NCBI GenBank assembly: GCA_031550085.1
Contig: JAVBOY010000022.1
Span: forward strand, 62,696 to 126,695
Length of the DNA: 64,000 bases
Direction: 5' to 3'
Origin: Lentimicrobiaceae bacterium
GTDB lineage: Bacteria; Bacteroidota; Bacteroidia; Bacteroidales; UBA4417
In this document: piece by piece, positions 1 through 64,000 of the stretch
How positions within the stretch are numbered: the stretch's first letter is position 1
Layout: each line of letters starts with the position of its first letter
Made by a program: the position numbers and the translations under genes
Notes under the pieces: model-generated
What the model saw: only the letters and a program-made list of their open reading frames with translations
What the model was told of the DNA's origin: nothing
Databases searched by the model: none

Positions 1-363
1 GAGTATGTCATAAAACCCAGCGATGTGGGCACCATTTATTATATTTGTGTACCGCACGTAACCATGGGAATGAAAGGGCGGATTTTTGTAGAAGATGCCC
101 TGGGTGTGGAGCCTGCTGTTGCAGCAACTGCCCAATTGAAAGTGTTTCCGACTTTGACAACGGAAGGAGAAACGCTTACAATCGAGTTTCCGGAAGCCAA
201 ATTGATCCAGGTGGAGATCCTGAATATGCTGGGCGTAAAAATAAGCAGCCTGGAGACGAATGACTCAAAGGTGCTTATCCCGGTAACGTTTGGACGCGGG
301 GCGTACTTTGTCCGTGCCTCGGTTAACAACAAGACCTACATTAAGAAATTTGTTGTGAATTAA
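1..363 (+). CDS. 5'-truncated T9SS (type A CTD) secreted protein with a cupredoxin/plastocyanin-like domain
   Basis: Frame is open from base 1. YYICVPHVTMGMKG fits the C-x2-H-x4-M blue-copper ligand loop. C-terminus VFPT...NMLG...GAYFV...KKFVVN is a typical type A CTD. Confidence 0.75.
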   Translation, partial: EYVIKPSDVGTIYYICVPHVTMGMKGRIFVEDALGVEPAVAATAQLKVFPTLTTEGETLTIEFPEAKLIQVEILNMLGVKISSLETNDSKVLIPVTFGRGAYFVRASVNNKTYIKKFVVN

Positions 364-403
364 GTTTGGGAAAATGTTGGTCTGATTAAGGCGAAAATGG
401 AAA

Positions 404-429
404 AGAATCCTGCAAAGGGTTCTTTTTTT
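404..429 (+). terminator. Rho-independent terminator candidate
   Basis: aagaatcc-tgcaaa-gggttctt stem followed by a T run. Confidence 0.55.
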
Positions 430-591
430 GTTTTTGAATGAGTAAAGTTAAGGAACCAATAAGCCGCATCGTGGCGATATCTTGGGTAAAACGGATTCCG
501 TATCCCAACGATTGCGAAAAGTTTAAACAACCCTGGAGGAAAAAAACAGTTACTTTTGTTATCTTTTTAGAAGCAAGCATATTCTTTTTAT

Positions 592-1434
592 ATGAAGTTG
601 ATTTCGATTACGGCCGATTTATGGAAGGCCGACGGGGGAGCCACATTTGGCGTGGTACCCAAACGAATCTGGCAAAAAATAGCTGCGGCGGATGAAAACA
701 ATATGGTGGAAACCATCGACCGGGTATTGCTGATTGATACCGGCGACCGCAAAGTACTTGTTGATACGGGCATGGGTCGGAAGCGCGAACCGAAATATTA
801 TCATTACCGCTGTGTGGATCCGGAGGTTACTTTGGAAAAATCGTTGTTGCAGCTTCACTACAAGCCGGAAGAAATTACGGATGTGATTTTTACCCACTTG
901 CACGACGACCATGTGGGCGGAAGTACGTTCAATCATCAGGGTGAAACGAAATTGACGTTTCCCAACGCGAATTATTGGGTGTCCAAAGCTTGTTGGCAAA
1001 ACGTGATGAATCCGAATATGCGCGAAATGGCGTCCTATTTTCCCGATAACCTCTTGCCGTTAAAAGAAAGCGGAAAAATCCATCTTGTCGAGCAGGAAGG
1101 GGCTTTATTTCCGGATATCGAAATCCGCTTTTTCCATGGGCATACCGACGGGCAAATTATTCCGTTTATTCGTCGGCAAGGGAGAACCCTTGTGTTTTTA
1201 GCCGATTTTATTCCTTCTGCTGCCCATTTGCCTTTGCCGTACGTTCCGGCCTTCGATTTGCAGCCAGTGTTAACCATGAAAGAAAAACAGGCATTTTTTG
1301 CGGAAGCAATCCAGAATAACTACATCTTGTTTTTCCAGCACGACCGGGATCACGAATGTGTGACGTTAAAGCAAACGGAAAAAGGCGTTGCCGTCGATTC
1401 CGTATGCAAGCTTTCCGAATTACCGGGGAATTGA
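592..1434 (+). CDS. MBL-fold metallo-hydrolase (YtnP-like)
   Basis: DGGATFGVVPK N-terminus, THLHDDH, GHTDG and FQHD motifs. TACTTTTG -7 box at 551-558. Confidence 0.85.
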   Translation: MKLISITADLWKADGGATFGVVPKRIWQKIAAADENNMVETIDRVLLIDTGDRKVLVDTGMGRKREPKYYHYRCVDPEVTLEKSLLQLHYKPEEITDVIFTHLHDDHVGGSTFNHQGETKLTFPNANYWVSKACWQNVMNPNMREMASYFPDNLLPLKESGKIHLVEQEGALFPDIEIRFFHGHTDGQIIPFIRRQGRTLVFLADFIPSAAHLPLPYVPAFDLQPVLTMKEKQAFFAEAIQNNYILFFQHDRDHECVTLKQTEKGVAVDSVCKLSELPGN

Positions 1435-1464
1435 AAATTTCGATGCACTAAAAAATAGGAATCC

Positions 1465-2169
1465 ATGAATCAAGAACTGATTTTACAATTGAATCAAACG
1501 TTTGCCGGCAAGGCTCCGGGAGAAATTATTCCGGCTGTCGCCGCTTTGTTTCCCGGAAAAATCGCTTTTGCTACCAGTTTTGGCGCCGAAGACCAGGTGA
1601 TTACCCATTTAATTGCCAAATCGGGAGCAAACATCAAGTTGTTTACGCTCGACACGGGCCGCATGTTTCCGGAAACTTATGAAACCATGCACCGTACCGT
1701 AAGCCGGTATCAAGTTCCGATTCAAACCCTGTTTCCCGATCGGGAAGAAGTGGAAGCCATGGTAAACGAAAAAGGGATCAACCTTTTTTACGAGAGCATT
1801 GAAAACCGGAAACTTTGCTGCCATATCCGGAAAACGCAACCGTTGCAACGCGCCCTTCAGGGAATGGAGGCCTGGATTACCGGTTTGCGCCGCGAACAAT
1901 CGCCGACACGCCAGCATTTGGAAGTGGTGGAATGGGATTCGGTGAACCGGTTACTGAAAATAAATCCGTTGTGCGATTGGACGGAACCCCAGGTTTGGGA
2001 ATTTATTCATGCAAAGAACATTCCGTATAACAAACTGCATGACCAAGGTTTCCCGAGTATCGGTTGCCAGCCCTGTACCCGTGCGGTTGCGAAAGGCGAC
2101 GATATCCGTGCCGGGCGCTGGTGGTGGGAAAACCCGGATTCCAAAGAATGCGGATTGCACCAACAATAA
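1465..2169 (+). CDS. cysH: (Phospho)adenylyl-sulfate reductase, Fe-S (APS reductase) type
   Basis: SFGAED, LDTG, CC...SIGCQPCT, GRWWWE and ECGLH motifs. Confidence 0.92.
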   Translation: MNQELILQLNQTFAGKAPGEIIPAVAALFPGKIAFATSFGAEDQVITHLIAKSGANIKLFTLDTGRMFPETYETMHRTVSRYQVPIQTLFPDREEVEAMVNEKGINLFYESIENRKLCCHIRKTQPLQRALQGMEAWITGLRREQSPTRQHLEVVEWDSVNRLLKINPLCDWTEPQVWEFIHAKNIPYNKLHDQGFPSIGCQPCTRAVAKGDDIRAGRWWWENPDSKECGLHQQ

Positions 2170-2179
2170 GACGCTTCGG

Positions 2180-2213
2180 AAAAAATCCCGGAATCTTTGG
2201 TTCCGGGATTTTT
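2180..2213. terminator. Bidirectional terminator between convergent genes
   Basis: aaaaaatcccggaa...ttccgggattttt inverted repeat. Confidence 0.75.
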
Positions 2214-2235
2214 GATATAAAAGACGTTTTAAGGA

Positions 2236-3192
2236 TTATTTCGCGCCGTCGCTTGCAAAGTTGTTGTAGCTGTTTATCACTTCGCGGCGGTAAACTTTCA
2301 GGTTGTTGTAATACAAATCCAATTTGCTGTCGCTGGGCGAGTCTTTTTCCAATTCGGCTACCAAATCGGTCAGCGTTTTTAAAAACGATTCCAGATCGTC
2401 GTAATAGCCTGTATAGGCATCTTCATGAGAAAGAAGCGATACATTTTTCCCTTGGGTACTTTTGTTTTTGGCAACATTGGCTTTTAATGTTTCCATTTGC
2501 TTTTTCAGTTCCGTAAAATCCGGTGTTTCCTGATCGGTTTGATCTGAGAATTCATCGATAATCTGGTCGAACAATTTTAAATCGGTCTTCATCGGAATTA
2601 AAAATTGCGAGATCGGATCTTTCTTCAACAATTGCATTTCAGCGTCGTCTCCGGCATCCGAAGCAATGTTCGCTGCTTTACGCCAGGCTTGTCGGGTGGC
2701 AGTCAGATAGTATTCCAGACTGTCGTTGATGGCGGGGTAAGCCGCAAACTGGTCGCTGGCAAATTCTTTTCCTTCAAAATAAGTTTTCATCCGGGCCGAC
2801 CATTTTTCGAGCTTGTCTGTGGTTGCACGGGCTGCTTTCACTGCATTGGAGATTGCTGCTTTTTCCTTTACGGTAGCCGGAACGGCTTTTAATGCTTCGT
2901 CATACTTGTTAAAATATCCGACGGCAATCGGGAATGAGGCGCTGCCGTTCATGGAAACCGAATGGCTGGGATTGAAATTCTCTTTGTAGCGGTCATGCAG
3001 TTTTACGCCGTCGTCCAGGCGGTTTTGATAGTATTGGTACTGGTCGATGTATTTGTTGGAAATGTCAATGACCGTATTGGTCAAGCTGATCAGTTTCGAG
3101 GCGTTGATGTCGGAGGCCGATTGCTTTTGGACAAATGCTGTAACACTGCAAACAAGGATGGATAAAAGGAAAAGCGTTTTAAAGCGGTTCAT
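2236..3192 (-). CDS. Exported helical protein (YiiG/DUF3829-like, tentative)
   Basis: Signal peptide, YF...F..D.F motif, C-terminal INSYNNF. Family call is from memory. Confidence 0.5.
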   Translation of the reverse strand: MNRFKTLFLLSILVCSVTAFVQKQSASDINASKLISLTNTVIDISNKYIDQYQYYQNRLDDGVKLHDRYKENFNPSHSVSMNGSASFPIAVGYFNKYDEALKAVPATVKEKAAISNAVKAARATTDKLEKWSARMKTYFEGKEFASDQFAAYPAINDSLEYYLTATRQAWRKAANIASDAGDDAEMQLLKKDPISQFLIPMKTDLKLFDQIIDEFSDQTDQETPDFTELKKQMETLKANVAKNKSTQGKNVSLLSHEDAYTGYYDDLESFLKTLTDLVAELEKDSPSDSKLDLYYNNLKVYRREVINSYNNFASDGAK

Positions 3193-3363
3193 AAAGTTAA
3201 ATTTAATCAATAACGATTTGGAAAATTTTCAAAAGCAAAGGTAGTAGAAAATATGCCAAACCGGAAAATGAGTAGGCCAACCATTGAAATAATTCTTTTT
3301 TTCGTACCTATGTACTATGGATACCGGATATCCGTTGCTTCTGGAGCAATGTTTTACATAGCT

Positions 3364-3399
3364 AAAAAAAGGAACTGCTCCTTTGTGGGAGCAGTTCTT
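3364..3399 (-). terminator. Terminator of the EF-G2 gene
   Basis: gaactgctcc/ggagcagttc stem with a U tract on the minus strand. Confidence 0.75.
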
Positions 3400-3425
3400 A
3401 AAAACACAAAACAATAAAACACAAA

Positions 3426-5564
3426 CTATTCTTCGTCTTTTTCTTGTTCTTCGTAAGCTTTCAACAAGGCTTGCTGAACGTCGGTCGGTACTTGTTGGTA
3501 TTCGAAGAATGTCATCGTATAAGTCCCACGGCCGCTTGTGATCGAGCTTAAGGAAGTAGAATAGCGATTCATTTCTGCCAAAGGCGCTTTTACTTTAATA
3601 CGTTGGTAGATGCCTTCGCTTTCCATTCCCATTACAACCGCGCGGCGGCCTTGCAAGTCGGTCATCACGGCGCCCATATTATCGGCCGGAACAATAACGT
3701 CAATATCATAAATGGGTTCCAGAATTTTGGGCCCGGCATTTTTAAAAGCTTCGCGGAACGCATTCCGTCCGGCCAGTTTAAATGCCATTTCATTGGAATC
3801 AACCGGGTGCATTTTTCCGTCATAAATATTGACAACCAGGTCGCGGGCATAAGATCCGGTCAACGGACCTTCCTCCATTTTTTCCATAATTCCCTTTAAA
3901 ATAGCCGGCATAAAACGTGCATCAATTGTTCCGCCGACAATACAGCTGTTGAATACCAACTTACCGCCCCAAGCTAAATTGTGGGTCTCGGTGCCCCGAA
4001 CCGGATATTTGGTCTGATTCGGCATCCCGTCGTAGTAAGGTTCGATCAGCATGTGTACTTCACCGAATTGTCCCGATCCGCCCGATTGTTTTTTGTGGCG
4101 GTACATGGCTTCGGCATTTTTAGTAATGGTTTCGCGGTACGGAATCTTGGGCGCGTAGTATTCGATCGGAATTTTATGCTGGTTGTCGAAATACCATTTT
4201 ACGGTATTTAAATGAAGCTCGCCCTGGCCACGCAACAAAATTTGTTTTAATTCGCGGGAATACTCGATCAATAAGGTTTGGTCGGAGTTGTGCAGTTCGG
4301 CCAAAATGGCTCCGACTTTTTCGTCGTTCGATGAACTTACCGCTCTGATAGCGGTCGTGATTACCGGAGCCGGGTATTCGATGGCGGTCACCGAATCTTC
4401 GCTGTTCTTGGCTGTTGCCAGGGTGTGGTTGGTTTTTACATCTTTCAGTTTGATGGTGGTGATGATGTCACCGGCAACGGCTTTTTCAATTTTTTGACGG
4501 TTTTTACCCGCACAAACAAACAATTGCGAAATGCGTTCTTTGCTTTGGTTTTTGGTATTGATCAAATCTTGCGCTTCCGCGACTTCACCGTTCATCACTT
4601 TCATAAACGCCATTTCGCCCAGGTGCGGCTCAACCACTGTTTTAAATACAAACAACGTGGTCGGTTCCGAAGCATTGTATTTTAATTCTTTTCCGGATTC
4701 GGTTTTGCGGAAGAAATGAGTTTCGTCGGGAGCGGGGACATTGTTTACTACAAACTCCAACAAGCGGGCTACGCCGATATTTTCTTTTGCCGATGTGCAA
4801 AGCACTGGGAAAACGGAACGGTTGGCAATGCATAATTTCATGCCCCGGCGGATTTCTTCGATGGTCAGGTCGCCTTCACCAAAATATTTTTCCATCAAAT
4901 CATCGGCTCCGGAAGCAGCGGCTTCCACCAACGCTTCGCGGTATTTTTCAACTTTTCCTTGTTCGGAAGCGGGAATGTCCAATATTTCAGGTTTTCCGCC
5001 GCCTTTGGGATATTTCAAAAGTTTCATCAATGAAAGGTCGATCATGGAATCAAATCCAACTCCTGCATTCACAGGATATTGGGCGATCATCACTTTTTCG
5101 CCGAAATATTCTTTTAATTGGCGAATGGTTTCGTCAAAATTGGCTTTTTCGTGATCCAATTGGTTGACCGAGAAAATAAGCGGCGTATTGGTTTTTGCCG
5201 AATACCGGTAGGCCAATTCGGTCCCTACTTCAATCCCGTTTTGGGCATTCACAACGACTACGGCTGTTTCCATCACGTTGAGCGCGGTCACCAGCTCGCC
5301 GCAATAATCGGCAAAGCCCGGAACATCCAGGATGTTGATTTTGTGCCCGTTGAATTCGCTGTACAAAAGTGTGGATACTACCGAGTTTCTGCGGTCGATT
5401 TCGATATCGCGGTAGTCGGATACGGTATTTTTATCTTCTACGGTACCCCGGCGGCTAATGACGCCTCCTTCAAAAAGCATGGCTTCAGCCAGGGTCGTTT
5501 TGCCCGATTTTGCGCCTCCAATTAAAGCAATGTTTCTTATTTCATTTGTTTTATAAACCTTCAT
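3426..5564 (-). CDS. fusA2: Elongation factor G paralogue (EF-G2)
   Basis: EF-G architecture (PYRET, HKKQSGGSGQFG, HPVDSNEMAF) with degenerate G motifs (RRNSV, DVPGF, NQLD). -7 box at 5620-5627. Confidence 0.9.
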   Translation of the reverse strand: MKVYKTNEIRNIALIGGAKSGKTTLAEAMLFEGGVISRRGTVEDKNTVSDYRDIEIDRRNSVVSTLLYSEFNGHKINILDVPGFADYCGELVTALNVMETAVVVVNAQNGIEVGTELAYRYSAKTNTPLIFSVNQLDHEKANFDETIRQLKEYFGEKVMIAQYPVNAGVGFDSMIDLSLMKLLKYPKGGGKPEILDIPASEQGKVEKYREALVEAAASGADDLMEKYFGEGDLTIEEIRRGMKLCIANRSVFPVLCTSAKENIGVARLLEFVVNNVPAPDETHFFRKTESGKELKYNASEPTTLFVFKTVVEPHLGEMAFMKVMNGEVAEAQDLINTKNQSKERISQLFVCAGKNRQKIEKAVAGDIITTIKLKDVKTNHTLATAKNSEDSVTAIEYPAPVITTAIRAVSSSNDEKVGAILAELHNSDQTLLIEYSRELKQILLRGQGELHLNTVKWYFDNQHKIPIEYYAPKIPYRETITKNAEAMYRHKKQSGGSGQFGEVHMLIEPYYDGMPNQTKYPVRGTETHNLAWGGKLVFNSCIVGGTIDARFMPAILKGIMEKMEEGPLTGSYARDLVVNIYDGKMHPVDSNEMAFKLAGRNAFREAFKNAGPKILEPIYDIDVIVPADNMGAVMTDLQGRRAVVMGMESEGIYQRIKVKAPLAEMNRYSTSLSSITSGRGTYTMTFFEYQQVPTDVQQALLKAYEEQEKDEE

Positions 5565-5879
5565 GTTGATGCGTATGAAATTTATTAGTAATTCGACTAT
5601 GATTTTTCAGAAAAGGTCGCAAAGTTATTTATTTCTTTGTGATTTCCAAAGCATCGCAAAAAAAAATCTAATTTCATACAAGCCGCTCTGAGGCCTCGAA
5701 AATGTATATTTTTTTGGAAAAAAATCGTTTCCGGTTTGTTGTATTCGTCGGACGAGCGACATCTTCCGATTGGGGATCCAACCGCTTTCTTTGTTTTCTG
5801 ATTTTTTCTGGGATATTTCTTTGTAGCTTTGTCCCCGAAAATGGAAGCAAATACTCATTTTTACTCAAAAACACAACCC

Positions 5880-6695
5880 ATGTCAAAAAACGAAGTGATT
5901 ACCAAAATAACCACACGCCGGATTCAGGAAATGAAGCGCAAAGGCGAAAAAATATCCATGTTGACCGCCTATGATTATTCGATGGCACATTTGCTGGATC
6001 AGGCGGGAATCGATGTCATTTTAGTCGGCGATTCGGCTTCCAATGTGATGGCCGGGCATACTTCGACCTTGCCCATTACGCTGGATCAGATGATTTATCA
6101 TGGAGCCAGCGTGGTGCGTGGCGTAAAACGCGCTTTGGTTGTGGTGGATATGCCTTTTGGAACTTATCAGGGTAATTCGCTGGAAGCGTTGCAATCGGCG
6201 ATTCGAATTATGAAAGAAACCGGAGCCGAGGCGGTTAAACTGGAAGGTGGATTGGAAGTGATTGAGTCGGTAAATCGCATTGTATCTGCCGGCATTCCGG
6301 TGATGGGGCATTTGGGTTTAACCCCTCAATCCATTAACAAATTCGGGACCTATGCCGTCCGTGCTGCCGATGCGGAAGAAGCCGAAAAGCTGCAAAACGA
6401 CGCCAAATTGTTGGAAGAAGCCGGATGTTTTAGTATTGTGTTGGAAAAAATTCCGGCAACCCTGGGACAAAAAGTATCGGAAGCCCTCCAGATTCCTTTG
6501 ATCGGTATCGGTGCCGGAAACGGTGTGGATGGGCAAGTGTTGGTCTTGCACGATATGCTGGGCATTACCACCGATTTTTCGCCCCGTTTTTTGCGGAGGT
6601 ATAACAATTTCGGAGACCAGGTGATTTCGTCGGTTCAGAATTATATTGAAGACGTGAAGTCCCAAAATTTTCCGAATGAAAAAGAACAGTATTGA
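5880..6695 (+). CDS. panB: 3-methyl-2-oxobutanoate hydroxymethyltransferase
   Basis: MLTAYD, LVGDS, VKLEGG and HLGLTPQ motifs. TAGCTTTG box at 5824-5831 favours the ATG at 5880. Confidence 0.95.
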
Positions 6696-7378
6696 TGCTC
6701 GATATTCTATTTGAAGACAACCATTTGATTGCCGTCAACAAACGTCCCAAGCAACTGGTACAGGTTGATAAATCGGGCGATGTGTCGTTGGAAATTCTGG
6801 TAAAAGAATACATCAAACAAAAATATCAAAAACCGGGCGATGTTTTTTTAGGAGTCATTCACCGGATTGACCGTCCGGTGAGCGGAGTAACCCTTTTTGC
6901 CCGCACCAGCAAAGCGTTGGCGCGCATGAATGAAATGATGCAACAGCGTCAAATGAAGAAAACCTATTGGGCGATTGTGAAAACAAAACCTCCCCAAGAA
7001 TCGGATACATTGGTTCATTTCCTGAAGCGAAACGAAAAGCAAAACAAGACCTATGTGGTAAGCAAGGATACAGCGGGTGCCCAACAGGCGCAGCTTACCT
7101 ATAAATTAATCGGCGAAAGTAAGAGTTTCTATTTGCTGGAAATCGATTTACACACAGGGCGGCATCATCAAATCAGGACTCAATTGGCTGCTGTCGGTTG
7201 TCCCATCCGCGGCGACCTGAAATACGGGTTTGATCGCTCCAACGCAGATGGATCTATTTCGTTACATGCCGTCAAAATGGAATTTTTACATCCTGTGAAA
7301 AAAGAAAAGGTTTCCATTGAGGCGCCGCCTCCGCACGATTCCGTTTGGGAATATTTCAAAGCATCATTCCAGCAATAA
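6695..7378 (+). CDS. RluA-family RNA pseudouridine synthase
   Basis: HRIDRPVSG, TGRHHQIR, GDLKYG and LHA motifs. Confidence 0.9.
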   Translation: MLDILFEDNHLIAVNKRPKQLVQVDKSGDVSLEILVKEYIKQKYQKPGDVFLGVIHRIDRPVSGVTLFARTSKALARMNEMMQQRQMKKTYWAIVKTKPPQESDTLVHFLKRNEKQNKTYVVSKDTAGAQQAQLTYKLIGESKSFYLLEIDLHTGRHHQIRTQLAAVGCPIRGDLKYGFDRSNADGSISLHAVKMEFLHPVKKEKVSIEAPPPHDSVWEYFKASFQQ

Positions 7379-10300
7379 TACTGAGCCCCGGACGGTTTTT
7401 AGCTTATTTCCGGCACTTTTGTCGAGGTATTTAATCAGGTAAGTATAAACGCCAGACGGGCATTTTTCCCCTTTCGATTTTCCATCCCAACCGTCAGCAG
7501 GACTTTTTGTATCAAAAATAACTTCTCCCCATTTGTTGTAGATCTGCATTTGGAAATTGTTCTCAAAATCATTGTCCATTCCCGTGCAAATAATGCTGAA
7601 AACGTCGTTCATTCCGTCGCCGTTCGGTGTGAAAGCATTTGGGATCAAAAGTTTAGAATTTGAAAGGCTGCATAAAACAACCAACACCGAGTCGAAAGAT
7701 GCACAGGTGGCCGAAAGCGAAGCTTTTATCCAGTACCAGCCGATGTCCGGTACCGGGCAGGTTGGCGAATTGCTTCCGTTTTGCCATACATAAGGATCAC
7801 TGGATGGATCCGCTTCCAAAACCAAACCTTCGGCAAAGCAAAGCGTATCTTCTGCCATATTCAGCAAAACGTTGGGCCTGATTTCCGGAATATCGAAAGA
7901 AAGATTCCCATTATTTAAAAAGCAACCCTTGGCATCTTTTACAATAACAGCATGGGACTTGGGCGCCAAACCGGTTTTTATATTTGTTTCCCAGGTGATT
8001 CCGCCATCATAAGAGTAATCATAAGGGGAAACTCCTCCTTGCACAAAAATGGCGAAAGAGCCGCCGTCTTTACATAAACTGGGAACGATACGGGTACTGT
8101 CGACCGCTAACGAATCCGGTTCCGTAATGGAAACAGTGCAGATGGCAATGCACCCGTCTTGGTCTGTAACCGTACAAATAAAGTCGCCTTTCGGTAAATT
8201 CGAAGCGAGGCTGTCGGTTTGCGCCGGGCTGGTATTCCAACTAAATATATATGGAGCGGAGCCGCTTCTTGCTTGTGTCAATGCCGATCCGTCGTTTTTT
8301 CCATAGCAGCTTATATTCTTTACATTACTGGGCTGAATGCTGGCCGTGAGGCTTGTCGTATTCGGCAGGGCCATACTTGTCGAATCGATGCAACCTATTG
8401 CATCTTTTATTTTTGCCATATAACTATTTGCCGGAAGCCCTGTAAACACGCCCGAACTGCTCCATGTAAGCCCTCCGTCGATGGAATATTCAAAAGGAGC
8501 CGTTCCGTAAACTGGGGCAATGGTAATTTCGCCATCACTTGCTGCGCAAGTGGCCGGAATAGTGAGAAGCGATATGACTATGATCCGCGAAGCTTGTGGC
8601 AAATAAACGCTGTTGGTATAGGTTTCAAGAGAAATATTATCGGTTACGGTAAAGGAATAGGTGCCTGAAACCAAATTGCTTAGGACATTGTTGAATTGTG
8701 GGGGAGACGTGTGCCATTGATAAGAGAAATCACCCGATCCGCCGCTGGCTTGCAAGGTTAGGCGGCCATTGTTTCCGCCGAAACAGCTTACCGTGTCCAC
8801 AAGTACATCAACCGTAAATGTGGAAGAAGTTGAACCGACTGTGGCAACAATCGTAAATTGGCAGGAATTGGCATCCCGTACCTCAAGGATGTATGAGCCT
8901 CCCGCCAGGTTCGCAAACAGATTGCTTGTTTGCCAATTGGTGCCATCGATCGAATACTGGTAGCCGGGAGTTCCTCCGGTAGCCGTTACGGTGATGCTGC
9001 CGTTGTTGAGGCCGATATCTGAAGGAGTGGTAGTTGTGGAAGCATCCAATACCGGCGGTTCGGTAATTGCGATATTTTCCGTTACACTACATCCGGTGGC
9101 ATCCGAAATCTGGCAGCTGTAATTTCCGGCGGCCAATCCCGTAGCGGCTTGCGATGAAGACACATTAGGTGTCCACTGGTAGGTGTAGGGCGGTATCCCG
9201 TCACTTGCGGTAACGGTAATTTCCCCGTCGGAATCGTTATAGCAGGAAACATTTTTTACTGTATGGCTTGATGCCAGCGTAGAAGCATCGTTGGCAACCA
9301 CCACGCTTTGGGCTGGAGTTTCGCAACCGTTGGCATCTTTCATTTTTACCAGATATGTTCCTGCCGCTAAATAGGAAAAAACGTTGTTGGGCTGCCAGAA
9401 AGTTCCGTTATTGTTCGAATATTGGTAGGGCGGTACGCCGCCCGATTCATTGGATATTGTGATCGATCCGTCGTTGTTTCCACACGAAGCATCGGTTGCA
9501 CTCTGTAAAAAACCAAGCTCCGGAGGCCCTGTTACATCAATATCAAAAATGATAGTGCATCCGGTGGCATCCGAAACTTCGCAATGGTAAACTCCAACCA
9601 CAAGCCCTGTAGCAATTTGAGAGGAAGAAACATTGGGCGTCCATTGGTAGGAGTAAGGCAAGGTTCCGTTGCTTGTGTTGATGACAATTTCTCCGTCAGA
9701 ACCGTTGAAACAGGTAAGATGCTGGACAGTGAAGGAGGCAGAGAAACCGGAAGTCGTATTGGTGATGGAAATATTTACCGCAGTTGTTTCGCAGGAATTG
9801 GCGTCTTTTACTTTTACGGGATAATTCCCGACAATTAAATTGAGAAAAACCGGAGAACTTTGCCAGGTTACTCCATTGTCTATTGAATACTGGTAAGGTG
9901 GCGTTCCGCCTGCTTCATTCGAGATGGTGATTGTGCCGTTGTCATTGAGGCAAAAAGTTTGTGTCGACGTATGCGAAAAGGTTATTTGCTGGGGATTTGA
10001 AATCGCAACATTTTCCGTAATGCTGCATCCGGTAGCATCCGAAATCTGGCAACTGTAATTTCCAGCCGAAAGACCTGTGGCAGTTTGGGTAGAGGAAACA
10101 TTGGGCGTCCATGCATAACTGTAGGGCAATGTTCCATTACTGGGTGACAGGGTAATGCTGCCGTCGGCTCCGTTATGACAGGAAATGGGCGTCGTTGTGA
10201 ACGTAGCGGAAAGGGTAGAACCGGTATTCGATATAGGAATATTTTGAGCGGTTGCTTCACATTGATTGGCATCTTTTATTTTGACCGGATAACTACCGGC

Positions 10301-11857
10301 AGCCAAACTGTTGAAAACAGAACTACTTTGCCAGGTAAGGCCGTTATCTATGGAATACTGATATGGCGGTGTTCCTCCGGTTTCGCTGTTTACGGTAATG
10401 GAACCGTTGCTGTTTCCGCAGGAAGCATTGGTCGATGATGTAGCGAAAGTAACAGGCGCCGGATTGGAAAGGGGAACATTCACCGTAATGCTACAACCCG
10501 CTTGGTCGGAAATCTGGCAACTGTAACTTCCGGAGGCAAGTCCTGTGGCGGTTTGCGTAGTCGATACATTGGGTGTCCAGGAATAGGAGTAGGGAGGGGT
10601 TCCGTTTTCCGGATTCAACGTGATGCTTCCGTCCGTTCCGTTGTGGCAGGTGACCGGCGTGCTTACAATGTTGGTACAAGCCAGGTCGCTGGTATGGGTT
10701 ACTTCAAATTCAGCAAAGGATGTTTCGTTATAGGCTCTCCCCCTTGCTTGGTCGTAATTGTTGCCGTTTTTATCGTCGGTTGCATAACGCCACGCATAGA
10801 CCCGGTAATAAACTTTTTCGTCGCATGCCAGGGAAAAAGTCTCCGAATGCGTGGTGATGGTGGAACTATTGATATGCGCCACAACAGTTGCTGTCCCGAT
10901 TAAATTTCCGGTATTGTAGGTTCTTCCGTCAACCGGAGGTGTAAACGAGTTGATCGTATTGCGAAGCACAAGATAGCCTTGCGTTAAGTCACTGGGGTTG
11001 GGATCGACGGCGGCATTCCAATTCAGGGTAATTCCGTTGGGTGCTGTAAATGTGTAATTGGGGGAGGGGGATGTCGGCGCATTCCAAACCGGTTCTCGCA
11101 AACTTCGCCAAAACACGGAATTTGCTGTGGAACTGCTTGTGCATTGATTGGGCAAACCGGAAACCTTTGCTGTCGAAATGGCCGTGCGGGTTGTTCCCGA
11201 ATAGGAGGGGGCAATGCCGTTATAGTCGGCTAATGTGGCGCCAGGGCAAACCATAACCGCATCTGCCGCAGCGGTGGAAAGCCCGGATATTTCATGGTTT
11301 AACTTGGGTAACGGAAGATTGATAAAACAAGTATCGGGTGTCAACTTATGCCCCAATGCATGTATGTGGGCTCCTGAGGCATTCCGGAGTTGGATGATAT
11401 CTGCGCTGTTTGCAAGATTTAAGGTCGATCCGCTGAATGAAGGCGAAGACCCGAATAGTCCACCGGTGAAATAGGTGGGATCATTTGCCCAAACTTCAAT
11501 GTATCCGTCGTTTTTATTCACATCTTGCGGATGGGCGGTTGTTCCGTCGGTCGAGATTTTGCGGTGCCAAATCACAATGATGGTTCCGGCCCGCATGTTG
11601 TTCCAGAAAGAAGAATTACTGAATTTTATCGGTGTCTGCCAACTTCTTTGGCTGGCGTTGTTATCCCGTAATGTCCAGCCCTCCATATTTACGTTGTCGG
11701 AAACAACCAATAACTCGGTGTATTCTCCGCGAGGATCTCCCAAAGGATTCGAATCGTTTTGATAGCTGCTCACAACAACCAATTGCGCCTGTACTAGATG
11801 ACAAGCACAAAAGAAAAAGAGGAATAGAATATTTATTTTTAAATACTTATAGCCCAT
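7364..11857 (-). CDS. Large T9SS type B (CHU_C) surface protein with SprB-like repeats
   Basis: Signal peptide, many C...DGSIT...GGTPPYQYS...GL.AG.Y...D..GC units, and C-terminal IPNAFTPNGDGMND...YNKWG...WDG...GVY. Confidence 0.9.
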   Translation of the reverse strand: MGYKYLKINILFLFFFCACHLVQAQLVVVSSYQNDSNPLGDPRGEYTELLVVSDNVNMEGWTLRDNNASQRSWQTPIKFSNSSFWNNMRAGTIIVIWHRKISTDGTTAHPQDVNKNDGYIEVWANDPTYFTGGLFGSSPSFSGSTLNLANSADIIQLRNASGAHIHALGHKLTPDTCFINLPLPKLNHEISGLSTAAADAVMVCPGATLADYNGIAPSYSGTTRTAISTAKVSGLPNQCTSSSTANSVFWRSLREPVWNAPTSPSPNYTFTAPNGITLNWNAAVDPNPSDLTQGYLVLRNTINSFTPPVDGRTYNTGNLIGTATVVAHINSSTITTHSETFSLACDEKVYYRVYAWRYATDDKNGNNYDQARGRAYNETSFAEFEVTHTSDLACTNIVSTPVTCHNGTDGSITLNPENGTPPYSYSWTPNVSTTQTATGLASGSYSCQISDQAGCSITVNVPLSNPAPVTFATSSTNASCGNSNGSITVNSETGGTPPYQYSIDNGLTWQSSSVFNSLAAGSYPVKIKDANQCEATAQNIPISNTGSTLSATFTTTPISCHNGADGSITLSPSNGTLPYSYAWTPNVSSTQTATGLSAGNYSCQISDATGCSITENVAISNPQQITFSHTSTQTFCLNDNGTITISNEAGGTPPYQYSIDNGVTWQSSPVFLNLIVGNYPVKVKDANSCETTAVNISITNTTSGFSASFTVQHLTCFNGSDGEIVINTSNGTLPYSYQWTPNVSSSQIATGLVVGVYHCEVSDATGCTIIFDIDVTGPPELGFLQSATDASCGNNDGSITISNESGGVPPYQYSNNNGTFWQPNNVFSYLAAGTYLVKMKDANGCETPAQSVVVANDASTLASSHTVKNVSCYNDSDGEITVTASDGIPPYTYQWTPNVSSSQAATGLAAGNYSCQISDATGCSVTENIAITEPPVLDASTTTTPSDIGLNNGSITVTATGGTPGYQYSIDGTNWQTSNLFANLAGGSYILEVRDANSCQFTIVATVGSTSSTFTVDVLVDTVSCFGGNNGRLTLQASGGSGDFSYQWHTSPPQFNNVLSNLVSGTYSFTVTDNISLETYTNSVYLPQASRIIVISLLTIPATCAASDGEITIAPVYGTAPFEYSIDGGLTWSSSGVFTGLPANSYMAKIKDAIGCIDSTSMALPNTTSLTASIQPSNVKNISCYGKNDGSALTQARSGSAPYIFSWNTSPAQTDSLASNLPKGDFICTVTDQDGCIAICTVSITEPDSLAVDSTRIVPSLCKDGGSFAIFVQGGVSPYDYSYDGGITWETNIKTGLAPKSHAVIVKDAKGCFLNNGNLSFDIPEIRPNVLLNMAEDTLCFAEGLVLEADPSSDPYVWQNGSNSPTCPVPDIGWYWIKASLSATCASFDSVLVVLCSLSNSKLLIPNAFTPNGDGMNDVFSIICTGMDNDFENNFQMQIYNKWGEVIFDTKSPADGWDGKSKGEKCPSGVYTYLIKYLDKSAGNKLKTVRGSVLLLE

Positions 11858-11955
11858 ACAAGAGCATGTAAGGTTCTGTAAAAAATCAAAAAATCAGGGA
11901 ACAATGTTACATCTTTTTTGCGGAAGTCTGACCGGTTTTTGATATAAATTCCGAT

Positions 11956-11984
11956 AAAAAAAGCTGTCAAATTTGACAGCTTTT
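11956..11984 (-). terminator. Terminator after aspA
   Basis: aaaagctgtcaa/ttgacagctttt palindrome with A/T tails. Confidence 0.75.
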
Positions 11985-11992
11985 CTTGATTC

Positions 11993-13396
11993 TTACAAAA
12001 TAAATTCCGGTTTGATCAGGTTCTCAAACGTATAAATCTGCTCCCATTTTTCTTTGGAAACCAACTTCCGCTCGTTGACGACAATTTCGTAGATGGATTT
12101 CCCCGTAGCCATTGCATCTTTCACCACTTCCGAAGTGGCTTCGTAGCCTAAAATCGGGTTCAGCTGCGTGACAATTCCGATGCTGTTCATCACCATATTG
12201 CGGGTATGTTCGGCATTGGCCGTGATTCCAACCACGCATTTTTCACGAAGCGTGTTGCAAGCATTGGTCATATACCGGATGGAAGTGAACAATGCAAACG
12301 AAATAACGGGTTCCATGACGTTCAATTGCAATTGGCCGGCTTCGGCAGCCATGGTCACGGTCATGTCGGCGCCGATTACGTAGAAAGCGGTTTGGTTGAC
12401 CACTTCGGGAATTACCGGATTTACCTTTCCGGGCATAATGCTGGATCCGGGTTGGCGTGGCGGCAAATTGATTTCGTTCAATCCGCAACGGGGGCCGGAA
12501 CTCAACAAACGCAAGTCATTACAAATTTTCGAAACTTTGGTGGCCGTGCGCTTCATCACGCCGGATAATTGCACGTAAGCGCCGGTATCATAAGTCGCTT
12601 CAATCAAATCGGTAGCCAGTTTCAAATCCAGGCCCGAAATTTTTGCCAGATGCACCGTCACCAATTCCGGATAGCTGGTAGGCGCGTTCACACGGGTTCC
12701 AATGGCTGTAGCGCCCATGTTGATCTCCGAAATCAGCTTTTTGCTTTCTTTGATACGGGCCAATTCTTCGCGAAGCGTGGTTGCATAAGCGTTAAATTCG
12801 TCTCCCATGCTCATGGGAACCGCATCTTGCAATTGGGTGCGCCCCATTTTTAATACATTTTTAAATTCTTTGCCTTTGGCTTCGAATGCATCGGCCAAAT
12901 TGCTGATGGAGAGCGAATAGTTGCTCAGTTTGTAAATCAAGGCAATGCGGAATGCGGTCGGATAAGCATCATTGGTCGATTGCGAACAGTTTACGTGGTT
13001 GTTGGGATGGCAAAATTCATATTCTCCCTTTTTCTTTCCCATTTTTTCCAAAGCCACGTTGGCGATTACCTCGTTGGCATTCATGTTTACGGAAGTTCCC
13101 GCTCCGCCTTGGATCAGGTCGCTTAAAAACTGGTCGTTGTACTTCCCGGTGGCTACTTCGTCGCAGGCTTCTGCAATGTACTTGGCAATGTTTTTGTCAA
13201 GTACGCCCAATTCGGCATTGGCAATGGCCGCAGCTTTTTTTACATAAGCCAATGCTTTTACAAACAGGGGTTCTGATTTAATCGGAATGCCTGTAATATT
13301 AAAGTTATCCAATGCCCGTAACGTTTGAATGCCATAATAAGCATTCTCCGGTATTTCTAATTCGCCTAAAAAATCGTGTTCAATGCGATGTTTCAT
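11993..13396 (-). CDS. aspA: Aspartate ammonia-lyase
   Basis: QGGAGTS.NMN.NE, KMGRTQLQDA and GSSIMPGKVNP motifs. Confidence 0.93.
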   Translation of the reverse strand: MKHRIEHDFLGELEIPENAYYGIQTLRALDNFNITGIPIKSEPLFVKALAYVKKAAAIANAELGVLDKNIAKYIAEACDEVATGKYNDQFLSDLIQGGAGTSVNMNANEVIANVALEKMGKKKGEYEFCHPNNHVNCSQSTNDAYPTAFRIALIYKLSNYSLSISNLADAFEAKGKEFKNVLKMGRTQLQDAVPMSMGDEFNAYATTLREELARIKESKKLISEINMGATAIGTRVNAPTSYPELVTVHLAKISGLDLKLATDLIEATYDTGAYVQLSGVMKRTATKVSKICNDLRLLSSGPRCGLNEINLPPRQPGSSIMPGKVNPVIPEVVNQTAFYVIGADMTVTMAAEAGQLQLNVMEPVISFALFTSIRYMTNACNTLREKCVVGITANAEHTRNMVMNSIGIVTQLNPILGYEATSEVVKDAMATGKSIYEIVVNERKLVSKEKWEQIYTFENLIKPEFIL

Positions 13397-13486
13397 GTTT
13401 CTTATTGTATTTTATAAATGTGTTGGTCGAAAAAAATAATATGGATCAATATGATGATCGTTTTTACGTAAAAACAAGTTGGGTCG

Positions 13487-13933
13487 TTATTTGGTGGCAA
13501 ATTTTGCCAGAATGGTTTTCCCTTTAAGCAGTACAAGCGCTTTTTTTTGAAAAGCCGCCCGGTCAGCTTCTTTGAGTGCATTTAAAAATGCCGTTTCAAC
13601 AGTTGCTTCATGGCTGCATGCTTCTTGGGTTGTGTTGATACCCAAAAAGCGGGATTGCCCGGTTTTGAGGTTTTGTTCGACATATCCTTTGGCCGTATTA
13701 CAACCTAAAAAAGCTTCGAAATCCCCTCTTTTTCCAAAAATCAATTTGGGTTCAACTCCTTTGGTTGAGACGAGGGTCGAGATTTTTTTACCGTTAATTT
13801 CTTTGACAAACCATTCTTTGTTGACCACTTCTTTAGGGTCAACTGTTTCGAGTTTTGCCGTTTTACATGAAATCAAAATAAGTGTGGTAAAAATAACTGC
13901 TAGAATACCTACCTTTAAAATACTGTTTTTCAT
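13487..13933 (-). CDS. META/HslJ-domain lipoprotein
   Basis: Lipobox LISC, GCN and TQEAC...E..FL..L pattern. -7 box at 13969-13976. Confidence 0.75.
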   Translation of the reverse strand: MKNSILKVGILAVIFTTLILISCKTAKLETVDPKEVVNKEWFVKEINGKKISTLVSTKGVEPKLIFGKRGDFEAFLGCNTAKGYVEQNLKTGQSRFLGINTTQEACSHEATVETAFLNALKEADRAAFQKKALVLLKGKTILAKFATK

Positions 13934-14181
13934 TCGAAATAAATTTATATACAAGGATAAAAACGGTGCAAAGCTAACAATATTTTACCGAAGAAACTGA
14001 AAAATAAAAAAGCATGCAAGAGTCTAGTTTATAGCATTTTGCGAAATGTTTTTTGATGGGTTGTTTTTGCAAGCCAAACTTGATTCTAAGAAAACGGCGA
14101 CGAAAGCCACCCTTACTCTTTCAGGGGAAGGAAACTTCGCGTTGCCGGACAAAAGGTATAAAATACATTCTTTACCATACA

Positions 14182-14208
14182 AAAAAAGCCGCCCCAAAGC
14201 AGCTTTTT
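14182..14208 (-). terminator. Terminator downstream of the peptidase and mosaic element A
   Basis: aaaaagc.gc...gc.gcttttt hairpin. Confidence 0.55.
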
Positions 14209-14209
14209 C

Positions 14210-14636
14210 TGTTGTTGAATGTTTAGAGTGAAATGTAAACAGTGAGGGGTGGGTTATTTGTTGAACTGTTGAATCGTTGAGTTGTTGAACTGTTTATTTG
14301 TAAGGTAACAAGTTTAGGGTTTACAGTTGACATTTGGTTGCCAAAAGGTTAAATAGGAGCTGTCCGATTTTAATTGAATAAGATAAATTAATCTAATGTT
14401 ATTCTATTTTAATCGCATAGGGGTACTTAAGTGAAACGTGAACAGTGAAGGGTGAGCTGACCTGTTTAATTGTTTATTGGGTGCAGGGTAAAAGGTGAAT
14501 GGAACAAGGTTTGTTATTCGTTTTTTGTTGTTCGCTTACTCGTCACCAAACCTCACTTTCAATTTTCCATTTTCAATTGAAAACTCGTTTACCAGTCTAC
14601 TCGTCAACGCGTTTACTAAACATTTTTAACTTTCAA
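14210..14636 (-). repeat. Intergenic mosaic repeat element, copy A
   Basis: 8-mer (ttgaactg/ttgagttg) and 7-mer (gtgaaNN, tttcaat) arrays, plus blocks shared with copies B and D. Confidence 0.9.
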
Positions 14637-15875
14637 CTATTTAAACTTCGGCAGATAATCCTTCATCATGTCTTTGTGTACCGCAAAATCCATCATTTTC
14701 AGTTTTACATAGTCTTCGTGGAAAAAGTAATACCCAAAGTTTTTATTTTTCTCTTTGCCACCCGTACGGCTTCCGGCTCCCGAATCTTTCACCAGAAACC
14801 AGGTTTTACCGTCCTTTTCCAGATAACCGACCAAATGCATTCCGTGGTCGTCGGTGGTGGTTTCGTTGCTGAAGCGGAATTGGCGTGCTTCGTCGTTAAT
14901 GTATTGCGAAGGAATATCATAGGAAGGAATCACGGCTGCATTGGCTTCGCGGGCTAAAAAGCCCGATTCCGATACATCGCCGCCGATGGAAAGGGTGTAG
15001 CCTTGTTTGATCGCCTTTTTCAGGATTTCCATATAGACATCCAACGGAACGTTGTAATAAGATTTATCGTGCCACCAGTTATCAGGAACTTCGTATTCAC
15101 ATTGTTTCCAGAAAGGCTGTTGCATATAACTCAATACATCGCAATAATCGTCCGGATTAAATTTGAGCACTTGTGTCATGTAATCTTTGGGCGAATACGT
15201 TTTTCCATTTACGGTAACCGTAGTGGGCGGCTCGCCGATATAATAATTGAGCAAGCTCTTTACATTGGCTATCATGGTTTTTTCATCCCAGATGTTGTTT
15301 TTTTTGCAAAAATCCAGGTAGGCCTTAAATTCATTGAATAGTTTTTCGTGGGTGTAAACTTTTTGTCCCGGAAGCAAGCCGGAATAAGCATCGTAGGGCA
15401 GGCAGCCATATTTTTTCATTTCGCGGGTAACGGCATTCCCTTCCGAACCTTCGCCGATGTTGATGTTTCCGCGTGTACGGATCCATTCCATCGTGCGCTC
15501 CAGGTATTCGTTGTAAACCGTAAACATTTCCGACAATTTTACTTTCTGTCCGGTAAGGCGGAAAATTTCACTTTCAACAAATGAGGTGGAAGCAAAGCAC
15601 CAGCAGGTATTGGTATTCCCCTGCGAAATGGGGTCGTTGTGCCAGAATTGGGTGAAATCCGCTTTATCCGCGGGAATGTTGTAGTTCGCCGGATCCGCTT
15701 TGAAGGCTTTGGTTGCTTTGGGCGTTTCTTTTTGCGATTGGAATTCTTCAATCCCTTTTAAAATGGTGTTTTGATAGTAGCCCGGTTCATAGGTTTTAAA
15801 AACAGCTTTGTCTTGTGCCTGAACAAATGGAAAGACGAAAAATGCGGATAAGGATGCAATGAAATATCGTTTCAT
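14637..15875 (-). CDS. C1-family (aminopeptidase C-like) exported cysteine peptidase
   Basis: QGNTNTCWCF (catalytic Cys) and DDHGMH (His) motifs, signal peptide. Confidence 0.88.
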   Translation of the reverse strand: MKRYFIASLSAFFVFPFVQAQDKAVFKTYEPGYYQNTILKGIEEFQSQKETPKATKAFKADPANYNIPADKADFTQFWHNDPISQGNTNTCWCFASTSFVESEIFRLTGQKVKLSEMFTVYNEYLERTMEWIRTRGNINIGEGSEGNAVTREMKKYGCLPYDAYSGLLPGQKVYTHEKLFNEFKAYLDFCKKNNIWDEKTMIANVKSLLNYYIGEPPTTVTVNGKTYSPKDYMTQVLKFNPDDYCDVLSYMQQPFWKQCEYEVPDNWWHDKSYYNVPLDVYMEILKKAIKQGYTLSIGGDVSESGFLAREANAAVIPSYDIPSQYINDEARQFRFSNETTTDDHGMHLVGYLEKDGKTWFLVKDSGAGSRTGGKEKNKNFGYYFFHEDYVKLKMMDFAVHKDMMKDYLPKFK

Positions 15876-15925
15876 AAAAATAAAGTTTTAAGCGCCAAAT
15901 GTAGAAATGTTTTCCTGTTCCGAAC

Positions 15926-15955
15926 AAAAAAAGCGGTGAAAATTTTCACCGCTTT
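15926..15955 (-). terminator. Terminator after pckA
   Basis: aaagcggtgaa/ttcaccgcttt stem plus U tract on the minus strand. Confidence 0.8.
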
Positions 15956-15976
15956 CACAACTCAAATTTTTGCCGT

Positions 15977-17599
15977 TTACACCTGAGGGCCTGCAGCGAC
16001 CAGGCGTTTCCCTTCGTCGTTGTCAGTATATTTTTCGAAATTGGCAATAAATTGTTGCGCCAAATCTTTGGCTTTGGCATCCCATTCGCTGCCGTTGGCA
16101 TACGTATCGCGCGGGTCAAGGATTTCCGGATTTACGCCTTTCAATTCGGTCGGAACTTCCAAGTTAAAGAAAGCGATTTTTTTACTGGGCGCCTGGTCGA
16201 TGGATCCGTTCAAAATGTTGTCGATAATAGCGCGGGTGTCTTTGATGGAAATGCGTTTTCCCGTTCCGTTCCAACCGGTATTTACCAAATACGCTTTGGC
16301 ACCGGCCGCTTCCATCCGTTTTACCAATTCGATAGCATACTTTGTGGGATGCAGCGACAAAAAAGCATTGCCGAAACAAGCCGAAAATGTGGGTTGGGGT
16401 GAAGTAATTCCGCGTTCCGTTCCGGCCAGTTTGGCCGTAAATCCCGACAGGAAATGATATTTCGTTTGATCAGCCGTCAATTTTGAAACCGGAGGCAAAA
16501 CGCCGAACGCATCTGCCGTCAGGAAGATGACTTTGGTGGCATGCCCGCCTTTGGAAACCGGTTTTACAATATTATGGATATGGTAAATCGGGTAAGAAAC
16601 CCGGGTATTCTCGGTTTTCGAACCATCGTTGAAATCGGGAGTTCCGTCGGGGAGAATCACCACGTTTTCTAACAGCGCATCGCGGCGGATAGCGTTGTAA
16701 ATGTCGGGTTCGTTTTCTTTGCTCAGGTTGATGGTTTTGGCATAACAACCGCCTTCGAAGTTGAAAACGCCGTCATCGTCCCATCCGTGTTCGTCGTCGC
16801 CGATTAGCAAGCGGTTCGGATCGGCCGACAGCGTGGTTTTTCCGGTTCCGGACAACCCGAAGAAGATGGCGACATCGCCTTCTTTTCCCATGTTGGCCGA
16901 GCAGTGCATGGAAGCGATCCCTTTCAACGGCAGGAAGTAGTTCATCATGGAAAACATCCCTTTTTTCATTTCGCCGCCGTACCAGGTGCCGCCGATCAGT
17001 TGAATGCGCTCGGACAGGTTGAAAGCCACAAAATTTTCGGAATGCAACCCTTGCTCTTTCCAGTTGGGATTGGTTGTTTTGGAACCGTTCATCACGATGA
17101 AATCGGGTTTAAAACCAACCAATTCCTCATCCGAAGGACGGATAAACATGTTTTTTACAAAATGGGCCTGCCAGGCAACTTCCATAATGAAGCGGACACT
17201 TAAACGGGTATCGGGATTGGCGCCGCAATAAGCGTCGACCACATACAGTTTTTTATCCGAAAGTTGTCGGGTTACCAATTCCTTTAATGATTTCCATACT
17301 TCGGGAGAGATGGGTTTGTTATCATTTTTTCCGATGGTCGACCACCAAACGGTGTTCTCGCTCACAGAATCTTTTACAATGTATTTGTCTTTGGGAGAAC
17401 GTCCGGTAAAAACGCCGGTATCCACGCTTACGGCGCCCAATGTCGACACGACTCCTTTCTCATACCCTTGCAGTCCGGGATTGGTTTCATGTTCAAAAAG
17501 GTCTTCGTAAGAAGGATTGTAGTAAATACCGGTTACCCCCTGGATGTTATATTGTTCTAAATCAATAATGCAGTTTTTTCGATTAATTGCTTGAGCCAT
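15977..17599 (-). CDS. pckA: Phosphoenolpyruvate carboxykinase (ATP)
   Basis: [25 protein letters not shown] and [10 protein letters not shown] motifs. Confidence 0.97.
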
Positions 17600-17766
17600 A
17601 GATAAGTATAGTTTTATGTGTTTAACGTTTCAAAGATAAAAAAACTTCGGTTACGAAAAATACCCGGCTTCATTTTCAAGAAAAAAAACATATTCGCCGA
17701 TGGTGAATGCAAGCCAGAAGTAAGTAGATCTGCAAAATAAAAATTTCAGGACGGAATCGAATTCGA

Positions 17767-18552
17767 TTAATTGTACCGTTTCCCGAAATTAAAGCTGACA
17801 TAAGCTGTTAAGAAATAATGGTAGGCCGGATTAAAAGCCATGATGGGAATGGCTTTCGGATATCCGTCGAGGGCTGCTCCGACTTCCAGTACTTTTACTT
17901 TTTTGGTATAGCGGCCGAATTCAACGTTGAAACCAAATTTTGTGTACAGGCCGGGGTAGAATTTTATTTCATCGATACCAGCTAAAAAAGGACCGTGGCT
18001 GTATATCTGCAAACCGTTTACATAACTTGGAAAATGTTTTTCGGGATCATATCTTTCAGTTTCGAGGGTATATGCGTATCCGTTGGGATCGATATAATTT
18101 GCAATCAGCAAATAATAGGGTTTCGTTATGCCGAGAGAAAGGCCCCCGTACCAGAAAGCCCGCACTTCGAGGCCGCCCCAGTACGGTTTTTGGGCGAGCA
18201 GTTTTTGTGCCCCATAACCGCCCCGGAGAATAAACAAATAATTCTCTTTTCCATAGATATACCGCCGGTTGTTATAGTCCAGCTCACTATTCCTTCTGAT
18301 TTCTTTGCTCGATTTCATTTGAAGAAAATCGATTTCAAACATCCGCTTTTGGAAATACGTTTTGTTCTTTCCGATCCGGTATCCGATGCCAAACCCGTTT
18401 GTATGGGCCGATATGGAAAAAGTCATCTCTTTGCGGAACAAAATGTCATTTTCAGCCGTGTCGGTTACGGAAGAAACATCCTGTCCGTAAACAGCATTGC
18501 CGGAGAATCCGATAAAAGCAAACAATAAGAAGAAACTTAAAAAATACCTCAT
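17767..18552 (-). CDS. Conserved exported/outer-membrane hypothetical protein
   Basis: Signal peptide, aromatic-rich beta-strand pattern, ends FNFGKRYN. Confidence 0.7.
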   Translation of the reverse strand: MRYFLSFFLLFAFIGFSGNAVYGQDVSSVTDTAENDILFRKEMTFSISAHTNGFGIGYRIGKNKTYFQKRMFEIDFLQMKSSKEIRRNSELDYNNRRYIYGKENYLFILRGGYGAQKLLAQKPYWGGLEVRAFWYGGLSLGITKPYYLLIANYIDPNGYAYTLETERYDPEKHFPSYVNGLQIYSHGPFLAGIDEIKFYPGLYTKFGFNVEFGRYTKKVKVLEVGAALDGYPKAIPIMAFNPAYHYFLTAYVSFNFGKRYN

Positions 18553-18692
18553 GGAATGCGAATTTATTTTGCCTTCTTTTTACAAAATAAAGGAGCCTCA
18601 ACTAATGATTACACAAGAGCTTCGGTTAACCGATTTATCATACAATATAACCTGAAAGATCCGGGTTTGTTTGTAGGATTGCTGATCGGAGG

Positions 18693-18821
18693 TTAGTTTT
18701 TTTCGACACGGTATTTCTTGTATTCCCCGTAAGCGGCACATTGTTCGCTCGAACGGCAGGAGGAAAGCACAAGCGCTGAAACAACAAGGGCGAGTAAGAA
18801 TATGACTTTGATTTTTTTCAT
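18693..18821 (-). CDS. 42-aa small lipoprotein (not in the ORF track)
   Basis: Manual translation: MKKIKVIFLLALVVSALVLSSCRSSEQCAAYGEYKKYRVEKN*. Lipobox LSSC. Confidence 0.75.
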   Translation of the reverse strand: MKKIKVIFLLALVVSALVLSSCRSSEQCAAYGEYKKYRVEKN

Positions 18822-19025
18822 TTGATTATCAGGTTTTTATTTAAAAGTTTAGTTCAGGATGCAAATTCAAAAAAGAACAATGAAATTGCATAAGGCATTA
18901 ACTCACAAAAGTATCGGTTTATTGTTAATAAACAAGAGTTTTTTAGATGAGTTTTAAAAAGAATCGGATTTTGAAAATAAAGTATTGAGGCATAACGTTT
19001 TTTACGTTATGCCTCAAAGGATGTA

Positions 19026-20402
19026 TTATGCATGGGGAAGTTCCGTTTCAAAGAACTTGTAAAAATGGACAATGGTTTCAATCCCCCGGTAAAAACAGGC
19101 CAGATGATAATTCTCGTTCGGCGAATGCGGTGCGTCCGTATCCAATCCGAAGCCCATTAAAATGCTTTTAACGCCCAATACCTGTTCAAAAGTGGAAATA
19201 ATGGGAATGGATCCGCCGCTCCGGACCGGGATGGGCTTGATGCCGAATGTGGTTTCATAAGCTTTGCTTGCCGCACGGTAAGCCGCAATATTGGTCGGCG
19301 ATACATAGGGAAAACCTCCGTGATGGAAAGTTACCTTTACCGTGACTTGGGGTGGTGCCATACTTTCAAAATGACGTTTGAACAGTTCGCCGATTTTATC
19401 CGGGCTTTGATGCGGAACCAACCGCATGCTGATTTTTGCGAATGCTTTCGAGGGCAATACGGTTTTCGAACCTTCGCCAGTGTAGCCGCTCCAAATGCCG
19501 TTGACATCCAATGTAGGGCGGATACCGGTACATTCGGGAACGGTGTAGCCTTTTTCCACACGAACATCGGCAATGGCAAGTTTCTTTTTATATTCTTCCA
19601 GATTAAACGGAGCGCGGGCCATGTCGGCGCGCTCTTCGGCAGTTAATTCCAACACATCGTCATAAAACCCGGGAATGGTGATGCGGTTGTTTTCGTCATG
19701 GAGCGAACCGATCATTTGAGCCAGCACGTTAGCCGGATTGGCCACAGCGCCGCCGTAAATGCCCGAATGCAAATCGGCATTGGGGCCGGTAACTTCTACT
19801 TCCATGTACGAAAGTCCGCGTAATCCGACGGTGATGCTGGGTTTGTCCATGCCCAGCATGGTGGTATCGCTCACCAGAATGATGTCAGATTTCAGCATTT
19901 CCTTGTGCTGTTTGCACCAAATCTCCAAAGCCGGCGACCCCATTTCCTCTTCGCCTTCCAGCATAAATTTGACGTTAAAGTTGAGTTCGTTGTTTTTCAG
20001 CAACGCTTCAAAAGCTTTTACTTGCATGAAAAGCTGCCCTTTGTCGTCGGCGGAGCCGCGCGCATAAATCCGTTCATTTTTTATAACGGGTTCAAAAGGT
20101 TGGGTTTCCCATAAATCGAGCGGATCGACAGGCATTACGTCGTAGTGTCCGTATACCAACACAATGGGTTTGGCCGGATCGATGATTTTTTCGGCAAAAA
20201 CGACTGGATGTCCGGTGGTTTCACATACCTGGGCCTTGTCAACGCCGGCTTTCAGCAGTTGGTCGACCAAATATTCGGCGGCCTTTACCATATCGGTTTT
20301 GTGGTCGGGTTCGGAACTGATGCTGGGAATGCGGATCAAGCCGAACAATTCTTGCAAATAACGTTCCTTATTATCGGAGAGGTAAGCTTTAATTTTTTCC
20401 AT
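19026..20402 (-). CDS. M20-family dipeptidase
   Basis: YGHYDV, ARGSADDKGQ, EGEEE, DLHSG and HSPNE motifs. Hairpin at 18987-19016 lies downstream. Confidence 0.9.
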   Translation of the reverse strand: MEKIKAYLSDNKERYLQELFGLIRIPSISSEPDHKTDMVKAAEYLVDQLLKAGVDKAQVCETTGHPVVFAEKIIDPAKPIVLVYGHYDVMPVDPLDLWETQPFEPVIKNERIYARGSADDKGQLFMQVKAFEALLKNNELNFNVKFMLEGEEEMGSPALEIWCKQHKEMLKSDIILVSDTTMLGMDKPSITVGLRGLSYMEVEVTGPNADLHSGIYGGAVANPANVLAQMIGSLHDENNRITIPGFYDDVLELTAEERADMARAPFNLEEYKKKLAIADVRVEKGYTVPECTGIRPTLDVNGIWSGYTGEGSKTVLPSKAFAKISMRLVPHQSPDKIGELFKRHFESMAPPQVTVKVTFHHGGFPYVSPTNIAAYRAASKAYETTFGIKPIPVRSGGSIPIISTFEQVLGVKSILMGFGLDTDAPHSPNENYHLACFYRGIETIVHFYKFFETELPHA

Positions 20403-20650
20403 ATTGATCATTGTTTACGATTGCTTTTTACTTAGGCAAAGATACGGTTTGTTTCTAAAAAAACTAGTTTGAAAAAGGGAATCCCGGTAATTTTCGATCG
20501 AAGAATAAGTTTCTTGTGTTTTATGGATTTTTACTGAAAATGTGTGTTTGATTCGTCCGGATTTAAAAAATGTAAAACTTTCTGAAAAAAAACGGTTGGC
20601 GGCATCCATTTTGGCAATACATTTGTAGCAAATTTGAAAAAAGAATCTTT

Positions 20651-21040
20651 TTGAATCCGAGGTCATCCATACTTCTAGTTATAACCCTTTACCTTATTTG
20701 GGCTGCTGTACAGGTTTCTCAAGGCTTGCAACCAGCTTCCAGCCCGTTTGTGGTGGAAGACTCGGTAGATACGTTTGTTCTAACAGGCGAAAGCGACTTT
20801 AATGAGGAACTCGACAACTTTTTCCGCACAACCAAAGACAATACGTTTCTTGTGCATTTGGAAGATTTGGGAAAAAGTTTTTTGGACCATTCCGGTAGTT
20901 CGCAAAAACAACTGAAATGTAGTTCTGTTGAAAAACCAAATACCTTTTGGTGCTGTATCGACCGGTATGATGTATCCCATGATTGTTTCTCCGCAACGCA
21001 TAACCCCAGCCTCAGTAAACTCCGCCGGTTGAATATTTAA
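20651..21040 (+). CDS. Hypothetical protein with an N-terminal hydrophobic segment
   Basis: 129-aa ORF with TTG start filling the gap upstream of the decarboxylase genes. No recognised domain. Confidence 0.4.
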   Translation: MNPRSSILLVITLYLIWAAVQVSQGLQPASSPFVVEDSVDTFVLTGESDFNEELDNFFRTTKDNTFLVHLEDLGKSFLDHSGSSQKQLKCSSVEKPNTFWCCIDRYDVSHDCFSATHNPSLSKLRRLNI

Positions 21041-21151
21041 GAAACGCGTGCTGGCCGTTTTCTTTTTTAACTCATTCTTCATCACATTAAACCAACACAT
21101 CGCGGCGCATAAAAATGCGTGGTAGGGGTGTGTATAATTTCAAAATAAAAA

Positions 21152-21475
21152 ATGACACATATACTGGCAAGCACCTTCTTGATGATGGTTGCTGCATTTG
21201 TGATAGGGCTTGCTGTCGCCCTGTTGATAAAATTATTATCCAATTTTTTATGCTATACGGAATACGGCTCGCTGAAACATGATTTTGCGGCCCGTTACCG
21301 TTTGTTGCGCATAAGGAACTTACAGCGAAGGAATATGCGTAGCGAATTAAGCTGGAAGCAGGAAGCCGGCGAACTCATTAAATATTTTTACGGAGATCGT
21401 TCCGCCAATACACAAAAAGACGAAGACCGAACCAGCGAGATAATTAAATTCTACTATGGAAGCGATCGATATTAG
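21152..21475 (+). CDS. Small single-TM protein, possible OadG-like partner
   Basis: One N-terminal TM helix; overlaps the start of the beta-subunit gene. Confidence 0.55.
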   Translation: MTHILASTFLMMVAAFVIGLAVALLIKLLSNFLCYTEYGSLKHDFAARYRLLRIRNLQRRNMRSELSWKQEAGELIKYFYGDRSANTQKDEDRTSEIIKFYYGSDRY

Positions 21476-22682
21476 TCAACTTTTTCAGGGCATTTCAACG
21501 TTGTTGATGTCTGACACATCGATTCTGATTGCACGTATCGGTTTGATTCTGTTGGGAATCTTGTTGGTGTACCTGGGCAAAAAAGAAGTGTTGGAGCCTT
21601 TGGTAATGATTCCGATGGGGCTGGGAATGGCCGCCATTAATGCCGGGATCTTGTTTATGCCCGGAGGAGGGCAGGGGAATTTATTTGTCGACCCGATGAT
21701 CACCGATCATCTGCAGTTGATTGATATGATGCAGGTGTATTTTTTGCAGCCGTTGTATACTTTGTTGTTCAGCAACGGGTTGGTGGCCTGCTTCATTTTC
21801 ATGGGAATCGGCGTGCTGCTGGATGTCACCTATCTGCTGCAACGCCCGTTAACCTGTATGTTTTTGGCTTTATGTGCCGAACTGGGCACTTTTTTGACGA
21901 TTCCGATTGCATACGCCATGGGATTGAATTTGCATGACAGTGCTTCCATTGCCATGGTAGGCGGCGCCGATGGACCTATGGTGCTGTTTACATCGCTTTC
22001 GCTCTCAAAAGGGCTTTTCGTACCGATTACCGTGGTTGCATACCTCTATCTGGGGCTGACTTACGGAGGCTATCCTTATTTAATCAAATTGATGGTTCCC
22101 AAAAGATTGCGCAGCATTAAAATGAAACGGCCGGTGGCGAAAAAACGGTATACTTCTTCCACCAAACTTACCTTTTCGGTAGTGATGTGTGTGGTGCTTT
22201 GCCTGTTGTTTCCGGTGGCTGCGCCTTTATTTTTCTCGTTATTTTTGGGAGTCGCGATCCGTGAATCGGGTTTGAAGCACTTGATCGATTTTATCAGCGG
22301 CCCGCTTTTGTACGGTTCGACCTTTATTTTGGGTATTTTGCTGGGTGTGTTGTGCGAAGCCCATTTGCTGCTGAATCCCAAAATATTGATTTTGCTGGTA
22401 TTGGGAATTATCGCACTTTTGCTTTCGGGAATCGGCGGAATTTTAGGCGGATATGCCATGTATTTTATAACCAAGGGCAATTTTAACCCGGTGATCGGCA
22501 TTGCCGGCGTCAGTTGTGTGCCGACTACGGCAAAAGTAGCTCAAAAAGTGGTGAGCAAGGACAATCCGGATGCGTTGATATTGCCGGAGGCCATCGGAGC
22601 GAATATTTCGGGCGTCATCACGACCGCTATCATCACGGGAATTTATATTACCCTGATTCCGTTAATTGAAAAGTTGATGTAG
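21456..22682 (+). CDS. Na+-translocating decarboxylase subunit beta (OadB/MmdB family)
   Basis: EPLVMIPMG, AELGTF, VGGADGP, NPVIGIAGVS.VP and GANISG motifs; highly hydrophobic. Confidence 0.9.
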   Translation: MEAIDISQLFQGISTLLMSDTSILIARIGLILLGILLVYLGKKEVLEPLVMIPMGLGMAAINAGILFMPGGGQGNLFVDPMITDHLQLIDMMQVYFLQPLYTLLFSNGLVACFIFMGIGVLLDVTYLLQRPLTCMFLALCAELGTFLTIPIAYAMGLNLHDSASIAMVGGADGPMVLFTSLSLSKGLFVPITVVAYLYLGLTYGGYPYLIKLMVPKRLRSIKMKRPVAKKRYTSSTKLTFSVVMCVVLCLLFPVAAPLFFSLFLGVAIRESGLKHLIDFISGPLLYGSTFILGILLGVLCEAHLLLNPKILILLVLGIIALLLSGIGGILGGYAMYFITKGNFNPVIGIAGVSCVPTTAKVAQKVVSKDNPDALILPEAIGANISGVITTAIITGIYITLIPLIEKLM

Positions 22683-22733
22683 GAAATAAGGCATTCGCCC
22701 TATTGTTTCAAATGACCTTTCAACTTCAATATT

Positions 22734-22785
22734 TTGTTTTGTTTCCGAAATGCACTATATTTGCAGCATTATAGAAATAAAACAA
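22734..22785 (+). promoter_or_regulatory. abiE promoter: -7 box flanked by a 20-bp imperfect inverted repeat (candidate AbiEi operator)
   Basis: Arms at 22734-22753 and 22766-22785 match 16/20 and enclose TATATTTG at 22756-22763. Confidence 0.6.
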
Positions 22786-22788
22786 GAA

Positions 22789-23406
22789 ATGACTTTTCTG
22801 GAATTTAAGGATCGGCTATTCGATTTGGCATGCTTTAATATCCATCAGGTATATGCGTGGCAATCCGATTTTGACCGGAATAATCTTACCCGTTGGGCGA
22901 AGAAAGGGTATCTTATCCGGTTACGGCAAGGATATTTTGCTTTTCCGGAATATAAGAACAAGCCTGATTATTCCCTTTATTTTGCCAATCGGATTTACCG
23001 CCCGTCCTATATTAGCCTGCACACGGCATTGGCATTTTATGGAATGATACCGGAGGCTGTGGTGCAGATTGCCAGCGTGACATCTTTAAAAACAGCTTCA
23101 TTTTGGAATGACTTTGGCGAATACTCTTATAAGAATGTCAAAGAAAACCTGCTATTCGGGTACGAGTTAAAGCCAATGGCCGACAACCGTACTATTCAAT
23201 TTGCCTCCCCTGAAAAAGCATTGCTTGATTTGCTGTATCTTTATCCGTTCTACGATACCGGAGAGGAATTGGAAGAATTGCGTTTGGATGAAGATTACTT
23301 GCACGATGATGTAAATAAGGATTTACTGATGGATTATTGTGCCAAATTTCAAAGCAAGGCACTTGACCGGCGGGTAAAATTGCTTTTTAAGATCTACGAT
23401 TTATGA
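22789..23406 (+). CDS. Type IV TA antitoxin, AbiEi family
   Basis: N-terminal wHTH (LIRLRQGYF), PSYISLHTAL.FYG.IPE and ASPEKALLD motifs; overlaps the toxin gene (ATGA). Confidence 0.85.
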   Translation: MTFLEFKDRLFDLACFNIHQVYAWQSDFDRNNLTRWAKKGYLIRLRQGYFAFPEYKNKPDYSLYFANRIYRPSYISLHTALAFYGMIPEAVVQIASVTSLKTASFWNDFGEYSYKNVKENLLFGYELKPMADNRTIQFASPEKALLDLLYLYPFYDTGEELEELRLDEDYLHDDVNKDLLMDYCAKFQSKALDRRVKLLFKIYDL

Positions 23407-24191
23407 TACAGCTTGAACAGATCCGGAATTACTTTCCGGTTCCAATCCGTGAAAATTCGATTTTTGATAAACATCTGCTGAAAGAGTATTTGCAGTTGAT
23501 GATTCTGGATTACCTTTCGTCCACGCCGTATATCCGGAAGATGATTTTTATCGGTGGAACAAATCTGCGTTTGGTAAAAGGGATAGACCGGTTTTCCGAA
23601 GATTTGGATTTTGATTGCAAAGACCTGTCGAAAGAGGAGTTTCTTGAAATGACTAATGGAGTCATCCAGTTTTTGGAACGTTCCGGATTGCAGGTAGAAA
23701 CGAGAGATCGGGACAATCCAAAACTGACGGCTTTCCGGCGCAATATTCATTTTCCGGAGCTGTTGTTTGATTTGGGATTGAGCGGACATAAAGAAGAACG
23801 CTTTTTGATAAAAGTCGAAGGCCAGGACCAGGGAATCGTTTATCCTCCGGTTATCACAAATATCAAAGGTTGCGGATTCTTTTTCCCATTTCCTGTTCCT
23901 TCCGACGGTGTTCTATGCAGCATGAAAATTGCAGCCATGTTGGCCCGTTCCAAAGGACGTGATTTTTACGATCTGCTATTTTTATTGGCGCAATCCAAAC
24001 CGGATTATGATTTTCTTTCAAAGCGTTGTGGCGTTCATAATTTACAAGAGTTCAAACAGGCAACAGGCGAATTACTGAAAACAGTTGATTTGAAAAAGAA
24101 ACAAAAAGATTTTGAACATTTGCTTTTCCATAAAGCGAATAGCGAGAAGATTTTGAGATTTGGGCAGTTTATCGATTCGCTGACAGAGTGA
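23403..24191 (+). CDS. Type IV TA toxin, AbiEii/AbiGii nucleotidyltransferase
   Basis: FIGGTNLR...RFSEDLDF and K..A...R.KGRDFYDL motifs. Confidence 0.9.
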   Translation: MIQLEQIRNYFPVPIRENSIFDKHLLKEYLQLMILDYLSSTPYIRKMIFIGGTNLRLVKGIDRFSEDLDFDCKDLSKEEFLEMTNGVIQFLERSGLQVETRDRDNPKLTAFRRNIHFPELLFDLGLSGHKEERFLIKVEGQDQGIVYPPVITNIKGCGFFFPFPVPSDGVLCSMKIAAMLARSKGRDFYDLLFLLAQSKPDYDFLSKRCGVHNLQEFKQATGELLKTVDLKKKQKDFEHLLFHKANSEKILRFGQFIDSLTE

Positions 24192-24211
24192 TTATTTAAT
24201 AGAAAGACCGC

Positions 24212-24988
24212 CTACGAAACCGGATAAAATTGCAGTTTCAGTTCATTGCCGTCAAAAACGGCGTAGGAAAAATGCGAAACCCAGTCGCCCAAAATGATGC
24301 ATTGGGCTTTTTCGGATGCGGGGAGCACCGCCGGACAATGTAAATGCCCGAATATATAGTAATCGATTTCGGGATGGGAGCGGGCGTGTTCACGGCTGAA
24401 AATAACGATGGCTTCGTTATCGAAATGGGGTTTGTATTCCGGCTCTTTCTGTTGTTTTAATTGTTGCGTCAGGCGGCTGCGCCCTGAAAAAAAGTTACCC
24501 AGCCAACCGCCGAAATCAGGATGAATCCAGCGGTATACCCACTGATTGAAACGACATTCAAAGGTTTTCTTTAGCAGCTTGTAGCCATAATCTCCGGGAC
24601 CCAAGCCATCGCCATGGGCTAAAAAGAATTTCTTGCCCAGTAAATCGGTCACTTCGGGCTTGCGGTGCAATTGAATTCCGATTTCCTGCTCCAGGTAATT
24701 GAACGCCCAGATATCGTGGTTGCCGCGGAACAGATGGATTTCGATTCCGGCGTCGGCCAACTCGGCCAGTTTTCCCAGCAAACGTACATAACCGCGCGGA
24801 ATCACGGTTTTGTACTCAAACCAGAAGTCGAACAAATCCCCCATCAAATAAATGGCGGCGGCATCCGTTTTGACTTCATCGAGCCAACGTACGAACAAGG
24901 CTTCCCGTTTCAGACTGCCTTTGCGGTCGGGAATACCGAAATGAAAATCGGAAGCAAAATAAATTTTGGAGCGGGTTGTCAAAGGCAA
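24212..24988 (-). CDS. lpxH: UDP-2,3-diacylglucosamine diphosphatase
   Basis: SDFH, GDLFDFW, GNHD, HGDG, FGHLH and LGDW motifs. Confidence 0.85.
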   Translation of the reverse strand: MPLTTRSKIYFASDFHFGIPDRKGSLKREALFVRWLDEVKTDAAAIYLMGDLFDFWFEYKTVIPRGYVRLLGKLAELADAGIEIHLFRGNHDIWAFNYLEQEIGIQLHRKPEVTDLLGKKFFLAHGDGLGPGDYGYKLLKKTFECRFNQWVYRWIHPDFGGWLGNFFSGRSRLTQQLKQQKEPEYKPHFDNEAIVIFSREHARSHPEIDYYIFGHLHCPAVLPASEKAQCIILGDWVSHFSYAVFDGNELKLQFYPVS

Positions 24989-25006
24989 TCGGGTTCTATG
25001 TTAAGG

Positions 25007-26272
25007 TTATTTGTTTTTCTGTAAAAAAGCTTTCAGCGCTTCGAGGCTGGGATTTTTCGCCTGCAAAACGCCCGTTTTGTCAATCAAAAAAGTTTGCGGC
25101 AAGTTTTGAACGCCATAAACGATAGCAGCCTGCGAATTTACGGATTTTAAATCACAAACTTGTATCCAATAGGCTTTGTCTTTTTTGATGGCGCTTTTCC
25201 AAAGGCTGGCATCCTCGTCGAGCGAAACGGCATAAATTTCAAAATTATTGGTTTTGAATTGATTGTAGATGTTCGTCAAATTCAGGTTTCCTTCGCGGCT
25301 GGGCGGGTTCCAGGCAGCCCAGAAATAAAGCAATACCGTTTTCCCTCGGAGCGAGGATAGTTTTACCGGCAGGCCGGCCGCATTGGGTAATTCCAAATCG
25401 GGCGCCGTGGTTCCGGGTTGAAGTTGACGGGCTTTGGCCAAAGTTTCTCGATTTTTTTCGCGGTAGCTTTCGATTTTGTTATGAAAATCGATAACCAGCG
25501 AGTTTTGCGGATACTTCAGGTGAAGCGCGCTGTCGATTTGCGCAAAAAAATCGAAATTCCGTTGGATGGTAAAAAGCGGGCGGTTGGTAAAATTTTTATT
25601 AACAATCAATAAATTGGCCAGGGACGAAAAGTCGCTTTTGATTGTTTTCGTTGCCATTTGCTGCTGCTCCAAATAAAGTTGGTTGAACAACGAATCCAGG
25701 GTCAGTCTGATTTCAGAAAATTCTTTTCTGTCGCGGCTGTTCATTAAGACGACCCGCAGCGAGTCAATAGTTTGTAAGCCTTTTTGCAGATGGTTTTCAA
25801 ATGTCCGGTAGGTTTCTGAGCCGGGCGATCCGTGGATGGAAATCGTGTTTCCCGATGGCGTTTTTTCTTCGCGGATGGTAATGGATTCGCCTTTCTCCAC
25901 AACGAGGGTGATTCTTTTCTGATCCGGACTTTGAAGGATGTAAAAACCGCTTTCTTCCGGTTCGAATGAAAACGAAAAACGTCCGTCGTTTCCGGCATTG
26001 ACCGAATTCAGCAGTGCAAAGTTTTCCGCCTGCAATTGATATAACTCGATTTTTTGATGGGCAAAACCGGCCACCTGCCCGTTGACTTGAACGCCGGATT
26101 TGTTTGAATGGCATGAAGTGAAAAAACAAACTGCAAAAAAGAGAAAACCAAGCAGGAGCCTTCCCTTGGAGAAGCCGGAATAAGGCTTTACGCGGGTATG
26201 CTTGCCAGGAAGACTGTTCCGCCGGACAATTTGCTGCATTTTGTTTCGGATCATGAATAAAGAACGTTCCAT
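25007..26272 (-). CDS. TlpA/AhpC-TSA family lipoprotein (DUF4369 plus thioredoxin fold)
   Basis: Lipobox-like FTSC, APDLEL...LSSLRGKTVLLYFWAAW. CxxC is replaced by NPPS. Start uncertain. Confidence 0.8.
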   Translation of the reverse strand: MERSLFMIRNKMQQIVRRNSLPGKHTRVKPYSGFSKGRLLLGFLFFAVCFFTSCHSNKSGVQVNGQVAGFAHQKIELYQLQAENFALLNSVNAGNDGRFSFSFEPEESGFYILQSPDQKRITLVVEKGESITIREEKTPSGNTISIHGSPGSETYRTFENHLQKGLQTIDSLRVVLMNSRDRKEFSEIRLTLDSLFNQLYLEQQQMATKTIKSDFSSLANLLIVNKNFTNRPLFTIQRNFDFFAQIDSALHLKYPQNSLVIDFHNKIESYREKNRETLAKARQLQPGTTAPDLELPNAAGLPVKLSSLRGKTVLLYFWAAWNPPSREGNLNLTNIYNQFKTNNFEIYAVSLDEDASLWKSAIKKDKAYWIQVCDLKSVNSQAAIVYGVQNLPQTFLIDKTGVLQAKNPSLEALKAFLQKNK

Positions 26273-26283
26273 TTCAAATTTTC

Positions 26284-26658
26284 TTATTGAAAAAGTTGGA
26301 TTGTAAACCGTCCCAGGAAGGTGCAGGCCAACCCCAGCAAGATGCTGGCCAGAATATAGGCTACAGCCTGCATGTTTTCACCGTTCCGAAACAACAGGAA
26401 GGTTTCGTTCGAAAAAGCCGAAAAGGTGGTGAAACCACCCAGCAGTCCGGTGGCAATAAATAATTTCCATTCCTGCGGGACTTCGCTTTTTTCAACCATC
26501 CCGAAAAATAACCCGATGCAAAAACAACCGATCAGATTGACCGACAGGGTTGCAAAAGGAAAAGAGGTTTCCGTTTTGGTATTTACAAACAACGACAACA
26601 CATAGCGGAAAATTCCCCCGATAAAACTGCCCGTACCGACCAATAATAGCGCTTTCAT
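26284..26658 (-). CDS. crcB: Fluoride efflux channel Fluc
   Basis: GG..RY, TL.VN..GCF and GLLGGFTTFS motifs. Confidence 0.95.
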   Translation of the reverse strand: MKALLLVGTGSFIGGIFRYVLSLFVNTKTETSFPFATLSVNLIGCFCIGLFFGMVEKSEVPQEWKLFIATGLLGGFTTFSAFSNETFLLFRNGENMQAVAYILASILLGLACTFLGRFTIQLFQ

Positions 26659-26662
26659 GGTA

Positions 26663-27218
26663 TTTGAGTTGTTGAACTGTTTATTTGTGAAGTGTGAACC
26701 GTGAAGGGTGAAATGCCTGTTGAATTGTTTAATTGTTTAATTGTTTATTGGGTACAGGGTAAAAGGTGAATGAAACAAGGTTTGTTATTCGTTTTTTTTG
26801 TTCGTTTACTCATCACTCGTCACCCGTTACTCGTCACTAGTTTACTCATTAAATGCTTGCTTTTGTTTATTAGGATAATTAAATCTAATAATATTCTATT
26901 CTAATCGCATATCGTGAAACGTGGACAGTGAAGCGTGAAATGCCTGTTTAATCGTTTAACTGTTTAATTGTTTATTGGGTGCAGGGTAAAAGGTGAATGG
27001 TAAACTTGTTACCCGTAAACCTGTTAACGAATCATTTTCAATTCTCAATTCTCCATTTTCAATTATCTTGTTTACCCGTTACCCGTCACCAAACCTCACT
27101 TTCAACTTTTACTTTTCATTCGTAATTTTTAATTCTTAACTTTCAATTCTCCATTTTCAATTTTCAATTAAAACTCGTTTACTAGTCTACTCCTCAACTA
27201 GTCTACTAAAACAAAGTT
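26663..27218 (-). repeat. Intergenic mosaic repeat element, copy B (longest, internally duplicated)
   Basis: Two passes of gtgaa / tttaattg / gggtRcagggtaaaaggtgaatg, plus tttcaat, cgtYac and tagtctac arrays. Confidence 0.9.
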
Positions 27219-27680
27219 CTATAAATTTTTCAGCAGATTTGCCATTTCGATGGCCGACATGGCGGCGTCAAAACCTTTGTTACCCGCTTTGGTTCCGGCG
27301 CGTTCAATGGCTTGTTCGATGGTGTCGGTGGTCAGCACGCCGAAAATTACCGGAAACTCGGCTTGCAAATTTACAGCCGCAATCCCTTTGGTAACTTCGC
27401 CCGATACCATCTCGAAATGGGGCGTAGCGCCGCGGATTACCGCGCCCAGGCAAATCACTGCGTCATAGTTGCCGCTTTTCGCCATACGTTTGGCCACCAG
27501 CGGAATTTCAAACGAGCCGGGAACCCAGGCCACGGTAATGTTTTTTTCATCGCCGTCGTGGCGGCAAATGGCGTCGATGGCTCCAGACAGCAATTTTGAT
27601 CCGATTAATTCGTTAAAACGGCTTACAATAATTCCAAAACGCAAGCCTTTGGCAATTAGTTTTCCTTCAATTGTTTTCAT
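27219..27680 (-). CDS. ribH: 6,7-dimethyl-8-ribityllumazine synthase
   Basis: [23 protein letters not shown] and GNKG motifs. Confidence 0.97.
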
Positions 27681-27694
27681 AATTTATTTTTTTT

Positions 27695-28026
27695 TGTTGA
27701 GTTGTTGAACTGTTTATTTGTGAACGGTGAAGCGTGAAGTGATTGGATTAAGGTAAATGGTGCAAGGTGAACGGTACAGGGTGAAATGCCTGTTTAATCG
27801 TTTAACTATTTAATTGTTTATTTGTGAAGCGTGAACAGTGAAGGGTGAAATGCCTGTTTAATCGTTTAACTGTTTAATTGTATAAAACCCATTTTCAACT
27901 ATCAATTCTCCATTTTCAATTGAAAAGCCTTCTGCCTTCTGTAATTAAAAAAACTCGTTTACTGGTCTACTCGTTTACTTGTATCTAAAAAACACTTTCA
28001 ATTTTCAACTTTCCACTTTCAATTAA
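27695..28026 (-). repeat. Intergenic mosaic repeat element, copy C
   Basis: gggtgaaatgcctgtttaatcgtttaact occurs twice; also cttctgc, tcgtttac and tttcaa arrays. Confidence 0.9.
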
Positions 28027-29220
28027 CTACATCTGATGCCCCATCTTATTGATTTTGGTTTCCATGTATTTTTTATTGTTGTCGTTTGCTTGAATCACCA
28101 GGGGAATACGTTCTACGATCTCAATGCCGTATCCTTTTAATCCGTTCATTTTTAAGGGATTGTTTGTCATCAGGGTGATTCTTTTTACACCCAGGTTGGC
28201 CAGCATTTCCGAAGCCACGCCGTAATCGCGCAGGTCGGCGGGATAACCCAAGGCCAGGTTGGCCTCCACCGTATCCAAACCTTCTTCCTGCAATTCGTAA
28301 GCTTTCAGTTTATTGAGCAGGCCAATGCCGCGTCCTTCCTGGCGAAGGTACAACAAAATACCACGTCCTTCCTTTTCAATGCGTTGCAGTGATTCATGCA
28401 GTTGTTCGCCGCAATCGCAACGTTTCGAGCCGAAAATATCTCCCGTCAAGCATTCGGAGTGAATGCGCACCAGCACCGGCTCTTCGCCCGAAATATCTCC
28501 TTTGATCAAAGCCACATGATGTTCTTTGGTCACTTCATTCTGGAAGCCGACAATTTTAAAATCGCCGGTAACTGTGGGCATTTGGGCGACCGCTTTGCGC
28601 GACAGGAAATGTTCGTGCTGGCGGCGGTACTTGATTAAGTCGGCAATGGTAATGATTTTTAATTGATGCTTTTGGCAATATTCCATCAATTGCGGCACGC
28701 GCGCCATGCTTCCGTCTTCGTTCATGATTTCGCAAATCACACCGGCCGGTTGCATGCCCGCAAGCCGCGCCAAATCGACGGCAGCCTCGGTATGTCCGGC
28801 ACGGGCCAATACGCCGTAATTTTGAGCAATCAAAGGAAAAATATGCCCCGGACGGGTGAAATCTTCCGGTTTTGAATTCGAATCAACCAATCGCAAAATG
28901 GTTTCGGCACGTTCCTGTGCCGAAATACCTGTCGTTACGTCTTTCCAGTCGACCGAAACGGTAAAAGCCGTTTGTTTGCTATCGGTGTTTTTGGCTACCA
29001 TCGGATTGATCTGCAATTCGTTGAGCCGTTCGGCGGTCATCGGCATACATACCAGGCCACCAGCATGTTTCACCATAAAATTAATGATTTCCGGGCTTGC
29101 TTTTTCGGCAGCCACCACCAAATCCCCTTCGTTTTCGCGGTTTTCATCGTCTACCACCACCAGGGCTTTTCCGATACGAATGTCGTCCAAAGCCTCTTCT
29201 ATTGTATTAAATCTGTACAC
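28027..29220 (-). CDS. ribBA: Bifunctional DHBP synthase / GTP cyclohydrolase II
   Basis: [34 protein letters not shown] and QEGRGIGL motifs. Confidence 0.97.
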
Positions 29221-29237
29221 GTTATAATAAAATGTTT

Positions 29238-29888
29238 TTAAAAAAATCCGTTTTCTTTTAGTTTTTCCATTGTCAATCCTCCGCTCGGCGGAAGATTGCT
29301 TTCCGGTTTCATGAGTTTTTCAATGTATTTGCCGATCAGGTCACATTCGATGTTTACCTTTTCGCGGATGCGTTTGCTGCAAAGCGTAGTCTGGTTTCGT
29401 GTATGCGGGATAACCGATACGGTAAAATCCGTTTCCGATACGGATGCTACTGTCAGGCTGATTCCGTCAAGAGCGACCGACCCTTTTTCGATGATGTACC
29501 TTAAAAGAGAGGACTCGGCTGAAATCGTGATCCAAATGGCATTCTCGTCTTCCCGGAAGCTTTCAATAAGTCCTGTTCCGTCGATATGCCCGCTTACAAA
29601 ATGCCCGCCCAGGCGCGATGTCGGCAGCAAAGCGCGTTCCAGGTTCACACGGTCGTTGCTTTTCAGCAAATACAAATTCGACCGGTTCATGGTTTCAGGC
29701 ATGGCATCGGCAGCAAACGAGGTTCCGGAAATCCCGGTAACTGTCAAACAAACGCCGTTTACCGAGATGCTGTCTCCGATCCGAGTTTGGTTTAAAACCA
29801 GATCTGCGTTGATTTCCAGCACTGCCGAATGTGCTGCTTTGCGAATGGATTTCAGGGTGCCGATTTCTTCAATAATTCCTGTAAACAT
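29238..29888 (-). CDS. ribE: Riboflavin synthase (alpha chain)
   Basis: Canonical MFTGII N-terminus at 29888; [12 protein letters not shown] and GGHFVSGH motifs. Confidence 0.95.
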
Positions 29889-29890
29889 GG

Positions 29891-30994
29891 CTATTTGATT
29901 ACTTTTCCTTTGATTAAAAAATCTTGTCCCAACGTTTGATATGCTACTTGACAAAGTTTGACAGCATTTTCAATGGGGGCAAACCCTTTACCTTCGACCG
30001 GCGTAAGGGCGTCTTTCCCACCGATCAGCAAAGGTGCAATCAGGATTTGAACTTCATCTACAATTCCTGCTTGCAAAGCAGCTTCGTTCAAGGTGCCGCC
30101 GCCTTCGAGCAAAACACTGTCGATTGGCAGTTTGCCCAGTTCCACGACCAATGCATTCAGATCGACTTGTTTATTTGTTTGTGGAAGCACCCACACCAGA
30201 TGTCCCATTTCCGTCAATTGGCGCTGGATTTCTTCCGGGCATTGTTCTGTGGTGGCCAAAATCACCGGATTTTCACCGGGCGTTTGCAGCAATTTGGCAT
30301 TTAATGGGATGCGCCCTTGACTGTCTACCACAATCCGGCGGGGATTGCGCCCGCCTTCGGGCAACCGGCAAGTTAATTCCGGGTTGTCGATCAGTACCGT
30401 ATTTACGCCGACCATAATAGCCGAAAATTCGTTGCGCAGCCGATGTACGTAATTTTGCGATTCCGGGCCGGTAATCGGGCTGGGAAGATTTAAATGCGTT
30501 GAAATCTTTCCGTCCAGCGACATGGCGGTTTTCATCAGCACATACGGCCTTTTTTGAGTCATATATTTGAAAAATACCCGGTTTTGTTCAAGGGCTTCGG
30601 TTTCGCACAAGCCGGTAACTACTTCGATGCCTGCAGCCTGCAATTGTGCGATGCCTTTTCCGTTTACCAACGGATTGGGATCGGTGGCGGCTATAAAAAT
30701 TTTGCTGATTTTATTTTTGATCAGTAAATCGGTGCAGGGTGGCGTTTTGCCAAAGTGGGAGCAAGGTTCGAGGGTTACATAAATGGTGGCGCCTTCGACG
30801 GGTCCGGAGGATTGGGCAATGGCATTGACTTCGGCATGGGGACCGCCGAAATATTCGTGGTATCCTTTCCCGATGATTTTTCCATCGCGTACCAAAACCG
30901 CACCCACCAGCGGATTGGGATTTACTTTCCCTTTTCCGAGGTTGGCCAGTTCAATGGCTTGAAGCATGAAATTGCGGTCGTTGGTGGTTTCCAT
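29891..30994 (-). CDS. ribD: Bifunctional pyrimidine deaminase/reductase
   Basis: PNPLVG, HAE, TLEPCSH.GKTPPC and EGGG motifs. Confidence 0.96.
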   Translation of the reverse strand: METTNDRNFMLQAIELANLGKGKVNPNPLVGAVLVRDGKIIGKGYHEYFGGPHAEVNAIAQSSGPVEGATIYVTLEPCSHFGKTPPCTDLLIKNKISKIFIAATDPNPLVNGKGIAQLQAAGIEVVTGLCETEALEQNRVFFKYMTQKRPYVLMKTAMSLDGKISTHLNLPSPITGPESQNYVHRLRNEFSAIMVGVNTVLIDNPELTCRLPEGGRNPRRIVVDSQGRIPLNAKLLQTPGENPVILATTEQCPEEIQRQLTEMGHLVWVLPQTNKQVDLNALVVELGKLPIDSVLLEGGGTLNEAALQAGIVDEVQILIAPLLIGGKDALTPVEGKGFAPIENAVKLCQVAYQTLGQDFLIKGKVIK

Positions 30995-31030
30995 AAAATA
31001 AAAATCCCGAACAATTTAAATCATTCGGGG
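30995..31030 (-). terminator. Riboswitch-controlled intrinsic terminator
   Basis: Minus strand reads cccgaa...ttcggg followed by atttttatttt, immediately before the ribD ATG. Confidence 0.7.
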
Positions 31031-31084
31031 CGCATCATCTCAAAACCGTCACACAAAACAATTGATTTTGCGTGAGTTGAGCAG

Positions 31085-31215
31085 ATTCTTCTACCATCCA
31101 GACTTTACTGTCGGTAACGGAATTTCACCGTTTCGGTCTTCCTTTTTGAGTAAGATTCGCGGACTGTCACCGCCGGTTGGGACTTATGCCTTGCATTCAC
31201 CCGACCCCGAAGAAT
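31085..31215 (-). ncRNA. FMN riboswitch (RFN element)
   Basis: Minus strand: attcttcggggtcgggtgaa...tcccaaccggcggt..agtccgcga...cggtgaaattccg..accgacagtaaagtctggatggtagaagaat. -7 box TACCTTTG at 31223-31230. Confidence 0.95.
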
Positions 31216-31390
31216 TAGACTGCAAAGGTAAAACTATTTTTTGCTTTTTACCGATCCGGCTATTAAAAAAAGCAAAACCATACGCCGGTTTGCTTTGTGG
31301 AGTCATTTTGTTGTGTCCATAAATCATTGGAAGCTTAAAAAAAGTACATTTGCAACGTTAAATTTGTTATTCCATTTTTTATAAAACACA

Positions 31391-31645
31391 ATGAATCCCA
31401 ATAAATTTTGTCAAAGTTGCGGCATGCCGCTGGTTAAAGATCCCGGGCAAGGCGGAACCGAAGCCGACGGTTCGAAAAGCGCGCTTTATTGCAGTTATTG
31501 CTACCAAAACGGAGCGTTTACGGTCAATTGTACCGTCAAAGAATTTCAGGAACATTGCCGCCAAAAAATGATAGAAAGCGGCTTCCCGAAGTTTAAAGCC
31601 TGGTTATTTACACGTGGGATGAAACGTTTGGCGCGCTGGAAATAA
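31391..31645 (+). CDS. Zinc-ribbon domain protein
   Basis: CQSCGMP...GTEADGS...YCSYCYQNG..F...L.RW pattern. Confidence 0.85.
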   Translation: MNPNKFCQSCGMPLVKDPGQGGTEADGSKSALYCSYCYQNGAFTVNCTVKEFQEHCRQKMIESGFPKFKAWLFTRGMKRLARWK

Positions 31646-31663
31646 ACGAATTGTACTGAATTT

Positions 31664-32557
31664 ATGAAAAAAATCTTTTTGTTCTTGCTGTTCATTTTAG
31701 CAGGAATTATTTGTTTTGCCCAAACCGGCTTGTTGAAACAGGAAATCGAACACATCCTCGAAGGGAAAAATGCGACGGTGGGCGTTGCCATTATGGATTT
31801 GAATACGGGCGATACGTTAACTGTTAATAACGACAGTCATGTGTATCCGACCATGAGCGTTTACAAATTCTACCTGGCTTTGGCGGTTTTAGACCAAGTA
31901 GATAAAGGGAAACTGGCGCTCGACCAACCGATTGCAATTACACCTTCGGATTTGCTTCCCAATACCCACAGTCCGTTGCGTGATGAACATCCGGCAGGCG
32001 GATTTTCGTTGAGCGTGGCAGAATTGCTTTCCTACACCGTTTTGCAAAGCGACAACAACGGTTGCGATATTTTGTTCCGTTTGCTGGGCGGACCTGAAAA
32101 AGTGGATCAATACATCCGGAAAACGGGCATCCGGGGGATAAGCATCCGGACGACCGAAGCGCAAATGCACGAAAGTTTCGAACAGCAGTATACCAACACC
32201 ACCACGCCTTGGGCGGCCGTACAAACCTTGGATTTGGTTTTTCAAAAACATCAATTGCTTTCCGACCGGAGCCGTGAATTCCTTTGGAAAATGATGGCCG
32301 AAACATCAACGGGAAAGGATAAACTGAAAGGCTTGTTGCCAGCCGGAGCTGTAGTTGCACATAAAACGGGAAGTTCTTTCCGTAGTGAAACCGGTTTGAA
32401 TGCGGCGGAAAACGACATCGGTATTTTGGTGCTTCCCAGTGGGAAAAGAATTGCAGTTGCCGTGCTGGTTGCCGATTCGATGGAACCCTACGAAACCAAT
32501 GCAAAAATGATTGCCGAAGTCGCCAAATCCGTATGGGATTTTTTTGAGAAGAAATAA
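31664..32557 (+). CDS. bla: Class A beta-lactamase, subclass A2-like
   Basis: Signal peptide, SVYK, SDN, E166-like TTEAQMH and HKTGS motifs. Confidence 0.9.
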   Translation: MKKIFLFLLFILAGIICFAQTGLLKQEIEHILEGKNATVGVAIMDLNTGDTLTVNNDSHVYPTMSVYKFYLALAVLDQVDKGKLALDQPIAITPSDLLPNTHSPLRDEHPAGGFSLSVAELLSYTVLQSDNNGCDILFRLLGGPEKVDQYIRKTGIRGISIRTTEAQMHESFEQQYTNTTTPWAAVQTLDLVFQKHQLLSDRSREFLWKMMAETSTGKDKLKGLLPAGAVVAHKTGSSFRSETGLNAAENDIGILVLPSGKRIAVAVLVADSMEPYETNAKMIAEVAKSVWDFFEKK

Positions 32558-32747
32558 CCCTTTGTTCGTCTAAAGCTCGTCTACGGAATTAGCGTCTTTG
32601 TGGTAAAAAAGATCTTTTTGAATAACTTCAACGTATCCTTTACGGCAAGCTATACAGAATGATACATTTTTAGCTTTCCACAGATTTGTTGCACATTGAG
32701 AAAACATGTACCTTTGCCCGATTTTTCACATCCAATTTTCTAATTTT

Positions 32748-34898
32748 ATGAATACCAGATATTTGAACACTTTTATTTGTGTTGTGGTTACTTTAACATC
32801 AAGTTTTGCCCTTATGTCACAAAACAATACCAATCCGTTGTTGGTTGAAAAATTTGGAACCCCTTTTGAAACGGCTCCTTATGACAAGATAAAGCCTGAG
32901 TATTTTTTGCCGGCGGTTCAGGAAGCCATCAAACAAGGCCGTGCCGAAATCGATGCCATTGCCAACAATCCGGCAAAGCCCACCTTTGCCAATACCATTG
33001 AGGCGATGGAAAAATCGGGTCGCTTGCTGAGCCGCACCACATCCGTATTTTTCAATTTAAACAGCGTGGAAACCACGCCAGAACTGCAAAAAGTAGCCCG
33101 CGACATTTCGCCTTTGATGAGCGACTATGGCAATGATATCACGTTAAATGAAAAACTCTTCAAACGTGTAAAAGCGGTTTGGGATAGCCGTAATTCGCTT
33201 AAGCTAACGCCCGAGCAAGCCAAATTGCTGGATGATACATACAAAGGCTTTTCGCGGAATGGCGCCAACCTTTCCGATGCCGATAAGGAAAAACTCCGTG
33301 CCATCGATAAAGAATTGGCGGAAACCGGACTGAAATTCAACGAAAACGTACTGGCGGAAACCAATAATTTTCATTTGGTGGTAGATAATCCGGCTGATCT
33401 GGGAGAAATGCCCGACAACATCAAAGAATCGGCAGCCGCTATTGCAAAATCCAAAGGCCTGGACGGCAAATGGATTTTTACCTTGCAACAACCCAGCTAT
33501 CTTCCGTTTATGACGTATTGCCCCAACCGTGACCTGCGTCAAAAAATGTATATAGCTTATAATTCGCGCTGTGCAAAAGACAATGAATTTGATAATCGTC
33601 CGGTTGCGATCCAAATAGCGATGTTACGTTACCAAAAAGCAGCGCTTTTGGGGTATAAAAACTATGCGGAATACGCATTGGAAAACCGTATGGCAAAAAA
33701 TACGCAAAATGTAAATGATTTCTTGGGTAAATTACTTGAAAAATCAGCGCCTTACGGAAAAAACGATGTGCAGGCAGTTCAGGAATATATGAATGCGAAC
33801 GGGGCAGATTTTCAGTTGCAGCCCTGGGATTGGTCTTTTTATTCCGAAAAGTTGAAAGCCGAAAAATACAGTGTGAATGAAGAGGAACTTCGTCCGTATT
33901 TCGCCTTGGACAACGTGGTGAAGGGAATTTTTACATTGGCTAACAAACTTTATGGAGTTTCGTTTAAAGAACGTCATGATATTGCCGTTTGGCATCAAGA
34001 TGTGAAAGTGTACGAAGTTTTTGACAACGACGGCAAACATTTGGCGCTTTTTTATGCCGATTATTTCCCCCGTGCTGGGAAACGTCCCGGTGCCTGGATG
34101 AATTCGCTTTCGCCCCAGTATATGGAAAATGGGGTAGACGTACGCCCGATTGTCGTGAATGTTTGCAATTTTACCCCTCCTTCGAGCGATAAACCTTCGT
34201 TGTTGAGCCCGATGGAAGTGACTACCGCTTTCCACGAATTTGGACACGCATTGCATGGCATGCTTGCAAAAACAAAATATTCCGAGTTGTCCGGTACATC
34301 CGTGCCGCGCGATTTTGTTGAGTTGCCGTCGCAAGTACTCGAAAATTGGGCATTTGAAAAAGAAATGCTTGCATTGTATGCCAACCATTACGAAACCAAC
34401 GAACCGATCCCGGCTGATTTGGTAGAGAAATTGAATAAAAGCAAACTCTACAATCAGGGCTATGCCACCATGCGCCAGCTTTCATTGGGAATGCTGGATA
34501 TGGCCTGGTATACACAAGATTTTTCAGGGGTAAATACGGTGGAAGAAGCGAGCCAAAAAGTCGGCGGTTTCACTTCTTTTGAGCGCAAAGCAGTTGCCGA
34601 TGCTGCGGTGCTTCCGACAGTTGACGGAACAGCCATCGGCACAACCTTCGGGCATATTTTCGGCGGCGGTTATGCAGCCGGTTATTACAGCTACAAATGG
34701 GCAGAAGTGCTGGATGCTGACGCCTTTTCGCTTTTCAAAGCAAAAGGACTTTTTGATAAAGCTACCGCTCAAAGTTTCCGCGATAACATTTTGAGCAAAG
34801 GCGGTTCCGAGGATCCCATGATTCTTTACAAACGATTCCGCGGGCAAGAGCCCAGTCTGGATGCTCTTTTGAAAAAGAGCGGTTTTGCCGGGAGGTAG
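32748..34898 (+). CDS. dcp: M3-family metallopeptidase (peptidyl-dipeptidase Dcp-like)
   Basis: FHEFGHALH, DFVELPSQ and GYYSYKWAEVLDAD motifs. -7 box at 32709-32716. Confidence 0.88.
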   Translation: MNTRYLNTFICVVVTLTSSFALMSQNNTNPLLVEKFGTPFETAPYDKIKPEYFLPAVQEAIKQGRAEIDAIANNPAKPTFANTIEAMEKSGRLLSRTTSVFFNLNSVETTPELQKVARDISPLMSDYGNDITLNEKLFKRVKAVWDSRNSLKLTPEQAKLLDDTYKGFSRNGANLSDADKEKLRAIDKELAETGLKFNENVLAETNNFHLVVDNPADLGEMPDNIKESAAAIAKSKGLDGKWIFTLQQPSYLPFMTYCPNRDLRQKMYIAYNSRCAKDNEFDNRPVAIQIAMLRYQKAALLGYKNYAEYALENRMAKNTQNVNDFLGKLLEKSAPYGKNDVQAVQEYMNANGADFQLQPWDWSFYSEKLKAEKYSVNEEELRPYFALDNVVKGIFTLANKLYGVSFKERHDIAVWHQDVKVYEVFDNDGKHLALFYADYFPRAGKRPGAWMNSLSPQYMENGVDVRPIVVNVCNFTPPSSDKPSLLSPMEVTTAFHEFGHALHGMLAKTKYSELSGTSVPRDFVELPSQVLENWAFEKEMLALYANHYETNEPIPADLVEKLNKSKLYNQGYATMRQLSLGMLDMAWYTQDFSGVNTVEEASQKVGGFTSFERKAVADAAVLPTVDGTAIGTTFGHIFGGGYAAGYYSYKWAEVLDADAFSLFKAKGLFDKATAQSFRDNILSKGGSEDPMILYKRFRGQEPSLDALLKKSGFAGR

Positions 34899-34975
34899 TT
34901 CCGGTCAAAATAGAAAGGAACGTATTGCGAATATTTTTTTTAACACTGAAAACAAGTAAATTAAAGAATAATCTT

Positions 34976-35491
34976 ATGAAACAAATAAAACATGGGGCAA
35001 TACTGTTGACGGTCGCCCTATTGATTGGCATGGTCGGTTTTTCCTGTGAAAAAGACAAAAACAATGATCCGGCGGCATCAACTGTGGCAGGTACATGGGC
35101 CTTTGATGGAGCAAGTTTTGATATTCAAGTAAACAACCTGGTCGCCAATGCCCTTCTGCAAGCCTCGTTGGCAGCCCTTACCATTCCGGCCGACGCCAGC
35201 CAAACCATTGCGTTCAATGCCGACGGTACACTCTCTTCTTCGTATGTGGGGCATAATACCACAGGGACTTATACGGTTGAGGGAAACAAAATCAATATTA
35301 CCGAAGGAACACAAACCTTTGCCATACAATTTGCCGCCAAGGGAACCGATGGACTGACATTAACCTATGATGTCAACGATTTCCCTTTGGTAGGAAGTTA
35401 TATACAACCTATTTTGTCGAGTCTGGCTACGGCATACCCCGATTTGCAGGTTACCAAAATGCTGGTGAACACGGCATGGAAACGGGTATAA
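34976..35491 (+). CDS. Lipocalin-like lipoprotein
   Basis: Lipobox FSC, GTW and FNADGT...GTY motifs. Confidence 0.65.
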   Translation: MKQIKHGAILLTVALLIGMVGFSCEKDKNNDPAASTVAGTWAFDGASFDIQVNNLVANALLQASLAALTIPADASQTIAFNADGTLSSSYVGHNTTGTYTVEGNKINITEGTQTFAIQFAAKGTDGLTLTYDVNDFPLVGSYIQPILSSLATAYPDLQVTKMLVNTAWKRV

Positions 35492-35509
35492 TTTTGGTGA
35501 TTTTAAAAG

Positions 35510-35545
35510 AAAGGCGCTCATTGCAGAATATGAGCGCCTTTTTTT
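35510..35545. terminator. Bidirectional terminator
   Basis: aaaggcgctcat...atgagcgccttt with a T run. Confidence 0.8.
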
Positions 35546-35547
35546 CT

Positions 35548-36390
35548 TTACGGCAGCAGTTCTTGTTGTTTGGGTTTTATCCAGTGAAACGAAAGCTCTA
35601 CAACGGCTGCACTATTGCTGTTGGAGAAAACTTGCTGTATCGGATATCCGGCCGGTATGCTGTCGGTTATATCACTGTAGTCGTACGAATTGAGATAGAC
35701 ATCTTTCGTTCCGTTAGACAGCTGCATAATTTCCGTTTGCGGATTGTGATTTGAAAAAACAAAATCCGGAATGAAAAAACTGCTCAGCGAGTTGAGGTTG
35801 GTTGTATATGCATTTCGCAAAGGATTTTCATTGTCGTAGTTTGCAAAAATCCGCTTGTAACTGTAATTCGGATTGATGTGGTTCAAATAATTTTCTTCAG
35901 TGACATCTCCTTTCAAATCCTTTTGGTAGGTGATGGTAATGGCCGTAGTTTCTTCCGGTAATCCGTTGACGGTTAAATCTACCGTTGTTGAATTGGTATT
36001 ATAGGAGAATTTATAGTTGTAAAGCAAATTGCCTTCACAGGTGATGTGATCCACCCGTCCGTTTGCATCATAATACACATAACCGACTCCTCCGACATCG
36101 CTTGGACAGTATTTTAGGGAGATGGATTTAATCTTATCGTCCAGACCATATGTATACACACAGCGATAGACCACATCGCCGCTCAAATTGTAGGTTTCCC
36201 ATTGTTGCAGCCTGTTTTGTTCATCGTACGAAAAAAGCTTCCACAAGTTAACGTCGTCGATGTAAATGGAACTCAGTAATAAAGAGTTTTGGGCCTGAAC
36301 CGGCGGTTTTCGAACAAAATTGTCATCCTGCTTGCTGCAACTGCACAGGAACAAGATTGCTATGACGGAAAAAATAGATAGGTTACTCAT
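35548..36390 (-). CDS. Lipoprotein with YD-like beta repeats
   Basis: Lipobox CSC; YDEQNRL and YDANGRV units. Confidence 0.65.
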   Translation of the reverse strand: MSNLSIFSVIAILFLCSCSKQDDNFVRKPPVQAQNSLLLSSIYIDDVNLWKLFSYDEQNRLQQWETYNLSGDVVYRCVYTYGLDDKIKSISLKYCPSDVGGVGYVYYDANGRVDHITCEGNLLYNYKFSYNTNSTTVDLTVNGLPEETTAITITYQKDLKGDVTEENYLNHINPNYSYKRIFANYDNENPLRNAYTTNLNSLSSFFIPDFVFSNHNPQTEIMQLSNGTKDVYLNSYDYSDITDSIPAGYPIQQVFSNSNSAAVVELSFHWIKPKQQELLP

Positions 36391-36652
36391 TTTTTGGGTT
36401 TTTTTGGGTATTTGTATAAAAAATAAACAAAAAAAAATCATTTTGTTTCACTAAAAAGGAAAAAAACTTATTATAGAAAGATTTTAGAATTAGTTCTGTC
36501 TCTTTCTATATTTAATAAAAAAGATTATATAAAACACTTTGTTTGGAGTGTTGATCAACAAAAATTTAAATAACCATTGAAATAAAAAATGGTTTTCTGT
36601 TTTCGTTTTATTTTGTTCCTTTGCCTCTTGGATTGTAAAGAGCGAAAAAGAC

Positions 36653-39028
36653 GTGTCATCGTGTAGCCATTGCGGATTAAGTTGCGGGAAACATCCGGTT
36701 GTTTGGATGGAAAAGAAATTTTGTTGCGAAGGCTGTGCTTGGGTGTATCGCATTTTGCACGAAAACCGCCTTGACGGTTATTACCAACTGGATAAAACAC
36801 CCGGTATCCGTATCGAAGACGAGGCGTTCGAATCCAACTATGCTTATTTGGATCAAAGCGAATTCTCAAAACTGTTTATCGAATTCAGCGACGGGGGGAT
36901 ATCCCGTACTACCTTATTTATTCCGGCCATTCATTGCAGTTCCTGCATTTGGCTTTTGGAAAATTTGCGGACGCTGAATAAAGGCGTTTTGCAAAGTTCC
37001 GTCAATTTTGTCCGTAAGGAAGTCAGCATCACCTTTCGCGAAAGCAACACCAGTTTTCGCCAGTTGGTGGAATTGTTATGCAGCATTCATTACATTCCCG
37101 AGTTGACGCCCAAACGGGAAACAAATGAAAAACAACAACGCCCCAACCGGAAGTTACTTTCTAAAATAGGAGTGGCCGGATTTGCATTCGGGAACATTAT
37201 GTTGCTGAGTTTTCCCGATTACCTGGCAAAAAACGAATTGCTGGACGGCCAAATGACCGCTGTACTCAGTTGGATTGCACTGGTGTTGGCTATTCCGGTT
37301 TTGCTTTACAGCGCCAGCGATTACCTGCTTTCGGCTTACAAAAGCCTCCGGAAACGAGTGCTGACCATTGATCTTCCATTATCGATCGGTATTTTGGCAT
37401 TGTTTCTTCAAAGCGCTTTTACCATTGCCTCCCGACAAGGCATCGGCTATATGGACAGTTTTGCCGGCCTGGTATTTTTCCTGTTGATTGGAAAGTGGTA
37501 CCAAAGCAAGTCATACCAAGCCCTTGCGTTCGACCGGGATTACAAATCCTACTTTCCACTTGTTGTGACCCGCTGCACTTTGTCCGGAGAAGAATACATC
37601 CCCATCAGTGAATTATCGGAAGGCGACCGCATACGGGTGCGGAATAACGAGTTTATTCCGGCGGATGCTGTTCTCCTTGAGGGAGTTGCCCATATCGACT
37701 ATAGTTTTGTTACCGGCGAAAGCATTCCGGTGCAAAAACAATCCGGAGATTTTGTGTATGCGGGCGGACGTCAAAAAGGTAGCAGTATTGTGTTGGAAAT
37801 ACAAAAGAAAGTGCAGCAAAGTTACTTAACGCAGTTGTGGAGTACTTCAGCAGAACCCAAACCGCTTCAGAAACTGGTAAACCGGATGGGGCGTTATTTC
37901 ACATTCGGGATTTTGGCGGTTGCGTTTTCAGCCGCAGGCTATTGGGCGATTGTAGATTTATCCAAGGCCGTACCTGTATTTTCCTCGATTTTAATTGTCG
38001 CATGTCCCTGTGCATTGGCATTGAGCGTCCCCTTTGCTTTTGGAAATACGTTGCGGCTTTTCGGGCGGAATGGTTTTTACTTGAAAAATACCGATGTCAT
38101 TGAAACGCTTTCCAAAGTGGACACGGTTGTCTTTGACAAAACCGGCACCCTGACGTATTCGCAAAAAATGAATTTGGAATGGATCGGAGAGCCGCTTTCC
38201 GGTGAAGAAAAGGCGGTGATTTATTCCCTTTCCCGGAATTCCACCCATCCTTTATCGGTTTTGGTCAGTAGTTTTTTGGAATCTCCTCAAACGTTCCCTG
38301 TTGAAGCGTACCAGGAAACGGCTTCAAAAGGGTTGCAAGGGAATATAAACGGGATTGCCATCAAATTGGGCGCTTTTCACTTTGTCCAAAACCCGGCTGA
38401 AAAACAATCTTTTCCGGGCTCTTCGGTATCGGTTTCTTTTAACCATGTATTTCGAGGGAGGTTTTCCATACAAAATAGTTACCGGGAAGGATTGAGCAAC
38501 GTTGTTCGCGAACTTTTTCCCCGGAAACTTCACCTGTTGAGCGGTGACAACGATCGGGAATATTCCCATTTGGTCCGGATATTTCCCGATCCGGATCATT
38601 TGCATTTCAATCAATTACCGCTGGATAAACAAAATTATGTTCACAATCTGAAAATCAAGGGACATATCGTTGCCATGATCGGCGACGGATTGAACGATGC
38701 CGGAGCTTTGCAGGAAGCCGATGTGGCCATAAGCCTTGCCGACGATATTTATCATTTTTCGCCGGCTTGTGATGCCATCTTGGAAGCCAGGCAATTCGGG
38801 CAGTTGCACAAGTTCCTGGAATTCTCGAAAACCTCAGTACGAATTGTTTATCTAAGTTTTTTTATTTCAATTGTCTACAATCTCATTGGTTTGTTTTTTG
38901 CCGTTCAGGGGCTGTTGTCACCTTTGTTTGCTGCTGTTTTAATGCCGGTCAGTTCCGTTAGTGTGGTAGCATTTGCAACGATTGCCGTACGCTGGGGATA
39001 TGCAAAGTTGATGGGTAAAAGGAATTAA
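36653..39028 (+). CDS. P1B heavy-metal ATPase, CcoI/FixI type
   Basis: CxxC...CCxGC N-terminus, HCSSC, TGES, CPC, DKTGT and GDG.ND motifs. Confidence 0.9.
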   Translation: MSSCSHCGLSCGKHPVVWMEKKFCCEGCAWVYRILHENRLDGYYQLDKTPGIRIEDEAFESNYAYLDQSEFSKLFIEFSDGGISRTTLFIPAIHCSSCIWLLENLRTLNKGVLQSSVNFVRKEVSITFRESNTSFRQLVELLCSIHYIPELTPKRETNEKQQRPNRKLLSKIGVAGFAFGNIMLLSFPDYLAKNELLDGQMTAVLSWIALVLAIPVLLYSASDYLLSAYKSLRKRVLTIDLPLSIGILALFLQSAFTIASRQGIGYMDSFAGLVFFLLIGKWYQSKSYQALAFDRDYKSYFPLVVTRCTLSGEEYIPISELSEGDRIRVRNNEFIPADAVLLEGVAHIDYSFVTGESIPVQKQSGDFVYAGGRQKGSSIVLEIQKKVQQSYLTQLWSTSAEPKPLQKLVNRMGRYFTFGILAVAFSAAGYWAIVDLSKAVPVFSSILIVACPCALALSVPFAFGNTLRLFGRNGFYLKNTDVIETLSKVDTVVFDKTGTLTYSQKMNLEWIGEPLSGEEKAVIYSLSRNSTHPLSVLVSSFLESPQTFPVEAYQETASKGLQGNINGIAIKLGAFHFVQNPAEKQSFPGSSVSVSFNHVFRGRFSIQNSYREGLSNVVRELFPRKLHLLSGDNDREYSHLVRIFPDPDHLHFNQLPLDKQNYVHNLKIKGHIVAMIGDGLNDAGALQEADVAISLADDIYHFSPACDAILEARQFGQLHKFLEFSKTSVRIVYLSFFISIVYNLIGLFFAVQGLLSPLFAAVLMPVSSVSVVAFATIAVRWGYAKLMGKRN

Positions 39029-39182
39029 TTCTCACTTGTTTACAAGTTTTTTGTTTGAAAAACGAAATAAAATCCGTGAAACAAAAAAGTATTATTTTTT
39101 TAATCTTTTGTAAAAAGAGGAAAAGCACTTTTTTTGTACATTTACAGCAGTTTTTGAAATCAAATTTTTTAAAATTTATACT

Positions 39183-40829
39183 ATGAAAAAAATTCTTTAC
39201 TCATTCATGATCATTGCATTGGCATGCTTCTCAGGAGATGCCTTTGCGCAAGGTTTGGAAACCTTTGCGAATTTTCCCGAAACGACAAATGCTTATAAAG
39301 ACGGAACTTTTGTCGGGCAAGACGGTTCAACATGGACGTACAAGCAATGCCGCGGGGATAGCACCATTAATGCGCCGACTCCTTGTTTGCGTAAATATGC
39401 CGATGCCACCAAACCGGCCGGAAATATCCTGTCGGGTACTATCCACAATGGTTGCGGTGTGATTTCATTCGATTACAAACAACCTTTTACATCCAATGTA
39501 AACGTGGATTTGCTAATCAACGGAACCGTGGTGAAAAACATAAAAACCACCGGTGAACAAGGCGTTGTGAAAAATTCGGGACAGGTTACCGTGAATGTTT
39601 CCGGTGATTTTACCATCGAATTCCGCCAATACGACAATGTAGCCGGTCAGGTAATGATTGACAACGTAACGTGGACATCCTACCAGGGAACTACCAAGCC
39701 TGAACCGACGAACTATCCCACCAATTTTAAAGCGGTTGTTAAAGGCACCACCATTGAATTGACCTGGGACGATGCGACCGGCGGCCAACTTCCGGATGCT
39801 TATTTGATTTTGGCATATGAAAAAACACAAGGAAAACAAGTTGAGTGGACAAATCCTCCGGTTGATGGCGTTTACCAAGCCGATGATGTGGATTTAACCA
39901 ATGACGATCACGGTATCAAAAACGTGGCTTACGGAGTGAAAACCTATACTTTTGAGAAAGTAAAACCGGGTTACAGCGTTGAATTTTATATTTATCCGTA
40001 CACAAACTCGGGTTCAAACATTAATTACAAAACCGATGGTACGGCTCCCTCCGCTGATGTCACTTCTTCGGCGGTTGTTGCCACGCAAAATTTCAGTAAT
40101 GGCTTAACACCCTGGACGCAATTCTCGGTTCTCGGAAACGTGCAAAAATGGGATACCATTGCGAGGTACGGAATCAACAACTCGCCTTGCGCGAAGATGA
40201 CCGGCTACATTGATGCCACCACCACCGAAGCCAGCGAAGATTGGCTGATTTCACCATCCTTTGCCATTGAGGACGGACAATTTTTCTCGTTTTATTCCGC
40301 GATGAATTACGGTTCGGGAGACAATACATTGACGGTTTGGGTTTCAAGTAACTATACGAGCGGGGATCCCACAACGGCAACCTGGACGGAATACACCAAC
40401 CGGGCAATCCTGTCCACCGGTTCATTTACCTGGGTCAATTCGGGGCAAATCGATTTGGCTGATTTTGCAAATCAAAGCAATGTGCACATTGCTTTCAAAT
40501 ACACTTGCGGCACGACCAATGCCCGTACTTGGGAAATCGACGATTTCACATTGACAAAACCCGGATTCCTGGGCATTCCGTCTTTAACCGAAGCCGGATT
40601 CAAACTGTACCCCAATCCTTGTTCGGAGCAATTTATCATTGAAAATCAAAAAACAACCCATTACAAAGTAACCGTTTATTCCATGCAAGGAATTGCGATG
40701 CTCCGCGCTGAAAGTTCGGACGCAATCTACCGGATGGATGCCAGCAAACTGAAACCGGGCGTTTATATTGTGGAAGTTCTTGATCGAGCTACCAATATCA
40801 AAGCAACGTCACGTTTGGTGGTAAGATAA
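39183..40829 (+). CDS. T9SS type A secreted protein with FN3-like and choice-of-anchor J-like domains
   Basis: Signal peptide, EDWLISP, IAFKY...WEIDD, and YPNP...G.Y CTD. Confidence 0.8.
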   Translation: MKKILYSFMIIALACFSGDAFAQGLETFANFPETTNAYKDGTFVGQDGSTWTYKQCRGDSTINAPTPCLRKYADATKPAGNILSGTIHNGCGVISFDYKQPFTSNVNVDLLINGTVVKNIKTTGEQGVVKNSGQVTVNVSGDFTIEFRQYDNVAGQVMIDNVTWTSYQGTTKPEPTNYPTNFKAVVKGTTIELTWDDATGGQLPDAYLILAYEKTQGKQVEWTNPPVDGVYQADDVDLTNDDHGIKNVAYGVKTYTFEKVKPGYSVEFYIYPYTNSGSNINYKTDGTAPSADVTSSAVVATQNFSNGLTPWTQFSVLGNVQKWDTIARYGINNSPCAKMTGYIDATTTEASEDWLISPSFAIEDGQFFSFYSAMNYGSGDNTLTVWVSSNYTSGDPTTATWTEYTNRAILSTGSFTWVNSGQIDLADFANQSNVHIAFKYTCGTTNARTWEIDDFTLTKPGFLGIPSLTEAGFKLYPNPCSEQFIIENQKTTHYKVTVYSMQGIAMLRAESSDAIYRMDASKLKPGVYIVEVLDRATNIKATSRLVVR

Positions 40830-40848
40830 GATCTATTAGATCAAATGT

Positions 40849-40877
40849 AAAAAAGCAGCCTGCGGGCTGCTTTTTTT
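40849..40877. terminator. Bidirectional terminator
   Basis: aaaaaagcagcc-tgcg-ggctgctttttt. Confidence 0.85.
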
Positions 40878-40921
40878 ATGGTATTTCTGTCGGAACTATG
40901 TTACTCCTTCGTAAACTCAGG

Positions 40922-41354
40922 GAGTTGAACTGTTTAATTGTTTATTTGGTGAAATGGGTAAATAGGGGAAAACGGGGAAGTTGTGGAAATGGTTAAAGGT
41001 GCAAGGTCAACGGTAGAGAGTGAAATGGTTGTTGAATTGTTGAACTGTTGAATTGTTTATTTGTAAGGTAACAAGTTTATGGCTTACAGTTAACATTTGG
41101 TTGCCAAAAGGTTAAATAGGAACCTGTCCGATTTTGATTGAATGAGATAAATTAATCTAATATTATTCTATTTTAATCGCATAACGTGAAATGCTTGTTT
41201 AATCGTTTAACTGTTTATTTGTGAACGGTGAAAAGTGTTGTTTTTTGTTGTTCGTTGTTTGCTTGCCTCAACTCCATTTTCAATTTTCCACTCTCAATTT
41301 TCAATCAAAAACCCGTTTACTAGTCTACTTGTTAACTGTTACCTCATAAACCAT
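40922..41354 (-). repeat. Intergenic mosaic repeat element, copy D
   Basis: About 95-bp block shared with F and about 130-bp block shared with A, joined by an 8-mer array. Confidence 0.9.
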
Positions 41355-42656
41355 TTAGACTTCCAGGTATTTGGTATTTATTTTTGATTTATACAGCAAA
41401 AACACCTCGAAACAGCTTCCTTTACCCAGCTCGCTGCTCACCTTTACTTTGCCGCCGTGCGCCTCCACAATGGTTTTTACATAAAACAATCCCAAACCGA
41501 AGCCTTTCACATCATGCACTTTTCCGGTGGGGACCCGGTACAATTTGTTGAAAATAAGCTTTTGATTTTCCCCACTGATGCCGATTCCGCAGTCAGAAAT
41601 GGAAATGGTGATTCCCGCATCGTTAGAAGTCGTTGTTAACGTGATATTGGGGCTTTCCGGAGAATATTTATTGGCATTTTCGAGTAAATTATTAATCACA
41701 TTTTCAATATGGAGTTTGTCGGCAAAAAGAATCGACCGGCTGGCTTTCAGATTAACGCTCAACTGCCCGCAACGCTCCTTCATTGTCAATTGGAAATTTT
41801 CAGCAATGTTCCGGATCATATCATGCAAATCGAATTCCGAAAGCTTAAATTTCAATTTCCCTTTTTCAAAGGCCGAAGTTTGCAATACCTGTTCCACCTG
41901 CGATTTTAAGCGCGCATTTTCATCGTAAATAATCCGCACATACTTTCTCGTTTTTTCTTCCGAAGCCAGTATCGACGAGTTTTGCAACATTTCGCTGGCC
42001 AGGGAAATCGTGGCAATCGGCGTTTTAAACTCGTGGGTCATGTTGTTGATGAAATCGTTTTTCATATCGGCCAGTTTTTTGTGCTGCAAAAAGCGCCAAA
42101 CCGTATAGCCCACGCAAAGCACCAATACGGTAATCAATACGCCGCTCAATATAATACCCGGAAGGATTTTCCGCCATACATACGTATTTTCGTTGGGGAA
42201 ATAGGCGGCCAAAACAAAGGTACAATCATCGCACAACAAACTCAATCCCACAAAGTGGGGCGATTTCATCAACTGGTCTTTTGCCGACATGCTCGAGATT
42301 TCCAGTAAAGTCGAGTCGCTTTTGTTAATGATGCCGTAAACATATTTTTCCGATGAAATGCCGACGGCCGTAAACTCGACACTTACCAACGAGTTGAGTA
42401 CGACTTTGTTAAAGGTGGGAGAGATTTCCAAATTCTGATGCAACGTATCGCTGGTAGGGCCTACTTCCAGGCGGCAGAGGTTGTTTTTTACAAAAATCTG
42501 GTTTACAACACTTTTTAATGCAACGTTTATTTTGTTATTAAAATTATTCTCTTCCAGTTGGTAGACATTCCGGATCCAGTAAAATTGAAGCAAAACAATA
42601 CCCAACAGCGTGATACTCAATATACTGATTATGGTGATAAAAGTCTGTTTTTTCAT
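41355..42656 (-). CDS. Sensor histidine kinase (RprX-like)
   Basis: Two TM helices, THEFKTP H-box, NANKY, D.GIGI and GFGLGL motifs. Confidence 0.92.
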   Translation of the reverse strand: MKKQTFITIISILSITLLGIVLLQFYWIRNVYQLEENNFNNKINVALKSVVNQIFVKNNLCRLEVGPTSDTLHQNLEISPTFNKVVLNSLVSVEFTAVGISSEKYVYGIINKSDSTLLEISSMSAKDQLMKSPHFVGLSLLCDDCTFVLAAYFPNENTYVWRKILPGIILSGVLITVLVLCVGYTVWRFLQHKKLADMKNDFINNMTHEFKTPIATISLASEMLQNSSILASEEKTRKYVRIIYDENARLKSQVEQVLQTSAFEKGKLKFKLSEFDLHDMIRNIAENFQLTMKERCGQLSVNLKASRSILFADKLHIENVINNLLENANKYSPESPNITLTTTSNDAGITISISDCGIGISGENQKLIFNKLYRVPTGKVHDVKGFGLGLFYVKTIVEAHGGKVKVSSELGKGSCFEVFLLYKSKINTKYLEV

Positions 42657-42787
42657 GGTTCAAAATTACTTAGAATCCATTTGCAATCAGTTGCTTAACA
42701 ATATTTTAACAAAATTATGGTTTCATAATAAACCCTTATTCGGCTAAGTGGCAATGATTTTGTACTTTCGCATCCAAAATCTGTTTT

Positions 42788-43195
42788 ATGGAAACCATTC
42801 AAATCGAATATCTTGGCGATTTACGTACAACAGCCGTCCACGTACAATCCGGCAACCAGTTATTAACCGATGCGCCGCTCGACAACAAAGGCAAGGGTGA
42901 AACATTTTCCCCGACCGATTTGTTCGTAACGGCATTGGGAGGGTGTATCATCACAACCATTGGAATTGCGGCACAAGCGCATGGCTTTTCGGTGGACGGA
43001 ACCAAATTGCGGGTAACCAAAATTATGGCGCAAAATCCCCGCCGCATCGGTGAAATCATTGTGGAAATGGATTTTCCGCCGTTTGAATATTCCGACAAAG
43101 AGAAAAAGATTATCCAATATGCCACACATACCTGCCCGGTTAGTGTCAGCTTGCACCCCGACGTAAAGCAAACGATTGCCTTCAATTTTCAATAA
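42788..43195 (+). CDS. OsmC-family protein
   Basis: TDAPLDN.GKG..FSPTDL...C and CPV motifs. Confidence 0.9.
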   Translation: METIQIEYLGDLRTTAVHVQSGNQLLTDAPLDNKGKGETFSPTDLFVTALGGCIITTIGIAAQAHGFSVDGTKLRVTKIMAQNPRRIGEIIVEMDFPPFEYSDKEKKIIQYATHTCPVSVSLHPDVKQTIAFNFQ

Positions 43196-44726
43196 TAAGT
43201 TTTGCAAAATAACCACCGATTTGAATTCCAAGGATAAAAAACTCAGCATTGGCAATGTCTTTACTCCCATCGAATGGGGGCAATTTGCTATTGCCGAATT
43301 TGATCTTTATTCAAAATGGATGAACGGAGCCACGATTTTCGATCCGACCATGGGCGAAGGCAACCTGCTGGAGGCCTTGGTTGAATTCGGGCTGTACGAA
43401 GGGAAACGAATCGAAGAGCTTCCCGTTTCCAACCTGTTTGGAAACGAGCTGAATACCAAATATTACAAACAGGCGCTCAAAAAATTTCGTGAAAAGTACC
43501 GGGTAAACATGTCGAAGAATTTCACAAACGAGGATTTTCTTTTGCTTGAAAACAAGGCTTTCGATTTCGTTTTCGGCAATCCGCCCTGGCAGAATTTTGT
43601 GGACTTGCCCGACGAGTACAAAGAAAAAATCAAACCCTATTTTTTTACGTACGATTTAATTAAAAACAGCCAGGATCTTTTGTTGGGCGGAAGCCGGATC
43701 GACTTTGCCGCCTTGATCATTCAGCGTGCCATCAAAGATTTTCTAAAACCCGGCGGCGAAGCCGTGTTTTTCATGCCGCTTTCGCTTTTGCTTAACGATG
43801 GTGCCAATCAGAATTTCAGGACTTACAGCATCAATCACGTCAACTATTCGATTGAAAAAGTGTATGATTTTGAAACCCTGGATATTTTCGGTAAAATTTC
43901 GACACGGTACGGATTGGCGCATTTTAAAAGGGATCAGAAACCTTCATTTCCCATTGCCTATTTGCGCATGGAAAACGAAAACTGGGTTCAACATGTTGCA
44001 AAGCCCTTATTTGCTTCTACCGACCCGCTCAGCATTATTGGAAATAACGAAGAAGACCTATTGGATGATTTCGAACCCATTGCGATACCCAAAGAATCCT
44101 TGCCACGGCAAGGAATAAACACTTGCGGAGCCAACGAACTGTTTTTCTTCGATACCTGTTGTGAACTGGACGAAGAAACGGTTTTGCTTTCCAATAAAAG
44201 GGTCGACTCGGTTCCGTTACCCAAAGAATTCATATATCCTTTGTTAACGGCCGGAGAATTTGAAACTTCCCCCAATCAGCCGTCAAAATGGGTTTTAATC
44301 CCGTATAACAAAAACGGAAAGCCTTTGGAATTGAGTCAACTGGAGGAATTCCCATCCCTGAAAAAATATTTATTCCGCCACAAAACTGCGTTGAAAAACC
44401 GGAAAGGAACCATGCTGAGCGCCATTTTGAACCGGGGACATTGGTGGGCAATGCTGGGAGTCGGGGAATACAATTTTTTTCCCTACAAAATTGTTTGGGA
44501 AGCCTATGGGAAAACCACGTTTTCTCCCAAGCTTTTTGAAGGAAACTGGCAGGCCAACCAATCTTTGCAGGCATTTATCCCGGTAAGGTTAAAAAAAGAA
44601 GCGTTGCGGATACTGAAAAGATTGCAAGACAAGCGGATTGAAAAATATTTACGGTCCCTCAAAATGGAAGGTACCATGAATTGGGCGCAGCCCGGAAAAA
44701 TAAAGAAATTTGTGGAAATAAATTAA
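43176..44726 (+). CDS. N6-adenine DNA methyltransferase (gamma class, TaqI/Eco57I-like), orphan
   Basis: FTP motif X, DPTMGEGNLL motif I, GNPPW motif IV, C-terminal TRD-like region. Start codon uncertain. Confidence 0.8.
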   Translation: MPSIFNNKFCKITTDLNSKDKKLSIGNVFTPIEWGQFAIAEFDLYSKWMNGATIFDPTMGEGNLLEALVEFGLYEGKRIEELPVSNLFGNELNTKYYKQALKKFREKYRVNMSKNFTNEDFLLLENKAFDFVFGNPPWQNFVDLPDEYKEKIKPYFFTYDLIKNSQDLLLGGSRIDFAALIIQRAIKDFLKPGGEAVFFMPLSLLLNDGANQNFRTYSINHVNYSIEKVYDFETLDIFGKISTRYGLAHFKRDQKPSFPIAYLRMENENWVQHVAKPLFASTDPLSIIGNNEEDLLDDFEPIAIPKESLPRQGINTCGANELFFFDTCCELDEETVLLSNKRVDSVPLPKEFIYPLLTAGEFETSPNQPSKWVLIPYNKNGKPLELSQLEEFPSLKKYLFRHKTALKNRKGTMLSAILNRGHWWAMLGVGEYNFFPYKIVWEAYGKTTFSPKLFEGNWQANQSLQAFIPVRLKKEALRILKRLQDKRIEKYLRSLKMEGTMNWAQPGKIKKFVEIN

Positions 44727-44767
44727 AACAAGAAAAGTTCTCTGATTACATAAAAATTGCTTTCGTT

Positions 44768-45145
44768 ATGACCCTTGGACTAAGCTTGACAAAAGAACTG
44801 ATCGTTACGTATGAAAAAACAGCCTCCGTTTACGGATCGGGGACAGTGGAAGTATTTGCAACCCCTGCCATGATTGCCTTTATGGAGCATACGGCCATGG
44901 AATCCGTGCTTCCGTTTTTGCCGCAAGGAGCCGTCACTGTGGGTACCGAAGTTTGCATCAAACACTTGAAAGCCTCTCCCGTTGGAAGCAAAATTACCTG
45001 CACCGCCACTTTAACCGCTGTCGACAACCGCAAGCTGCAATTTGACGTCAAGGCTTATGATGGTGATGATTTGATCGGCGAAGGCACCCACGAGCGCGTG
45101 ATTGTCGATAAACAACGCTTCTTGGAAAAAATCTATGCTAACTGA
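44768..45145 (+). CDS. Hotdog-fold thioesterase (FlK-like)
   Basis: GSG..EVFATPAMIA.ME, TVG....H and G.HER motifs. Confidence 0.88.
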   Translation: MTLGLSLTKELIVTYEKTASVYGSGTVEVFATPAMIAFMEHTAMESVLPFLPQGAVTVGTEVCIKHLKASPVGSKITCTATLTAVDNRKLQFDVKAYDGDDLIGEGTHERVIVDKQRFLEKIYAN

Positions 45146-45405
45146 GAATTATGAATTAAAAATTACGAATGAGTTTTAGATACAAGTAAACGGGTTTTTA
45201 ATTACAGGAGGCAGAAAGGAAAAAGCAGAAGGCGGAAAGCATTTAAGATACAAAATAAACAATTAAACAGTTAAACGATTAAACAGGCATTTCACTCTTC
45301 ACGCTTCACAAATAAACAATTAAACAGGCATTTCACTCTTCACTGTTCACCCTTCACAAATAAACAGTTCAACAACTCAACAATTCAATAAACATCCATT
45401 TCACA
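45146..45405 (+). repeat. Intergenic mosaic repeat element, copy E
   Basis: Reverse complement of the A-D modules; caaataaacaattaaacaggcatttcactcttcac-type unit repeated. Confidence 0.9.
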
Positions 45406-45435
45406 TTACAAAAATCACATTAAACCCAAAATACA

Positions 45436-47616
45436 TTGACCGAAAATCCGCTATTTGTCGCAAAAACCTATGCCGGGCTTGAAGAAGTTTTGGCCAACGA
45501 ACTCACCCAATTGGGAGCCGGAAACATTGAAGTGTTGACCCGAGCCGTGGAATTTACCGGCGACCAGAAACTTATGTACGCCGCAAACTACAATTGCCGT
45601 ACTGCATTGCGCGTCTTGAAATCCCTGCACCGCTTCGAACTGGATAACGAAGACGATTTGTATTTGAATGTAAACCGTTTTCCCTGGGAACAATACTTTT
45701 CCATCCAACAAACCTTTGCCGTGGATGCCGTGGTGTTTGATTCGGAAATGACCCATTCGCACTTTGTAGCGTTGCGAACCAAAGACGCCATTTGCGACCG
45801 CTTCCGCGAGAGAAATAACGGCCGCCGCCCGTCCGTGGATACCGACAATCCCGATTTCCGGGTTCACATACACATTAGTCAAAATGCCTGCGATATCCAA
45901 CTGGACAGTTCCGGCGCTTCGCTGCACAAACGCGGCTACCGGGTTTCAAATGCCGAAGCTCCTCTGAGCGAAGTTTTGGCCGCCGGCTTGGTTTTATTGA
46001 GCGGTTGGAAGAAAAACTGCCAATTTATCGATCCCATGTGTGGTTCGGGCACTTTGCTGATCGAAGCCGCTTTGATCGCCAACAACATTCCTTGCGGCAT
46101 GTACCGGAAAGATTTCGGTTTTATGTATTGGAACGATTTCGACCGCGACCTGTTTGAAGAAGTCAAAGCCGAAGCGTTTGACCGGCAAACCGAATTCGAG
46201 TACGAAATTGTAGGCTATGATATTTCATCCAGAAACCTTTCGGCTGCCAAGGCCAATGTAAAAGCCGCCAAGTTGCACAAAGACATCCAATTGCAGGTTG
46301 CAGACATCCGCAATCTGACGCTGGATTTCGAGCAACCCGGATACCTTATTACGAATCCGCCTTACGGCGAACGGGTTAAATCCGATGATATCGTTGGATT
46401 GTACCGGGACCTGGGAGATGTGTTAAAGAAAAATTTCCAGAATTATACCGCTTGGGTGATTAGCGCCGATTTTTGGGCCTTGAAAAACATCGGGCTGAAA
46501 TCCTCGCAAACCCTCAATGTATGGAACGGTCCATTGGAATGCAAAGTGTTGAAGTTTGAATTGTATCAGGGATCGAAGAAAGGGAAATACCTGAGCCGGG
46601 AAGAAGAAGGAATGCAGAAAGCAGAAAGCAGAAGGAATAAAATAGAGGAAGCAGGGGAAATGGAGGATGAACACCGAATGCCGAAAGCGAAAAACAAAAG
46701 GGATAAAATAGAGGAAGCAGGGGAAATGGGGGAATCACCTTGGATGCAGAAAGCAGAAGGCAGAACGGAAAGCTTTTCGAAAGTAAAACGCGACCGGGGC
46801 GATCTGGGTAAATCCTTAAGCCGTCAAGAAAAACAAGACCTTCGAAGGAAATTCTTCACGGATGGAGAATCCGAAAATATGGGAGAAAAGGGCGCTTTTT
46901 CAAAAGAAAAAGAATCTTTTGCCGAGCGTAAATCAAGAAGTTTCGACAGGAAAGAGGATAAACCCTTTGGCGAACGTAAACCCCGGAGTTTTTACAACAA
47001 GGAAGACAAACCCTTTCGCGAACGCAAACCACGTAGTTTTGACAACAAGGAAGACAAACCCTTTCGCGAACGCAAACCACGTAGTTTCGACAACAAGGAA
47101 GACAACCCTTTTGGTGAACGAAAATCAAGAAGTTTCGACAGGAAAGAAGATAAACCCTTTGGTGAACGTAGACCCCGTAGTTTCGACAACAAGGAAGCCA
47201 AACCTTTTCGCGAACGCAAACCACGTAGTTTCGACAACAAGGAAGCCAAATCTTTTGGTGAACGTAAACCTCGAAGTTTCGATCGAAAAGAAGACAAACC
47301 TTTTCACGAACGCAAACCCCGGAGTTTTGATAAAAAGGAAGACAAGCCTTTCCGCGAACGTAAACCCCGGAGTTTTGATAAAAAAGAAGACAAACCTTTT
47401 CGCGAACGTAAACCCCGGAGTTTTGACAAAAAAGAAGATAAACCTTTTAAAGAGCGAAAATCAAGCGGTTTCGATAAAAAGGAAGACAAACCCTTGACGG
47501 CAGGGCGCAAATCGTTTATCGAGCGCCGTTCATTCGAACGCCCGCCGCTGGAAGGAGAAAAAGTCTATTTCAACGACAAATCCGAAAAAAAGCAACGCCC
47601 GCGCACAAAAAAATAA
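45436..47616 (+). CDS. THUMP-domain rRNA m2G methyltransferase (RlmL/YpsC-like) with a long repetitive C-terminal tail
   Basis: GLEE.L..EL, DSSG.SLHKRGYR, DPMCGSGT and NPPYGER motifs. The catalytic part ends at about residue 380 of 726. Confidence 0.9.
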   Translation: MTENPLFVAKTYAGLEEVLANELTQLGAGNIEVLTRAVEFTGDQKLMYAANYNCRTALRVLKSLHRFELDNEDDLYLNVNRFPWEQYFSIQQTFAVDAVVFDSEMTHSHFVALRTKDAICDRFRERNNGRRPSVDTDNPDFRVHIHISQNACDIQLDSSGASLHKRGYRVSNAEAPLSEVLAAGLVLLSGWKKNCQFIDPMCGSGTLLIEAALIANNIPCGMYRKDFGFMYWNDFDRDLFEEVKAEAFDRQTEFEYEIVGYDISSRNLSAAKANVKAAKLHKDIQLQVADIRNLTLDFEQPGYLITNPPYGERVKSDDIVGLYRDLGDVLKKNFQNYTAWVISADFWALKNIGLKSSQTLNVWNGPLECKVLKFELYQGSKKGKYLSREEEGMQKAESRRNKIEEAGEMEDEHRMPKAKNKRDKIEEAGEMGESPWMQKAEGRTESFSKVKRDRGDLGKSLSRQEKQDLRRKFFTDGESENMGEKGAFSKEKESFAERKSRSFDRKEDKPFGERKPRSFYNKEDKPFRERKPRSFDNKEDKPFRERKPRSFDNKEDNPFGERKSRSFDRKEDKPFGERRPRSFDNKEAKPFRERKPRSFDNKEAKSFGERKPRSFDRKEDKPFHERKPRSFDKKEDKPFRERKPRSFDKKEDKPFRERKPRSFDKKEDKPFKERKSSGFDKKEDKPLTAGRKSFIERRSFERPPLEGEKVYFNDKSEKKQRPRTKK
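46612..46768 (+). repeat. 66-bp coding repeat (about 2.4 copies) containing gcagaaa heptamers
   Basis: Units start at 46612, 46678 and 46744 (MQKAESRRNKIEEAGEM / MPKAKNKRDKIEEAGEM / MQKAEGR). Confidence 0.8.
46924..47499 (+). repeat. 12 x 48-bp coding tandem repeat (ERKPRSFDxKEDKPFx)
   Basis: Counted 12 units of 16 aa in the translation; variation is largely synonymous or conservative. Confidence 0.95.
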
Positions 47617-47622
47617 TAGAAC

Positions 47623-48945
47623 GTGAGTAAAAAACTATATATCGAAACCTATGGCTGCCAGATGAATTTTTCGGATAGCGAAATCGTAGGTTCTATCCTG
47701 AAAAATCATGATTACGAATCCACGGCTGACATCAAAGCTGCCGACCTGATTCTGGTAAACACCTGTTCCATTCGTGACAATGCCGAACAACGCGTGCGTG
47801 CCCGCCTTTCGGAAATGAAAGCCCTGAAAAAGAAAAATCCCCAGTTGAAAATCGGAATTCTCGGTTGCATGGCCGAACGCTTGAAAGACCAGCTTTTGGA
47901 AGAAGAACGCCACGTCGATTTAATTGTAGGGCCCGACGGCTACCGTTCGTTGCCGCAACTGCTGCAACAAACCGAAACCGGACAAAAAGTCGTAAATGTG
48001 CTGCTTTCGGCCGAAGAAACCTATGCCGATATTTCGCCCGTTCGTTTGGGCGACGACGGCGTGACCGCATTTATCAGCATTATGCGCGGTTGCGAAAATT
48101 TCTGCGCCTACTGCGTTGTACCCTATACCCGGGGAAAAGAACGCAGCCGCAACATGCAAACCATTCTGAATGAAGCGGCCGGCTTATTCGAACAAGGATT
48201 CCGGGAAGTGACCCTGTTGGGACAAAATGTCAATTCCTACCGTTGGGAAGAAAACGGTTCCGTCGTTAAATTTCCCGAATTATTGGAAGCCGTTGCCAGG
48301 GTGAATCCCAAACTTCGGGTCCGTTTTGCCACTTCGCACCCCAAAGATTTGTCCGATGAACTGTTGCATGTGATTGCCAACTATCCCAATGTATGCAAAG
48401 CCGTCCATTTGCCGGTACAAAGCGGCAGTTCGCGCATGCTGAAACAAATGAACCGCTCGTACGACCGTGAATGGTATTTGCAACGCATCAAAGCCATCCA
48501 AACGATTGTACCCGAATGTAGCCTTTCGACAGATGTGATTGCCGGGTTTTGCGGCGAAACCGAAGAAGACCATCAGGAAACCCTGAGTTTGATGCGTCAG
48601 GTGGGCTATGCGGCTGCCTTTATGTTCCAGTATTCCGAACGCTCCAATACCGCTGCCGCAAAAAAATACCGAGACGATGTACCTGAAGAAGTAAAGAGCC
48701 GCCGTTTGACGGAAATCATCCATTTGCAGCAGCTGTTATCGTTAGAAAGCAATCAAAAAGATATTGGAAAAACTTTTGAAGTATTGATCGAAGGCGTATC
48801 GAAACGAAGTCAGGAGCAATTTTTCGGCCGTACCTCGCAAAACAAGGTGGTGGTATTTCCCTGCGGTAATTTTAAAATCGGCGATTACGCCCAAGTCAAA
48901 ATTACCGATTGCTCCGCAGCCACGCTGAAAGGAGAGCTTGTTTAA
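47623..48945 (+). CDS. miaB: tRNA-2-methylthio-N6-dimethylallyladenosine synthase
   Basis: TYGCQMN, NTCSIR, GCMA, radical-SAM CxxxCxxC and C-terminal TRAM domain. Confidence 0.96.
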   Translation: MSKKLYIETYGCQMNFSDSEIVGSILKNHDYESTADIKAADLILVNTCSIRDNAEQRVRARLSEMKALKKKNPQLKIGILGCMAERLKDQLLEEERHVDLIVGPDGYRSLPQLLQQTETGQKVVNVLLSAEETYADISPVRLGDDGVTAFISIMRGCENFCAYCVVPYTRGKERSRNMQTILNEAAGLFEQGFREVTLLGQNVNSYRWEENGSVVKFPELLEAVARVNPKLRVRFATSHPKDLSDELLHVIANYPNVCKAVHLPVQSGSSRMLKQMNRSYDREWYLQRIKAIQTIVPECSLSTDVIAGFCGETEEDHQETLSLMRQVGYAAAFMFQYSERSNTAAAKKYRDDVPEEVKSRRLTEIIHLQQLLSLESNQKDIGKTFEVLIEGVSKRSQEQFFGRTSQNKVVVFPCGNFKIGDYAQVKITDCSAATLKGELV

Positions 48946-49305
48946 TTGAAAGTTGAGAATGGAAAATTGAAGTTGATTCGTTAACAGGTTTACGGGTAAT
49001 AAGTTTACCATTCACCTTTTACTCTCCTGTACCAATAAACAATTCAACAACTCAACGATTCAACAGTTCAACCGACTACTCACCGTTCACAAATAAATGA
49101 TTAAACAGGCATTTTACTTTATGCGATTAAAACAGAATAATATTAGATTTAATTATCGTAGTCAAAAAAAATAAGGTTACTCCTATTTCACCCTCTACCG
49201 TTGACCTTGCACCTTTAACCATTTCCACAACTTCCCCGTTTTCCCTATTTACCCATTTCACCAAATAAACAATTAAACGATTAAACAGACATTTCACCTT
49301 TCACT
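48946..49305 (+). repeat. Intergenic mosaic repeat element, copy F
   Basis: Blocks shared (reverse complement) with B (49 bp) and D (about 95 bp). Confidence 0.9.
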
Positions 49306-49323
49306 CAAAAACTAAATAACAAT

Positions 49324-50196
49324 ATGAAAATCAAATCTTACCGGGCGCAGTATATCAACGATTTAACCGAAGAGCAAATCCGTGAAAAAGAACAACTTTT
49401 TCAAGAAAGCATGGTCAACGAAGCCGGTCAAATATTGGAAGAAACCACCTATTCGTCCGAAGGCGAAATTGAAAGCAAATATATTTTTGCTTACAACGAC
49501 AAAGGAAGCTTAACCAAAGAAATTATTGAAGACCCCGATGGGGAAATCGCTTCCTGTCGCGAAATGGAATACGACGACCAAAACCGCCTGTTAAAAGAAT
49601 ATTTCCACTATGGTGATCTTTCCGACGCCGATGTTACCCATTGTTATTATGATGAAAATGGCCTGCTGATTCGCAAGGAATTGATCAACAGCGACGATGA
49701 ATTGGAAACTTTGGATGAGTACGAATACCAAAATGGCAAACTGGTTTCGGAAATCCAACGCGATTCTTCTAAAAAAGTGAAAGCCGAGAAACGCTTTACT
49801 TACGATGCAAACGGCAATCTGATCGAAGAAAATATCAACTGGTTCAACGAATTGTACCGGCAAGTGCATCAGTACGGCGAAAACAAGGAACTGGAACTTA
49901 CCAAAAAATACAATACACGCAACCAACTGATGGAACGGTATTCATTTACCGAAAACGATAAAAAACAAGTGGTTGCCGTAAAAGAAGAAACCGTTAACGG
50001 AATCGTAGACCGTACCTACGAATATGACGAAGCAGGTAACATCGTATTGCAGGAAGAACGCGAAGCAAGCGGCAACCTGAGAGGTAAAATCCAACGTACC
50101 TACGAAGGGAAAAACTTGCAGTCAATCTACGTGTATGCTGGCGAAACAGAACGGCAACATGCACAAGAATACCGTATTCGCTACGAATACGAATAA
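49324..50196 (+). CDS. Acidic protein with YD-like repeats
   Basis: Repeated YDxxGxL units; no signal peptide. Confidence 0.75.
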   Translation: MKIKSYRAQYINDLTEEQIREKEQLFQESMVNEAGQILEETTYSSEGEIESKYIFAYNDKGSLTKEIIEDPDGEIASCREMEYDDQNRLLKEYFHYGDLSDADVTHCYYDENGLLIRKELINSDDELETLDEYEYQNGKLVSEIQRDSSKKVKAEKRFTYDANGNLIEENINWFNELYRQVHQYGENKELELTKKYNTRNQLMERYSFTENDKKQVVAVKEETVNGIVDRTYEYDEAGNIVLQEEREASGNLRGKIQRTYEGKNLQSIYVYAGETERQHAQEYRIRYEYE

Positions 50197-50234
50197 AAAA
50201 GTAAACTGAAGTAAAAAACGCCGCGACGTTTTTA

Positions 50235-50642
50235 CTAGAACGGCGTCGAATCGTCCACTACCTCGTCGGTTGGAGCGGAATAAGTGGTGGTTGTGCTGCT
50301 TTCGTTTTCCTTACGGGAATTCAGCATGATCAACTGATCTGCTAAAATTTCGGTAACAAAACGCTTGACACCGTCTTTTCCATCGTAGGAGCGTGAACGA
50401 ATGCGGCCCTCGATAAACACTTGACTACCCTTGTGTAAGAATTGTTCGGCAACATCGGCCAACCCGCGCCACATGATGATGCTGTGCCATTCGGTATGCT
50501 GAACATCGCGGCCTTCGCGGTCGCGTAAAATTTCGGTGGTGGCCAACGAAAAACTGGCTTTCTTAATACCGTCAAAAACTTGGATTTCAGGGTCTTTCCC
50601 GAGATTTCCAATTAAAACAACTTTGTTTAAACCTCTTGCCAT
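50235..50642 (-). CDS. ssb: Single-stranded DNA-binding protein
   Basis: NKVVLIGNLGKDPE, TEWH, KGSQV.IEG motifs and acidic tail DDSTPF. Confidence 0.95.
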   Translation of the reverse strand: MARGLNKVVLIGNLGKDPEIQVFDGIKKASFSLATTEILRDREGRDVQHTEWHSIIMWRGLADVAEQFLHKGSQVFIEGRIRSRSYDGKDGVKRFVTEILADQLIMLNSRKENESSTTTTYSAPTDEVVDDSTPF

Positions 50643-50830
50643 GGAAATACGTTTTTATATTTTTATTTATTTGGATGGGTACAAATATAATGAAATATCA
50701 TTAACTTTTTTTAAGTTTTGAAATTTATTTTTTAGAAAAAACATCATTTTCATTCTTTATTGCTGAAATCTTTCAATTTATGTAAATTTGCAATCTCAAA
50801 AAGTATTAATAGGTTAATTATTAAATAGAT

Positions 50831-51784
50831 ATGAATAGCGCCATCACCCAAACCCATTTTAATTTTAAAAATCAGAAAAATCAATACACCGGCAAGGTTC
50901 GCGATGTTTACAACATAAACAATGAATTGTTGGTGATGGTAACCTCCGATCGCATTTCGGCTTTTGACGTGGTGCTGCCACAAGGGATCCCATACAAAGG
51001 GCAGGTTTTGAACCAAATTGCAGCCAAATTCTTGGATGAAACGGCCGATATTTGTCCCAACTGGAAAATTGCGACACCCGATCCCATGGTGACGGTGGGG
51101 CATTTTTGCGAGCCGTTTAAAGTGGAAATGGTTATTCGGGCTTACCTTTCGGGGCACGCCTGGCGCGAATACAAAGCCGGAAAGCGCAGCATTTGCGGTA
51201 TTCCGATGCCCGGCGGAATGAAAGAAAACGACCGTTTTCCGCAGCCCATTATCACACCTACGACCAAAGCTGTTGTTGGACACGATGAAGATATTTCAAA
51301 AGAAGAAATTTTGAAACAAGGCCTGGTTTCGCCGGAAGATTACGAGATGCTGGAAAAATATACCCAGGAAATTTTTGCACGCGGAACTGAAATTGCCGCT
51401 CAAATGGGGCTGATTCTGGTGGATACCAAATATGAATTTGGCAAAGCCAACGGAAAAATTTTCCTGATCGATGAAGTGCATACGCCCGATTCGTCCCGCT
51501 ATTTCTATAAGGAAGGCTATGAAGAGCGGCAGTCCAAAGGCGAACCCCAGAAACAACTTTCCAAGGAATTTGTGCGCGAATGGTTGATCGATCATGATTT
51601 TCAAGGAAAAGAAGGACAGCAAGTACCTGAAATGACTCCCGAATTTGTCAATCAGGTTTCGGAACGCTACATCGAGTTATTCGAAAACATTACCGGCGAA
51701 TCTTTTCAACGTGCTGATACCACGCAAATCACCGACCGGGTCGAAAAAAACATTGCCAATTTCCTGAATGCGTATTACCGCTAA
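50831..51784 (+). CDS. purC: SAICAR synthetase
   Basis: [22 protein letters not shown] and [10 protein letters not shown] motifs. Confidence 0.96.
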
Positions 51785-52010
51785 TATTATGGGAATGGAG
51801 TGCGTATGGAGTAATCATTCGTTATGAATTTGGAGTTTTTTGCAGATTCTTACGGACAAATGAGGGTTGGATCGAAACAGGGGATGGGTACAATGAATAA
51901 CCTGTTTTTACGTTATTATAAATTGGATTGAACCTTTTTGCAAAACGACTGTTGTATTGTTTCCCATAAAATTATTTATTTACGTATTCATTTTTTAATA
52001 TTCAAAACCA

Positions 52011-52694
52011 ATGAACAAAAGCACTCTTTTCATTTTACTTGCTGTTCTGGCTGTTGCCGTGATCGTTTTTATTATCGTACGCAATTCGAGGCTGAAAGGC
52101 GATAAAGCAACTGTATCTGAACAACAACAAGCTTTAGCCGGGACCGGAAATGTTTACAAGCTGAGTTTACCTCAAAGTCTTATCCATTGGATGGGCGCCA
52201 AGCCGATCGGAAAGCATTTTGGTACCTTCAACTTAAGCGAAGGTACGTTTACCGTTGATCCTGCTACAAACCTTATTACCGGCGGAAAGTTTATCATCGA
52301 CATGAACAGTTTGGTTGATTTGGATATGCAACCCGGCCAGTTTAAAGATAAATTGGTAGGCCACCTGAAAAGTCCCGACTTTTTTGATGTGGAAAAACAC
52401 CCTGCCGGAACGTTCGAAATTACAAAGGTCGTTCCGCACACGCCGGATGCAAATGCGGTATTAAAGGATGCTACCCATTTGATCAGCGGCAACTTAACGT
52501 TGAAAGACAGTACTAAAAATATCTCTTTCCCGGCAAAAATTATCTTTACAAACGGAAATTTCGAAGCAACCGCCGATTTCAACATCGACCGTACTATGTG
52601 GGGAATCCATTACGGCAATGACAAATCATTGGGAGATTCTTTTGTATACCCCGAAGTAAATATCAAACTGGATATCCGGGCCAACAAGGAATAA
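52011..52694 (+). CDS. YceI-family protein
   Basis: HLKSPDFFDV, GNLTLK and IDRT.WGI.Y motifs. Confidence 0.9.
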   Translation: MNKSTLFILLAVLAVAVIVFIIVRNSRLKGDKATVSEQQQALAGTGNVYKLSLPQSLIHWMGAKPIGKHFGTFNLSEGTFTVDPATNLITGGKFIIDMNSLVDLDMQPGQFKDKLVGHLKSPDFFDVEKHPAGTFEITKVVPHTPDANAVLKDATHLISGNLTLKDSTKNISFPAKIIFTNGNFEATADFNIDRTMWGIHYGNDKSLGDSFVYPEVNIKLDIRANKE

Positions 52695-52762
52695 CACAAA
52701 AAAAGCAATCATAAAGGAAAACGCCGTTTTTGCGGCGTTTTTTTTGTTTTACTGGAATCTGG

Positions 52763-53446
52763 TCAAGAAAGGGGAATCTGGTCTTCCCAGCGGATGATTC
52801 TAAAATCGGCAGGGAAATCCGGATCCAGCGAACAAACAGCCAGTTTGTAATCCGTCGCAATAGGGTAGAGGCGTACCTGAAATTTTTCGGCCTGCGGATG
52901 ACCCGATAATCTAAAAGCAGTTTCCGATTTTTGCACGGTAAACGTATCCAGCGAAAGCGCTAATCCTTGTCCCGTGGCTTTCAGATAACTTTCCTTGATC
53001 GTCCATAAAGTGAAAAAATAGTCTTGCTGTTCGTCAAGTGGCAAGGCAAACAAATCTTGCTGTTCCGCCGGCGAAAAATAACGTTCCGCAATCAGGTAAT
53101 TGGCTCTGCGGATGCGTTCCACATCGATGCCCACTTCGTTTTGCGCCGTGGCACACACCACATAATTTCCCGAATGGGAAATATTGAAAAACAGTCCGGG
53201 ATGGCTGGTTAGAAAAGGCTTGCCTGTTGCGGAAACAGAAAAGCGTATTTCGGCGAACGGCAAGGAAAAAACGGTTGCAAGGGCGTAACGCGCCAACCAT
53301 TCGCCCATAAAGGAACGCAAACGACTGCCAGGATTGGTCATGTTTTCAAATTTCCGGGTTCCCACACCCGAAGGGAGGCGTTGAAGCAAGGTCTCTGTTG
53401 GAATATTCTTGTAGGGTTCGATATGTAAAACAAAAACAGAGACCAT
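52763..53446 (-). CDS. Sfp-type 4'-phosphopantetheinyl transferase
   Basis: GKP, FNISHSG, VGIDVE and WTIKESYLKA.G.GL motifs. Confidence 0.92.
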   Translation of the reverse strand: MVSVFVLHIEPYKNIPTETLLQRLPSGVGTRKFENMTNPGSRLRSFMGEWLARYALATVFSLPFAEIRFSVSATGKPFLTSHPGLFFNISHSGNYVVCATAQNEVGIDVERIRRANYLIAERYFSPAEQQDLFALPLDEQQDYFFTLWTIKESYLKATGQGLALSLDTFTVQKSETAFRLSGHPQAEKFQVRLYPIATDYKLAVCSLDPDFPADFRIIRWEDQIPLS

Positions 53447-53463
53447 CCGTTGCCAGCATTTCG

Positions 53464-53700
53464 TTACAGAGAAACGGATTCAACCGCTTTGATTTCGGGA
53501 ATTTCTTTCCGGATGGCTTCTTCCACTCCGTTTTTTAATGTCATGCGGCTGTAAGGGCACGAACCGCAAGCACCTTGCAATTCGACATTCACCACCATTT
53601 CGGGCGTGATGTTGACAAATTGAATATCGCCTCCGTCGGCTTGTAAATACGGGCGGATTTGATCGATGATGCTACAAACTCTGCTTTCTAATTCGGTCAT
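53464..53700 (-). CDS. NifU/Nfu-family Fe-S carrier
   Basis: IRPYLQADGGD...GACGSCP.S..TLK motif. Confidence 0.93.
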   Translation of the reverse strand: MTELESRVCSIIDQIRPYLQADGGDIQFVNITPEMVVNVELQGACGSCPYSRMTLKNGVEEAIRKEIPEIKAVESVSL

Positions 53701-53752
53701 TCTTTCGGGTTTTATCGGATGATAATGTAGTTCGCGTAGTGAATTTTGAAAT

Positions 53753-54844
53753 TTAATTCAAGGCATTTTGGATCGCAATTTGCCGGACAACGTTTTCGGC
53801 AAAGTTACGGAAGCTGGTTTCGTCAACCACATCATGGGAAACCGCAATCGGACTTCCGTTGTCGCCGGCCTCGCGAATGCTTTGCACCAACGGAATCTGT
53901 CCGAGCAAAGGAATGCCTGTTTCTTCGGCATAGCGTTTCCCACCTTCTTTCCCGAAGATAAAATATTTGTTACCGGGCAATTCGGCCGGTGTAAACCACG
54001 ACATGTTTTCAACCAATCCCAGGATCGGCACATTGATGCTTGCCTGAGTAAACATGGCATGTGCTTTGCGCGCATCGGCCAAAGCCACTTCTTGCGGAGT
54101 TGTTACAATAATCGCGCCTGTAACGTCGGCATTTTGAACCAGGGTCAAATGAATATCGCCGGTGCCCGGAGGCATGTCGATGACCAAATAATCCAATTCG
54201 CCCCACTCGCTGCCTGTGAGCATCTGCAACAAATAATTCGATGCCATGGGGCCGCGCCAGATCAAAGCCTTTTCAGGATCGACAAAAAAGCCGATGGAAA
54301 GGATTTTGATGTTGTGTTTCACCATGGGTGTGATGACCGTCCGTCCGTTCACTTCATTGGCCAGCGGATGGGCATGCATCATATCAAACATCAAAGGAAC
54401 GGAAGGCCCGTAAATATCCGCATCCAGGATTCCGACCTTCGCTCCCAATTTTTCCAATGAGATGGCCAGATTCGCCGCCACGGTTGATTTTCCGACTCCC
54501 CCTTTTCCCGAAACCACCGCAATGATATTTTTTACGTTTTTCAGCAAATCTTCTTGGTGTAAAGGATCGTTGGAGGCTATATGGCGCCGCGAAGTGGTTC
54601 GTGAAGTAATTTCTACGGAAACTTCAACATCCGGATCTACGTGATCTTTGATGGCCTGGATGCAATTGTCGCGGATCAAATTTTTGAGCGGGCAGGCGGG
54701 TGTCGTCAATACCAGGCTAAAACTTATTTTTTTTTCGTCAATCGTTATGTTTTCAATCATTCCCAAGGTAACCAAATCTTTCTTCAGATCAGGATCCATG
54801 ACATGGCGTAACGCGTCGAAAATACGTTCAGTCGTAATATTCAT
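53753..54844 (-). CDS. mrp: Mrp/ApbC (NBP35) Fe-S carrier ATPase
   Basis: N-terminal DUF59 (DP...LTTPACP), GKGGVGKST, DADIYGPS and ENMS motifs. Confidence 0.93.
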   Translation of the reverse strand: MNITTERIFDALRHVMDPDLKKDLVTLGMIENITIDEKKISFSLVLTTPACPLKNLIRDNCIQAIKDHVDPDVEVSVEITSRTTSRRHIASNDPLHQEDLLKNVKNIIAVVSGKGGVGKSTVAANLAISLEKLGAKVGILDADIYGPSVPLMFDMMHAHPLANEVNGRTVITPMVKHNIKILSIGFFVDPEKALIWRGPMASNYLLQMLTGSEWGELDYLVIDMPPGTGDIHLTLVQNADVTGAIIVTTPQEVALADARKAHAMFTQASINVPILGLVENMSWFTPAELPGNKYFIFGKEGGKRYAEETGIPLLGQIPLVQSIREAGDNGSPIAVSHDVVDETSFRNFAENVVRQIAIQNALN

Positions 54845-54978
54845 GGTGCAAAAGTACACTATTTATCCGTTTATGTCTTTTAAAGCTTCCAATTTTAAGT
54901 ATTTTAGAATATTTGTACACGACAAAAGCCAAACTTTTTTACTTTTGAAACCTTCTATATTAAGTAGCTTTTTTTATT

Positions 54979-55491
54979 ATGAAAAAAATTCTGCCCTTTG
55001 CTATTTGGTTTTTGCTTTCATCCGTTGCATATCAGGCTGTTGCTCAAAAAATACTTTTTTTGGAGCGTCCGGGAACGACCAAATACCGGCAGTACGAAGT
55101 TGGCGATCTCATTACCTTTCAAAGCCATGATACAAAATTCAAGGGGCACATCATTCAAATCAATGATTCTTCCTTTCGAATCGATAAAGAACGGCTGCAC
55201 CAGCTTTCGGATATTCAATATGTTATTGCGAATAAAAACGGTTGGAAAACCGGTGGGAAAATATTGGCGTCGTTGGGAGTGCTTTATTTAGGGGTTAGTG
55301 CGTTAAACGGAGTGATTGCCCCGGATGAGCCGCAAGTCGTTTCAAAAAACGAAGCCATTACATCCGCTTCTTTGGTGGGTGCGGGAGGACTTTTGCATTT
55401 GGTGCCCAACCGGAAATTTAAAATGGGGAAATCGTGGCGGCTGCGTGTGATTGATTTTACAAACGATATTCCGAGGGATGATAAAAAATAG
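54979..55491 (+). CDS. Hypothetical exported/membrane protein
   Basis: Signal peptide plus two hydrophobic segments. Confidence 0.65.
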   Translation: MKKILPFAIWFLLSSVAYQAVAQKILFLERPGTTKYRQYEVGDLITFQSHDTKFKGHIIQINDSSFRIDKERLHQLSDIQYVIANKNGWKTGGKILASLGVLYLGVSALNGVIAPDEPQVVSKNEAITSASLVGAGGLLHLVPNRKFKMGKSWRLRVIDFTNDIPRDDKK

Positions 55492-55712
55492 TGGAAAATT
55501 GGTTGGACAAATTTTTGTATCAGAATAAATTTTCCAAATCTGTTGTAATTAATTAAAAATCAATAAATTATCAATTTTTCGATCAAACTTTTTTATTGCA
55601 AAAAAACTAAGCAAGAATGATTTTTTTAATATAAAAAGACGTAATTTTGCATACAAACAATTTTTTATCTTGTCTTATTCCTATAACTCTTTTACCTCTA
55701 AAAACTAACACG

Positions 55713-57812
55713 ATGAAAAAAAACTTACTCTTATTGGTTTTCCTCATGATGATCGGTGTTTATGGGTTTTCACAAGTAGTTTACAGTGAAGACTTTTCAT
55801 CAGGCGCGATCACAGGTTGGTCCGGTAATGCAGCAAACCTGTTTAAAATTTCCGAAACTCAAAAAGCGGGCGGCGTAGTTCCCGAAATGAGGTTGAGCAA
55901 TGCCATTGTCATTTTTCCGCCGGTAAAATTCATTTCTCCCGTCATCGATGCGACCGGAATAACTTCTGCTGCACTTTCTTTCAAGCAGTATTTTGACTTT
56001 GATGCTACGTCAACGGCTCCGTTTACGTTTAATGTCCTGACGAGAAAGGATGAAGCCTCCGATTGGCGTAAGGTAGATTCGTTGTCTTATAATTCGGATT
56101 TCACTAATACGTACGTTGCTTTTTTGGATGCTACCGATTTGGATTCGCCCACCTTCCAGTTTTGTTTCGAAATTACGGGCCGGAAAACCCAGTTTATCGA
56201 ATGGTGTATCGATGATATCCGGGTTGAGGCCTTAACAGGGTTGGATTTGGCGCTTACTTCCCTGGCTTTTCCCGATAAGATTTATGACAAAAGCAAATAT
56301 GTTTCGGGAACCGTACGGAATGTGCAGGGAACCACAATCCATTCGCTGGATGTCAGTTGGAAGCTCAACGATAACATTACGCACAAAACTTCTTTTTCCG
56401 GTTTGAATCTTGAAACCGGGAACTATTTTAATTTTACCTGTGATGATTATGTCCCGTTTAAATTGGGAGACGACAAACTGACGGTTTGGATTTCAAACAT
56501 CAACGGCGGAAATGATGATAATGAGGACAACAACCAACTTGAAAAAAGTTTCACGATGGTAAGTAGCAGCCCCAGCCGTCATCCGATGTTCGAGGTCTTC
56601 ACAAGTTCTACTTGCGGCCCCTGTGTGGGATTTGCAAATACAATGGTATCGTGGGTAATTCCGTATGGTGACGACATTTCTGTTGTGAAATACCAAATGA
56701 ACTGGCCAGGATCCGGAGATCCTTATTATACGGCAGAGGGTGGAGTTCGTAGAACTTATTACGGGGTTAGTGCTGTTCCCGACATGTATTGTGATGGGAC
56801 CAAATATGACTGTTCGGCTTCCGGATTGCAAAATGCATACAATACGTCCAGTGTCAAACCCAAGAAAGTAAATATCAATGTAGAGCATACCATTGACGGA
56901 AAGATGGTAACAATTATGGGATCCATTATGCCGCTTGAAAATTTGGGCAATGCAAAGTTGAATATTGCTGTTATTGAGAAAATTACGACCCAAAATAAAG
57001 GTGGAAACGGCCAAACCGAGTTTCACGATGTGATGATGAAAATGGTTCCCGATGCTTCCGGAACGGCCGTTAATTTGGTAGCGAATAAACCCGTTCCGAT
57101 TCTGTTCTCGGTGGACATGACCGGTACCCATGTGGAAGAAATGTCGGATTTGAGGGTGGTTGTATTTATCCAAGCGTCCAACAAAGACATTTATAATTCG
57201 GGTTATTCTGCAGAAGCTGTGGCCATTGCTGCGTCAAATATCAAAGATGGCGATACCAATGTCGCTTTGGATTCGAAATTCATTGTTGATTATTCCACCC
57301 CGATTTATATGCCTGGTGGTGCCGAAATAACGAATGCCAATGTGTCGTCTTTGATTTCATTCACGAATGAGTCCAAATCGCCTGTTTCGTTTACAGCGGA
57401 AATCCTGGCCGGAAGCAAAACGATTGTGGTCACTCCGTCTAATCCGTTGAATAAAGGTAACAAATATCAAATAAAGGTAAAGGCTGTTGAAACAACCAGC
57501 GGAGCAAGCGTTCCGGGTTTGGAAGTAAACTTCAAAACCTTGGGTATCGATGCGGTTGCCCCGACAAATGAAATCGTAGGGGTAAAAGTATTCCCGAATC
57601 CTTCTGCTGCTGGTTCGACGGTTGAATTCAGGGGTATTTCGAATGTGAAAAACATTACGTTGGTCAATGCACTTGGGAAAGTCGTATTCCAATACAACCA
57701 TGTGCCTGCGAATAAATTTGAGTTGCCTGGCAACATCGCACCCGGCGTTTATTTCGTGAAATTTATGACTCCTGAGAAAACACTCACCAGCCGTTTGATC
57801 ATTGTGAAATAA
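55713..57812 (+). CDS. T9SS type A secreted protein with Omp28-like thioredoxin domain and Ig-like domain
   Basis: EVFTSSTCGPC, KYQMNWPGSGDPYY, VMMKM.P motifs and FPNP...G.Y CTD. Confidence 0.82.
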   Translation: MKKNLLLLVFLMMIGVYGFSQVVYSEDFSSGAITGWSGNAANLFKISETQKAGGVVPEMRLSNAIVIFPPVKFISPVIDATGITSAALSFKQYFDFDATSTAPFTFNVLTRKDEASDWRKVDSLSYNSDFTNTYVAFLDATDLDSPTFQFCFEITGRKTQFIEWCIDDIRVEALTGLDLALTSLAFPDKIYDKSKYVSGTVRNVQGTTIHSLDVSWKLNDNITHKTSFSGLNLETGNYFNFTCDDYVPFKLGDDKLTVWISNINGGNDDNEDNNQLEKSFTMVSSSPSRHPMFEVFTSSTCGPCVGFANTMVSWVIPYGDDISVVKYQMNWPGSGDPYYTAEGGVRRTYYGVSAVPDMYCDGTKYDCSASGLQNAYNTSSVKPKKVNINVEHTIDGKMVTIMGSIMPLENLGNAKLNIAVIEKITTQNKGGNGQTEFHDVMMKMVPDASGTAVNLVANKPVPILFSVDMTGTHVEEMSDLRVVVFIQASNKDIYNSGYSAEAVAIAASNIKDGDTNVALDSKFIVDYSTPIYMPGGAEITNANVSSLISFTNESKSPVSFTAEILAGSKTIVVTPSNPLNKGNKYQIKVKAVETTSGASVPGLEVNFKTLGIDAVAPTNEIVGVKVFPNPSAAGSTVEFRGISNVKNITLVNALGKVVFQYNHVPANKFELPGNIAPGVYFVKFMTPEKTLTSRLIIVK

Positions 57813-57833
57813 GTAATTCATAAATTTATAGAG

Positions 57834-57867
57834 AGGCTGTCTAGATTCGGTTTAGACAGCCTTTTTT
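57834..57867 (+). terminator. Rho-independent terminator
   Basis: aggctgtcta...tagacagcct plus T run. Confidence 0.85.
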
Positions 57868-57940
57868 ATTTCATGCTGAGGTTAAACAAAATCTAAATAT
57901 CCGTTGTTGTAATATCAGTTTTTTAAATATTGTTTTTTAT

Positions 57941-59986
57941 ATGAGTACGGAACGTAAATTTAAAATAGATACTATTGATAAAGAAACGCTTACCAAATGG
58001 TACTACCTGCTAACTCTCGGACGAAAATTAGATGAACGCGCACCCAATTACTTACGTCAGGCATTAGGCTGGTCGTATCATGCTCCTTACGCAGGGCATG
58101 ACGGCATTCAACTGGCCATTGGGCAGGTTTTTGAACGGGGAGTCGACCATTTGTTTCCTTATTATCGCGATATGCAAACGGCTTTGTCGGCAGGAATCAC
58201 CGCCGACGAAATCATCCTGAACGGAATTTCGAAGGCTGCCGATGTGGCAAGCGGTGGCCGCCATATGAGCAATCACTTTGCCAAACCCGAATGGAATATT
58301 CATAACGTGTCGTCCAATACCGGCAACCATACGCTGCATGCGGTGGGAGTGGCGCGGGCGATCAAACGATACGGTGTCAAAGCGGTAGCCATCAGTTCGC
58401 AAGGAGAATCCTCCACATCGGAAGGATATGTGTATGAAGCCATTAATGGGGCAAGTAATGAAAAACTTCCCGTCGTGTTTGTCATTCAGGACAACCAGTA
58501 TGGAATATCCGTGCCCAAACGCGACCAAACAGCCAATATTTTTGCAGCCGAAAACTTTTCGGGAATGAAGAACCTGCGGATTATCTATTGCGACGGCAAG
58601 AATATCTTCGATTCGATGAATGCCATGTACGAAGCCAAGCGCCACGCCATTGAACATCAGGAGCCGGTGATTGTGCATGCCCGCGTGGTTCGCATCCATT
58701 CGCATTCCAACAGCGACAAACACGAATTATACCGGGACGAAAACGAACGCCATTGCGCTTTGGCGGCCGACCCGCTGGCGCGTTTCCGCATCGTTTTATT
58801 ACACTCCAAGAAATTTACCGAAGAAGAATTGAAAGCCTTGGACGAAAAAGCCCAACAGGAAGTGTTGGCCGCTCACCGCAAAGCCATGGTTTCTCCCGAT
58901 CCGACACCGGAATCCATTTACCAGTTCGTATATCCGGAAGCTTACGTTTCCGGCAAATATCCCGATGGAACGCACAATCAATCCGAAGGGAAAAAAATGA
59001 AATTAATCCAATCCTTGAACGAAACCTTAAAGGAAGAGTTCCGGCTCAATCCTGATACCTTTTTATGGGGACAGGATGTGGCAAACAAGGAAAAAGGCGG
59101 TATTTTCAACGTGACCAAAGGCATGCAGCAGGAATTCGGCATCGAACGAATTTTTAACGGCCCCATTGCAGAAGATTACATTACCGGAACAGCCAACGGC
59201 ATGAGCCGCTTCAACGATAAAATCCGTGTGGTGGTGGAAGGAGCCGAGTTTGCCGATTACTTTTGGCCGGCTATGGAACAATTGGTTGAAACCTCGCACG
59301 ACTACTGGCGCAGCAATGGCGCTTTTTCTCCGAATGTCACCATCCGGTTGGCATCCGGCGGATACATCGGCGGCGGTCTGTACCATTCGCAAACCATTGA
59401 AGGCGTGTTGACGACATTTCCCGGCATCCGGGTGGTATATCCCTCCTTCGCCGATGATGCAGCCGGGTTGTTGCGTACCTCTATCCGTTCCAAAGGCGCA
59501 ACCGTATTTTTGGAGCCCAAAGCGTTGTACAACGATCCGTTGGCGGAAACAGTCGTCCCCGACGGTTTTGAAGTCCCTTTTGGAAAAGCCCGTATTCGCA
59601 ATGCCGGCGACCATCTGACCATCATTACTTACGGAAATACCACCCACATGAGTCTTGCCGTAGCAAAACGTATTTTTGAGGAAACCGGAAAAACCGTGGA
59701 AGTCATCGATCTTCGTTCGTTGATTCCGTTGGATGAAGAAGCCATCTTGAAATCCATTCAAAAAACATCGCGGGCGTTGGTTGTCCACGAGGATAAGGTG
59801 TTTGGCGGATTCGGCGGCGAATTGGCAGCCCTGATTGCCGAAAAAGCATTTTCGTATCTGGATGCTCCGGTTCGACGTGTAGGCTCGGAATTTACGCCGG
59901 TAGGCTTCAACCATATTCTGGAAAAAGCCATTTTACCGAATGAAGAAAAAATCTACAAAGCCGCCAAAGGTTTGTTGGAGTTTTGA
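57941..59986 (+). CDS. Fused E1 alpha/beta 2-oxoacid (probably branched-chain) dehydrogenase
   Basis: PYYRD, TPP motif GESSTSEG...N, HSNSD, GGLYHSQ and IDLRSL.PLD motifs. Confidence 0.9.
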   Translation: MSTERKFKIDTIDKETLTKWYYLLTLGRKLDERAPNYLRQALGWSYHAPYAGHDGIQLAIGQVFERGVDHLFPYYRDMQTALSAGITADEIILNGISKAADVASGGRHMSNHFAKPEWNIHNVSSNTGNHTLHAVGVARAIKRYGVKAVAISSQGESSTSEGYVYEAINGASNEKLPVVFVIQDNQYGISVPKRDQTANIFAAENFSGMKNLRIIYCDGKNIFDSMNAMYEAKRHAIEHQEPVIVHARVVRIHSHSNSDKHELYRDENERHCALAADPLARFRIVLLHSKKFTEEELKALDEKAQQEVLAAHRKAMVSPDPTPESIYQFVYPEAYVSGKYPDGTHNQSEGKKMKLIQSLNETLKEEFRLNPDTFLWGQDVANKEKGGIFNVTKGMQQEFGIERIFNGPIAEDYITGTANGMSRFNDKIRVVVEGAEFADYFWPAMEQLVETSHDYWRSNGAFSPNVTIRLASGGYIGGGLYHSQTIEGVLTTFPGIRVVYPSFADDAAGLLRTSIRSKGATVFLEPKALYNDPLAETVVPDGFEVPFGKARIRNAGDHLTIITYGNTTHMSLAVAKRIFEETGKTVEVIDLRSLIPLDEEAILKSIQKTSRALVVHEDKVFGGFGGELAALIAEKAFSYLDAPVRRVGSEFTPVGFNHILEKAILPNEEKIYKAAKGLLEF

Positions 59987-60009
59987 TCGTGGCGTGTAAT
60001 AGTGGTTCC

Positions 60010-61152
60010 TTACAAAGGAGGTTTATCTAACAGATCCAAAGCCGCATCCAGCCACACAAACACATCGACAGGGTAATTGCCTTTGTATACGTCGCTGCGT
60101 TTTTTTCCCAGGCGGACAACTACTGCGTTTTTATCGGGAATGACAAAAATATACTGCCCTAAAATGCCCCGGAAACAAGGAATTCGTAGATTTTTGTAAT
60201 CCAAAATCCAAAACTGGTACCCATAGTATGTGTTGGTATCGCCTTTGTCATCCCGGAGCCAGGTAGCAGGACTGGTTGCTTGCCGGATGTATTCTTTGGA
60301 AACAAGCTGTTTGCCCGCATAAAAACCGCTATCCAGCACCAATTGGCCCAAACGGGCAAAATCACGGGCATTGGAATTGAAACAGCAGTACGCTTTTTCA
60401 ATTCCATTTTTTGTATCCAAACTCCAAAGGGCGTCGTTTTCACAGCCCAGCGGTTTCCATAATTTTTCGGAAACAAAATCGGACAAAGTCTTGCCGGACA
60501 CACGTTCAATAAGGATCGATAATAATTGCGTATCGCCGCTGCGGTATTGATAAACCGTTCCGTTGGGTTCAATAGGAGTGAGGCCGGTGACCAATTGGGT
60601 TAAATTATTCCCGTAATATCCCTTTGTGGTAATTGAAAACAGCGAAGAATAACTTTCGTCCCAACTCAATCCCGAGCTCATCGTCAGTAAGTCCTGGATA
60701 GAAACCTGATTGCAGCCTTTTAATTCCGGAATAAATTCCGTGATTTTCTGATCCACGCTTTGGATTTTTCCTTCATCCAAAAGAATCCCGATGCAAAGCG
60801 AAACAATGCTTTTTGACATGGAAAACGAGTTGCTCCGGGAATTCTTTCCATAATCATCCCAATATTCTTCGTGGAGCAATTGGTTGTTTTGAGCGACCAA
60901 AAAAGCAACGGTTTGATAATCCTCAAACGGCTTTTTCAGGGAATCGGAAATGGGCGTCCGGTTGTACCGCTCATCCAACTGCCAGGGTACCGGGGTGCCT
61001 GCTTTTACCACCCGGTTTTCAAATATTTTGTAGTCGTCGATATTCGGTGCGGTGTAAACCAATGCCCGCTGCATATAGTAGGGAAGGCAAAACCAGGTGA
61101 TCACCAATGCGATCGGGAAGAGAATGGCAAACCATTTCAGGAACCGTTTCAT
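60010..61152 (-). CDS. Serine hydrolase (class C beta-lactamase/NylB-like)
   Basis: SMSK, LLTMSSGL, Y.Y.SGDT and YGYQFW motifs. Confidence 0.85.
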   Translation of the reverse strand: MKRFLKWFAILFPIALVITWFCLPYYMQRALVYTAPNIDDYKIFENRVVKAGTPVPWQLDERYNRTPISDSLKKPFEDYQTVAFLVAQNNQLLHEEYWDDYGKNSRSNSFSMSKSIVSLCIGILLDEGKIQSVDQKITEFIPELKGCNQVSIQDLLTMSSGLSWDESYSSLFSITTKGYYGNNLTQLVTGLTPIEPNGTVYQYRSGDTQLLSILIERVSGKTLSDFVSEKLWKPLGCENDALWSLDTKNGIEKAYCCFNSNARDFARLGQLVLDSGFYAGKQLVSKEYIRQATSPATWLRDDKGDTNTYYGYQFWILDYKNLRIPCFRGILGQYIFVIPDKNAVVVRLGKKRSDVYKGNYPVDVFVWLDAALDLLDKPPL

Positions 61153-61408
61153 AGCCGTATTTTTTTGATAAAATTAAAAAAAAATCAAGTTGTTATCTCC
61201 GGATTTTAGTAACGAAACAGGAAATCAAATTCAAATCAAATTTTCCGCAGAGGAATCCCACTGAATCGTACCATGCATTCAGCCCCTGATAAAACTCCTT
61301 TTTGGGGGTGGAATTTCGGAAAATCCGAGCCTAGTTTTGCTGAAAAATTTCGAAACGGCGGATTCCGAAAAGCCAACGAGTAGGAGCTAATTTAAATTTA
61401 TTATTTTC

Positions 61409-61957
61409 ATGAAAAAACTGCTTATTTTATGTGTTGCATTGTTTATCGGTGCACCGTTTGTATCGGCCCAAACTCCTACTTTTTGGGGGAAAGACAAAGT
61501 GGCTGGAATTGCAATAGGGTTCGGTAGTAACTTATATTCGGGTGTATTTTATACTGATGTAAAAACTACTCCTGCAATTTTGGGCCAGTTTGAATTATGT
61601 ATAAAAGATAACTTGTTTAACGACAAAAGTTCCATCGGTGTTGGTGGTATTATCGGTTATTCTTCTGCAAAAATCAGCAATGTATGGAAACGATCCAACT
61701 TTATTATTGGCGGGCGTGGAGTTTTCCATTATGCATTGGTTGACAAATTGGATACCTATGCAGGTTTAATGTTAGGGTATAATATTGTAAAATATAAATG
61801 GGAAGGAGGACTCGAAGTAAATAATACGAGCAGTAGTGGTGTAGTTCATTCGGAGTTTATCGGTGCCCGTTATTACTTTACCGATAATTTTGCTGCATTC
61901 GGTGAATTAGGGTATGGATATACATTCCTTAATTTAGGAGTTGCCTTGAAATTCTAA
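61409..61957 (+). CDS. Small outer-membrane beta-barrel protein
   Basis: Signal peptide, alternating beta strands, C-terminal F (GARYYF...ELGYG...GVALKF). Confidence 0.8.
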   Translation: MKKLLILCVALFIGAPFVSAQTPTFWGKDKVAGIAIGFGSNLYSGVFYTDVKTTPAILGQFELCIKDNLFNDKSSIGVGGIIGYSSAKISNVWKRSNFIIGGRGVFHYALVDKLDTYAGLMLGYNIVKYKWEGGLEVNNTSSSGVVHSEFIGARYYFTDNFAAFGELGYGYTFLNLGVALKF

Positions 61958-62038
61958 AAACGAATCTCCCTTTTCTGAAAAAGTTCGCCCATGGTGGCGG
62001 ACTTTTTTTTATCTTCGCCTTTTCAAGCACGTTATCGC

Positions 62039-62575
62039 ATGAAACGAAAAGAAATCCTGGAAAAATTTTGGGACATTGAAGATCGGGGCAAAATCCGGAT
62101 TCCATTGATTTTTAAGAACCCGACCCAACTATTTGAAAGCAATCTATCGATCCCATCCCAGAAACTACCTTTTATCAACCATGAAGTTTTTGAAGAACTG
62201 AACCGGATGTTAGAACATTTCTCATACAAAACAAAAATCGCTCTTTCATTTGCCTTTACCGATAAGCAAAATTATACCGACGCAGCCTTGCTGGATATCT
62301 TGCAAAGCAATTTCGAATTTCAAAAACAATTGCTGAAAAAAAATATCGTGAAAGTGTCGGCTGTTTCTATGGGTTTGGCGATTGCCGGATCCCTGTTGTT
62401 GCTGGTAAGTTATTTTCTGAATAGCCGGAATGTTTCACAACTTTTCTTTGATTTTGTCAACATCAGCGGGACTTTTATGGTTTGGGATGCTGTTTCGCGT
62501 TTCGTGATCGACCGTATTGCAAAATACCGCTCCATTAAGAAGTACGACAACATTCAAATCGAAATCGGCAAATAG
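62039..62575 (+). CDS. Hypothetical membrane protein (2 TM)
   Basis: ORF with two C-terminal hydrophobic helices. ATG at 62039 chosen because the upstream one lies in a terminator hairpin. Confidence 0.6.
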   Translation: MKRKEILEKFWDIEDRGKIRIPLIFKNPTQLFESNLSIPSQKLPFINHEVFEELNRMLEHFSYKTKIALSFAFTDKQNYTDAALLDILQSNFEFQKQLLKKNIVKVSAVSMGLAIAGSLLLLVSYFLNSRNVSQLFFDFVNISGTFMVWDAVSRFVIDRIAKYRSIKKYDNIQIEIGK

Positions 62576-62584
62576 AAAATATTC

Positions 62585-63073
62585 ATGTTTATACGAACCC
62601 AATCCATCGCAAATAAAAAATTAATCGGAATGTGTTTGCAAATGACTTTTGCAAATAATTTGACAACAAAACTCTGGCAGAGTTTTATGCCCCGCCGGCA
62701 TGAAATTACCAATGCCGCAAACCAATTGCTTTATTCAATACAAATATACCCGGAAACCTTTGATTTTAACCATTTCGATTTCAACCGGCCGTTCGAAAAA
62801 CGGGCAGCGGTAGAAGTTGCCGATTTCAGCAAAGTTCCGGAAGGAATGAAGGCCTTTGTATTGCCGGGCGGCTGGTACGCGCTTTTTTTGCATGCCGGGG
62901 CCCCGCAAGAAGGAGAACGGACATTCCGGTATATTTTTGAAGAATGGCTGCCCCAGTCGGGTTTTGTATTGGATCCGGCACGACCCCACTTTGAAGTGTT
63001 GGGGAAAAAATATAAAAACAATGCGCCCGATTCGGAAGAAGAAATCTGGATTCCCATAAAAAAACAAGTATGA
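62585..63073 (+). CDS. GyrI-like effector-binding protein
   Basis: LWQSFM, G.YA.F.H.G, YIFEEWLPQSG, RPHFE and EEEIWIPI motifs. Confidence 0.88.
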   Translation: MFIRTQSIANKKLIGMCLQMTFANNLTTKLWQSFMPRRHEITNAANQLLYSIQIYPETFDFNHFDFNRPFEKRAAVEVADFSKVPEGMKAFVLPGGWYALFLHAGAPQEGERTFRYIFEEWLPQSGFVLDPARPHFEVLGKKYKNNAPDSEEEIWIPIKKQV

Positions 63074-63110
63074 GCTATTTATTTTGATTACTTTTACATA
63101 AAAAATCAAA

Positions 63111-63626
63111 ATGAAACCCATCCTTCTTCTCATTCTGTCTTTCTTTTTTGGCTCAGCAGCGTTAAACGCGCAACAACTTCCTTTAGCTACCGAATACCCG
63201 AAAAAACAACTGGACTCCCTGTTAAATCGTTATTATTCGCAGGAAGCAAATGACATTAACCAGCCGCCGCAAACCGTACTGAACCGGTTTCAGGAGCATT
63301 TTCCAAAAGCCCGCGAAATCGATTGGGAAACGTACGATTACTTTTACGAAGCCGATTTTGAACAAAACAACGTCGACATCGTTGCTTTGTACGATTCGAA
63401 GGGAAATTTGCTCATGTGCCTGGTCGATATTACGAACCGTGACATTCCGGATGCTGTGAAAAAATCCGTGAATAACCGTTACAAAGGCTGGCGGATTGAC
63501 GATGCCGAAAAAATGTGCACCGCATATGAAACCCAATACCGGATTTACCTCGAAAAAAGTGGAAAAGAATTGAAAACCTTTTTTACCGACCGAGGCGAAT
63601 TTATTTCAGAAACGCCTCGTAATTAG
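63111..63626 (+). CDS. PepSY-like (BLIP-like/DUF2874) periplasmic protein
   Basis: Signal peptide and two P..V...F...(F/Y)P-type repeats with YEADF and YDSKG. Confidence 0.75.
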   Translation: MKPILLLILSFFFGSAALNAQQLPLATEYPKKQLDSLLNRYYSQEANDINQPPQTVLNRFQEHFPKAREIDWETYDYFYEADFEQNNVDIVALYDSKGNLLMCLVDITNRDIPDAVKKSVNNRYKGWRIDDAEKMCTAYETQYRIYLEKSGKELKTFFTDRGEFISETPRN

Positions 63627-63880
63627 TAGACAAGTTGACGAGAATTTCTTAATTACGAATGAAAATTTACGAATTACGAGTGTGTTTTTAACGCCGAATC
63701 TCTGTGCAACTCTGTGAATCCTCAGTGATCTCTGTGTAACTTTTTAAGGCAGAAAGGAAAAAGCAGAAAGGGTTTTAGACACAAATAAACAATTAAACAG
63801 TTCAACAATTCAACAAGCTACTCACCCTTCACTGTTCACGCTTCACAATTAAACAGTTCAACAACTCAACAATTGAGCAA
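63627..63880 (+). repeat. Intergenic mosaic repeat element, copy G
   Basis: gtagac/ttgacgag, aattacg, ctctgtg, gcagaaa, aaacaatt and ttcac arrays. Confidence 0.88.
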
Positions 63881-63885
63881 CTACC

Positions 63886-64000
63886 ATGTCCATTACCCAA
63901 CTCATTACCGCCAATTTGTGGTTCGATAGCCAGGCCGAAGAAGCCACACGCTTTTATACATCTATTTTTAAAAACGCCTCCATCGGCCGCATTACGCGTT
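63886..64000 (+). CDS. VOC/PhnB-family protein, 3'-truncated
   Basis: Manual translation: MSITQLITANLWFDSQAEEATRFYTSIFKNASIGRITR. Confidence 0.85.
   Translation, partial: MSITQLITANLWFDSQAEEATRFYTSIFKNASIGRITR

Follow-up and report, generated by a model that had tools for sequence, protein, structure and literature searches.

Seven mosaic blocks and their neighboring genes

The window, meaning the whole 64,000-nt stretch of DNA that was analyzed, contains seven non-coding blocks (A to G), each with period-7/8 arrays inside it that were identified with Tandem Repeats Finder and by direct reading of the sequence, at the coordinates given in a preliminary description of this DNA. All seven (7/7) begin immediately behind the stop of an ORF that lies upstream in the same orientation; blocks B, C, E, F, and G end at the next start codon, and blocks A and D end before an intrinsic terminator. 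The blocks and associated features are:

14181..14212 (about), minus strand: intrinsic terminator hairpin and T-run closing block A
14210..14636, minus strand: block A, 3' UTR mosaic behind a papain-like (Peptidase_C1) gene (stop 14637)
26663..27218, minus strand: block B, intercistronic mosaic between ribH (stop 27219) and crcB (start 26658)
27681..28026, minus strand: block C, intercistronic mosaic between ribBA (stop 28027) and ribH (start 27680)
31082..31218, minus strand: FMN riboswitch heading ribD-ribE-ribBA-(block C)-ribH-(block B)-crcB
40922..41354, minus strand: block D, 3' UTR mosaic behind a histidine kinase gene (stop 41355), in a convergent gap
45146..45435, plus strand: block E, spacer separating a thioesterase gene (stop 45145) from one for an RlmL-like methyltransferase (start 45436)
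48946..49323, plus strand: block F, spacer separating a MiaB/RimO-type radical-SAM gene (stop 48945) from a DUF6156/RHS-repeat gene (start 49324)
63627..63885, plus strand: block G, spacer separating a PepSY-like gene (stop 63626) from a gene of the 3-dmu-9_3-mt family (ATG 63886)

Block A begins with G-type (i.e., G-rich/C-poor) arrays of ATTGAAA, GTAAACG/GTAGACT, and GGTGACG, followed by C-type (i.e., C-rich/G-poor) arrays of TTCAC, TTAAACA, and TTCAACA, and it includes a non-periodic module (14300-14432). The terminator at its end suggests that the upstream gene's transcript includes block A. Block B comprises two G-then-C units plus a non-periodic module (26871-26911), and such modules are also present in block D (41063-41183), with a terminator beyond the block at about 40849-40877, and in block F (49120-49192). 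Blocks C and B are predicted to lie within one polycistronic transcript headed by the FMN riboswitch. As first described, none of the seven blocks has a credible ORF or terminal inverted repeats.

A genome-wide family with ordered parts

With the seven blocks as seeds, an 11-mer scan yielded 203 clusters (81,156 nt in total), 185 of which are at least 100 bp long; the family of ~185 loci and ~81 kb makes up 2.5% of this 3.19 Mb Bacteroidota genome. Each locus fills the interval between the stop codon of one gene and the start codon or terminator that follows, and each block, 250-800 nt long, combines 7/8-mer arrays of 3-5 units drawn from about a dozen families. Period-7/8 arrays with at least three copies occur at 0.24 per kb in the genome versus 0.012 per kb in shuffled sequence, and their median length is 3.7 units (IQR 2.6-4.4; 90th percentile 5.1). 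With up to one mismatch allowed, the 19-mer of one module was found 104 times in the genome and its reversed control 0 times; there were 0-2 matches in each of 40 relatives, and the same range held for each of 24 same-genus genomes. A search of the blocks against Rfam matched no family, and the earlier proposal of a dispersed, combinatorial element family outside the IS, MITE, REP, and CRISPR definitions is supported.

The order of parts is strict: G-to-C transitions between arrays number 128 and C-to-G transitions 14, and the G-then-C pattern was seen in 84 of 125 co-directional gaps. This G-first rule is strand-symmetric and is also kept in divergent and convergent gaps. Each array family has a single facing relative to transcription, at about 4:1, as illustrated by ATTGAAA (120 G-form and 35 C-form in the sense direction) and TGTTGAAT (23 G-form and 93 C-form). 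This polarity tracks the gene under either sign of local GC skew (33:11 and 36:7), and the strand polarity first noticed in the window proved real across the genome: of the 176 loci for which a crude ORF caller gave an upstream call, 134 have the upstream gene on the same strand as the element's sense.

Whole blocks have been copied between unrelated junctions, and the copies diverge by single-unit indels and module exchange. Block B shares 84.7% identity over 575 nt, and ~95% over ~480 nt, with a locus just beyond the window (C18:56149-56887 in this genome, G000), and what sets the two apart is a number of 7-nt indels, the swap of one module, and a single hairpin insertion. The statement that no two copies share the same module order therefore needs a qualifier, as block B has this close counterpart outside the window. 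No copying enzyme was identified for the blocks, and a search of the genome for reverse transcriptases found none. The Y1/RAYT-like genes of this genome carry their own, different GC-rich REP hairpins. We know of no four-helix bundle that acts as a recombinase.

Comparison with relatives at block junctions, as the preliminary description had proposed, revealed empty and variant alleles, the empty junctions being short and array-free; the closest relatives are 70-80% identical in protein, a distance at which strain-level insertion polymorphism is beyond view.

Four-helix-bundle and GxxExxY genes between inverted arms

It had been suggested that short arrays flank four-helix-bundle (TIGR02436) and GxxExxY (TIGR04256) genes, and this was supported both here and in other genomes. 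All six four-helix-bundle genes (PF05635/TIGR02436) in this genome are flanked by inverted pairs of block array families, as is one of the two GxxExxY genes (PF13366/TIGR04256), the second (on C31) having a longer, different flanking repeat that belongs to no block array family. The arm families of these cassettes, which are also building blocks of the mosaics, are ATTGAAA, GTAGACTA/GTAAAC, GTGAAnn, TTGTTGAA, GGGGAAAT, GATGAAC, and CTCTGTG; in block G, for example, the CTCTGTG array at 63700-63737 is of the arm family of the GxxExxY cassette. Pairing between arms is possible, with duplex z from -1.2 to -5.8 over eight cassettes. For the abundant families GCAGAAG (54 arrays), AATTACG (53), TGTTTAAT (131), and GGTRACG (30), the assembly, which is 97.7% complete, contains no cognate cassette. 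One small HU-HIG gene likewise lies between inverted TCAAC arrays.

The inverted-arm arrangement is also present in other Bacteroidota, Chlorobium, and Geobacter, with a median of 4.3 units per arm outside this genome. In other Bacteroidota genomes, 15 of 29 PF05635 loci beat every one of 21 controls by >4 points, as did 12 of 26 PF13366 loci (23 of 26 were above the control maximum), versus 0 of 56 offset negative-control windows (3 of 56 above the control maximum). Array density is 0.89 per kb at nine same-genus four-helix-bundle loci and 0.067 per kb at 30 housekeeping loci. In a tree of 34 proteins, a single arm family accompanies every supported clade but one, most of these clades falling within one taxonomic family. 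The four-helix-bundle protein whose gene has TCAAC arms shares 55.9% identity (E 4e-42) with one from a Geobacter MAG that is flanked by arrays of the same 8-mer, and an identical 21-mer was found in MAGs labeled Chlorobium, Geobacter, Planctomycetia, and Saprospiraceae. Dispersed arrays are present in genomes with the cognate cassette and rare or absent in others (over five genomes, CTAAG 68/8/0/0/0, GTRAC 0/0/19/2/0, and TWRGCT 5/0/0/0/48), although these five were picked after the arms were seen and are related in pairs, such that shared descent could yield the same diagonal. The PDB homologs 2GSC and 2RLD have five chains apiece, and Xanthomonas XCC0516 is the nearest PDB relative of this genome's four-helix-bundle protein.

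The serC-serA gap is 528 nt long with its cassette here and 20-210 nt long, with neither arrays nor cassette, in 18 same-genus relatives, indicating that the arrays arrive with the insert rather than waiting for it. The suggestion that the blocks are empty landing sites was thus not borne out at serC-serA, the one cassette junction tested, and the arms in the window blocks are unpaired, with no empty hairpin pair. These results tie the puzzle of intergenic arrays to two protein families of unknown function, PF05635 and PF13366.

Origin of the blocks and comparison with known systems

The explanation that we favor, to which we give about an even chance, is that the blocks are "solo-arm mosaics," which lack a gene but derive from hairpin-armed gene cassettes, a widespread class whose proteins act in trans on their own arrays. 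The complete form would be a small gene, encoding either an Avd-like four-helix bundle or a GxxExxY protein of PD-(D/E)XK type, between two inverted arms, each repeating a single 7- or 8-mer ~3-5 times. In this genome, about a dozen families of arm arrays may have multiplied without their partners and been assembled into composite blocks that keep the G-then-C layout of the cassette, and whole blocks have been copied into short spacers between genes. There they show no folding beyond that of shuffles and finish as an A/C-rich, G-poor leader ahead of the next start codon; they are probably co-transcribed with their neighbors, and selection may have retained mostly the orientation harmless or useful to the mRNA, which would give the ~4:1 polarity. 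By analogy with RAYT transposases and REPs, each cassette protein could be the partner of its own array family, with one subunit per repeat unit. Any function of the blocks themselves is something that we infer.

It is possible, though rather improbable, that the blocks are domesticated RNA spacers, i.e., long unstructured 3' UTR or intercistronic segments kept by the host, for which the cassette link is merely historical. G-type arrays would then close all reading frames behind the upstream gene, and the A/C-rich, G-poor tail would serve as a leader for Shine-Dalgarno-independent initiation or as a platform for Rho loading or an RNA-binding protein. Placement from stop to start is consistent with this (99 of 134 loci begin at most 30 nt from the called stop, with the next start at a median of 20 nt), as is a polarity that goes with transcription. 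Unlike other intergenic regions, the blocks fold no better than their shuffles (mean fold z of +0.15 in 35 blocks vs -1.6 in 35 other intergenic regions). An average of 2.09 frames are closed by a G-type array, with all three closed by 83 of the 203 arrays of this type, and 126 of the 215 C-type arrays leave every frame open. Leaders (-40 to -1) beside arrays consist of A (40%), C (26%), and little G (6%, compared with 13% elsewhere). Translational regulation was also proposed for TAACTGA repeats just upstream of starts (MacGregor, 2015; PMC4679880). However, plain spacers of 20-210 nt suffice at the same junctions in relatives, blocks are also held by convergent gaps without a downstream start (e.g., block D), and ~95% identity across unrelated junctions points to recent spread instead of an old conserved function. 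The strand symmetry of the G-first rule, which extends to divergent and convergent gaps, makes it a property of the element rather than of the host gene.

Equally doubtful is that the blocks are inert debris, namely slippage-prone heptamer and octamer microsatellites homogenized by gene conversion, with no partner or function, into or beside which cassettes tend to insert. Single-unit indels between copies are expected from slippage, the vocabulary is missing from same-genus relatives, and among long simple repeats of prokaryotes heptamers are the most frequent class, for which polymerase slippage has been given as the cause (Mrazek, 2007, cited in PMC4679880). By contrast, the tightly bounded array length, the strict order, the family-specific polarity, the 21-mer shared among MAGs with different labels, and the tracking of protein clade by arm family all argue against debris, and the array-free serC-serA junctions indicate that no array was in place there before the cassette. 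The preliminary description had set such inert decay against its proposal; alleles and protein association both spoke against decay of that kind, but intergenic heptamer arrays as a kind had already been described (PMC4679880, PMC4692102, PMC2700814).

Quite unlikely is that the arrays are bound as dsDNA by a nucleoid protein or a global regulator, as proposed for 24, 21, and 8 pairs of opposite-strand tandem octa-/heptanucleotide sites in Geobacter metallireducens, with IHF/HU binding suggested (Aklujkar, 2009; PMC2700814), and as the HU-HIG gene between TCAAC arrays might hint, since divergent, promoter-bearing gaps are poorer in arrays (3.6% of bp) than co-directional (7.4%) and convergent gaps (6.6%), simple dsDNA sites are not expected to show polarity relative to transcription, and the blocks are located after stop codons rather than ahead of promoters.

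The blocks can be compared with several known systems. Long simple-sequence or heptamer direct repeats are present in intergenic regions, among them the STRR heptamers of cyanobacteria. Intergenic heptamer arrays of unknown function have been published; we did not find the cassette link or the mosaic grammar in print. TAACTGA repeats in intergenic regions of Beggiatoaceae, Cyanobacteria, and Bacteroidetes (MacGregor, 2015; PMC4679880) are similar in being short 7-mer runs (typically 2-6 copies), mostly facing the downstream start codon, sporadic over phyla, accompanied in some Bacteroidetes by other heptamers, and without a known function. They differ from the blocks, with their dozen families, G-then-C order, and 250-800 nt length, and TAACTGA as a direct repeat is absent (0) from this genome; a term search of that paper showed one inverted pair only and no mention of four-helix-bundle genes. 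The GGGAATC arrays of Xanthomonas likewise number ~180 heptamer sites per genome, 70-75 of them convergent inverted pairs capable of forming stem-loops, but they all belong to one G-rich family, which was studied for its G-quadruplex formation, with neither a mosaic nor a neighboring gene family reported in the available text (Rehm, 2015; PMC4692102). The "global regulator binding sites" of G. metallireducens (classes 1-4) are 3-5 tandem 7-9-mers, intergenic within operons, mostly in opposite-strand pairs at variable distance, as cassette arms are, and their octamer consensus TWGTTGAY resembles our TTGTTGAA family, although they were read as dsDNA IHF/HU sites and the available text names no cassette genes (PMC2700814).

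The REP/BIME and RAYT system (REPINs) also has a gene flanked by an inverted short repeat that is dispersed in hundreds of intergenic, co-transcribed copies, forming mosaic elements that are family-specific per genome. However, a REP consists of one imperfect palindrome and folds, which the blocks do not; the flanked gene encodes a Y1 transposase rather than a four-helix-bundle or GxxExxY protein, and the RAYT-like genes of this genome have other REPs. In the intervening sequences of 23S rRNA, a PF05635 protein is similarly encoded inside the insert, whose ends pair into a stem. These inserts are sporadic, some with an ORF and some without (bioRxiv 10.1101/2024.02.27.582315). Their host is rRNA, in contrast to the mRNA spacers here; the arms in the present case consist of tandem arrays, and neither the ORF nor the second arm survives in most copies.

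The seven blocks and their genome-wide family

The view that best fits the seven intergenic blocks (A to G) is that they derive from hairpin-armed cassettes and lack both gene and partner, a cassette being a gene for a four-helix-bundle (4HB; PF05635/TIGR02436) or GxxExxY (PF13366/TIGR04256) protein between inverted array arms. The blocks are real, as the preliminary description claimed: both TRF and direct reading of the sequences place period-7/8 arrays inside each of them. A non-periodic module of ~55 nt was located by BLAST in four of the blocks.

Intergenic blocks in window coordinates, with positions of the ~55-nt module
14210-14636, minus strand, block A (module at 14300-14432)
26663-27218, minus strand, block B (module at 26871-26911)
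27681-28026, minus strand, block C
40922-41354, minus strand, block D (module at 41063-41183)
45146-45435, plus strand, block E
48946-49323, plus strand, block F (module at 49120-49192)
63627-63885, plus strand, block G

Every block begins right behind the stop codon of a same-strand gene (7/7 in the ORF map); blocks B, C, E, F, and G reach the next start codon, and A and D end just ahead of an intrinsic terminator. The neighbors are unrelated housekeeping genes (C1-type peptidase, ribBA, ribH, crcB, histidine kinase, thioesterase, RlmL-like methyltransferase, MiaB/RimO-type enzyme, and PepSY-like protein), and blocks C and B are internal to an operon with the order FMN riboswitch-ribD-ribE-ribBA-(C)-ribH-(B)-crcB. 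The encoded products include a T9SS sorting domain and an HU-HIG protein, both signs of a Bacteroidota genome. The RlmL-like gene (ORF 45436-47616, plus strand) carries a long C-terminal extension at 46610-47492, consisting of twelve 48-bp (16-codon) tandem repeats and two 66-bp repeats, for which Pfam gave only a sub-threshold Fibrinogen_BP match. The ~55-nt module always lies behind a TTCAC array and recurs at many loci beyond blocks A, B, D, and F (two BLAST queries gave 120 HSPs, and all 70 among the matches listed were the module); neither structure nor an ORF was detected in it.

The window (C18:62696-126695) belongs to a genome of 3.19 Mb in 60 contigs, in which TRF finds 867 period-7 and 516 period-8 arrays (1347 without overlaps). 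Arrays of at least three copies occur at 0.24 per kb, compared with 0.012 per kb in shuffled sequence. Array length in general is small and varies little (median 3.7 units, IQR 2.6-4.4). The genome-wide word scan proposed in the preliminary description, run with 11-mers from the blocks, returned 203 clusters (185 of at least 100 bp; total 81,156 nt), and array-bearing DNA makes up 2.5% of the genome. One module has 104 copies here, and each of 40 relatives has 0-2. At least 12 of the 60 contigs begin in or beside such a locus, and we therefore attribute contig breaks in the assembly to the arrays. Fourteen seed families take in 980 arrays.

Largest seed families
ATTGAAA, 244 arrays
TGTTGAAT, 185 arrays
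TGTTTAAT, 131 arrays
GTGAAGG, 105 arrays

Cassettes with inverted array arms

The genome holds six PF05635 and two PF13366 genes, whose assignments to TIGR02436 ("four helix bundle protein") and TIGR04256 ("GxxExxY protein") were confirmed; the match to the DGR protein Avd is weak and sub-threshold. Each of the six 4HB genes, and one GxxExxY gene of the two, is enclosed by an inverted array pair, and the seven cassette arm families are families also found in the mosaic blocks. The cassettes seen are single, with arms on both sides, and arm-arm duplex z ranges from -1.2 to -5.8 across eight cassettes. The second GxxExxY gene (C31:47137-47472, plus strand) has no 7/8-mer arrays at its flanks, which instead carry several copies of a longer, ~60-70-nt unit with an inverted repeat of its own. 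Flanks as complementary as those of the cassettes were found at only 16 of 2312 called genes, including three 4HB genes, one GxxExxY gene, two RAYT-like genes, and transposases. Second in flank score among the 2312 is a 1531-aa ORF flanked by a 46-nt inverted repeat (C57:3091-7683, plus strand), with an N-terminus that is Cas9-like by eye. For the four orphan array families (GCAGAAG, AATTACG, GGTRACG, and one family of 131 arrays), no cassette was found among all 2312 called genes.

The blocks share with the cassettes the arm vocabulary and the order of G-type (G-rich, C-poor) followed by C-type (C-rich, G-poor) arrays. No 4HB or GxxExxY cassette gene lies inside the seven blocks, where sense ORFs of at least 80 aa are absent save for neighbor overlaps and the Pfam matches fall elsewhere. 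Same-family inverted arm pairs are also absent from the blocks, the arms being drawn from non-matching families (duplex z -1.7 to +0.2).

Among 121 genomes sampled from the phylum, PF05635 is present in 96 and PF13366 in 66. In a flank-vs.-flank alignment test, which left out locus L059 and any locus that had N or whose flanks were short, the score lay more than 4 points over all 21 controls at 15 of 29 4HB loci and 12 of 26 GxxExxY loci. The control maximum was exceeded at 23 of the 26 GxxExxY loci, and among 56 offset control windows three exceeded it, none by more than 4 points. Arms elsewhere are mostly period-7 arrays (31 of 36), with a median of 4.3 units, and those of GxxExxY genes in other genomes are mostly of the CACAGAG family. 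Within the genus, 4HB genes occur in 45/45 genomes (2-14 per genome), and array density is 0.89 per kb in nine 4HB loci vs. 0.067 in 30 housekeeping loci. At seven of these nine loci (L230, L231, and L233-L237) the arms are inverted heptamers of the TTTAGGG/CCCTAAA type, with ~4.6 units per arm; TTTAGGG is also the plant telomere repeat heptamer.

Beyond these genomes, an exact 21-mer of the TCAAC family was found in MAGs labeled Chlorobium, Chlorobiales, Geobacter, Geobacteraceae, and Desulfuromonas, as well as Planctomycetia, Saprospiraceae, Rikenellaceae, and Bacteroidales, usually as an inverted pair between stop and start codons with further arrays inside. The TCAAC-armed 4HB protein has its best match in a Geobacter MAG gene with the same arrays (55.9% over 118 aa, E 4e-42). 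A BLAST search with block B gave one match of 33-37 nt in each of the plasmid and phage collections, the plasmid match being an inverted but "empty" pair of ATTGAAA arrays that separates two Parabacteroides genes, and a four-unit TTCAAC pattern matched only 20 DNA stretches in the viral collection. When 34 4HB proteins (leaving out L047 and one duplicate of L070) were placed in a tree, all supported clades save one had a single arm family, and one such clade spans three taxonomic families. Across genomes and phyla, arm type goes with protein type. Counts of three arm patterns in five genomes (68/8/0/0/0, 0/0/19/2/0, and 5/0/0/0/48) are high only with the cognate cassette, a tie between abundance and cassette that is suggestive only, the five genomes having been chosen after the arms were seen and being related in pairs.

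From the adjacency of gene and site, the tracking of arms by protein clades, the ~4-5-unit arrays, and the five chains in each of two PDB homologs, we infer that 4HB and GxxExxY proteins bind their own arrays; Avd is a pentamer. In a fuller and tentative form, which we consider possible but doubtful, the 4HB (Avd-like, "23S rRNA IVS") and GxxExxY proteins would be sequence-specific partners of tandem 7/8-mer arrays, with one subunit per unit and five units per pentamer, each gene being enclosed by its own sites, with further copies of these sites seeded through the mRNAs or DNA of the genome. The Avd-related 4HB proteins found in 23S rRNA intervening sequences are not known to have a role outside DGRs.

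Order, polarity, and a probable constraint on the transcript

G-type arrays precede C-type arrays, with 128 G-to-C vs. 14 C-to-G transitions between neighboring arrays. Among gaps with at least two arrays, this pattern is seen in 84/125 co-directional, 13/23 convergent, and 11/19 divergent gaps, counts that are approximate because genes were called with a crude longest-ORF script (at least 100 aa). Since the G-then-C order reads alike on both strands, it is a property of the element. Every array family, moreover, has a favored form on the sense strand of the flanking genes: sense-strand ratios of G-form to C-form are 120:35 for ATTGAAA, 23:2 for GTAGACTA, and 19:0 for GCAGAAG, and they are 23:93 for TGTTGAAT and 16:45 for GTGAAGG (orientation counts exclude 352 of the 1347 arrays, which the caller placed "in genes"). 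The upstream gene lies on the sense strand of the element at 134 of 176 loci, and 99 of these 134 begin within 30 nt past a called stop, with the next start at a median of 20 nt.

Replication direction as the source of this polarity is unsupported by the GC-skew proxy: polarity tracks the gene under either sign of local skew (33:11 and 36:7), although the proxy is weak, gene strand itself not following skew.

Structure was sought at several levels. At gathering scores, Rfam matched only the FMN riboswitch and the DUF805b RNA in the window, the latter (RF02914, 61355-61386, plus strand) at 36.3 bits vs. a gathering score of 35.6. The Rfam search suggested in the preliminary description found nothing in 26600-28100 at E values up to 1. 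Block A, with its terminator included, has a fold z of -2.09 and block B one of +1.53; the mean is +0.15 in 35 blocks vs. -1.6 in 35 other co-directional intergenic regions. We rejected a structured RNA on the absent Rfam match and on the 35 blocks folding like shuffles, and base-pairing between the G-type and C-type halves of a block on the half-vs.-half duplex z of -1.7 to +0.2 in the seven window blocks. G-type arrays close a mean of 2.09 sense reading frames (all three in 83/203), and 126/215 C-type arrays close none. The 40 nt ahead of array-adjacent starts are 40% A, 26% C, and 6% G, with G at 13% at other co-directional gaps.

Taken together, polarity, placement, and missing structure indicate that the constraint on the blocks lies at the transcript level. 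For work on Shine-Dalgarno-independent gene expression in Bacteroidota, the blocks provide long, unstructured spacers of natural origin between cistrons.

Spread of the blocks and comparison with known systems

The preliminary description took the blocks for a dispersed family related to arrays that flank 4HB and GxxExxY genes, which stands, and suggested that they could be empty landing sites, which is not supported, since at the one cassette junction compared, serC-serA, relatives are array-free. This gap measures 528 nt with the cassette here vs. 20-210 nt, with no arrays, in 18 same-genus relatives (one further locus was left aside). The closest relatives share 70-80% protein identity, and in the closest by serC (74% identity) a 4HB gene lies just past serA (L211, G019:C10:177392-177703), so that cassette position differs between the two genomes. 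At the miaB junction, which the same description had proposed to compare, the relatives examined have ordinary sequence 3' of the MiaB-type gene. A ribH query (27219-27680) had no match in the 18 same-genus genomes and matched nine genomes from other families of the order (best 70% identity); the rib operon (26284-31218) may be of foreign origin here or may have been lost in other lineages. Because ribH was not found in those 18 genomes, comparison of the rib junctions turned to 73 metagenome contigs whose ribH is 65-75% identical; there the gap upstream of ribH runs from -4 to 331 nt, with a single one of 1205, and arrays of other families are present in 11.

The blocks multiply as composite wholes and change one unit at a time. 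Block B and C18:56149-56887, which has other flanking genes, share 84.7% identity over 575 nt and ~95% over ~480 nt, and are set apart by 7-nt indels, a single module exchange, and a single hairpin insertion. Their similarity ends a few nt short of the flanking stop and start codons, and no target-site duplication is visible at the ends of these two near-identical copies. Spread may be due to RAYT/IS200-type Y1 transposases, considered here because they act on one strand and leave neither terminal inverted repeats nor duplications, although the Y1 genes here are flanked by repeats different from the block arrays. There are seven PF01797 matches, and in the five whose flanks were read no cognate Y1 (RAYT) gene lies between inverted copies of block arrays: three have GC-rich hairpin repeats unlike the arrays, one on C20 has neither, and one (C4:143431) is downstream of a mosaic block.

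RAYT-like Y1 genes between their own GC-rich hairpin repeats
C60:21852-22196
C51:2973-3317
C41:54753-55094

These three loci represent a further repeat system of the genome, one of the classical REP type; the C60 repeats form a tandem series of ~50-nt units. Reverse transcriptase (PF00078) gave no match in the 97.7% complete assembly, and no copying enzyme for the blocks was found among the reverse transcriptase and Y1/RAYT genes searched.

As first proposed, the blocks fall outside several familiar element classes. The seven blocks have neither an ORF nor a terminal inverted repeat, and are thus not MITEs or insertion sequences; their units are 7-8 nt long and directly adjacent without spacers, unlike CRISPRs with 24-48-nt repeats and unique spacers; and they do not form the stable hairpins of REP/BIME elements (mean z +0.15, n = 35, vs. 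-1.6 in controls). They do belong with the long simple-sequence tandem arrays, a class defined by head-to-tail direct repeats of 5-11-nt units that exceed chance length at many intergenic loci. Intergenic heptamer repeats have been published for several phyla (2009, 2015) without a mechanism (PMC2700814, PMC4679880, PMC4692102). They include the TAACTGA repeats, intergenic heptamer arrays described as of unknown function (MacGregor, 2015; PMC4679880), the GGGAATC arrays of Xanthomonas with 70-75 inverted pairs (Rehm, PMC4692102), and the paired octa/heptanucleotide sites of Geobacter (PMC2700814). No run of two or more TAACTGA units occurs on either strand of this genome. Other reports place PF05635 genes between cas genes (PMC3936711) and in rRNA insertions (bioRxiv 10.1101/2024.02.27.582315), and treat the proteins as Avd relatives (PMC10053308). 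Intergenic heptamer arrays are thus known as a kind, and their link to 4HB/GxxExxY genes was not found in print; we found no paper tying arrays to PF05635/TIGR02436 or GxxExxY, although the neighbor-gene supplements of PMC2700814 and PMC4679880 may show such neighbors.

This genome is an extreme case that joins two puzzles, in that its repeat families are the arms of 4HB/GxxExxY cassettes. Two descriptive puzzles thereby become one testable hypothesis, that of a cognate protein-array pair, with six ready pairs in the genome, and the link to two protein families is potentially far-reaching. If the proteins are indeed partners of the arrays, this would give a function to a protein family that has had none, would explain the intergenic heptamers of Cyanobacteria, Xanthomonas, Geobacter, Chlorobium, and Bacteroidota, and would amount to a system shared across phyla, either RAYT/REPIN-like or resembling a regulator and its regulon.

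Follow-up and report, generated by a model that had tools for sequence, protein, structure and literature searches.

Why seven repeat-like elements in one 64,000-nt stretch of Lentimicrobiaceae DNA (the window) should each lie against a stop codon, and all point the way of the gene they follow, is the question that this locus raises. The positions of the seven are as an earlier note on the window had placed them (Table 1), and the elements that follow minus-strand genes (A to D) are indeed the reverse complement of those that follow plus-strand genes (E to G), so that all seven are co-oriented with the upstream gene. The junctions it had quoted are also right, the MiaB-like TAA being followed by ttgaaagttgagaatgg (element F), the thioesterase TGA by gaattatgaatt (E), the PepSY-like TAG by tagacaagttgacgag (G) and the TAG before element A by ttgaaagtt.

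Table 1. Elements of the window, with their M6 modules and the hairpin next to element A
Feature	Position	Strand	Context
Element A	14228..14636	−	directly 3' of the TAG of gene 14637-15875(-); then hairpin and T-run
Hairpin and T-run after element A	14181..14203	−	by eye: agctgctttggggcggct then ttttttt
Element B	26659..27218	−	whole spacer, ribH stop to crcB ATG at 26658
Element C	27681..28026	−	whole spacer, ribBA stop to ribH ATG at 27680
Element D	40922..41354	−	after histidine-kinase gene 41355-42656(-)
Element E	45146..45435	+	thioesterase TGA to RlmL-like gene start at 45436
Element F	48946..49323	+	MiaB-like TAA to ATG at 49324
Element G	63627..63885	+	PepSY-like TAG to ATG at 63886
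M6 module in element A	14381..14419	−	unique, non-periodic: TATGCGATTAAAATAG..TATTAGATT..ATTATC
M6 module in element B	26874..26911	−	
M6 module in element D	41146..41183	−	
M6 module in element F	49120..49157	+	

Elements and their flanking genes

At element C the stop TAG runs into ttaattgaaag, and elements B and D begin about 10 nt past the ribH TAG and about 18 nt past a TAA, respectively. The MiaB-like, thioesterase and PepSY-like gene identities are upheld by Pfam; the gene before element A, named a peptidase in the earlier note, has no Pfam match at 1e-5 and so that name is not confirmed. The stop codon of this gene sits at its native position, the same as in G055 and the relative G017, and the MiaB-like C-terminus before element F (ending in KGELV) gives a length equal to that in the relative G031. 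The TAG before element G is itself inside a block common to another copy. The ribBA-ribH junction shows a gain within an operon: its spacer is 10 nt in G031 against the 346 nt of element C, which here lies behind an FMN riboswitch. Downstream of element D there is a terminator-like, bidirectional hairpin (40849-40876); the hairpin after element A is absent from a consensus scan, which gave 14111-14096(-) instead. Searches of Rfam 15 returned no element match at the gathering score across the whole window, and none at E <= 1 for 26600-28100.

A genome-wide family of mosaic arrays

The seven elements are best read as members of a family of mosaic heptamer and octamer arrays that is specific to the lineage and spread across the genome. 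The family has at least 212 loci and covers 62,856 bp (~63 kb), about 2% of the 3.19 Mb genome of this gut bacterium, with matches on a single strand in all but 2 of the 212 loci. Only 2,324 of the 62,856 element bases lie inside genes, as called by a simple purpose-made caller that may have misplaced some start codons. Arrays are 250-1000 nt long and combine, in mosaic fashion, a large variety of 7- and 8-nt units with unique modules, the tandem units being of the types TTGAAAA/TGGAGAA, GTAAACG/GTAGACN and TTCACNN at 7 nt, and GCAGAAAG and TTMAACNN at 8 nt; TRF reports tandem repeats with periods of 7 and 8 nt, in 2-6.6 copies, in every one of the window elements. One of the unique modules, M6, is present in 111 genome copies whose mean pairwise identity is 76%, while their flanks reach only about 40-44%, and contains the half-site GATTAAA(A/T)T twice, at a distance of 21 bp; a consensus RNA structure was sought for M6 and none was found. 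Nested GC-rich hairpin modules seen in some arrays are separate inserts. The arrays also break assemblies.

Placement and orientation

That the 5' end of the elements lies at native stop codons is borne out genome-wide, with stop positions kept for MiaB and for the gene before element A. Among the 78 co-oriented spacers where the onset of element 11-mers was measurable, it falls within the last part of the CDS in 34 and coincides with the stop codon in 17; it lies 0-5 nt past the stop in 13, at 6-20 nt in 13 and further in just 1, and so the stop codon is within element sequence in 51 of the 78. The array 3' end is placed at a median of 6 nt upstream of the next start codon. The arrays occupy transcribed spacers, mostly co-directional junctions lacking the usual −7 motif, or stretches from a stop codon to a terminator. 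The −7 motif TAnnTTTG is present in 11% of 82 co-oriented element spacers versus 41% of 586 element-free tandem spacers. Metatranscriptome RNA contigs, which cannot give strand or continuity across a whole element, extend from the gene into element C (27991-31201) and join the 3' end of element E to the downstream gene (45357-46100).

The earlier note offered a refuting outcome, orientation tracking the replichore rather than the gene, and this is not what the genome displays. Between co-directional genes 101 of 121 element-bearing spacers (83%; binomial p = 3e-14) are co-oriented, and orientation set against GC skew genome-wide gave 78 leading and 66 lagging copies (p = 0.36), with co-oriented copies split 16 to 17 at |skew| >= 0.02. 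The window's own contig has positive skew throughout and carries both element orientations. The anti-oriented copies, about one in six, fill their spacers equally completely.

Composition and folding

The description of the sense strand as G-rich in its 5' part and C-rich in its 3' part holds at the 3' end for all seven window elements (G 3-12% and C 22-30% in the last 40%) and at the 5' end for six, where G exceeds C in the first 40%; it fails for the 5' part of element F because the G-rich part there is only about 60 nt. Along the elements the share of G drops from 22.7% to 7.0% and that of C climbs from 10.3% to 31.3%, A making up 37% and T 27%, and the order of G then C is seen in 84 of 110 element spacers, the order of C then G in none. 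The shared G/C skew relative to transcription that the earlier note listed is not independent evidence of orientation, since G-then-C polarity is unchanged by reverse complementing: the skew is the same on both element strands, and anti-oriented copies show it too. The sole mark of the sense strand in composition is A>T.

From −80 to +20 of the start codon mean folding energy is −5.5 kcal/mol with a co-oriented element, −12.3 with an anti-oriented element and −12.8 with no element, and ATG/GTG/TTG triplets number 0.93, 2.58 and 3.11, respectively. In the 80 nt past the stop there are 7.2 stop triplets with a co-oriented element versus 3.9 without an element. Four of five window leaders of 140 nt fold at −1.0 to −8.3 kcal/mol, and whole sense strands fold far less strongly than antisense strands (−48 versus −77 and −43 versus −68). 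Sense folds are no better than those of shuffled sequences (z mostly −1.9 to +2.2), so the low structure comes from base composition and not from arrangement. With a 3' half that is rich in C, poor in G and nearly devoid of RNA structure, the role or selection at the RNA level suggested earlier is plausible.

What the arrays may do

The account to which we tentatively lean, at somewhat short of even confidence, is that the arrays are transcribed mosaics with a stop-dense 5' half and an open 3' leader, and that selection keeps their co-orientation. The arrays would be read through as part of the mRNA, where the C-poor 5' half would spell only words of T, A and G, and the 7- and 8-nt periods would bring a stop codon into each of the three frames. 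The 3' half, poor in G and rich in A and C, would be unable to spell start codons and would barely fold, so serving as an unobstructed leader suited to initiation in Bacteroidota, which is Shine-Dalgarno-independent. The relative G017 has a stop codon, G-type heptamers, C-type heptamers and a start codon in that order, and its C-type units differ. Selection would keep co-orientation in that an open leader may be had from the A-rich strand only, and not from the U-rich strand. Since relatives do not need the arrays, these are best seen as self-propagating repeat DNA, which may survive in sites and in an orientation that gene expression tolerates or mildly gains from. The mosaic sharing of blocks suggests that they are copied through recombination or template switching, and not moved as one defined unit by cut-and-paste.

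Against this stand the 20 of 121 tandem copies that are anti-oriented yet fill their spacers, and the relatives that do without arrays, which leave any benefit putative. The leaders of the anti-oriented copies are no worse than ordinary element-free ones, and selection to remove them could thus be weak. This account explains neither the conservation of M6 nor the precise siting at stop codons.

A broader reading, which we consider unlikely, would have the arrays as an evolved translation punctuation, a general grammar for intergenic tandem heptamers and octamers in bacteria with little Shine-Dalgarno use. C-free units would be set against stop codons and G-free units against start codons, and a period not divisible by three would make sure that each of the three frames repeatedly meets a stop word, or repeatedly lacks a start word. 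Each array would then be an intercistronic insulator joined to an open landing pad, and a copying process with its end point set by the stop codon might spread arrays between spacers.

That the arrays are instead purely selfish, non-autonomous mobile DNA, placed and oriented by their insertion mechanism (for instance a single-strand Y1/HUH transposase or a transcription-coupled process) with no part in expression, is also improbable. The family is lineage-specific, with only the (TTGAAAA)n module matched, and that in only 5 of 44 other genomes of the bacterial family, and with no matches to M6 in two large collections. Blocks of 150-560 nt, 86-98% identical, are common to unrelated spacers, and one shared block ends precisely at a CDS boundary in both orientations; element B matches the spacer C18:56266-56872 with 86% identity across 558 nt, and a 146-nt block of element G recurs, inverted and with 98.6% identity, at C18:129482-129872. 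The genome has five full-length Y1_Tnp genes, and the absence of terminal inverted repeats and target duplications would fit Y1-type transposition. However, the arrays are without terminal hairpins, and of four short Y1_Tnp genes with flanks examined, three are bordered by their own, different, REP-like hairpin repeats and one by an ordinary array on one side only, which argues against the arrays as RAYT-flanking repeats. Further, Y1 elements orient with replication and the arrays do not, blocks are shared in mosaic fashion and not unit by unit, and a single mobile family does not explain how the relative's G-type-then-C-type architecture is built from other units.

Rho-dependent attenuation, by which the 3' half would act in the sense orientation only as a putative rut-like loading site that lowers downstream transcription or ends transcripts, seems less probable still. 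In composition and folding the 3' parts, whose C-rich, G-poor character extends for more than 100 nt with hardly any structure, resemble the unstructured, untranslated RNA, rich in C and poor in G for some 80 nt or more, that marks a rut site; the genome has a rho gene with an RNA-binding domain, and co-orientation goes with genes. Most arrays, though, lie directly before a start codon in apparent operons without a −7 motif of their own, where strong termination would silence needed genes, and the array behind the FMN riboswitch within the ribBA-ribH operon argues against strong constitutive termination. Elements A and D have hairpin terminators of their own downstream, and the anti-oriented strand too ends in G-poor, C-containing (TTTTCAA)n, so that an excess of C over G does not explain the orientation bias.

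Least favoured among these, and in our view very unlikely, are multivalent binding arrays, with the 7-8 nt units as putative sites for an abundant single-strand RNA binder (a cold-shock protein or ribosomal protein S1) or for a DNA-binding protein. Strict short periodicity speaks for them, as does an M6 that is conserved well above its flanks without a consensus RNA fold and whose two half-sites would be a putative specific protein site. The same octamer units are found in 18 unrelated metagenome contigs and (TTGAAAA)4 recurs across many phyla, which a widely conserved partner could explain; S1, Csp and CsrA have been proposed for TAACTGA heptamers (PMC4679880). The many different unit sequences inside one array count against it.

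Further origins are not supported. The insertion from an RNA template proposed in the earlier note, and a retroelement origin at large, find no support in view of 3' ends that are C-type units and not A-tails, of the anti-oriented copies and of zero RVT_1 (PF00078) matches in a 97.7% complete genome, a binned assembly of the sort that can miss mobile genes. A MITE is rejected, as in 105 spacers the first 40 nt scored 6.8 against the reverse-complemented last 40 nt (shuffled tails 6.4), and, with element boundaries taken as spacer ends, the longest word common to both ends was 3.76 nt versus 3.82 nt in random pairs. REP/BIME-RAYT elements (REPINs) are rejected for want of palindromic hairpins, since folds match shuffles and M6 is without consensus structure.

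Significance

A heptamer orientation bias is known from few lineages and has so far only been described (PMC4679880). Here one genome offers more than a hundred natural cases of arrays replacing whole operon junctions. The 83% strand preference, the composition rule (C-poor with many stops, then G-poor with few starts), the placement at stop codons and the parallel in G017 together offer a lead on what such repeats, long a puzzle, may do, and narrow the question to Shine-Dalgarno-free initiation, Rho polarity and the copying mechanism. Array repeats can also mislead the annotation of starts and stops.

Comparison with known systems

BIME/REP elements are extragenic module mosaics of enterobacteria, often in operons or 3' untranslated regions, co-transcribed and in hundreds of copies. 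As extragenic mosaics of recurring modules with hundreds of copies the arrays are like them, and so they are in their frequent position within operons or 3' untranslated regions and, probably, in being transcribed along with the genes. Each REP, however, is a short, imperfect palindrome that occurs in inverted pairs and depends on a RAYT gene, whereas the arrays here are non-palindromic and are not the repeats at this genome's RAYT-like genes. STRR heptamers are the short tandemly repeated repetitive arrays of heterocystous cyanobacteria. Head-to-tail units of 7 and 8 nt, confinement to spacers and an orientation bias, the features of STRR- and TAACTGA-like arrays, are all found here.

BrickBuilt (PMC4596501) is a Porphyromonas gingivalis MITE with an internal minisatellite, present in 19 copies at 49-591 nt from coding sequences, with 23-nt units, leader and tail subunits, small inverted-repeat ends and bidirectional promoter activity. 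Both are Bacteroidales repeats with internal tandem units, strictly intergenic and species-limited, but the arrays have 7-8 nt units, no inverted ends and few promoter motifs, and abut coding sequences. Bacteroidetes do not use SD sequences, favour unstructured leaders and are depleted of AUG near starts (PMC6847099); the 3' half of co-oriented arrays exaggerates this low pairing, scarcity of AUG and high A, although what is set out there concerns the 20 nt or so around the start codon in normal leaders and not long repeat arrays.

Heptamers of Nostoc are located near start codons (bioRxiv 10.1101/2022.06.06.494920), and as spacer arrays near start codons or promoters, of unknown function, they are similar to those here; (TTGAAAA)4 itself is present in Nostoc, Trichormus and Microcoleus records. 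The cyanobacterial arrays belong to another phylum and are simple rather than ordered mosaics, and they are not known to fill spacers from stop to start. Closest are the TAACTGA repeats of Beggiatoaceae, Cyanobacteria and a few Bacteroidetes (MacGregor 2015, PMC4679880), also tandem 7-nt units that are nearly always intergenic, biased in orientation relative to ORFs and patchy in phylogeny, with no known mechanism or function. They too hold stop codons in three frames in one orientation, and may overlap the upstream stop and end a few nt before a start codon. Theirs is one unit type in sets of 2-6 copies (up to 43), whereas the arrays here are mosaic, G-type then C-type, spacer-filling and as much as 2% of a genome.

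Seven arrays and their genomic family

The seven elements of the window, A to G, belong to a lineage-specific, polar and mosaic family of heptamer and octamer units that takes the place of transcribed spacers, reaching from the native stop codon nearly to the start codon that follows, and that prefers the orientation of the genes independently of replication. Repeat finding and direct reading of the 64-kb window place each of A to G directly downstream of a same-strand gene (7/7), as the earlier note claimed, and the stop-codon junctions quoted there are correct on direct reading; its "peptidase" before A is unconfirmed, that gene having no Pfam match at the threshold used. All seven contain short period-7 and period-8 arrays (TRF), and B, C, E, F and G each span their spacer completely, stop codon to start codon. 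An FMN riboswitch (99.3 bits) heads an operon of ribD, ribE, ribBA, ribH and then crcB, and two arrays are embedded in this riboswitch-controlled operon. A hairpin with a T-run 3' of A was seen by eye and is absent from the list of the consensus scan, and a terminator-like hairpin lies 3' of D.

Other features of the window include a DUF805b RNA motif match (36.3 bits against a gathering score of 35.6) and, in the RlmL-like methyltransferase gene, in-frame tandem repeats (a 48-nt unit x12 and a 66-nt unit x~2) with only a sub-threshold Pfam Fibrinogen_BP match there. A 1497-aa ORF holds four repeats spaced 468 nt, 65-72% identical to a reference copy over 200 nt, and from its sequence looks like a repetitive large protein.

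Features of the window, which is C18:62696-126695, and of the rest of its genome (positions are those of the window unless a contig, C8 to C60, is named)
Feature	Position	Strand	Context
A	14228-14636	-	preceding gene without Pfam match at 1e-5
B	26659-27218	-	ribH before, crcB after (Pfam)
C	27681-28026	-	ribBA before, ribH after (Pfam)
D	40922-41354	-	histidine kinase gene before (Pfam)
E	45146-45435	+	thioesterase before, RlmL-like methyltransferase after (Pfam)
F	48946-49323	+	MiaB-like radical-SAM enzyme gene before (Pfam)
G	63627-63885	+	PepSY-like protein gene before (Pfam)
1497-aa ORF	7364-11857	-
Repeats of the 1497-aa ORF	9057-10660
ribE	29238-29954		downstream of FMN riboswitch
ribD	29891-30994		downstream of FMN riboswitch
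FMN riboswitch	31082-31218	-	heads rib operon
Terminator-like hairpin	40849-40876		3' of D
RlmL-like gene	45436-47616		after E
In-frame tandem repeats	46610-47492	+	3' third of RlmL-like gene
DUF805b motif match	61355-61386	+	upstream of gene 61409-61957
RNA contig	27991-31201		riboswitch through ribBA into C
RNA contig	45357-46100		E joined to next gene
Contig ends within arrays (examples)	C17:132-212; C19:139-288; C46:3-424; C48:1-235; C49:1-153
Paralogous genes	C42:2557-3288; C8:72499-73326		244 aa and 276 aa
RAYT-like Y1-transposase genes	C60:21555-22648; C51:2481-3794; C41:54372-55216		flanked by own hairpins
Nested hairpin modules (examples)	C18:9841-10122; C18:12302-12740; C25:77079-77818

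A BLAST search of the genome (3.19 Mb, 60 contigs, 97.7% complete) with the seven elements yields 212 loci totalling 62,856 bp, with matches confined to one strand in all but two. Several contigs begin or end within an array, so that 212 is a lower bound, and the arrays rank among the main causes of fragmentation of this assembly.

Orientation follows the gene

With genes called by a simple hexamer-scored ORF picker (2,381 genes, 86% coding), 155 of the 178 loci of at least 80 bp are flanked by called genes on both sides. Tandem spacers, between co-directional genes, hold 100 of these in the orientation of the genes and 22 in the opposite one, with 21 in convergent and 12 in divergent spacers. 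Tested genome-wide, elements are co-oriented in 101 of the 121 tandem spacers holding at least 60 nt of element (p = 3e-14), and so the co-orientation seen in the window is real and strong. The anti-oriented cases are also real, their flanking genes scoring well, and these elements fill their spacers as completely as the co-oriented ones do. An origin of the orientation in the replichore is ruled out: GC skew is coherent along contigs and yet the strand of the elements shows no relation to it (78 leading vs 66 lagging, p = 0.36), with co-oriented copies at |skew| >= 0.02 split 16 vs 17, and the contig of the window has positive skew throughout, yet A-D and E-G lie on opposite strands.

Composition is a different matter. 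The earlier note had described G/C skew along transcription, and the pattern itself is there: in the last 40% of each element the sense strand has 3-12% G and 22-30% C (7/7), and in the first 40% G exceeds C in six of seven, F being the exception. Across 108 well-covered spacers, oriented by element, G falls from 22.7% to 7.0% and C rises from 10.3% to 31.3% between the first and last fifths, with A (about 37%) and T (about 27%) steady. However, the reverse complement of a G-rich-then-C-rich sequence is also G-rich-then-C-rich, so the polarity appears whichever way the element points, also in spacers that are convergent or divergent, and it fails as evidence of orientation. Read on the plus strand, 84 of 110 element-filled spacers of 200-1200 nt run G-then-C and none C-then-G (the rest being 8 C,C, 4 G,G and 14 weak); element-free spacers have a weaker lean the same way (62 against 24, out of 516). 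What truly marks the sense strand is A>T.

Boundaries at stop and start codons

Boundaries were mapped with 11-mers common to the interiors of at least two other arrays (background in coding DNA 0.3%), for which 78 of 81 co-oriented tandem spacers were measurable. The element starts inside the end of the called CDS in 34, at the stop codon in 17, 0-5 nt past it in 13, 6-20 nt past it in 13 and further away in one; in 51 of the 78 the stop codon in use is thus itself part of the array. MiaB has exactly the ending ...KGELV* of the relative G031, and the protein encoded before A shares its ending ...PKFK* with the relative G055, with the array running from the very next base in both, so placement is not only a matter of ORF extension. 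At the 3' side the array ends a median of 6 nt upstream of the start codon, with no displaced remnant of an older spacer beyond. Features of a MITE are absent: neither terminal inverted repeats at the array ends nor flanking direct repeats around them were found.

Block sharing and candidate mechanisms of spread

Blocks of 135-560 nt at 77-99% identity are common to spacers in a mosaic pattern. B matches a spacer 33 kb away at 86% identity over 558 nt, and G has 146 nt in common, at 98.6% identity, with an inverted copy 3 kb away; the first bases of this block are G's own TAG stop codon, and in the inverted copy the block starts 1 nt from the start codon of an other-strand gene. One high-scoring pair is a duplicated gene plus its array: two paralogues are 95% identical over 351 nt, a stretch made up of the 3' part of the gene and the adjoining 220 nt of its array, and this is a segmental duplication with the array carried along.

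RNA-templated insertion, one of the interpretations offered earlier, finds no support, with no RVT_1 (reverse transcriptase) match in the 97.7% complete genome. The link to RAYT proteins is weak. Y1_Tnp has 7 matches, 5 of them full-length ORFs; of the four short ORFs (148-174 aa) whose flanks were read, three carry their own REP-like hairpin clusters unlike the heptamer arrays, as is classic for REP/RAYT systems, and the fourth has an ordinary array, upstream only. A mobile element would fit the block sharing and the precise termini; the defining ends and enzymes are absent, and the different units of the relative G017, described below, do not fit.

GC-rich hairpin modules, among them a CUUG/GUAA-loop double hairpin and the 'tcatttcgactggagcgaagcgaaatgg' hairpin, are nested in numerous arrays, mostly within the G-rich half or where G-rich gives way to C-rich sequence, and look like separate small inserts; the nested hairpin of G017 arrays is a different one.

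Relatives and other lineages

Of the relatives found, G031 is the closest by ribH (67% identity), and its ribBA-ribH spacer measures 10 nt, against 346 nt here, filled by C. This is the sole clean before/after comparison, as MiaB and thioesterase synteny is not conserved in relatives; the MiaB-downstream spacers of four relatives are ordinary and AT-rich, and the PepSY-like gene has no match in five relatives. (TTGAAAA)n is the only module with matches among the genomes of 44 further species of the family, and 5 of these have it. The non-periodic module M6, inside some arrays, has 111 copies in this genome, and its exact pattern has no match in the genome or metagenome collections. As a structured RNA M6 gives no consensus fold, as a promoter it has no TAnnTTTG-type motif by eye on either strand, and its mini-ORF (ATG CGA TTA AAA TAG) is unconserved, many copies having CAG for TAG and ACG or GTG for ATG.

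Elsewhere the same architecture is built from other units. In G017 (MiaB 79% identical), where 17 loci with (TTGAAAA)n were read, the typical spacer runs from stop codon through G-type heptamers (TTGAAAA, TGGACAA, TGGTTAA) with nested GC-rich hairpins to C-type heptamers unlike those here (CCATTAA, CATGCAC, CAATCAA, CTTCTAC, AGCACTA) and the start codon; judged by crude ORF calls, 10 of the 17 loci agree with the genes in orientation, 5 oppose them, 1 is divergent and 1 unclear, a split without significance. For (TTGAAAA)4 there are at least 123 loci, spread over many phyla, among them Bacteroidota, Thermoanaerobaculia, the candidate phyla radiation and Cyanobacteria, and the examples read have UUGAAAA against a stop codon or UUUUCAA against a start codon. 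For 80 such loci in other phyla a crude ORF rule gives mixed, ambiguous classes, with 24 opposite-strand gene starts vs 11 same-strand gene ends at the array. The octamer array TTCAACAACTCAACGATTCAAC occurs in 18 metagenome contigs, frequently behind its own complement, so that a G-type arm is succeeded by a C-type one, as in a spacer that separates a stop codon from the start of a gene read as EF-Ts. This order of complementary octamer arms, seen in unrelated environmental contigs (L182, L184, L185 and L186), is a potential hairpin.

Promoter context, RNA properties and expression

The motif TAnnTTTG, which we take to be the -7 promoter consensus, lies upstream of MiaB in the four relatives. 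Scanned over the last 200 nt or less of each spacer or side, it occurs in 11% of 82 co-oriented and 20% of 15 anti-oriented element spacers, against 41% of 586 element-free tandem spacers and 57% of 512 element-free divergent sides; this scarcity suggests that most arrays sit at operon-internal junctions.

The sense strand of F folds at -48.4 kcal/mol (z = -0.7) vs -77.3 for the antisense, and that of C at -43.5 (z = +2.2) vs -68.1. As z-scores near zero show, this low structure is due to composition; a long hairpin joining the G-rich and C-rich halves is ruled out in this genome, since sense folds are no better than shuffles, and no element has an Rfam match. Leaders from -120 to +20 fold at -7.3 (B), -8.3 (C), -4.2 (E), -1.0 (F) and -15.0 (G) kcal/mol.

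Leader and post-stop properties genome-wide (-80 to +20 windows: 113 co-oriented, 31 anti-oriented, 1110 with no element)
Property	Co-oriented	Anti-oriented	No element
Mean folding energy, -80 to +20 (kcal/mol)	-5.5	-12.3	-12.8
ATG/GTG/TTG triplets, -80 to -1	0.93	2.58	3.11
Stop triplets, 80 nt past stop	7.2	6.6	3.9
Three frames all closed within 30 nt	30%	43%	5%

Expression was read from contigs of two public runs of one study, labelled invertebrate gut metagenome, one DNA and one metatranscriptome. Depth over genes is flat in DNA (55-59) and ranges from 6.7 to 190 in RNA, so the RNA library is not simply DNA. One RNA contig extends from the riboswitch across ribBA and 36 nt into C, and another links the final 79 nt of E with the gene that follows; such contigs break at repeats and carry no strand, transcript-end or level information.

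Interpretation and relation to known repeats

Of the earlier interpretation, the connection with genes stands, and so does a constraint that probably acts at the RNA level. The arrays would be co-transcribed with their genes, the C-poor half may serve as a three-frame stop zone and the G-poor, A/C-rich half as an open leader with few start codons, and selection on the mRNA would keep the A-rich orientation. An open, start-poor leader suits Bacteroidota, in which Shine-Dalgarno sequences are ignored, unstructured leaders favoured and AUG depleted near start codons (PMC6847099). Alternatively the arrays could load Rho, the gene for which is present; their composition fits this and their operon context does not. 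As relatives do without the arrays, we regard the latter as self-propagating DNA that is filtered for compatibility with expression and may be of modest benefit to it. A role as mRNA leaders explains neither the copying of arrays, nor their exact placement at stop codons, nor the conservation of M6.

Outside subscription journals and supplements we found in print neither ordered G-type-then-C-type mosaics, nor stop-to-start filling by repeats, nor a reverse-complement-invariant polarity. A survey ranks tandem heptamers as the most abundant periodic repeats of prokaryotic intergenic DNA, without known function (PMC6344855), a regulatory role is discussed, with no mechanism given, for heptamers close to Nostoc start codons (bioRxiv 10.1101/2022.06.06.494920), and the Bacteroidales MITE BrickBuilt, from P. 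gingivalis, combines a 23-nt minisatellite with inverted ends and promoter activity (PMC4596501). The closest description is that of MacGregor's TAACTGA heptamers, which (PMC4679880) are intergenic, ORF-oriented and patchily distributed, put stops into three frames, in some cases overlap the stop codon of the preceding ORF and are proposed to bind S1, Csp or CsrA. The present arrays are a variant of a known but unexplained kind of repeat, and their main interest is that they make the heptamer puzzle testable.

Follow-up and report, generated by a model that had tools for sequence, protein, structure and literature searches.

Seven intergenic loci (A to G) of a 64,000-nucleotide window, the whole stretch of DNA analysed here, share short and nearly identical blocks in different combinations, which raises the question of what these loci are and how their blocks came to be distributed. 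The first-pass annotation had considered them as seven local copies of one element. This scope proved too narrow, as A-G are whole intergenic regions (IGRs) of a 3.19-Mb uncultured Bacteroidales genome and belong to a repeat family that extends genome-wide. The seven copies, together with the 30-nt core M4 where it was located, are the following, the strand in A and E being that of the GT-rich form:

14200..14636, plus strand: copy A, the repeat-filled part of an IGR, upstream of the stop of a peptidase-C1-like gene (14637-15875, minus strand; assigned from ORFs and Pfam)
14390..14419, plus strand: M4 core in A, 30 nt, of the AATCTAAT...AATCGCATA type
26659..27218, plus strand: copy B, the whole IGR from crcB (26284-26658, minus strand) to ribH (27219-27680, minus strand)
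26882..26911, plus strand: M4 core in B
27681..28026, plus strand: copy C, the whole IGR from ribH to ribBA (28027-29220, minus strand)
40900..41354, plus strand: copy D, the repeat-filled part of a convergent IGR, ending at the stop of a histidine-kinase gene (41355-42656, minus strand)
41154..41183, plus strand: M4 core in D
45146..45435, minus strand: copy E, the IGR from a thioesterase gene (44681-45145, plus strand) to an rlmL-like gene (45436-47616, plus strand)
48946..49323, minus strand: copy F, the IGR from a miaB-like gene (47623-48945, plus strand) to the next gene (49324-50196, plus strand)
49120..49149, minus strand: M4 core in F
63627..63886, minus strand: copy G, the IGR from a gene at 63111-63626 (plus strand) to a gene starting at 63887 (plus strand)

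The family consists of tandem arrays of 7-8-nt units and a few unique cores, the foremost of which is M4, an AT-rich core of 30-40 nt. Array units are of the types TGTTKAAY ('T'), GTGAANNG ('G'), GGGGAANN, TTTTCAA ('F'), CGTTTAC/CGTCACC ('C') and CTTTCTGC. TRF detected arrays of period 7, 8, 14 and 16 in B, D and E, that is, head-to-tail direct repeats with units in the range of 5-11 nt, and the chance expectation for an array 23-mer in the shuffled window was 0.00. Copy B contains T, G, C and F arrays, two M3 units and one M4; copy D is preceded by a hairpin-plus-T stretch (40848-40878), and copy E carries a 41-nt higher-order tandem repeat at 45272-45350. Copy C is located in the rib gene cluster, behind an FMN riboswitch. 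A contig of an RNA library (run X2) covers 27991-31201; this is not proof of a single transcript, DNA carry-over being possible. At the gathering score, Rfam 15 produced no match inside A-G, the matches in the window being only FMN (31082-31218) and DUF805b (61355-61386).

A genome-wide scan showed that 167 of 1771 IGRs contain at least 40 nt resembling A-G. The A-G-like sequence covers 56,467 bases, 91% of them outside crude ORFs, and is thus mainly non-coding. As many as 385 IGRs match another IGR and 255 match five or more others, each A-G module having 30-260 BLAST matches in the genome, and each 20-nt bin of copy A 4-211. With a lag-7/8 mask, arrays account for 21.9% of these 255 repeat IGRs, compared to 0.8% of the IGRs without repeats and 0.18% of coding DNA. 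In the literature outside subscription journals, we found no published description of these sequences or of such a Bacteroidales family.

The six block alignments described in the first-pass annotation were all reproduced, far above chance. A 14291-14419 and D 41054-41183 align with 122 identities, 7 mismatches and 1 gap; D 40932-41026 and the reverse complement of F 49185-49278 with 93 identities, 1 mismatch and 1 gap; and A 14463-14541 and B 26734-26811 with 75 identities, 3 mismatches and 1 gap. B 26986-27034 is identical at 48 of 49 positions to the reverse complement of F 48974-49022, and E 45210-45230 equals G 63748-63768 (21/21). C 27927-27989 and the reverse complement of E 45174-45219 share 41 identities, with 19 gap columns that include one 18-nt gap. 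The copies had also been described as a patchwork with different nearest relatives. The patchwork is real, but most of the nearest relatives lie outside A-G, elsewhere in the genome. The best partner of copy G, for instance, is found just past the window (C18:129729-129879, 96.7% identity over 151 nt). Copy B aligns collinearly over 575 nt, with 85% identity, to C18:56288-56846, also outside the window. Long stretches of 99-100% identity in this alignment are separated by two patches, each about 30-60 nt, in which the sequence has been replaced, and by indels of 7-nt units.

Pairwise comparison of the IGRs showed the copies to be true mosaics and not collinear deletion derivatives of one master element. 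Counting as shared a block of at least 25 non-array bases, 2654 of the 2881 block-sharing IGR pairs have only one block in common; the other 227 comprise 159 collinear, 58 order-changed and 10 strand-mixed pairs (pairs are not independent, and p-values are therefore overstated). Linkage is lost over short distances: among 111 copies of M4, similarity in the 60 nt to the left did not correlate with similarity in the 60 nt to the right (Spearman rho 0.009, a value reached in 91 of 200 permutations), and only 5 of 31 best left-side partners were in the top three on the right side. Mosaicism in the repeat family is thus strongly supported, although whole-spacer copying also occurs, as copy B illustrates. 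Given the canonical order and the 159 collinear pairs among the 227 with several blocks, differential decay of a composite could account for some of the pattern.

Blocks of at least 94% identity are found on the same contig 2.6 to 4 times above expectation. When the comparison is limited to the A-G-like family, this proximity effect is modest (10 of 106 pairs, 9.4%, on the same contig vs 3.6% expected). The excess among the most similar blocks fits recent, distance-dependent exchange. We consider it probable that A-G are entire spacers of a genome-wide, lineage-restricted modular family of non-coding repeats which evolves in concert by the exchange of short tracts. Tracts mostly of about 40-130 nt would be copied non-reciprocally between dispersed members, by gene conversion or by template switching through shared homology, and oftener between nearby loci; the process may be homologous conversion of the RecA type rather than transposition. 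Such exchange would break the linkage of neighbouring modules within about 60-120 nt, leaving each module with a different nearest relative, while slippage would add and remove array units and a whole spacer would occasionally be copied.

The first-pass annotation had further proposed that modules are swapped with the short tandem arrays as crossover points. Several block ends in the window do abut arrays, and both replaced patches of the alignment between B and its C18 paralogue are located in array regions (G/T arrays at about 26915-26975; F array at about 27100-27140). However, of the 24 ends of the first-pass blocks only 10 fall no more than 4 nt from an array of period 7/8, as expected by chance, given that 43% of all A-G positions do. 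When breakpoint enrichment was tested genome-wide, 0.265 of the ends of 645 high-identity blocks were at arrays vs 0.269 (sd 0.010) for randomly slid blocks; for the 202 blocks of at least 95% identity, values were 0.173 observed and 0.222 for slid blocks. Four mask definitions and two tolerances gave no genome-wide enrichment of block ends at arrays, with the same sign throughout. Nor are arrays more divergent than unique sequence in long collinear pairs, where mismatches were 0.081 vs 0.089 per nt and gap columns 0.076 vs 0.073. Arrays are therefore quite unlikely to be preferred crossover points: from the earlier model of shuffling or gene conversion we retain the mosaicism, and exchange within the spacers would not be focused on arrays.

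Nested insertion of non-autonomous mobile modules, similar to MITEs or to very small dispersed repeats, could also produce a patchwork. High copy number, strictly intergenic location and restriction to a single lineage are consistent with this explanation, as are a 560-nt composite present at two unrelated loci and the occurrence of Y1 transposase genes in the genome. Moreover, 14 of 120 contig ends are located in these repeats, compared with 3.5% of windows placed at random; such an excess would be expected if the repeats are young. In addition, one difference between B and its C18 paralogue, an unrelated segment of about 33 nt, recurs in a spacer at C4:143111. That second copy, however, is flanked by the same array units, which indicates that the segment travelled inside a larger block. 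Among the 25 inverted pairs (at least 40 nt) listed of 26, none has both arms in one copy. At block or spacer ends we saw neither terminal inverted repeats, within the scope of inverted pairs of at least 40 nt and with element ends that could not be defined, nor target-site duplications, and linkage around M4 decays smoothly and not at fixed element ends. The Y1 genes are tied to other repeats: of five full-length Y1_Tnp genes, the flanks of four were inspected, and three lie amid different REP repeats of the hairpin type, whereas the fourth, on contig C4, has a spacer of the modular family upstream with REP-like hairpins inside it. A reverse transcriptase as the source of the arrays was also considered and rejected, with zero RVT_1 matches in a genome that is 97.7% complete. 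Taken with these observations, transposition is an unlikely origin of the patchwork.

The genome is a short-read metagenome assembly of 60 contigs in which these repeats are enriched at contig ends, and the mosaics might be chimeras of that assembly. Independent Logan contigs of the DNA run X1 (k=31) and of the RNA library X2 all end within the repeat regions. Hence they neither confirm nor contradict the inner module order, which for each copy rests on a single short-read assembly, and read depth in repeat bins is a sum over many loci. Up to the repeats, on the other hand, the unique flanks are identical to independent contigs, with 0 differences (for example 27142-27723, 27998-34715 and 41188-45240). 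The copies lie between plausibly adjacent genes, such as ribBA and ribH behind the riboswitch, the high-identity shared blocks do not exceed about 130 nt and are presumably shorter than typical reads, and the patterns of polarity and grammar hold over hundreds of loci. Chimeric assembly is consequently a highly improbable source of the mosaics. The repeats do fragment short-read assemblies, as the 14 contig ends mentioned above illustrate, and annotation pipelines will show them as unannotated long spacers.

The spacers also follow a typical order. On the GT-rich strand, T and G arrays occupy one end, M4 the middle, and F and C arrays the other end. Based on gene calls by a crude longest-ORF rule, which brings noise into start distances and orientations, T and G arrays have a median distance of about 105 nt to the start codon that they face, and the stop codon is 50-75 nt away from F and C arrays. 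With the same crude calls, 176 T arrays are antisense to both flanking genes vs 41 sense, and the start faced is a median of 104 nt away, with only 27 of 210 arrays ending 15 nt or less from it. Minority orientations are whole-element inversions. We also considered an orientation set by replication, which was rejected, as element orientation follows gene strand in both GC-skew classes (a weak proxy, gene strand not tracking skew here).

Base composition showed an unexpected dependence on position. Irrespective of how the flanking genes are oriented, arrays on both strands are rich in G in the 5' half of an IGR and rich in C in the 3' half: those nearer a stop have G>C (178 vs 47) and those nearer a start C>G (197 vs 32). 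Arrays in 400 kb of 8 related genomes, built of unrelated units, follow the rule in its co-directional version (19 vs 3 nearer a stop and 14 vs 7 nearer a start). Ordinary IGRs do not exhibit this asymmetry, except that G is mildly depleted over the final 20 nt ahead of starts. Conversion alone does not predict such a strong G-then-C rule, which therefore counts against conversion as the full explanation.

Selection on the transcribed RNA would keep this polarity, and with ribosomes that ignore Shine-Dalgarno sequences it would favour an unstructured, G-poor stretch before start codons. In Bacteroidia, translation is reported to depend on mRNA structure and to be insensitive to Shine-Dalgarno sequences (PMC6847099, PMC9976891). 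The modules might be selected functional RNA signals and not drifting repeats, and the spacers operon punctuation, with likeness kept by selection as well as by exchange: a C-poor tail would follow the stop, the AU-rich M4 would be a candidate site for protein binding or processing, and a G-poor, unstructured leader would load Shine-Dalgarno-blind ribosomes or serve as a loading zone for Rho. Besides the asymmetry itself, seen in the related genomes and missing from ordinary IGRs, this possibility draws on the conservation of M4, which has 111 genome copies of its 30-nt core at up to 6 substitutions and about 30 positions of a core of about 40 nt conserved at 80% or more, amid flanks that recombine freely. 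In 5 of 10 metagenome contigs the GT-rich form of the T-array 23-mer lies after a stop codon, and its CA-rich form lies before a start in one contig by ORF call and in a second by eye. In addition, a translational role has been proposed for oriented heptamers just upstream of starts, some Bacteroidetes included (MacGregor 2015, PMC4679880).

Other observations weigh against functional RNA signals. Both strands obey the G/C rule, and do so in each of the four gene arrangements (odds ratios 28, 18, 6.5 and 6.4), so that it may be a property of the duplex or of array growth and not of one transcript, and T arrays seldom end close to the start faced (the 27 of 210 given above). M4 was rejected as a structured RNA, since RNAalifold on the 111 aligned copies yielded zero consensus pairs on either strand. 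It was also discarded as a promoter: TAnnTTTG is the Bacteroidetes promoter consensus, M4 has no match to it by eye, and the sense motif is depleted in repeat IGRs (26% vs 51% of ordinary IGRs). On balance, we regard selected RNA signals as a possible but tentative explanation of the spacers.

Repeat IGRs also differ from ordinary ones in hairpins and folding. Hairpin-plus-T sites occur in 2% of repeat IGRs and 10% of ordinary ones. Compared with mononucleotide shuffles, 40 repeat IGRs had no extra structure (median z 0.06), whereas ordinary IGRs were structured (median z -1.47); pairing of G-rich with C-rich spacer halves was rejected on the same 40 IGRs, which fold no better than their shuffles.

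A broader formulation, which we hold to be speculative and rather doubtful, is a lineage-wide rule: in this Bacteroidales group, intergenic 7-8-nt arrays would be rich in G and poor in C on the strand leaving a gene boundary, with the opposite bias on the strand approaching one, the spacers with their conserved central AU-rich core would be selected operon punctuation for Shine-Dalgarno-blind ribosomes and possibly for Rho, kept uniform at more than 100 loci by concerted evolution, and the octamer TGTTGAAY would be shared across phyla as TAACTGA is. Every transcript would then exit the stop through a C-poor tail and meet the start through a G-poor, unstructured leader. Such a lineage-wide G/C rule was absent from the literature searched. 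If the G-then-C rule does reflect selection at the RNA level, it bears on translation start and transcription end in Bacteroidia operons without Shine-Dalgarno sites.

Dispersed intergenic repeats are usually hairpin REPs or MITEs moved by transposases, or plain microsatellite-like arrays. BIMEs are composed of palindromic REP hairpins that alternate in orientation, and RAYT transposases are associated with them; BOX modules have a fixed order and stable RNA structures, and the cyanobacterial STRR heptamers are tandem repeats of the heptamer range. The spacers described here represent a third style, in which whole spacers are drawn from a common set of arrays and cores, neighbouring modules lose linkage within about 100 nt, and relatives whose units are unrelated in sequence share a strict rule of strand composition. 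If the exchange is gene conversion, they offer a natural system for studying the tract lengths and distance dependence of ectopic conversion in uncultured gut Bacteroidales.

Similar to BIMEs, described as bacterial interspersed mosaic elements made from REP units, the spacers are high-copy intergenic mosaics of few motifs in varying combinations (PMC2817692). They differ from BIMEs in showing no excess folding (z 0.06) and no inverted units among the 25 inverted pairs listed of 26, and the Y1 transposase genes carry their own hairpin repeats (four of five flanks inspected). As in the pneumococcal BOX elements, with the arrangement boxA-boxB(n)-boxC, the number of internal tandem units varies between fixed modules (PMC3049150); unlike in BOX, the order is only typical, 58 of the 227 multi-block pairs being rearranged, and the RNA is predicted to be unstructured. 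BrickBuilt, a MITE with an internal 23-nt minisatellite in Porphyromonas gingivalis, resembles the family in belonging to Bacteroidales, in being always intergenic and species-specific, and in having a tandem array between leader and tail parts (PMC4596501). It is reported to have small inverted-repeat ends, 19 copies, one unit type and promoter activity (PMC4596501), whereas here terminal inverted repeats were not found, copies reach hundreds, unit types are many and promoter-like motifs are fewer than in ordinary IGRs.

Long simple sequence repeats of 5-11-nt units (Mrazek et al. 2007, as summarised in PMC4679880) and STRRs share with the present family a heptamer-range tandem repetition mainly in the non-coding DNA of some lineages, with slippage as the proposed source; those repeats are described as simple arrays, whereas the family is dispersed, with common unique cores and a module order. 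There is also a close likeness to the TAACTGA heptamer direct repeats of marine Beggiatoaceae, cyanobacteria and a few Bacteroidetes (MacGregor 2015, PMC4679880), which are also tandem direct units of 7-8 nt, intergenic, gene-oriented, patchy across phyla and, as far as crude start calls show for the present family, often near starts. The same study reports larger heptamer assemblages in near-identical intergenic regions of Elizabethkingia, and contigs ending in such repeats. As far as TAACTGA repeats are described there, the present family differs in its many unit types and unique cores, in spacers of 300-560 nt that fill whole IGRs, in a position-dependent G/C rule on two strands and in a mosaicism measured over more than 100 loci. 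The unit TAACTGA itself was not found; the octamers are, for example, TGTTTAAT, TGTTGAAC and CGTTTAAC, and only the substring TAACTGT occurs.

Finally, we compared these sequences with those of relatives. At the nine same-genus loci analysed for filled and empty sites, the neighbours of miaB were not syntenic, and the IGRs after miaB (103-617 nt) had no arrays by eye; a search for ribBA in 15 same-genus genomes found it in none. An 18-mer that occurs 94 times in this genome with up to one mismatch gave single matches in 2 of 40 relatives and zero in the other 38, and the M4 30-mer had 0 matches in metagenome contigs. The 23-nt T array was present in 10 unrelated metagenome contigs with GC contents of 38-63%, and in 5-17 copies in each of three other Bacteroidales genomes, a distribution for which a purely local, neutral origin is not sufficient.

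The window is C18:62696-126695 in a 3.19-Mb genome (60 contigs, 97.7% complete). Genes in this genome were called by a crude longest-ORF rule, which yielded 2527 ORFs, gave 1771 intergenic regions (IGRs) with a minimum length of 30 nt, and leaves uncertainty on every distance to a start or stop codon. The seven repeat-filled spacers of the window, named A to G and at first taken for copies of one element, are the intergenic DNA itself and not elements sitting within spacers. Their placement, together with the riboflavin (rib) cluster around copy C, was as follows:

Copy B: fills the whole crcB-ribH IGR.
Copy C: fills the whole ribH-ribBA IGR, in the riboflavin cluster behind the FMN riboswitch.
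Copies E, F and G: occupy spacers whose flanking genes both run on the + strand.
Copies A and D: fill the larger part of their own spacers.
31082-31218, - strand: FMN riboswitch, ahead of the rib cluster.
Rib cluster, order after the riboswitch: ORF 29891-30994, ORF 29238-29954, then ribBA, copy C and ribH.

These seven spacers are a sample from a family that is spread across the genome. When A-G were searched by BLAST against their own genome, 4064 HSPs were returned, and along most of each copy a 20-nt bin had 30-260 matches; at least 40 nt of A-G-like sequence was present in 167 of the 1771 IGRs, covering 56.5 kb, 91% of it outside ORFs. When all IGRs were compared with each other, 385 matched another IGR and 255 matched at least five, counts that also take in some other repeat families. 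Arrays of period 7 or 8 made up 21.9% of the 255 repeat IGRs and 0.8% of the IGRs that have no repeats; in coding DNA their share was 0.18%. M4, a 30-nt AT-rich core in mid-spacer, was found in 111 copies in the genome at up to 6 substitutions, usually with a GGGGAANN array on one side and GTGAANNG then TGTTKAAY arrays on the other. The block common to copies A and D carries a sigma-70-like TTGACA-N17-TAAATA sequence (14321-14357 and 41085-41121; TTAACA in D), which has just about 6-10 BLAST matches genome-wide and whose meaning in Bacteroidales is doubtful.

All six block alignments between copies on which the first-pass annotation had based its reading of swapped blocks were reproduced with the same difference counts, and that reading proved largely right at the scale of the genome. 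Among 2881 IGR pairs with a common block (at least 25 non-array bases), 2654 had that single block; the 227 multi-block pairs comprised 159 collinear ones, 58 with changed order and 10 with mixed strands. For the 60-nt stretches on either side of the 111 M4 cores, pairwise similarity on the left was unrelated to that on the right (Spearman 0.009, a value reached by 91 of 200 permutations), and adjacent 60-nt windows on one side of M4 were weakly correlated (0.27 and 0.16). A left-side partner of at least 85% identity existed for 31 M4 copies, and the same partner was in the right-side top three for just 5 of these 31. Linkage is thus gone within about 60-120 nt, which rules out that A-G arose from one master element by collinear deletions. 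A typical module order was present despite the shuffling, and copying of whole spacers also occurs: copy B and its partner B2 at C18:56266-56872 share a contig but not their neighbouring genes, and they align collinearly over 575 columns, with stretches at 99-100% identity broken by two replaced patches and by indels of 7-nt units.

The further proposal that the short arrays served as crossover points was not supported. Of the window's 24 block ends reported in the first-pass annotation, 10 lay within 4 nt of an array, compared with 43% of all positions in the seven copies, and genome-wide the fraction of block ends at arrays was 0.265 versus 0.269 for randomly slid blocks. Restricting the blocks to 95% identity or more gave 0.173 and 0.222, respectively, and the direction of the result did not change with four mask settings and two tolerances. 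Divergence in 40 long collinear pairs was no greater in arrays than in unique sequence. One pair, B/B2, does have both of its replaced patches inside arrays.

Block pairs on the same contig accounted for 4/21 at 97% identity or more and 14/102 at 94-97%, against an expected 3.5%, the pairs in this test not being independent of one another; this share fell to about 4% below 85% identity. For the A-G-like family alone, the same-contig counts were 10/106 and 20/264 against 3.6% expected. The identity gradient fits exchange or copying being commoner between nearby loci.

No reverse transcriptase was found in the genome (97.7% complete). Five Y1 transposase genes are full-length, and of the four that were inspected, three had their own hairpin-type REP repeats at the flanks, and the fourth had a spacer of the A-G family upstream. 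Inverted pairs 40 nt or longer were also looked at: in none of the 25 listed did both arms lie within a single copy, and no target duplications were noticed. Because of these observations we favour as mechanism a non-reciprocal, homology-driven exchange of short tracts which, together with slippage, would amount to concerted evolution of the spacers. The Y1-linked hairpin REPs are a separate repeat system in this genome; the RAYT-like Y1 genes with classical hairpin REP flanks lie at C60:21532-22640, C51:2553-3700 and C41:54380-55210, the first of them adjoined by about six tandem 51-nt units.

With regard to the assembly, the unique flanks of the repeats showed zero differences from independent k=31 contigs of the DNA run X1. 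These contigs end inside every repeat region, so the inner module order rests on one assembly, in which 14 of 120 contig ends fall inside repeats as compared with 3.5% of random windows.

The family is strongly polar. Of the 124 co-directional IGRs with a clear orientation, 101 had the GT-rich form antisense to their genes, two more IGRs being mixed, and the antisense share per module was 72-89%, independent of the sign of the local GC skew. On the sense strand of co-directional IGRs, stop-side arrays had G>C (178 vs 47) and start-side arrays C>G (197 vs 32). This rule was also followed in 400 kb sampled from eight same-genus genomes with arrays built of unrelated units (19 vs 3 on the stop side, 14 vs 7 on the start side). 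Arrays of the T (TGTTKAAY), G, F and C unit types in minority orientation occupied the other end of the spacer and are thus whole-element inversions. Read on the top strand, left-half arrays were G-rich and right-half arrays C-rich in all four gene arrangements (++, --, +- and -+), with odds ratios of 28, 18, 6.5 and 6.4, and ordinary IGRs showed no such asymmetry. This dyad-symmetric skew may come from selection on RNA or from how the arrays grow, and the polarity rule is worth following up.

At the RNA level, repeat IGRs were predicted to be unstructured (median z of 0.06 vs -1.47 in ordinary IGRs), and no consensus fold was found for M4. A scan with the TAnnTTTG consensus found this motif in sense orientation less often in repeat IGRs than in ordinary ones (26% vs 51%), and hairpin-plus-T sites were likewise rarer (2% vs 10%). 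Both low rates fit spacers located inside transcription units, as is the case for copy C.

A type-IX secretion sorting domain, found by domain search in the window, and the relatives of miaB, which were Bacteroidales or Bacteroidota MAGs almost throughout, place the host among uncultured Bacteroidales. Runs X1 and X2 (an RNA library), both recorded as invertebrate gut metagenome, contain the window stretch. Sequence comparisons show the repeat family of A-G to be lineage-restricted. An 18-mer of the family occurred 94 times in this genome; among 40 relatives, two had one match each and 38 had none. Copy B, used as query against 44 same-genus genomes, gave just short F-array matches in eight. 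A T-array 23-mer (up to 2 mismatches) occurred 137 times here. When 400 other Bacteroidales genomes were examined, 18 had it too, and three of these carried 5-17 copies. Its exact form, as in copies A and F, was found in 10 metagenome contigs of 38-63% GC, with the GT-rich form directly after a stop codon in five; in one contig (L133) the T array is followed by its reverse-complement form. Intergenic 7-8-nt arrays of their own, with units unrelated to those studied here, were present in seven of eight sampled same-genus genomes (G017, G005, G057, G015, G014, G007 and G012), and none were found in the sampled DNA of G013; the units included AATTGAAA, CCATTAA, CTCTCAAA and GATGTCG and took up 2-14% of sampled IGR bases. 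A ribBA query from the window found no match in any of 15 same-genus genomes, yet it was matched at 54-59% identity in 8 of 10 genomes from other families of the order. The genus label may be a loose one, or the rib cluster may be atypical of the genus.

The closest descriptions are those of TAACTGA repeats, long simple sequence repeats (units of 5-11 nt), the mosaic BIMEs, the modular BOX elements and the BrickBuilt MITE of Porphyromonas gingivalis (PMC4596501). The TAACTGA heptamer repeats are oriented, and heptamer-repeat assemblages in Bacteroidetes IGRs are mentioned as well (PMC4679880). Our literature search found no description of the A-G sequences or of such arrays in Bacteroidales. 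The A-G family differs from transposon-linked families in that neither hairpin units, nor a RAYT gene of its own among the four Y1 genes inspected, nor inverted repeats of at least 40 nt within a copy were seen, and it exceeds simple arrays in its common cores, grammar, composition rule and measured linkage loss.

The genome also contains other intergenic repeat families that are array-free, 180-330 nt long and 82-96% identical (C3:26789-32419; C16:378-1011, C58:8844-9323 and C28:83656-84495). Within the window, a DUF805b RNA motif lies at 61355-61386 (+), and a 1497-aa ORF (7364-11857) contains four 468-nt repeats of 65-72% identity at 9057-10660 (-). An rlmL-like ORF (45436-47616) has a C-terminal extension with a 66-nt tandem at 46599-46755 (+) and twelve tandem 48-nt units (higher order 144 nt) at 46817-47584 (+); these tandems look like a coding repeat, and their region gave a weak Fibrinogen_BP match below cut-off.
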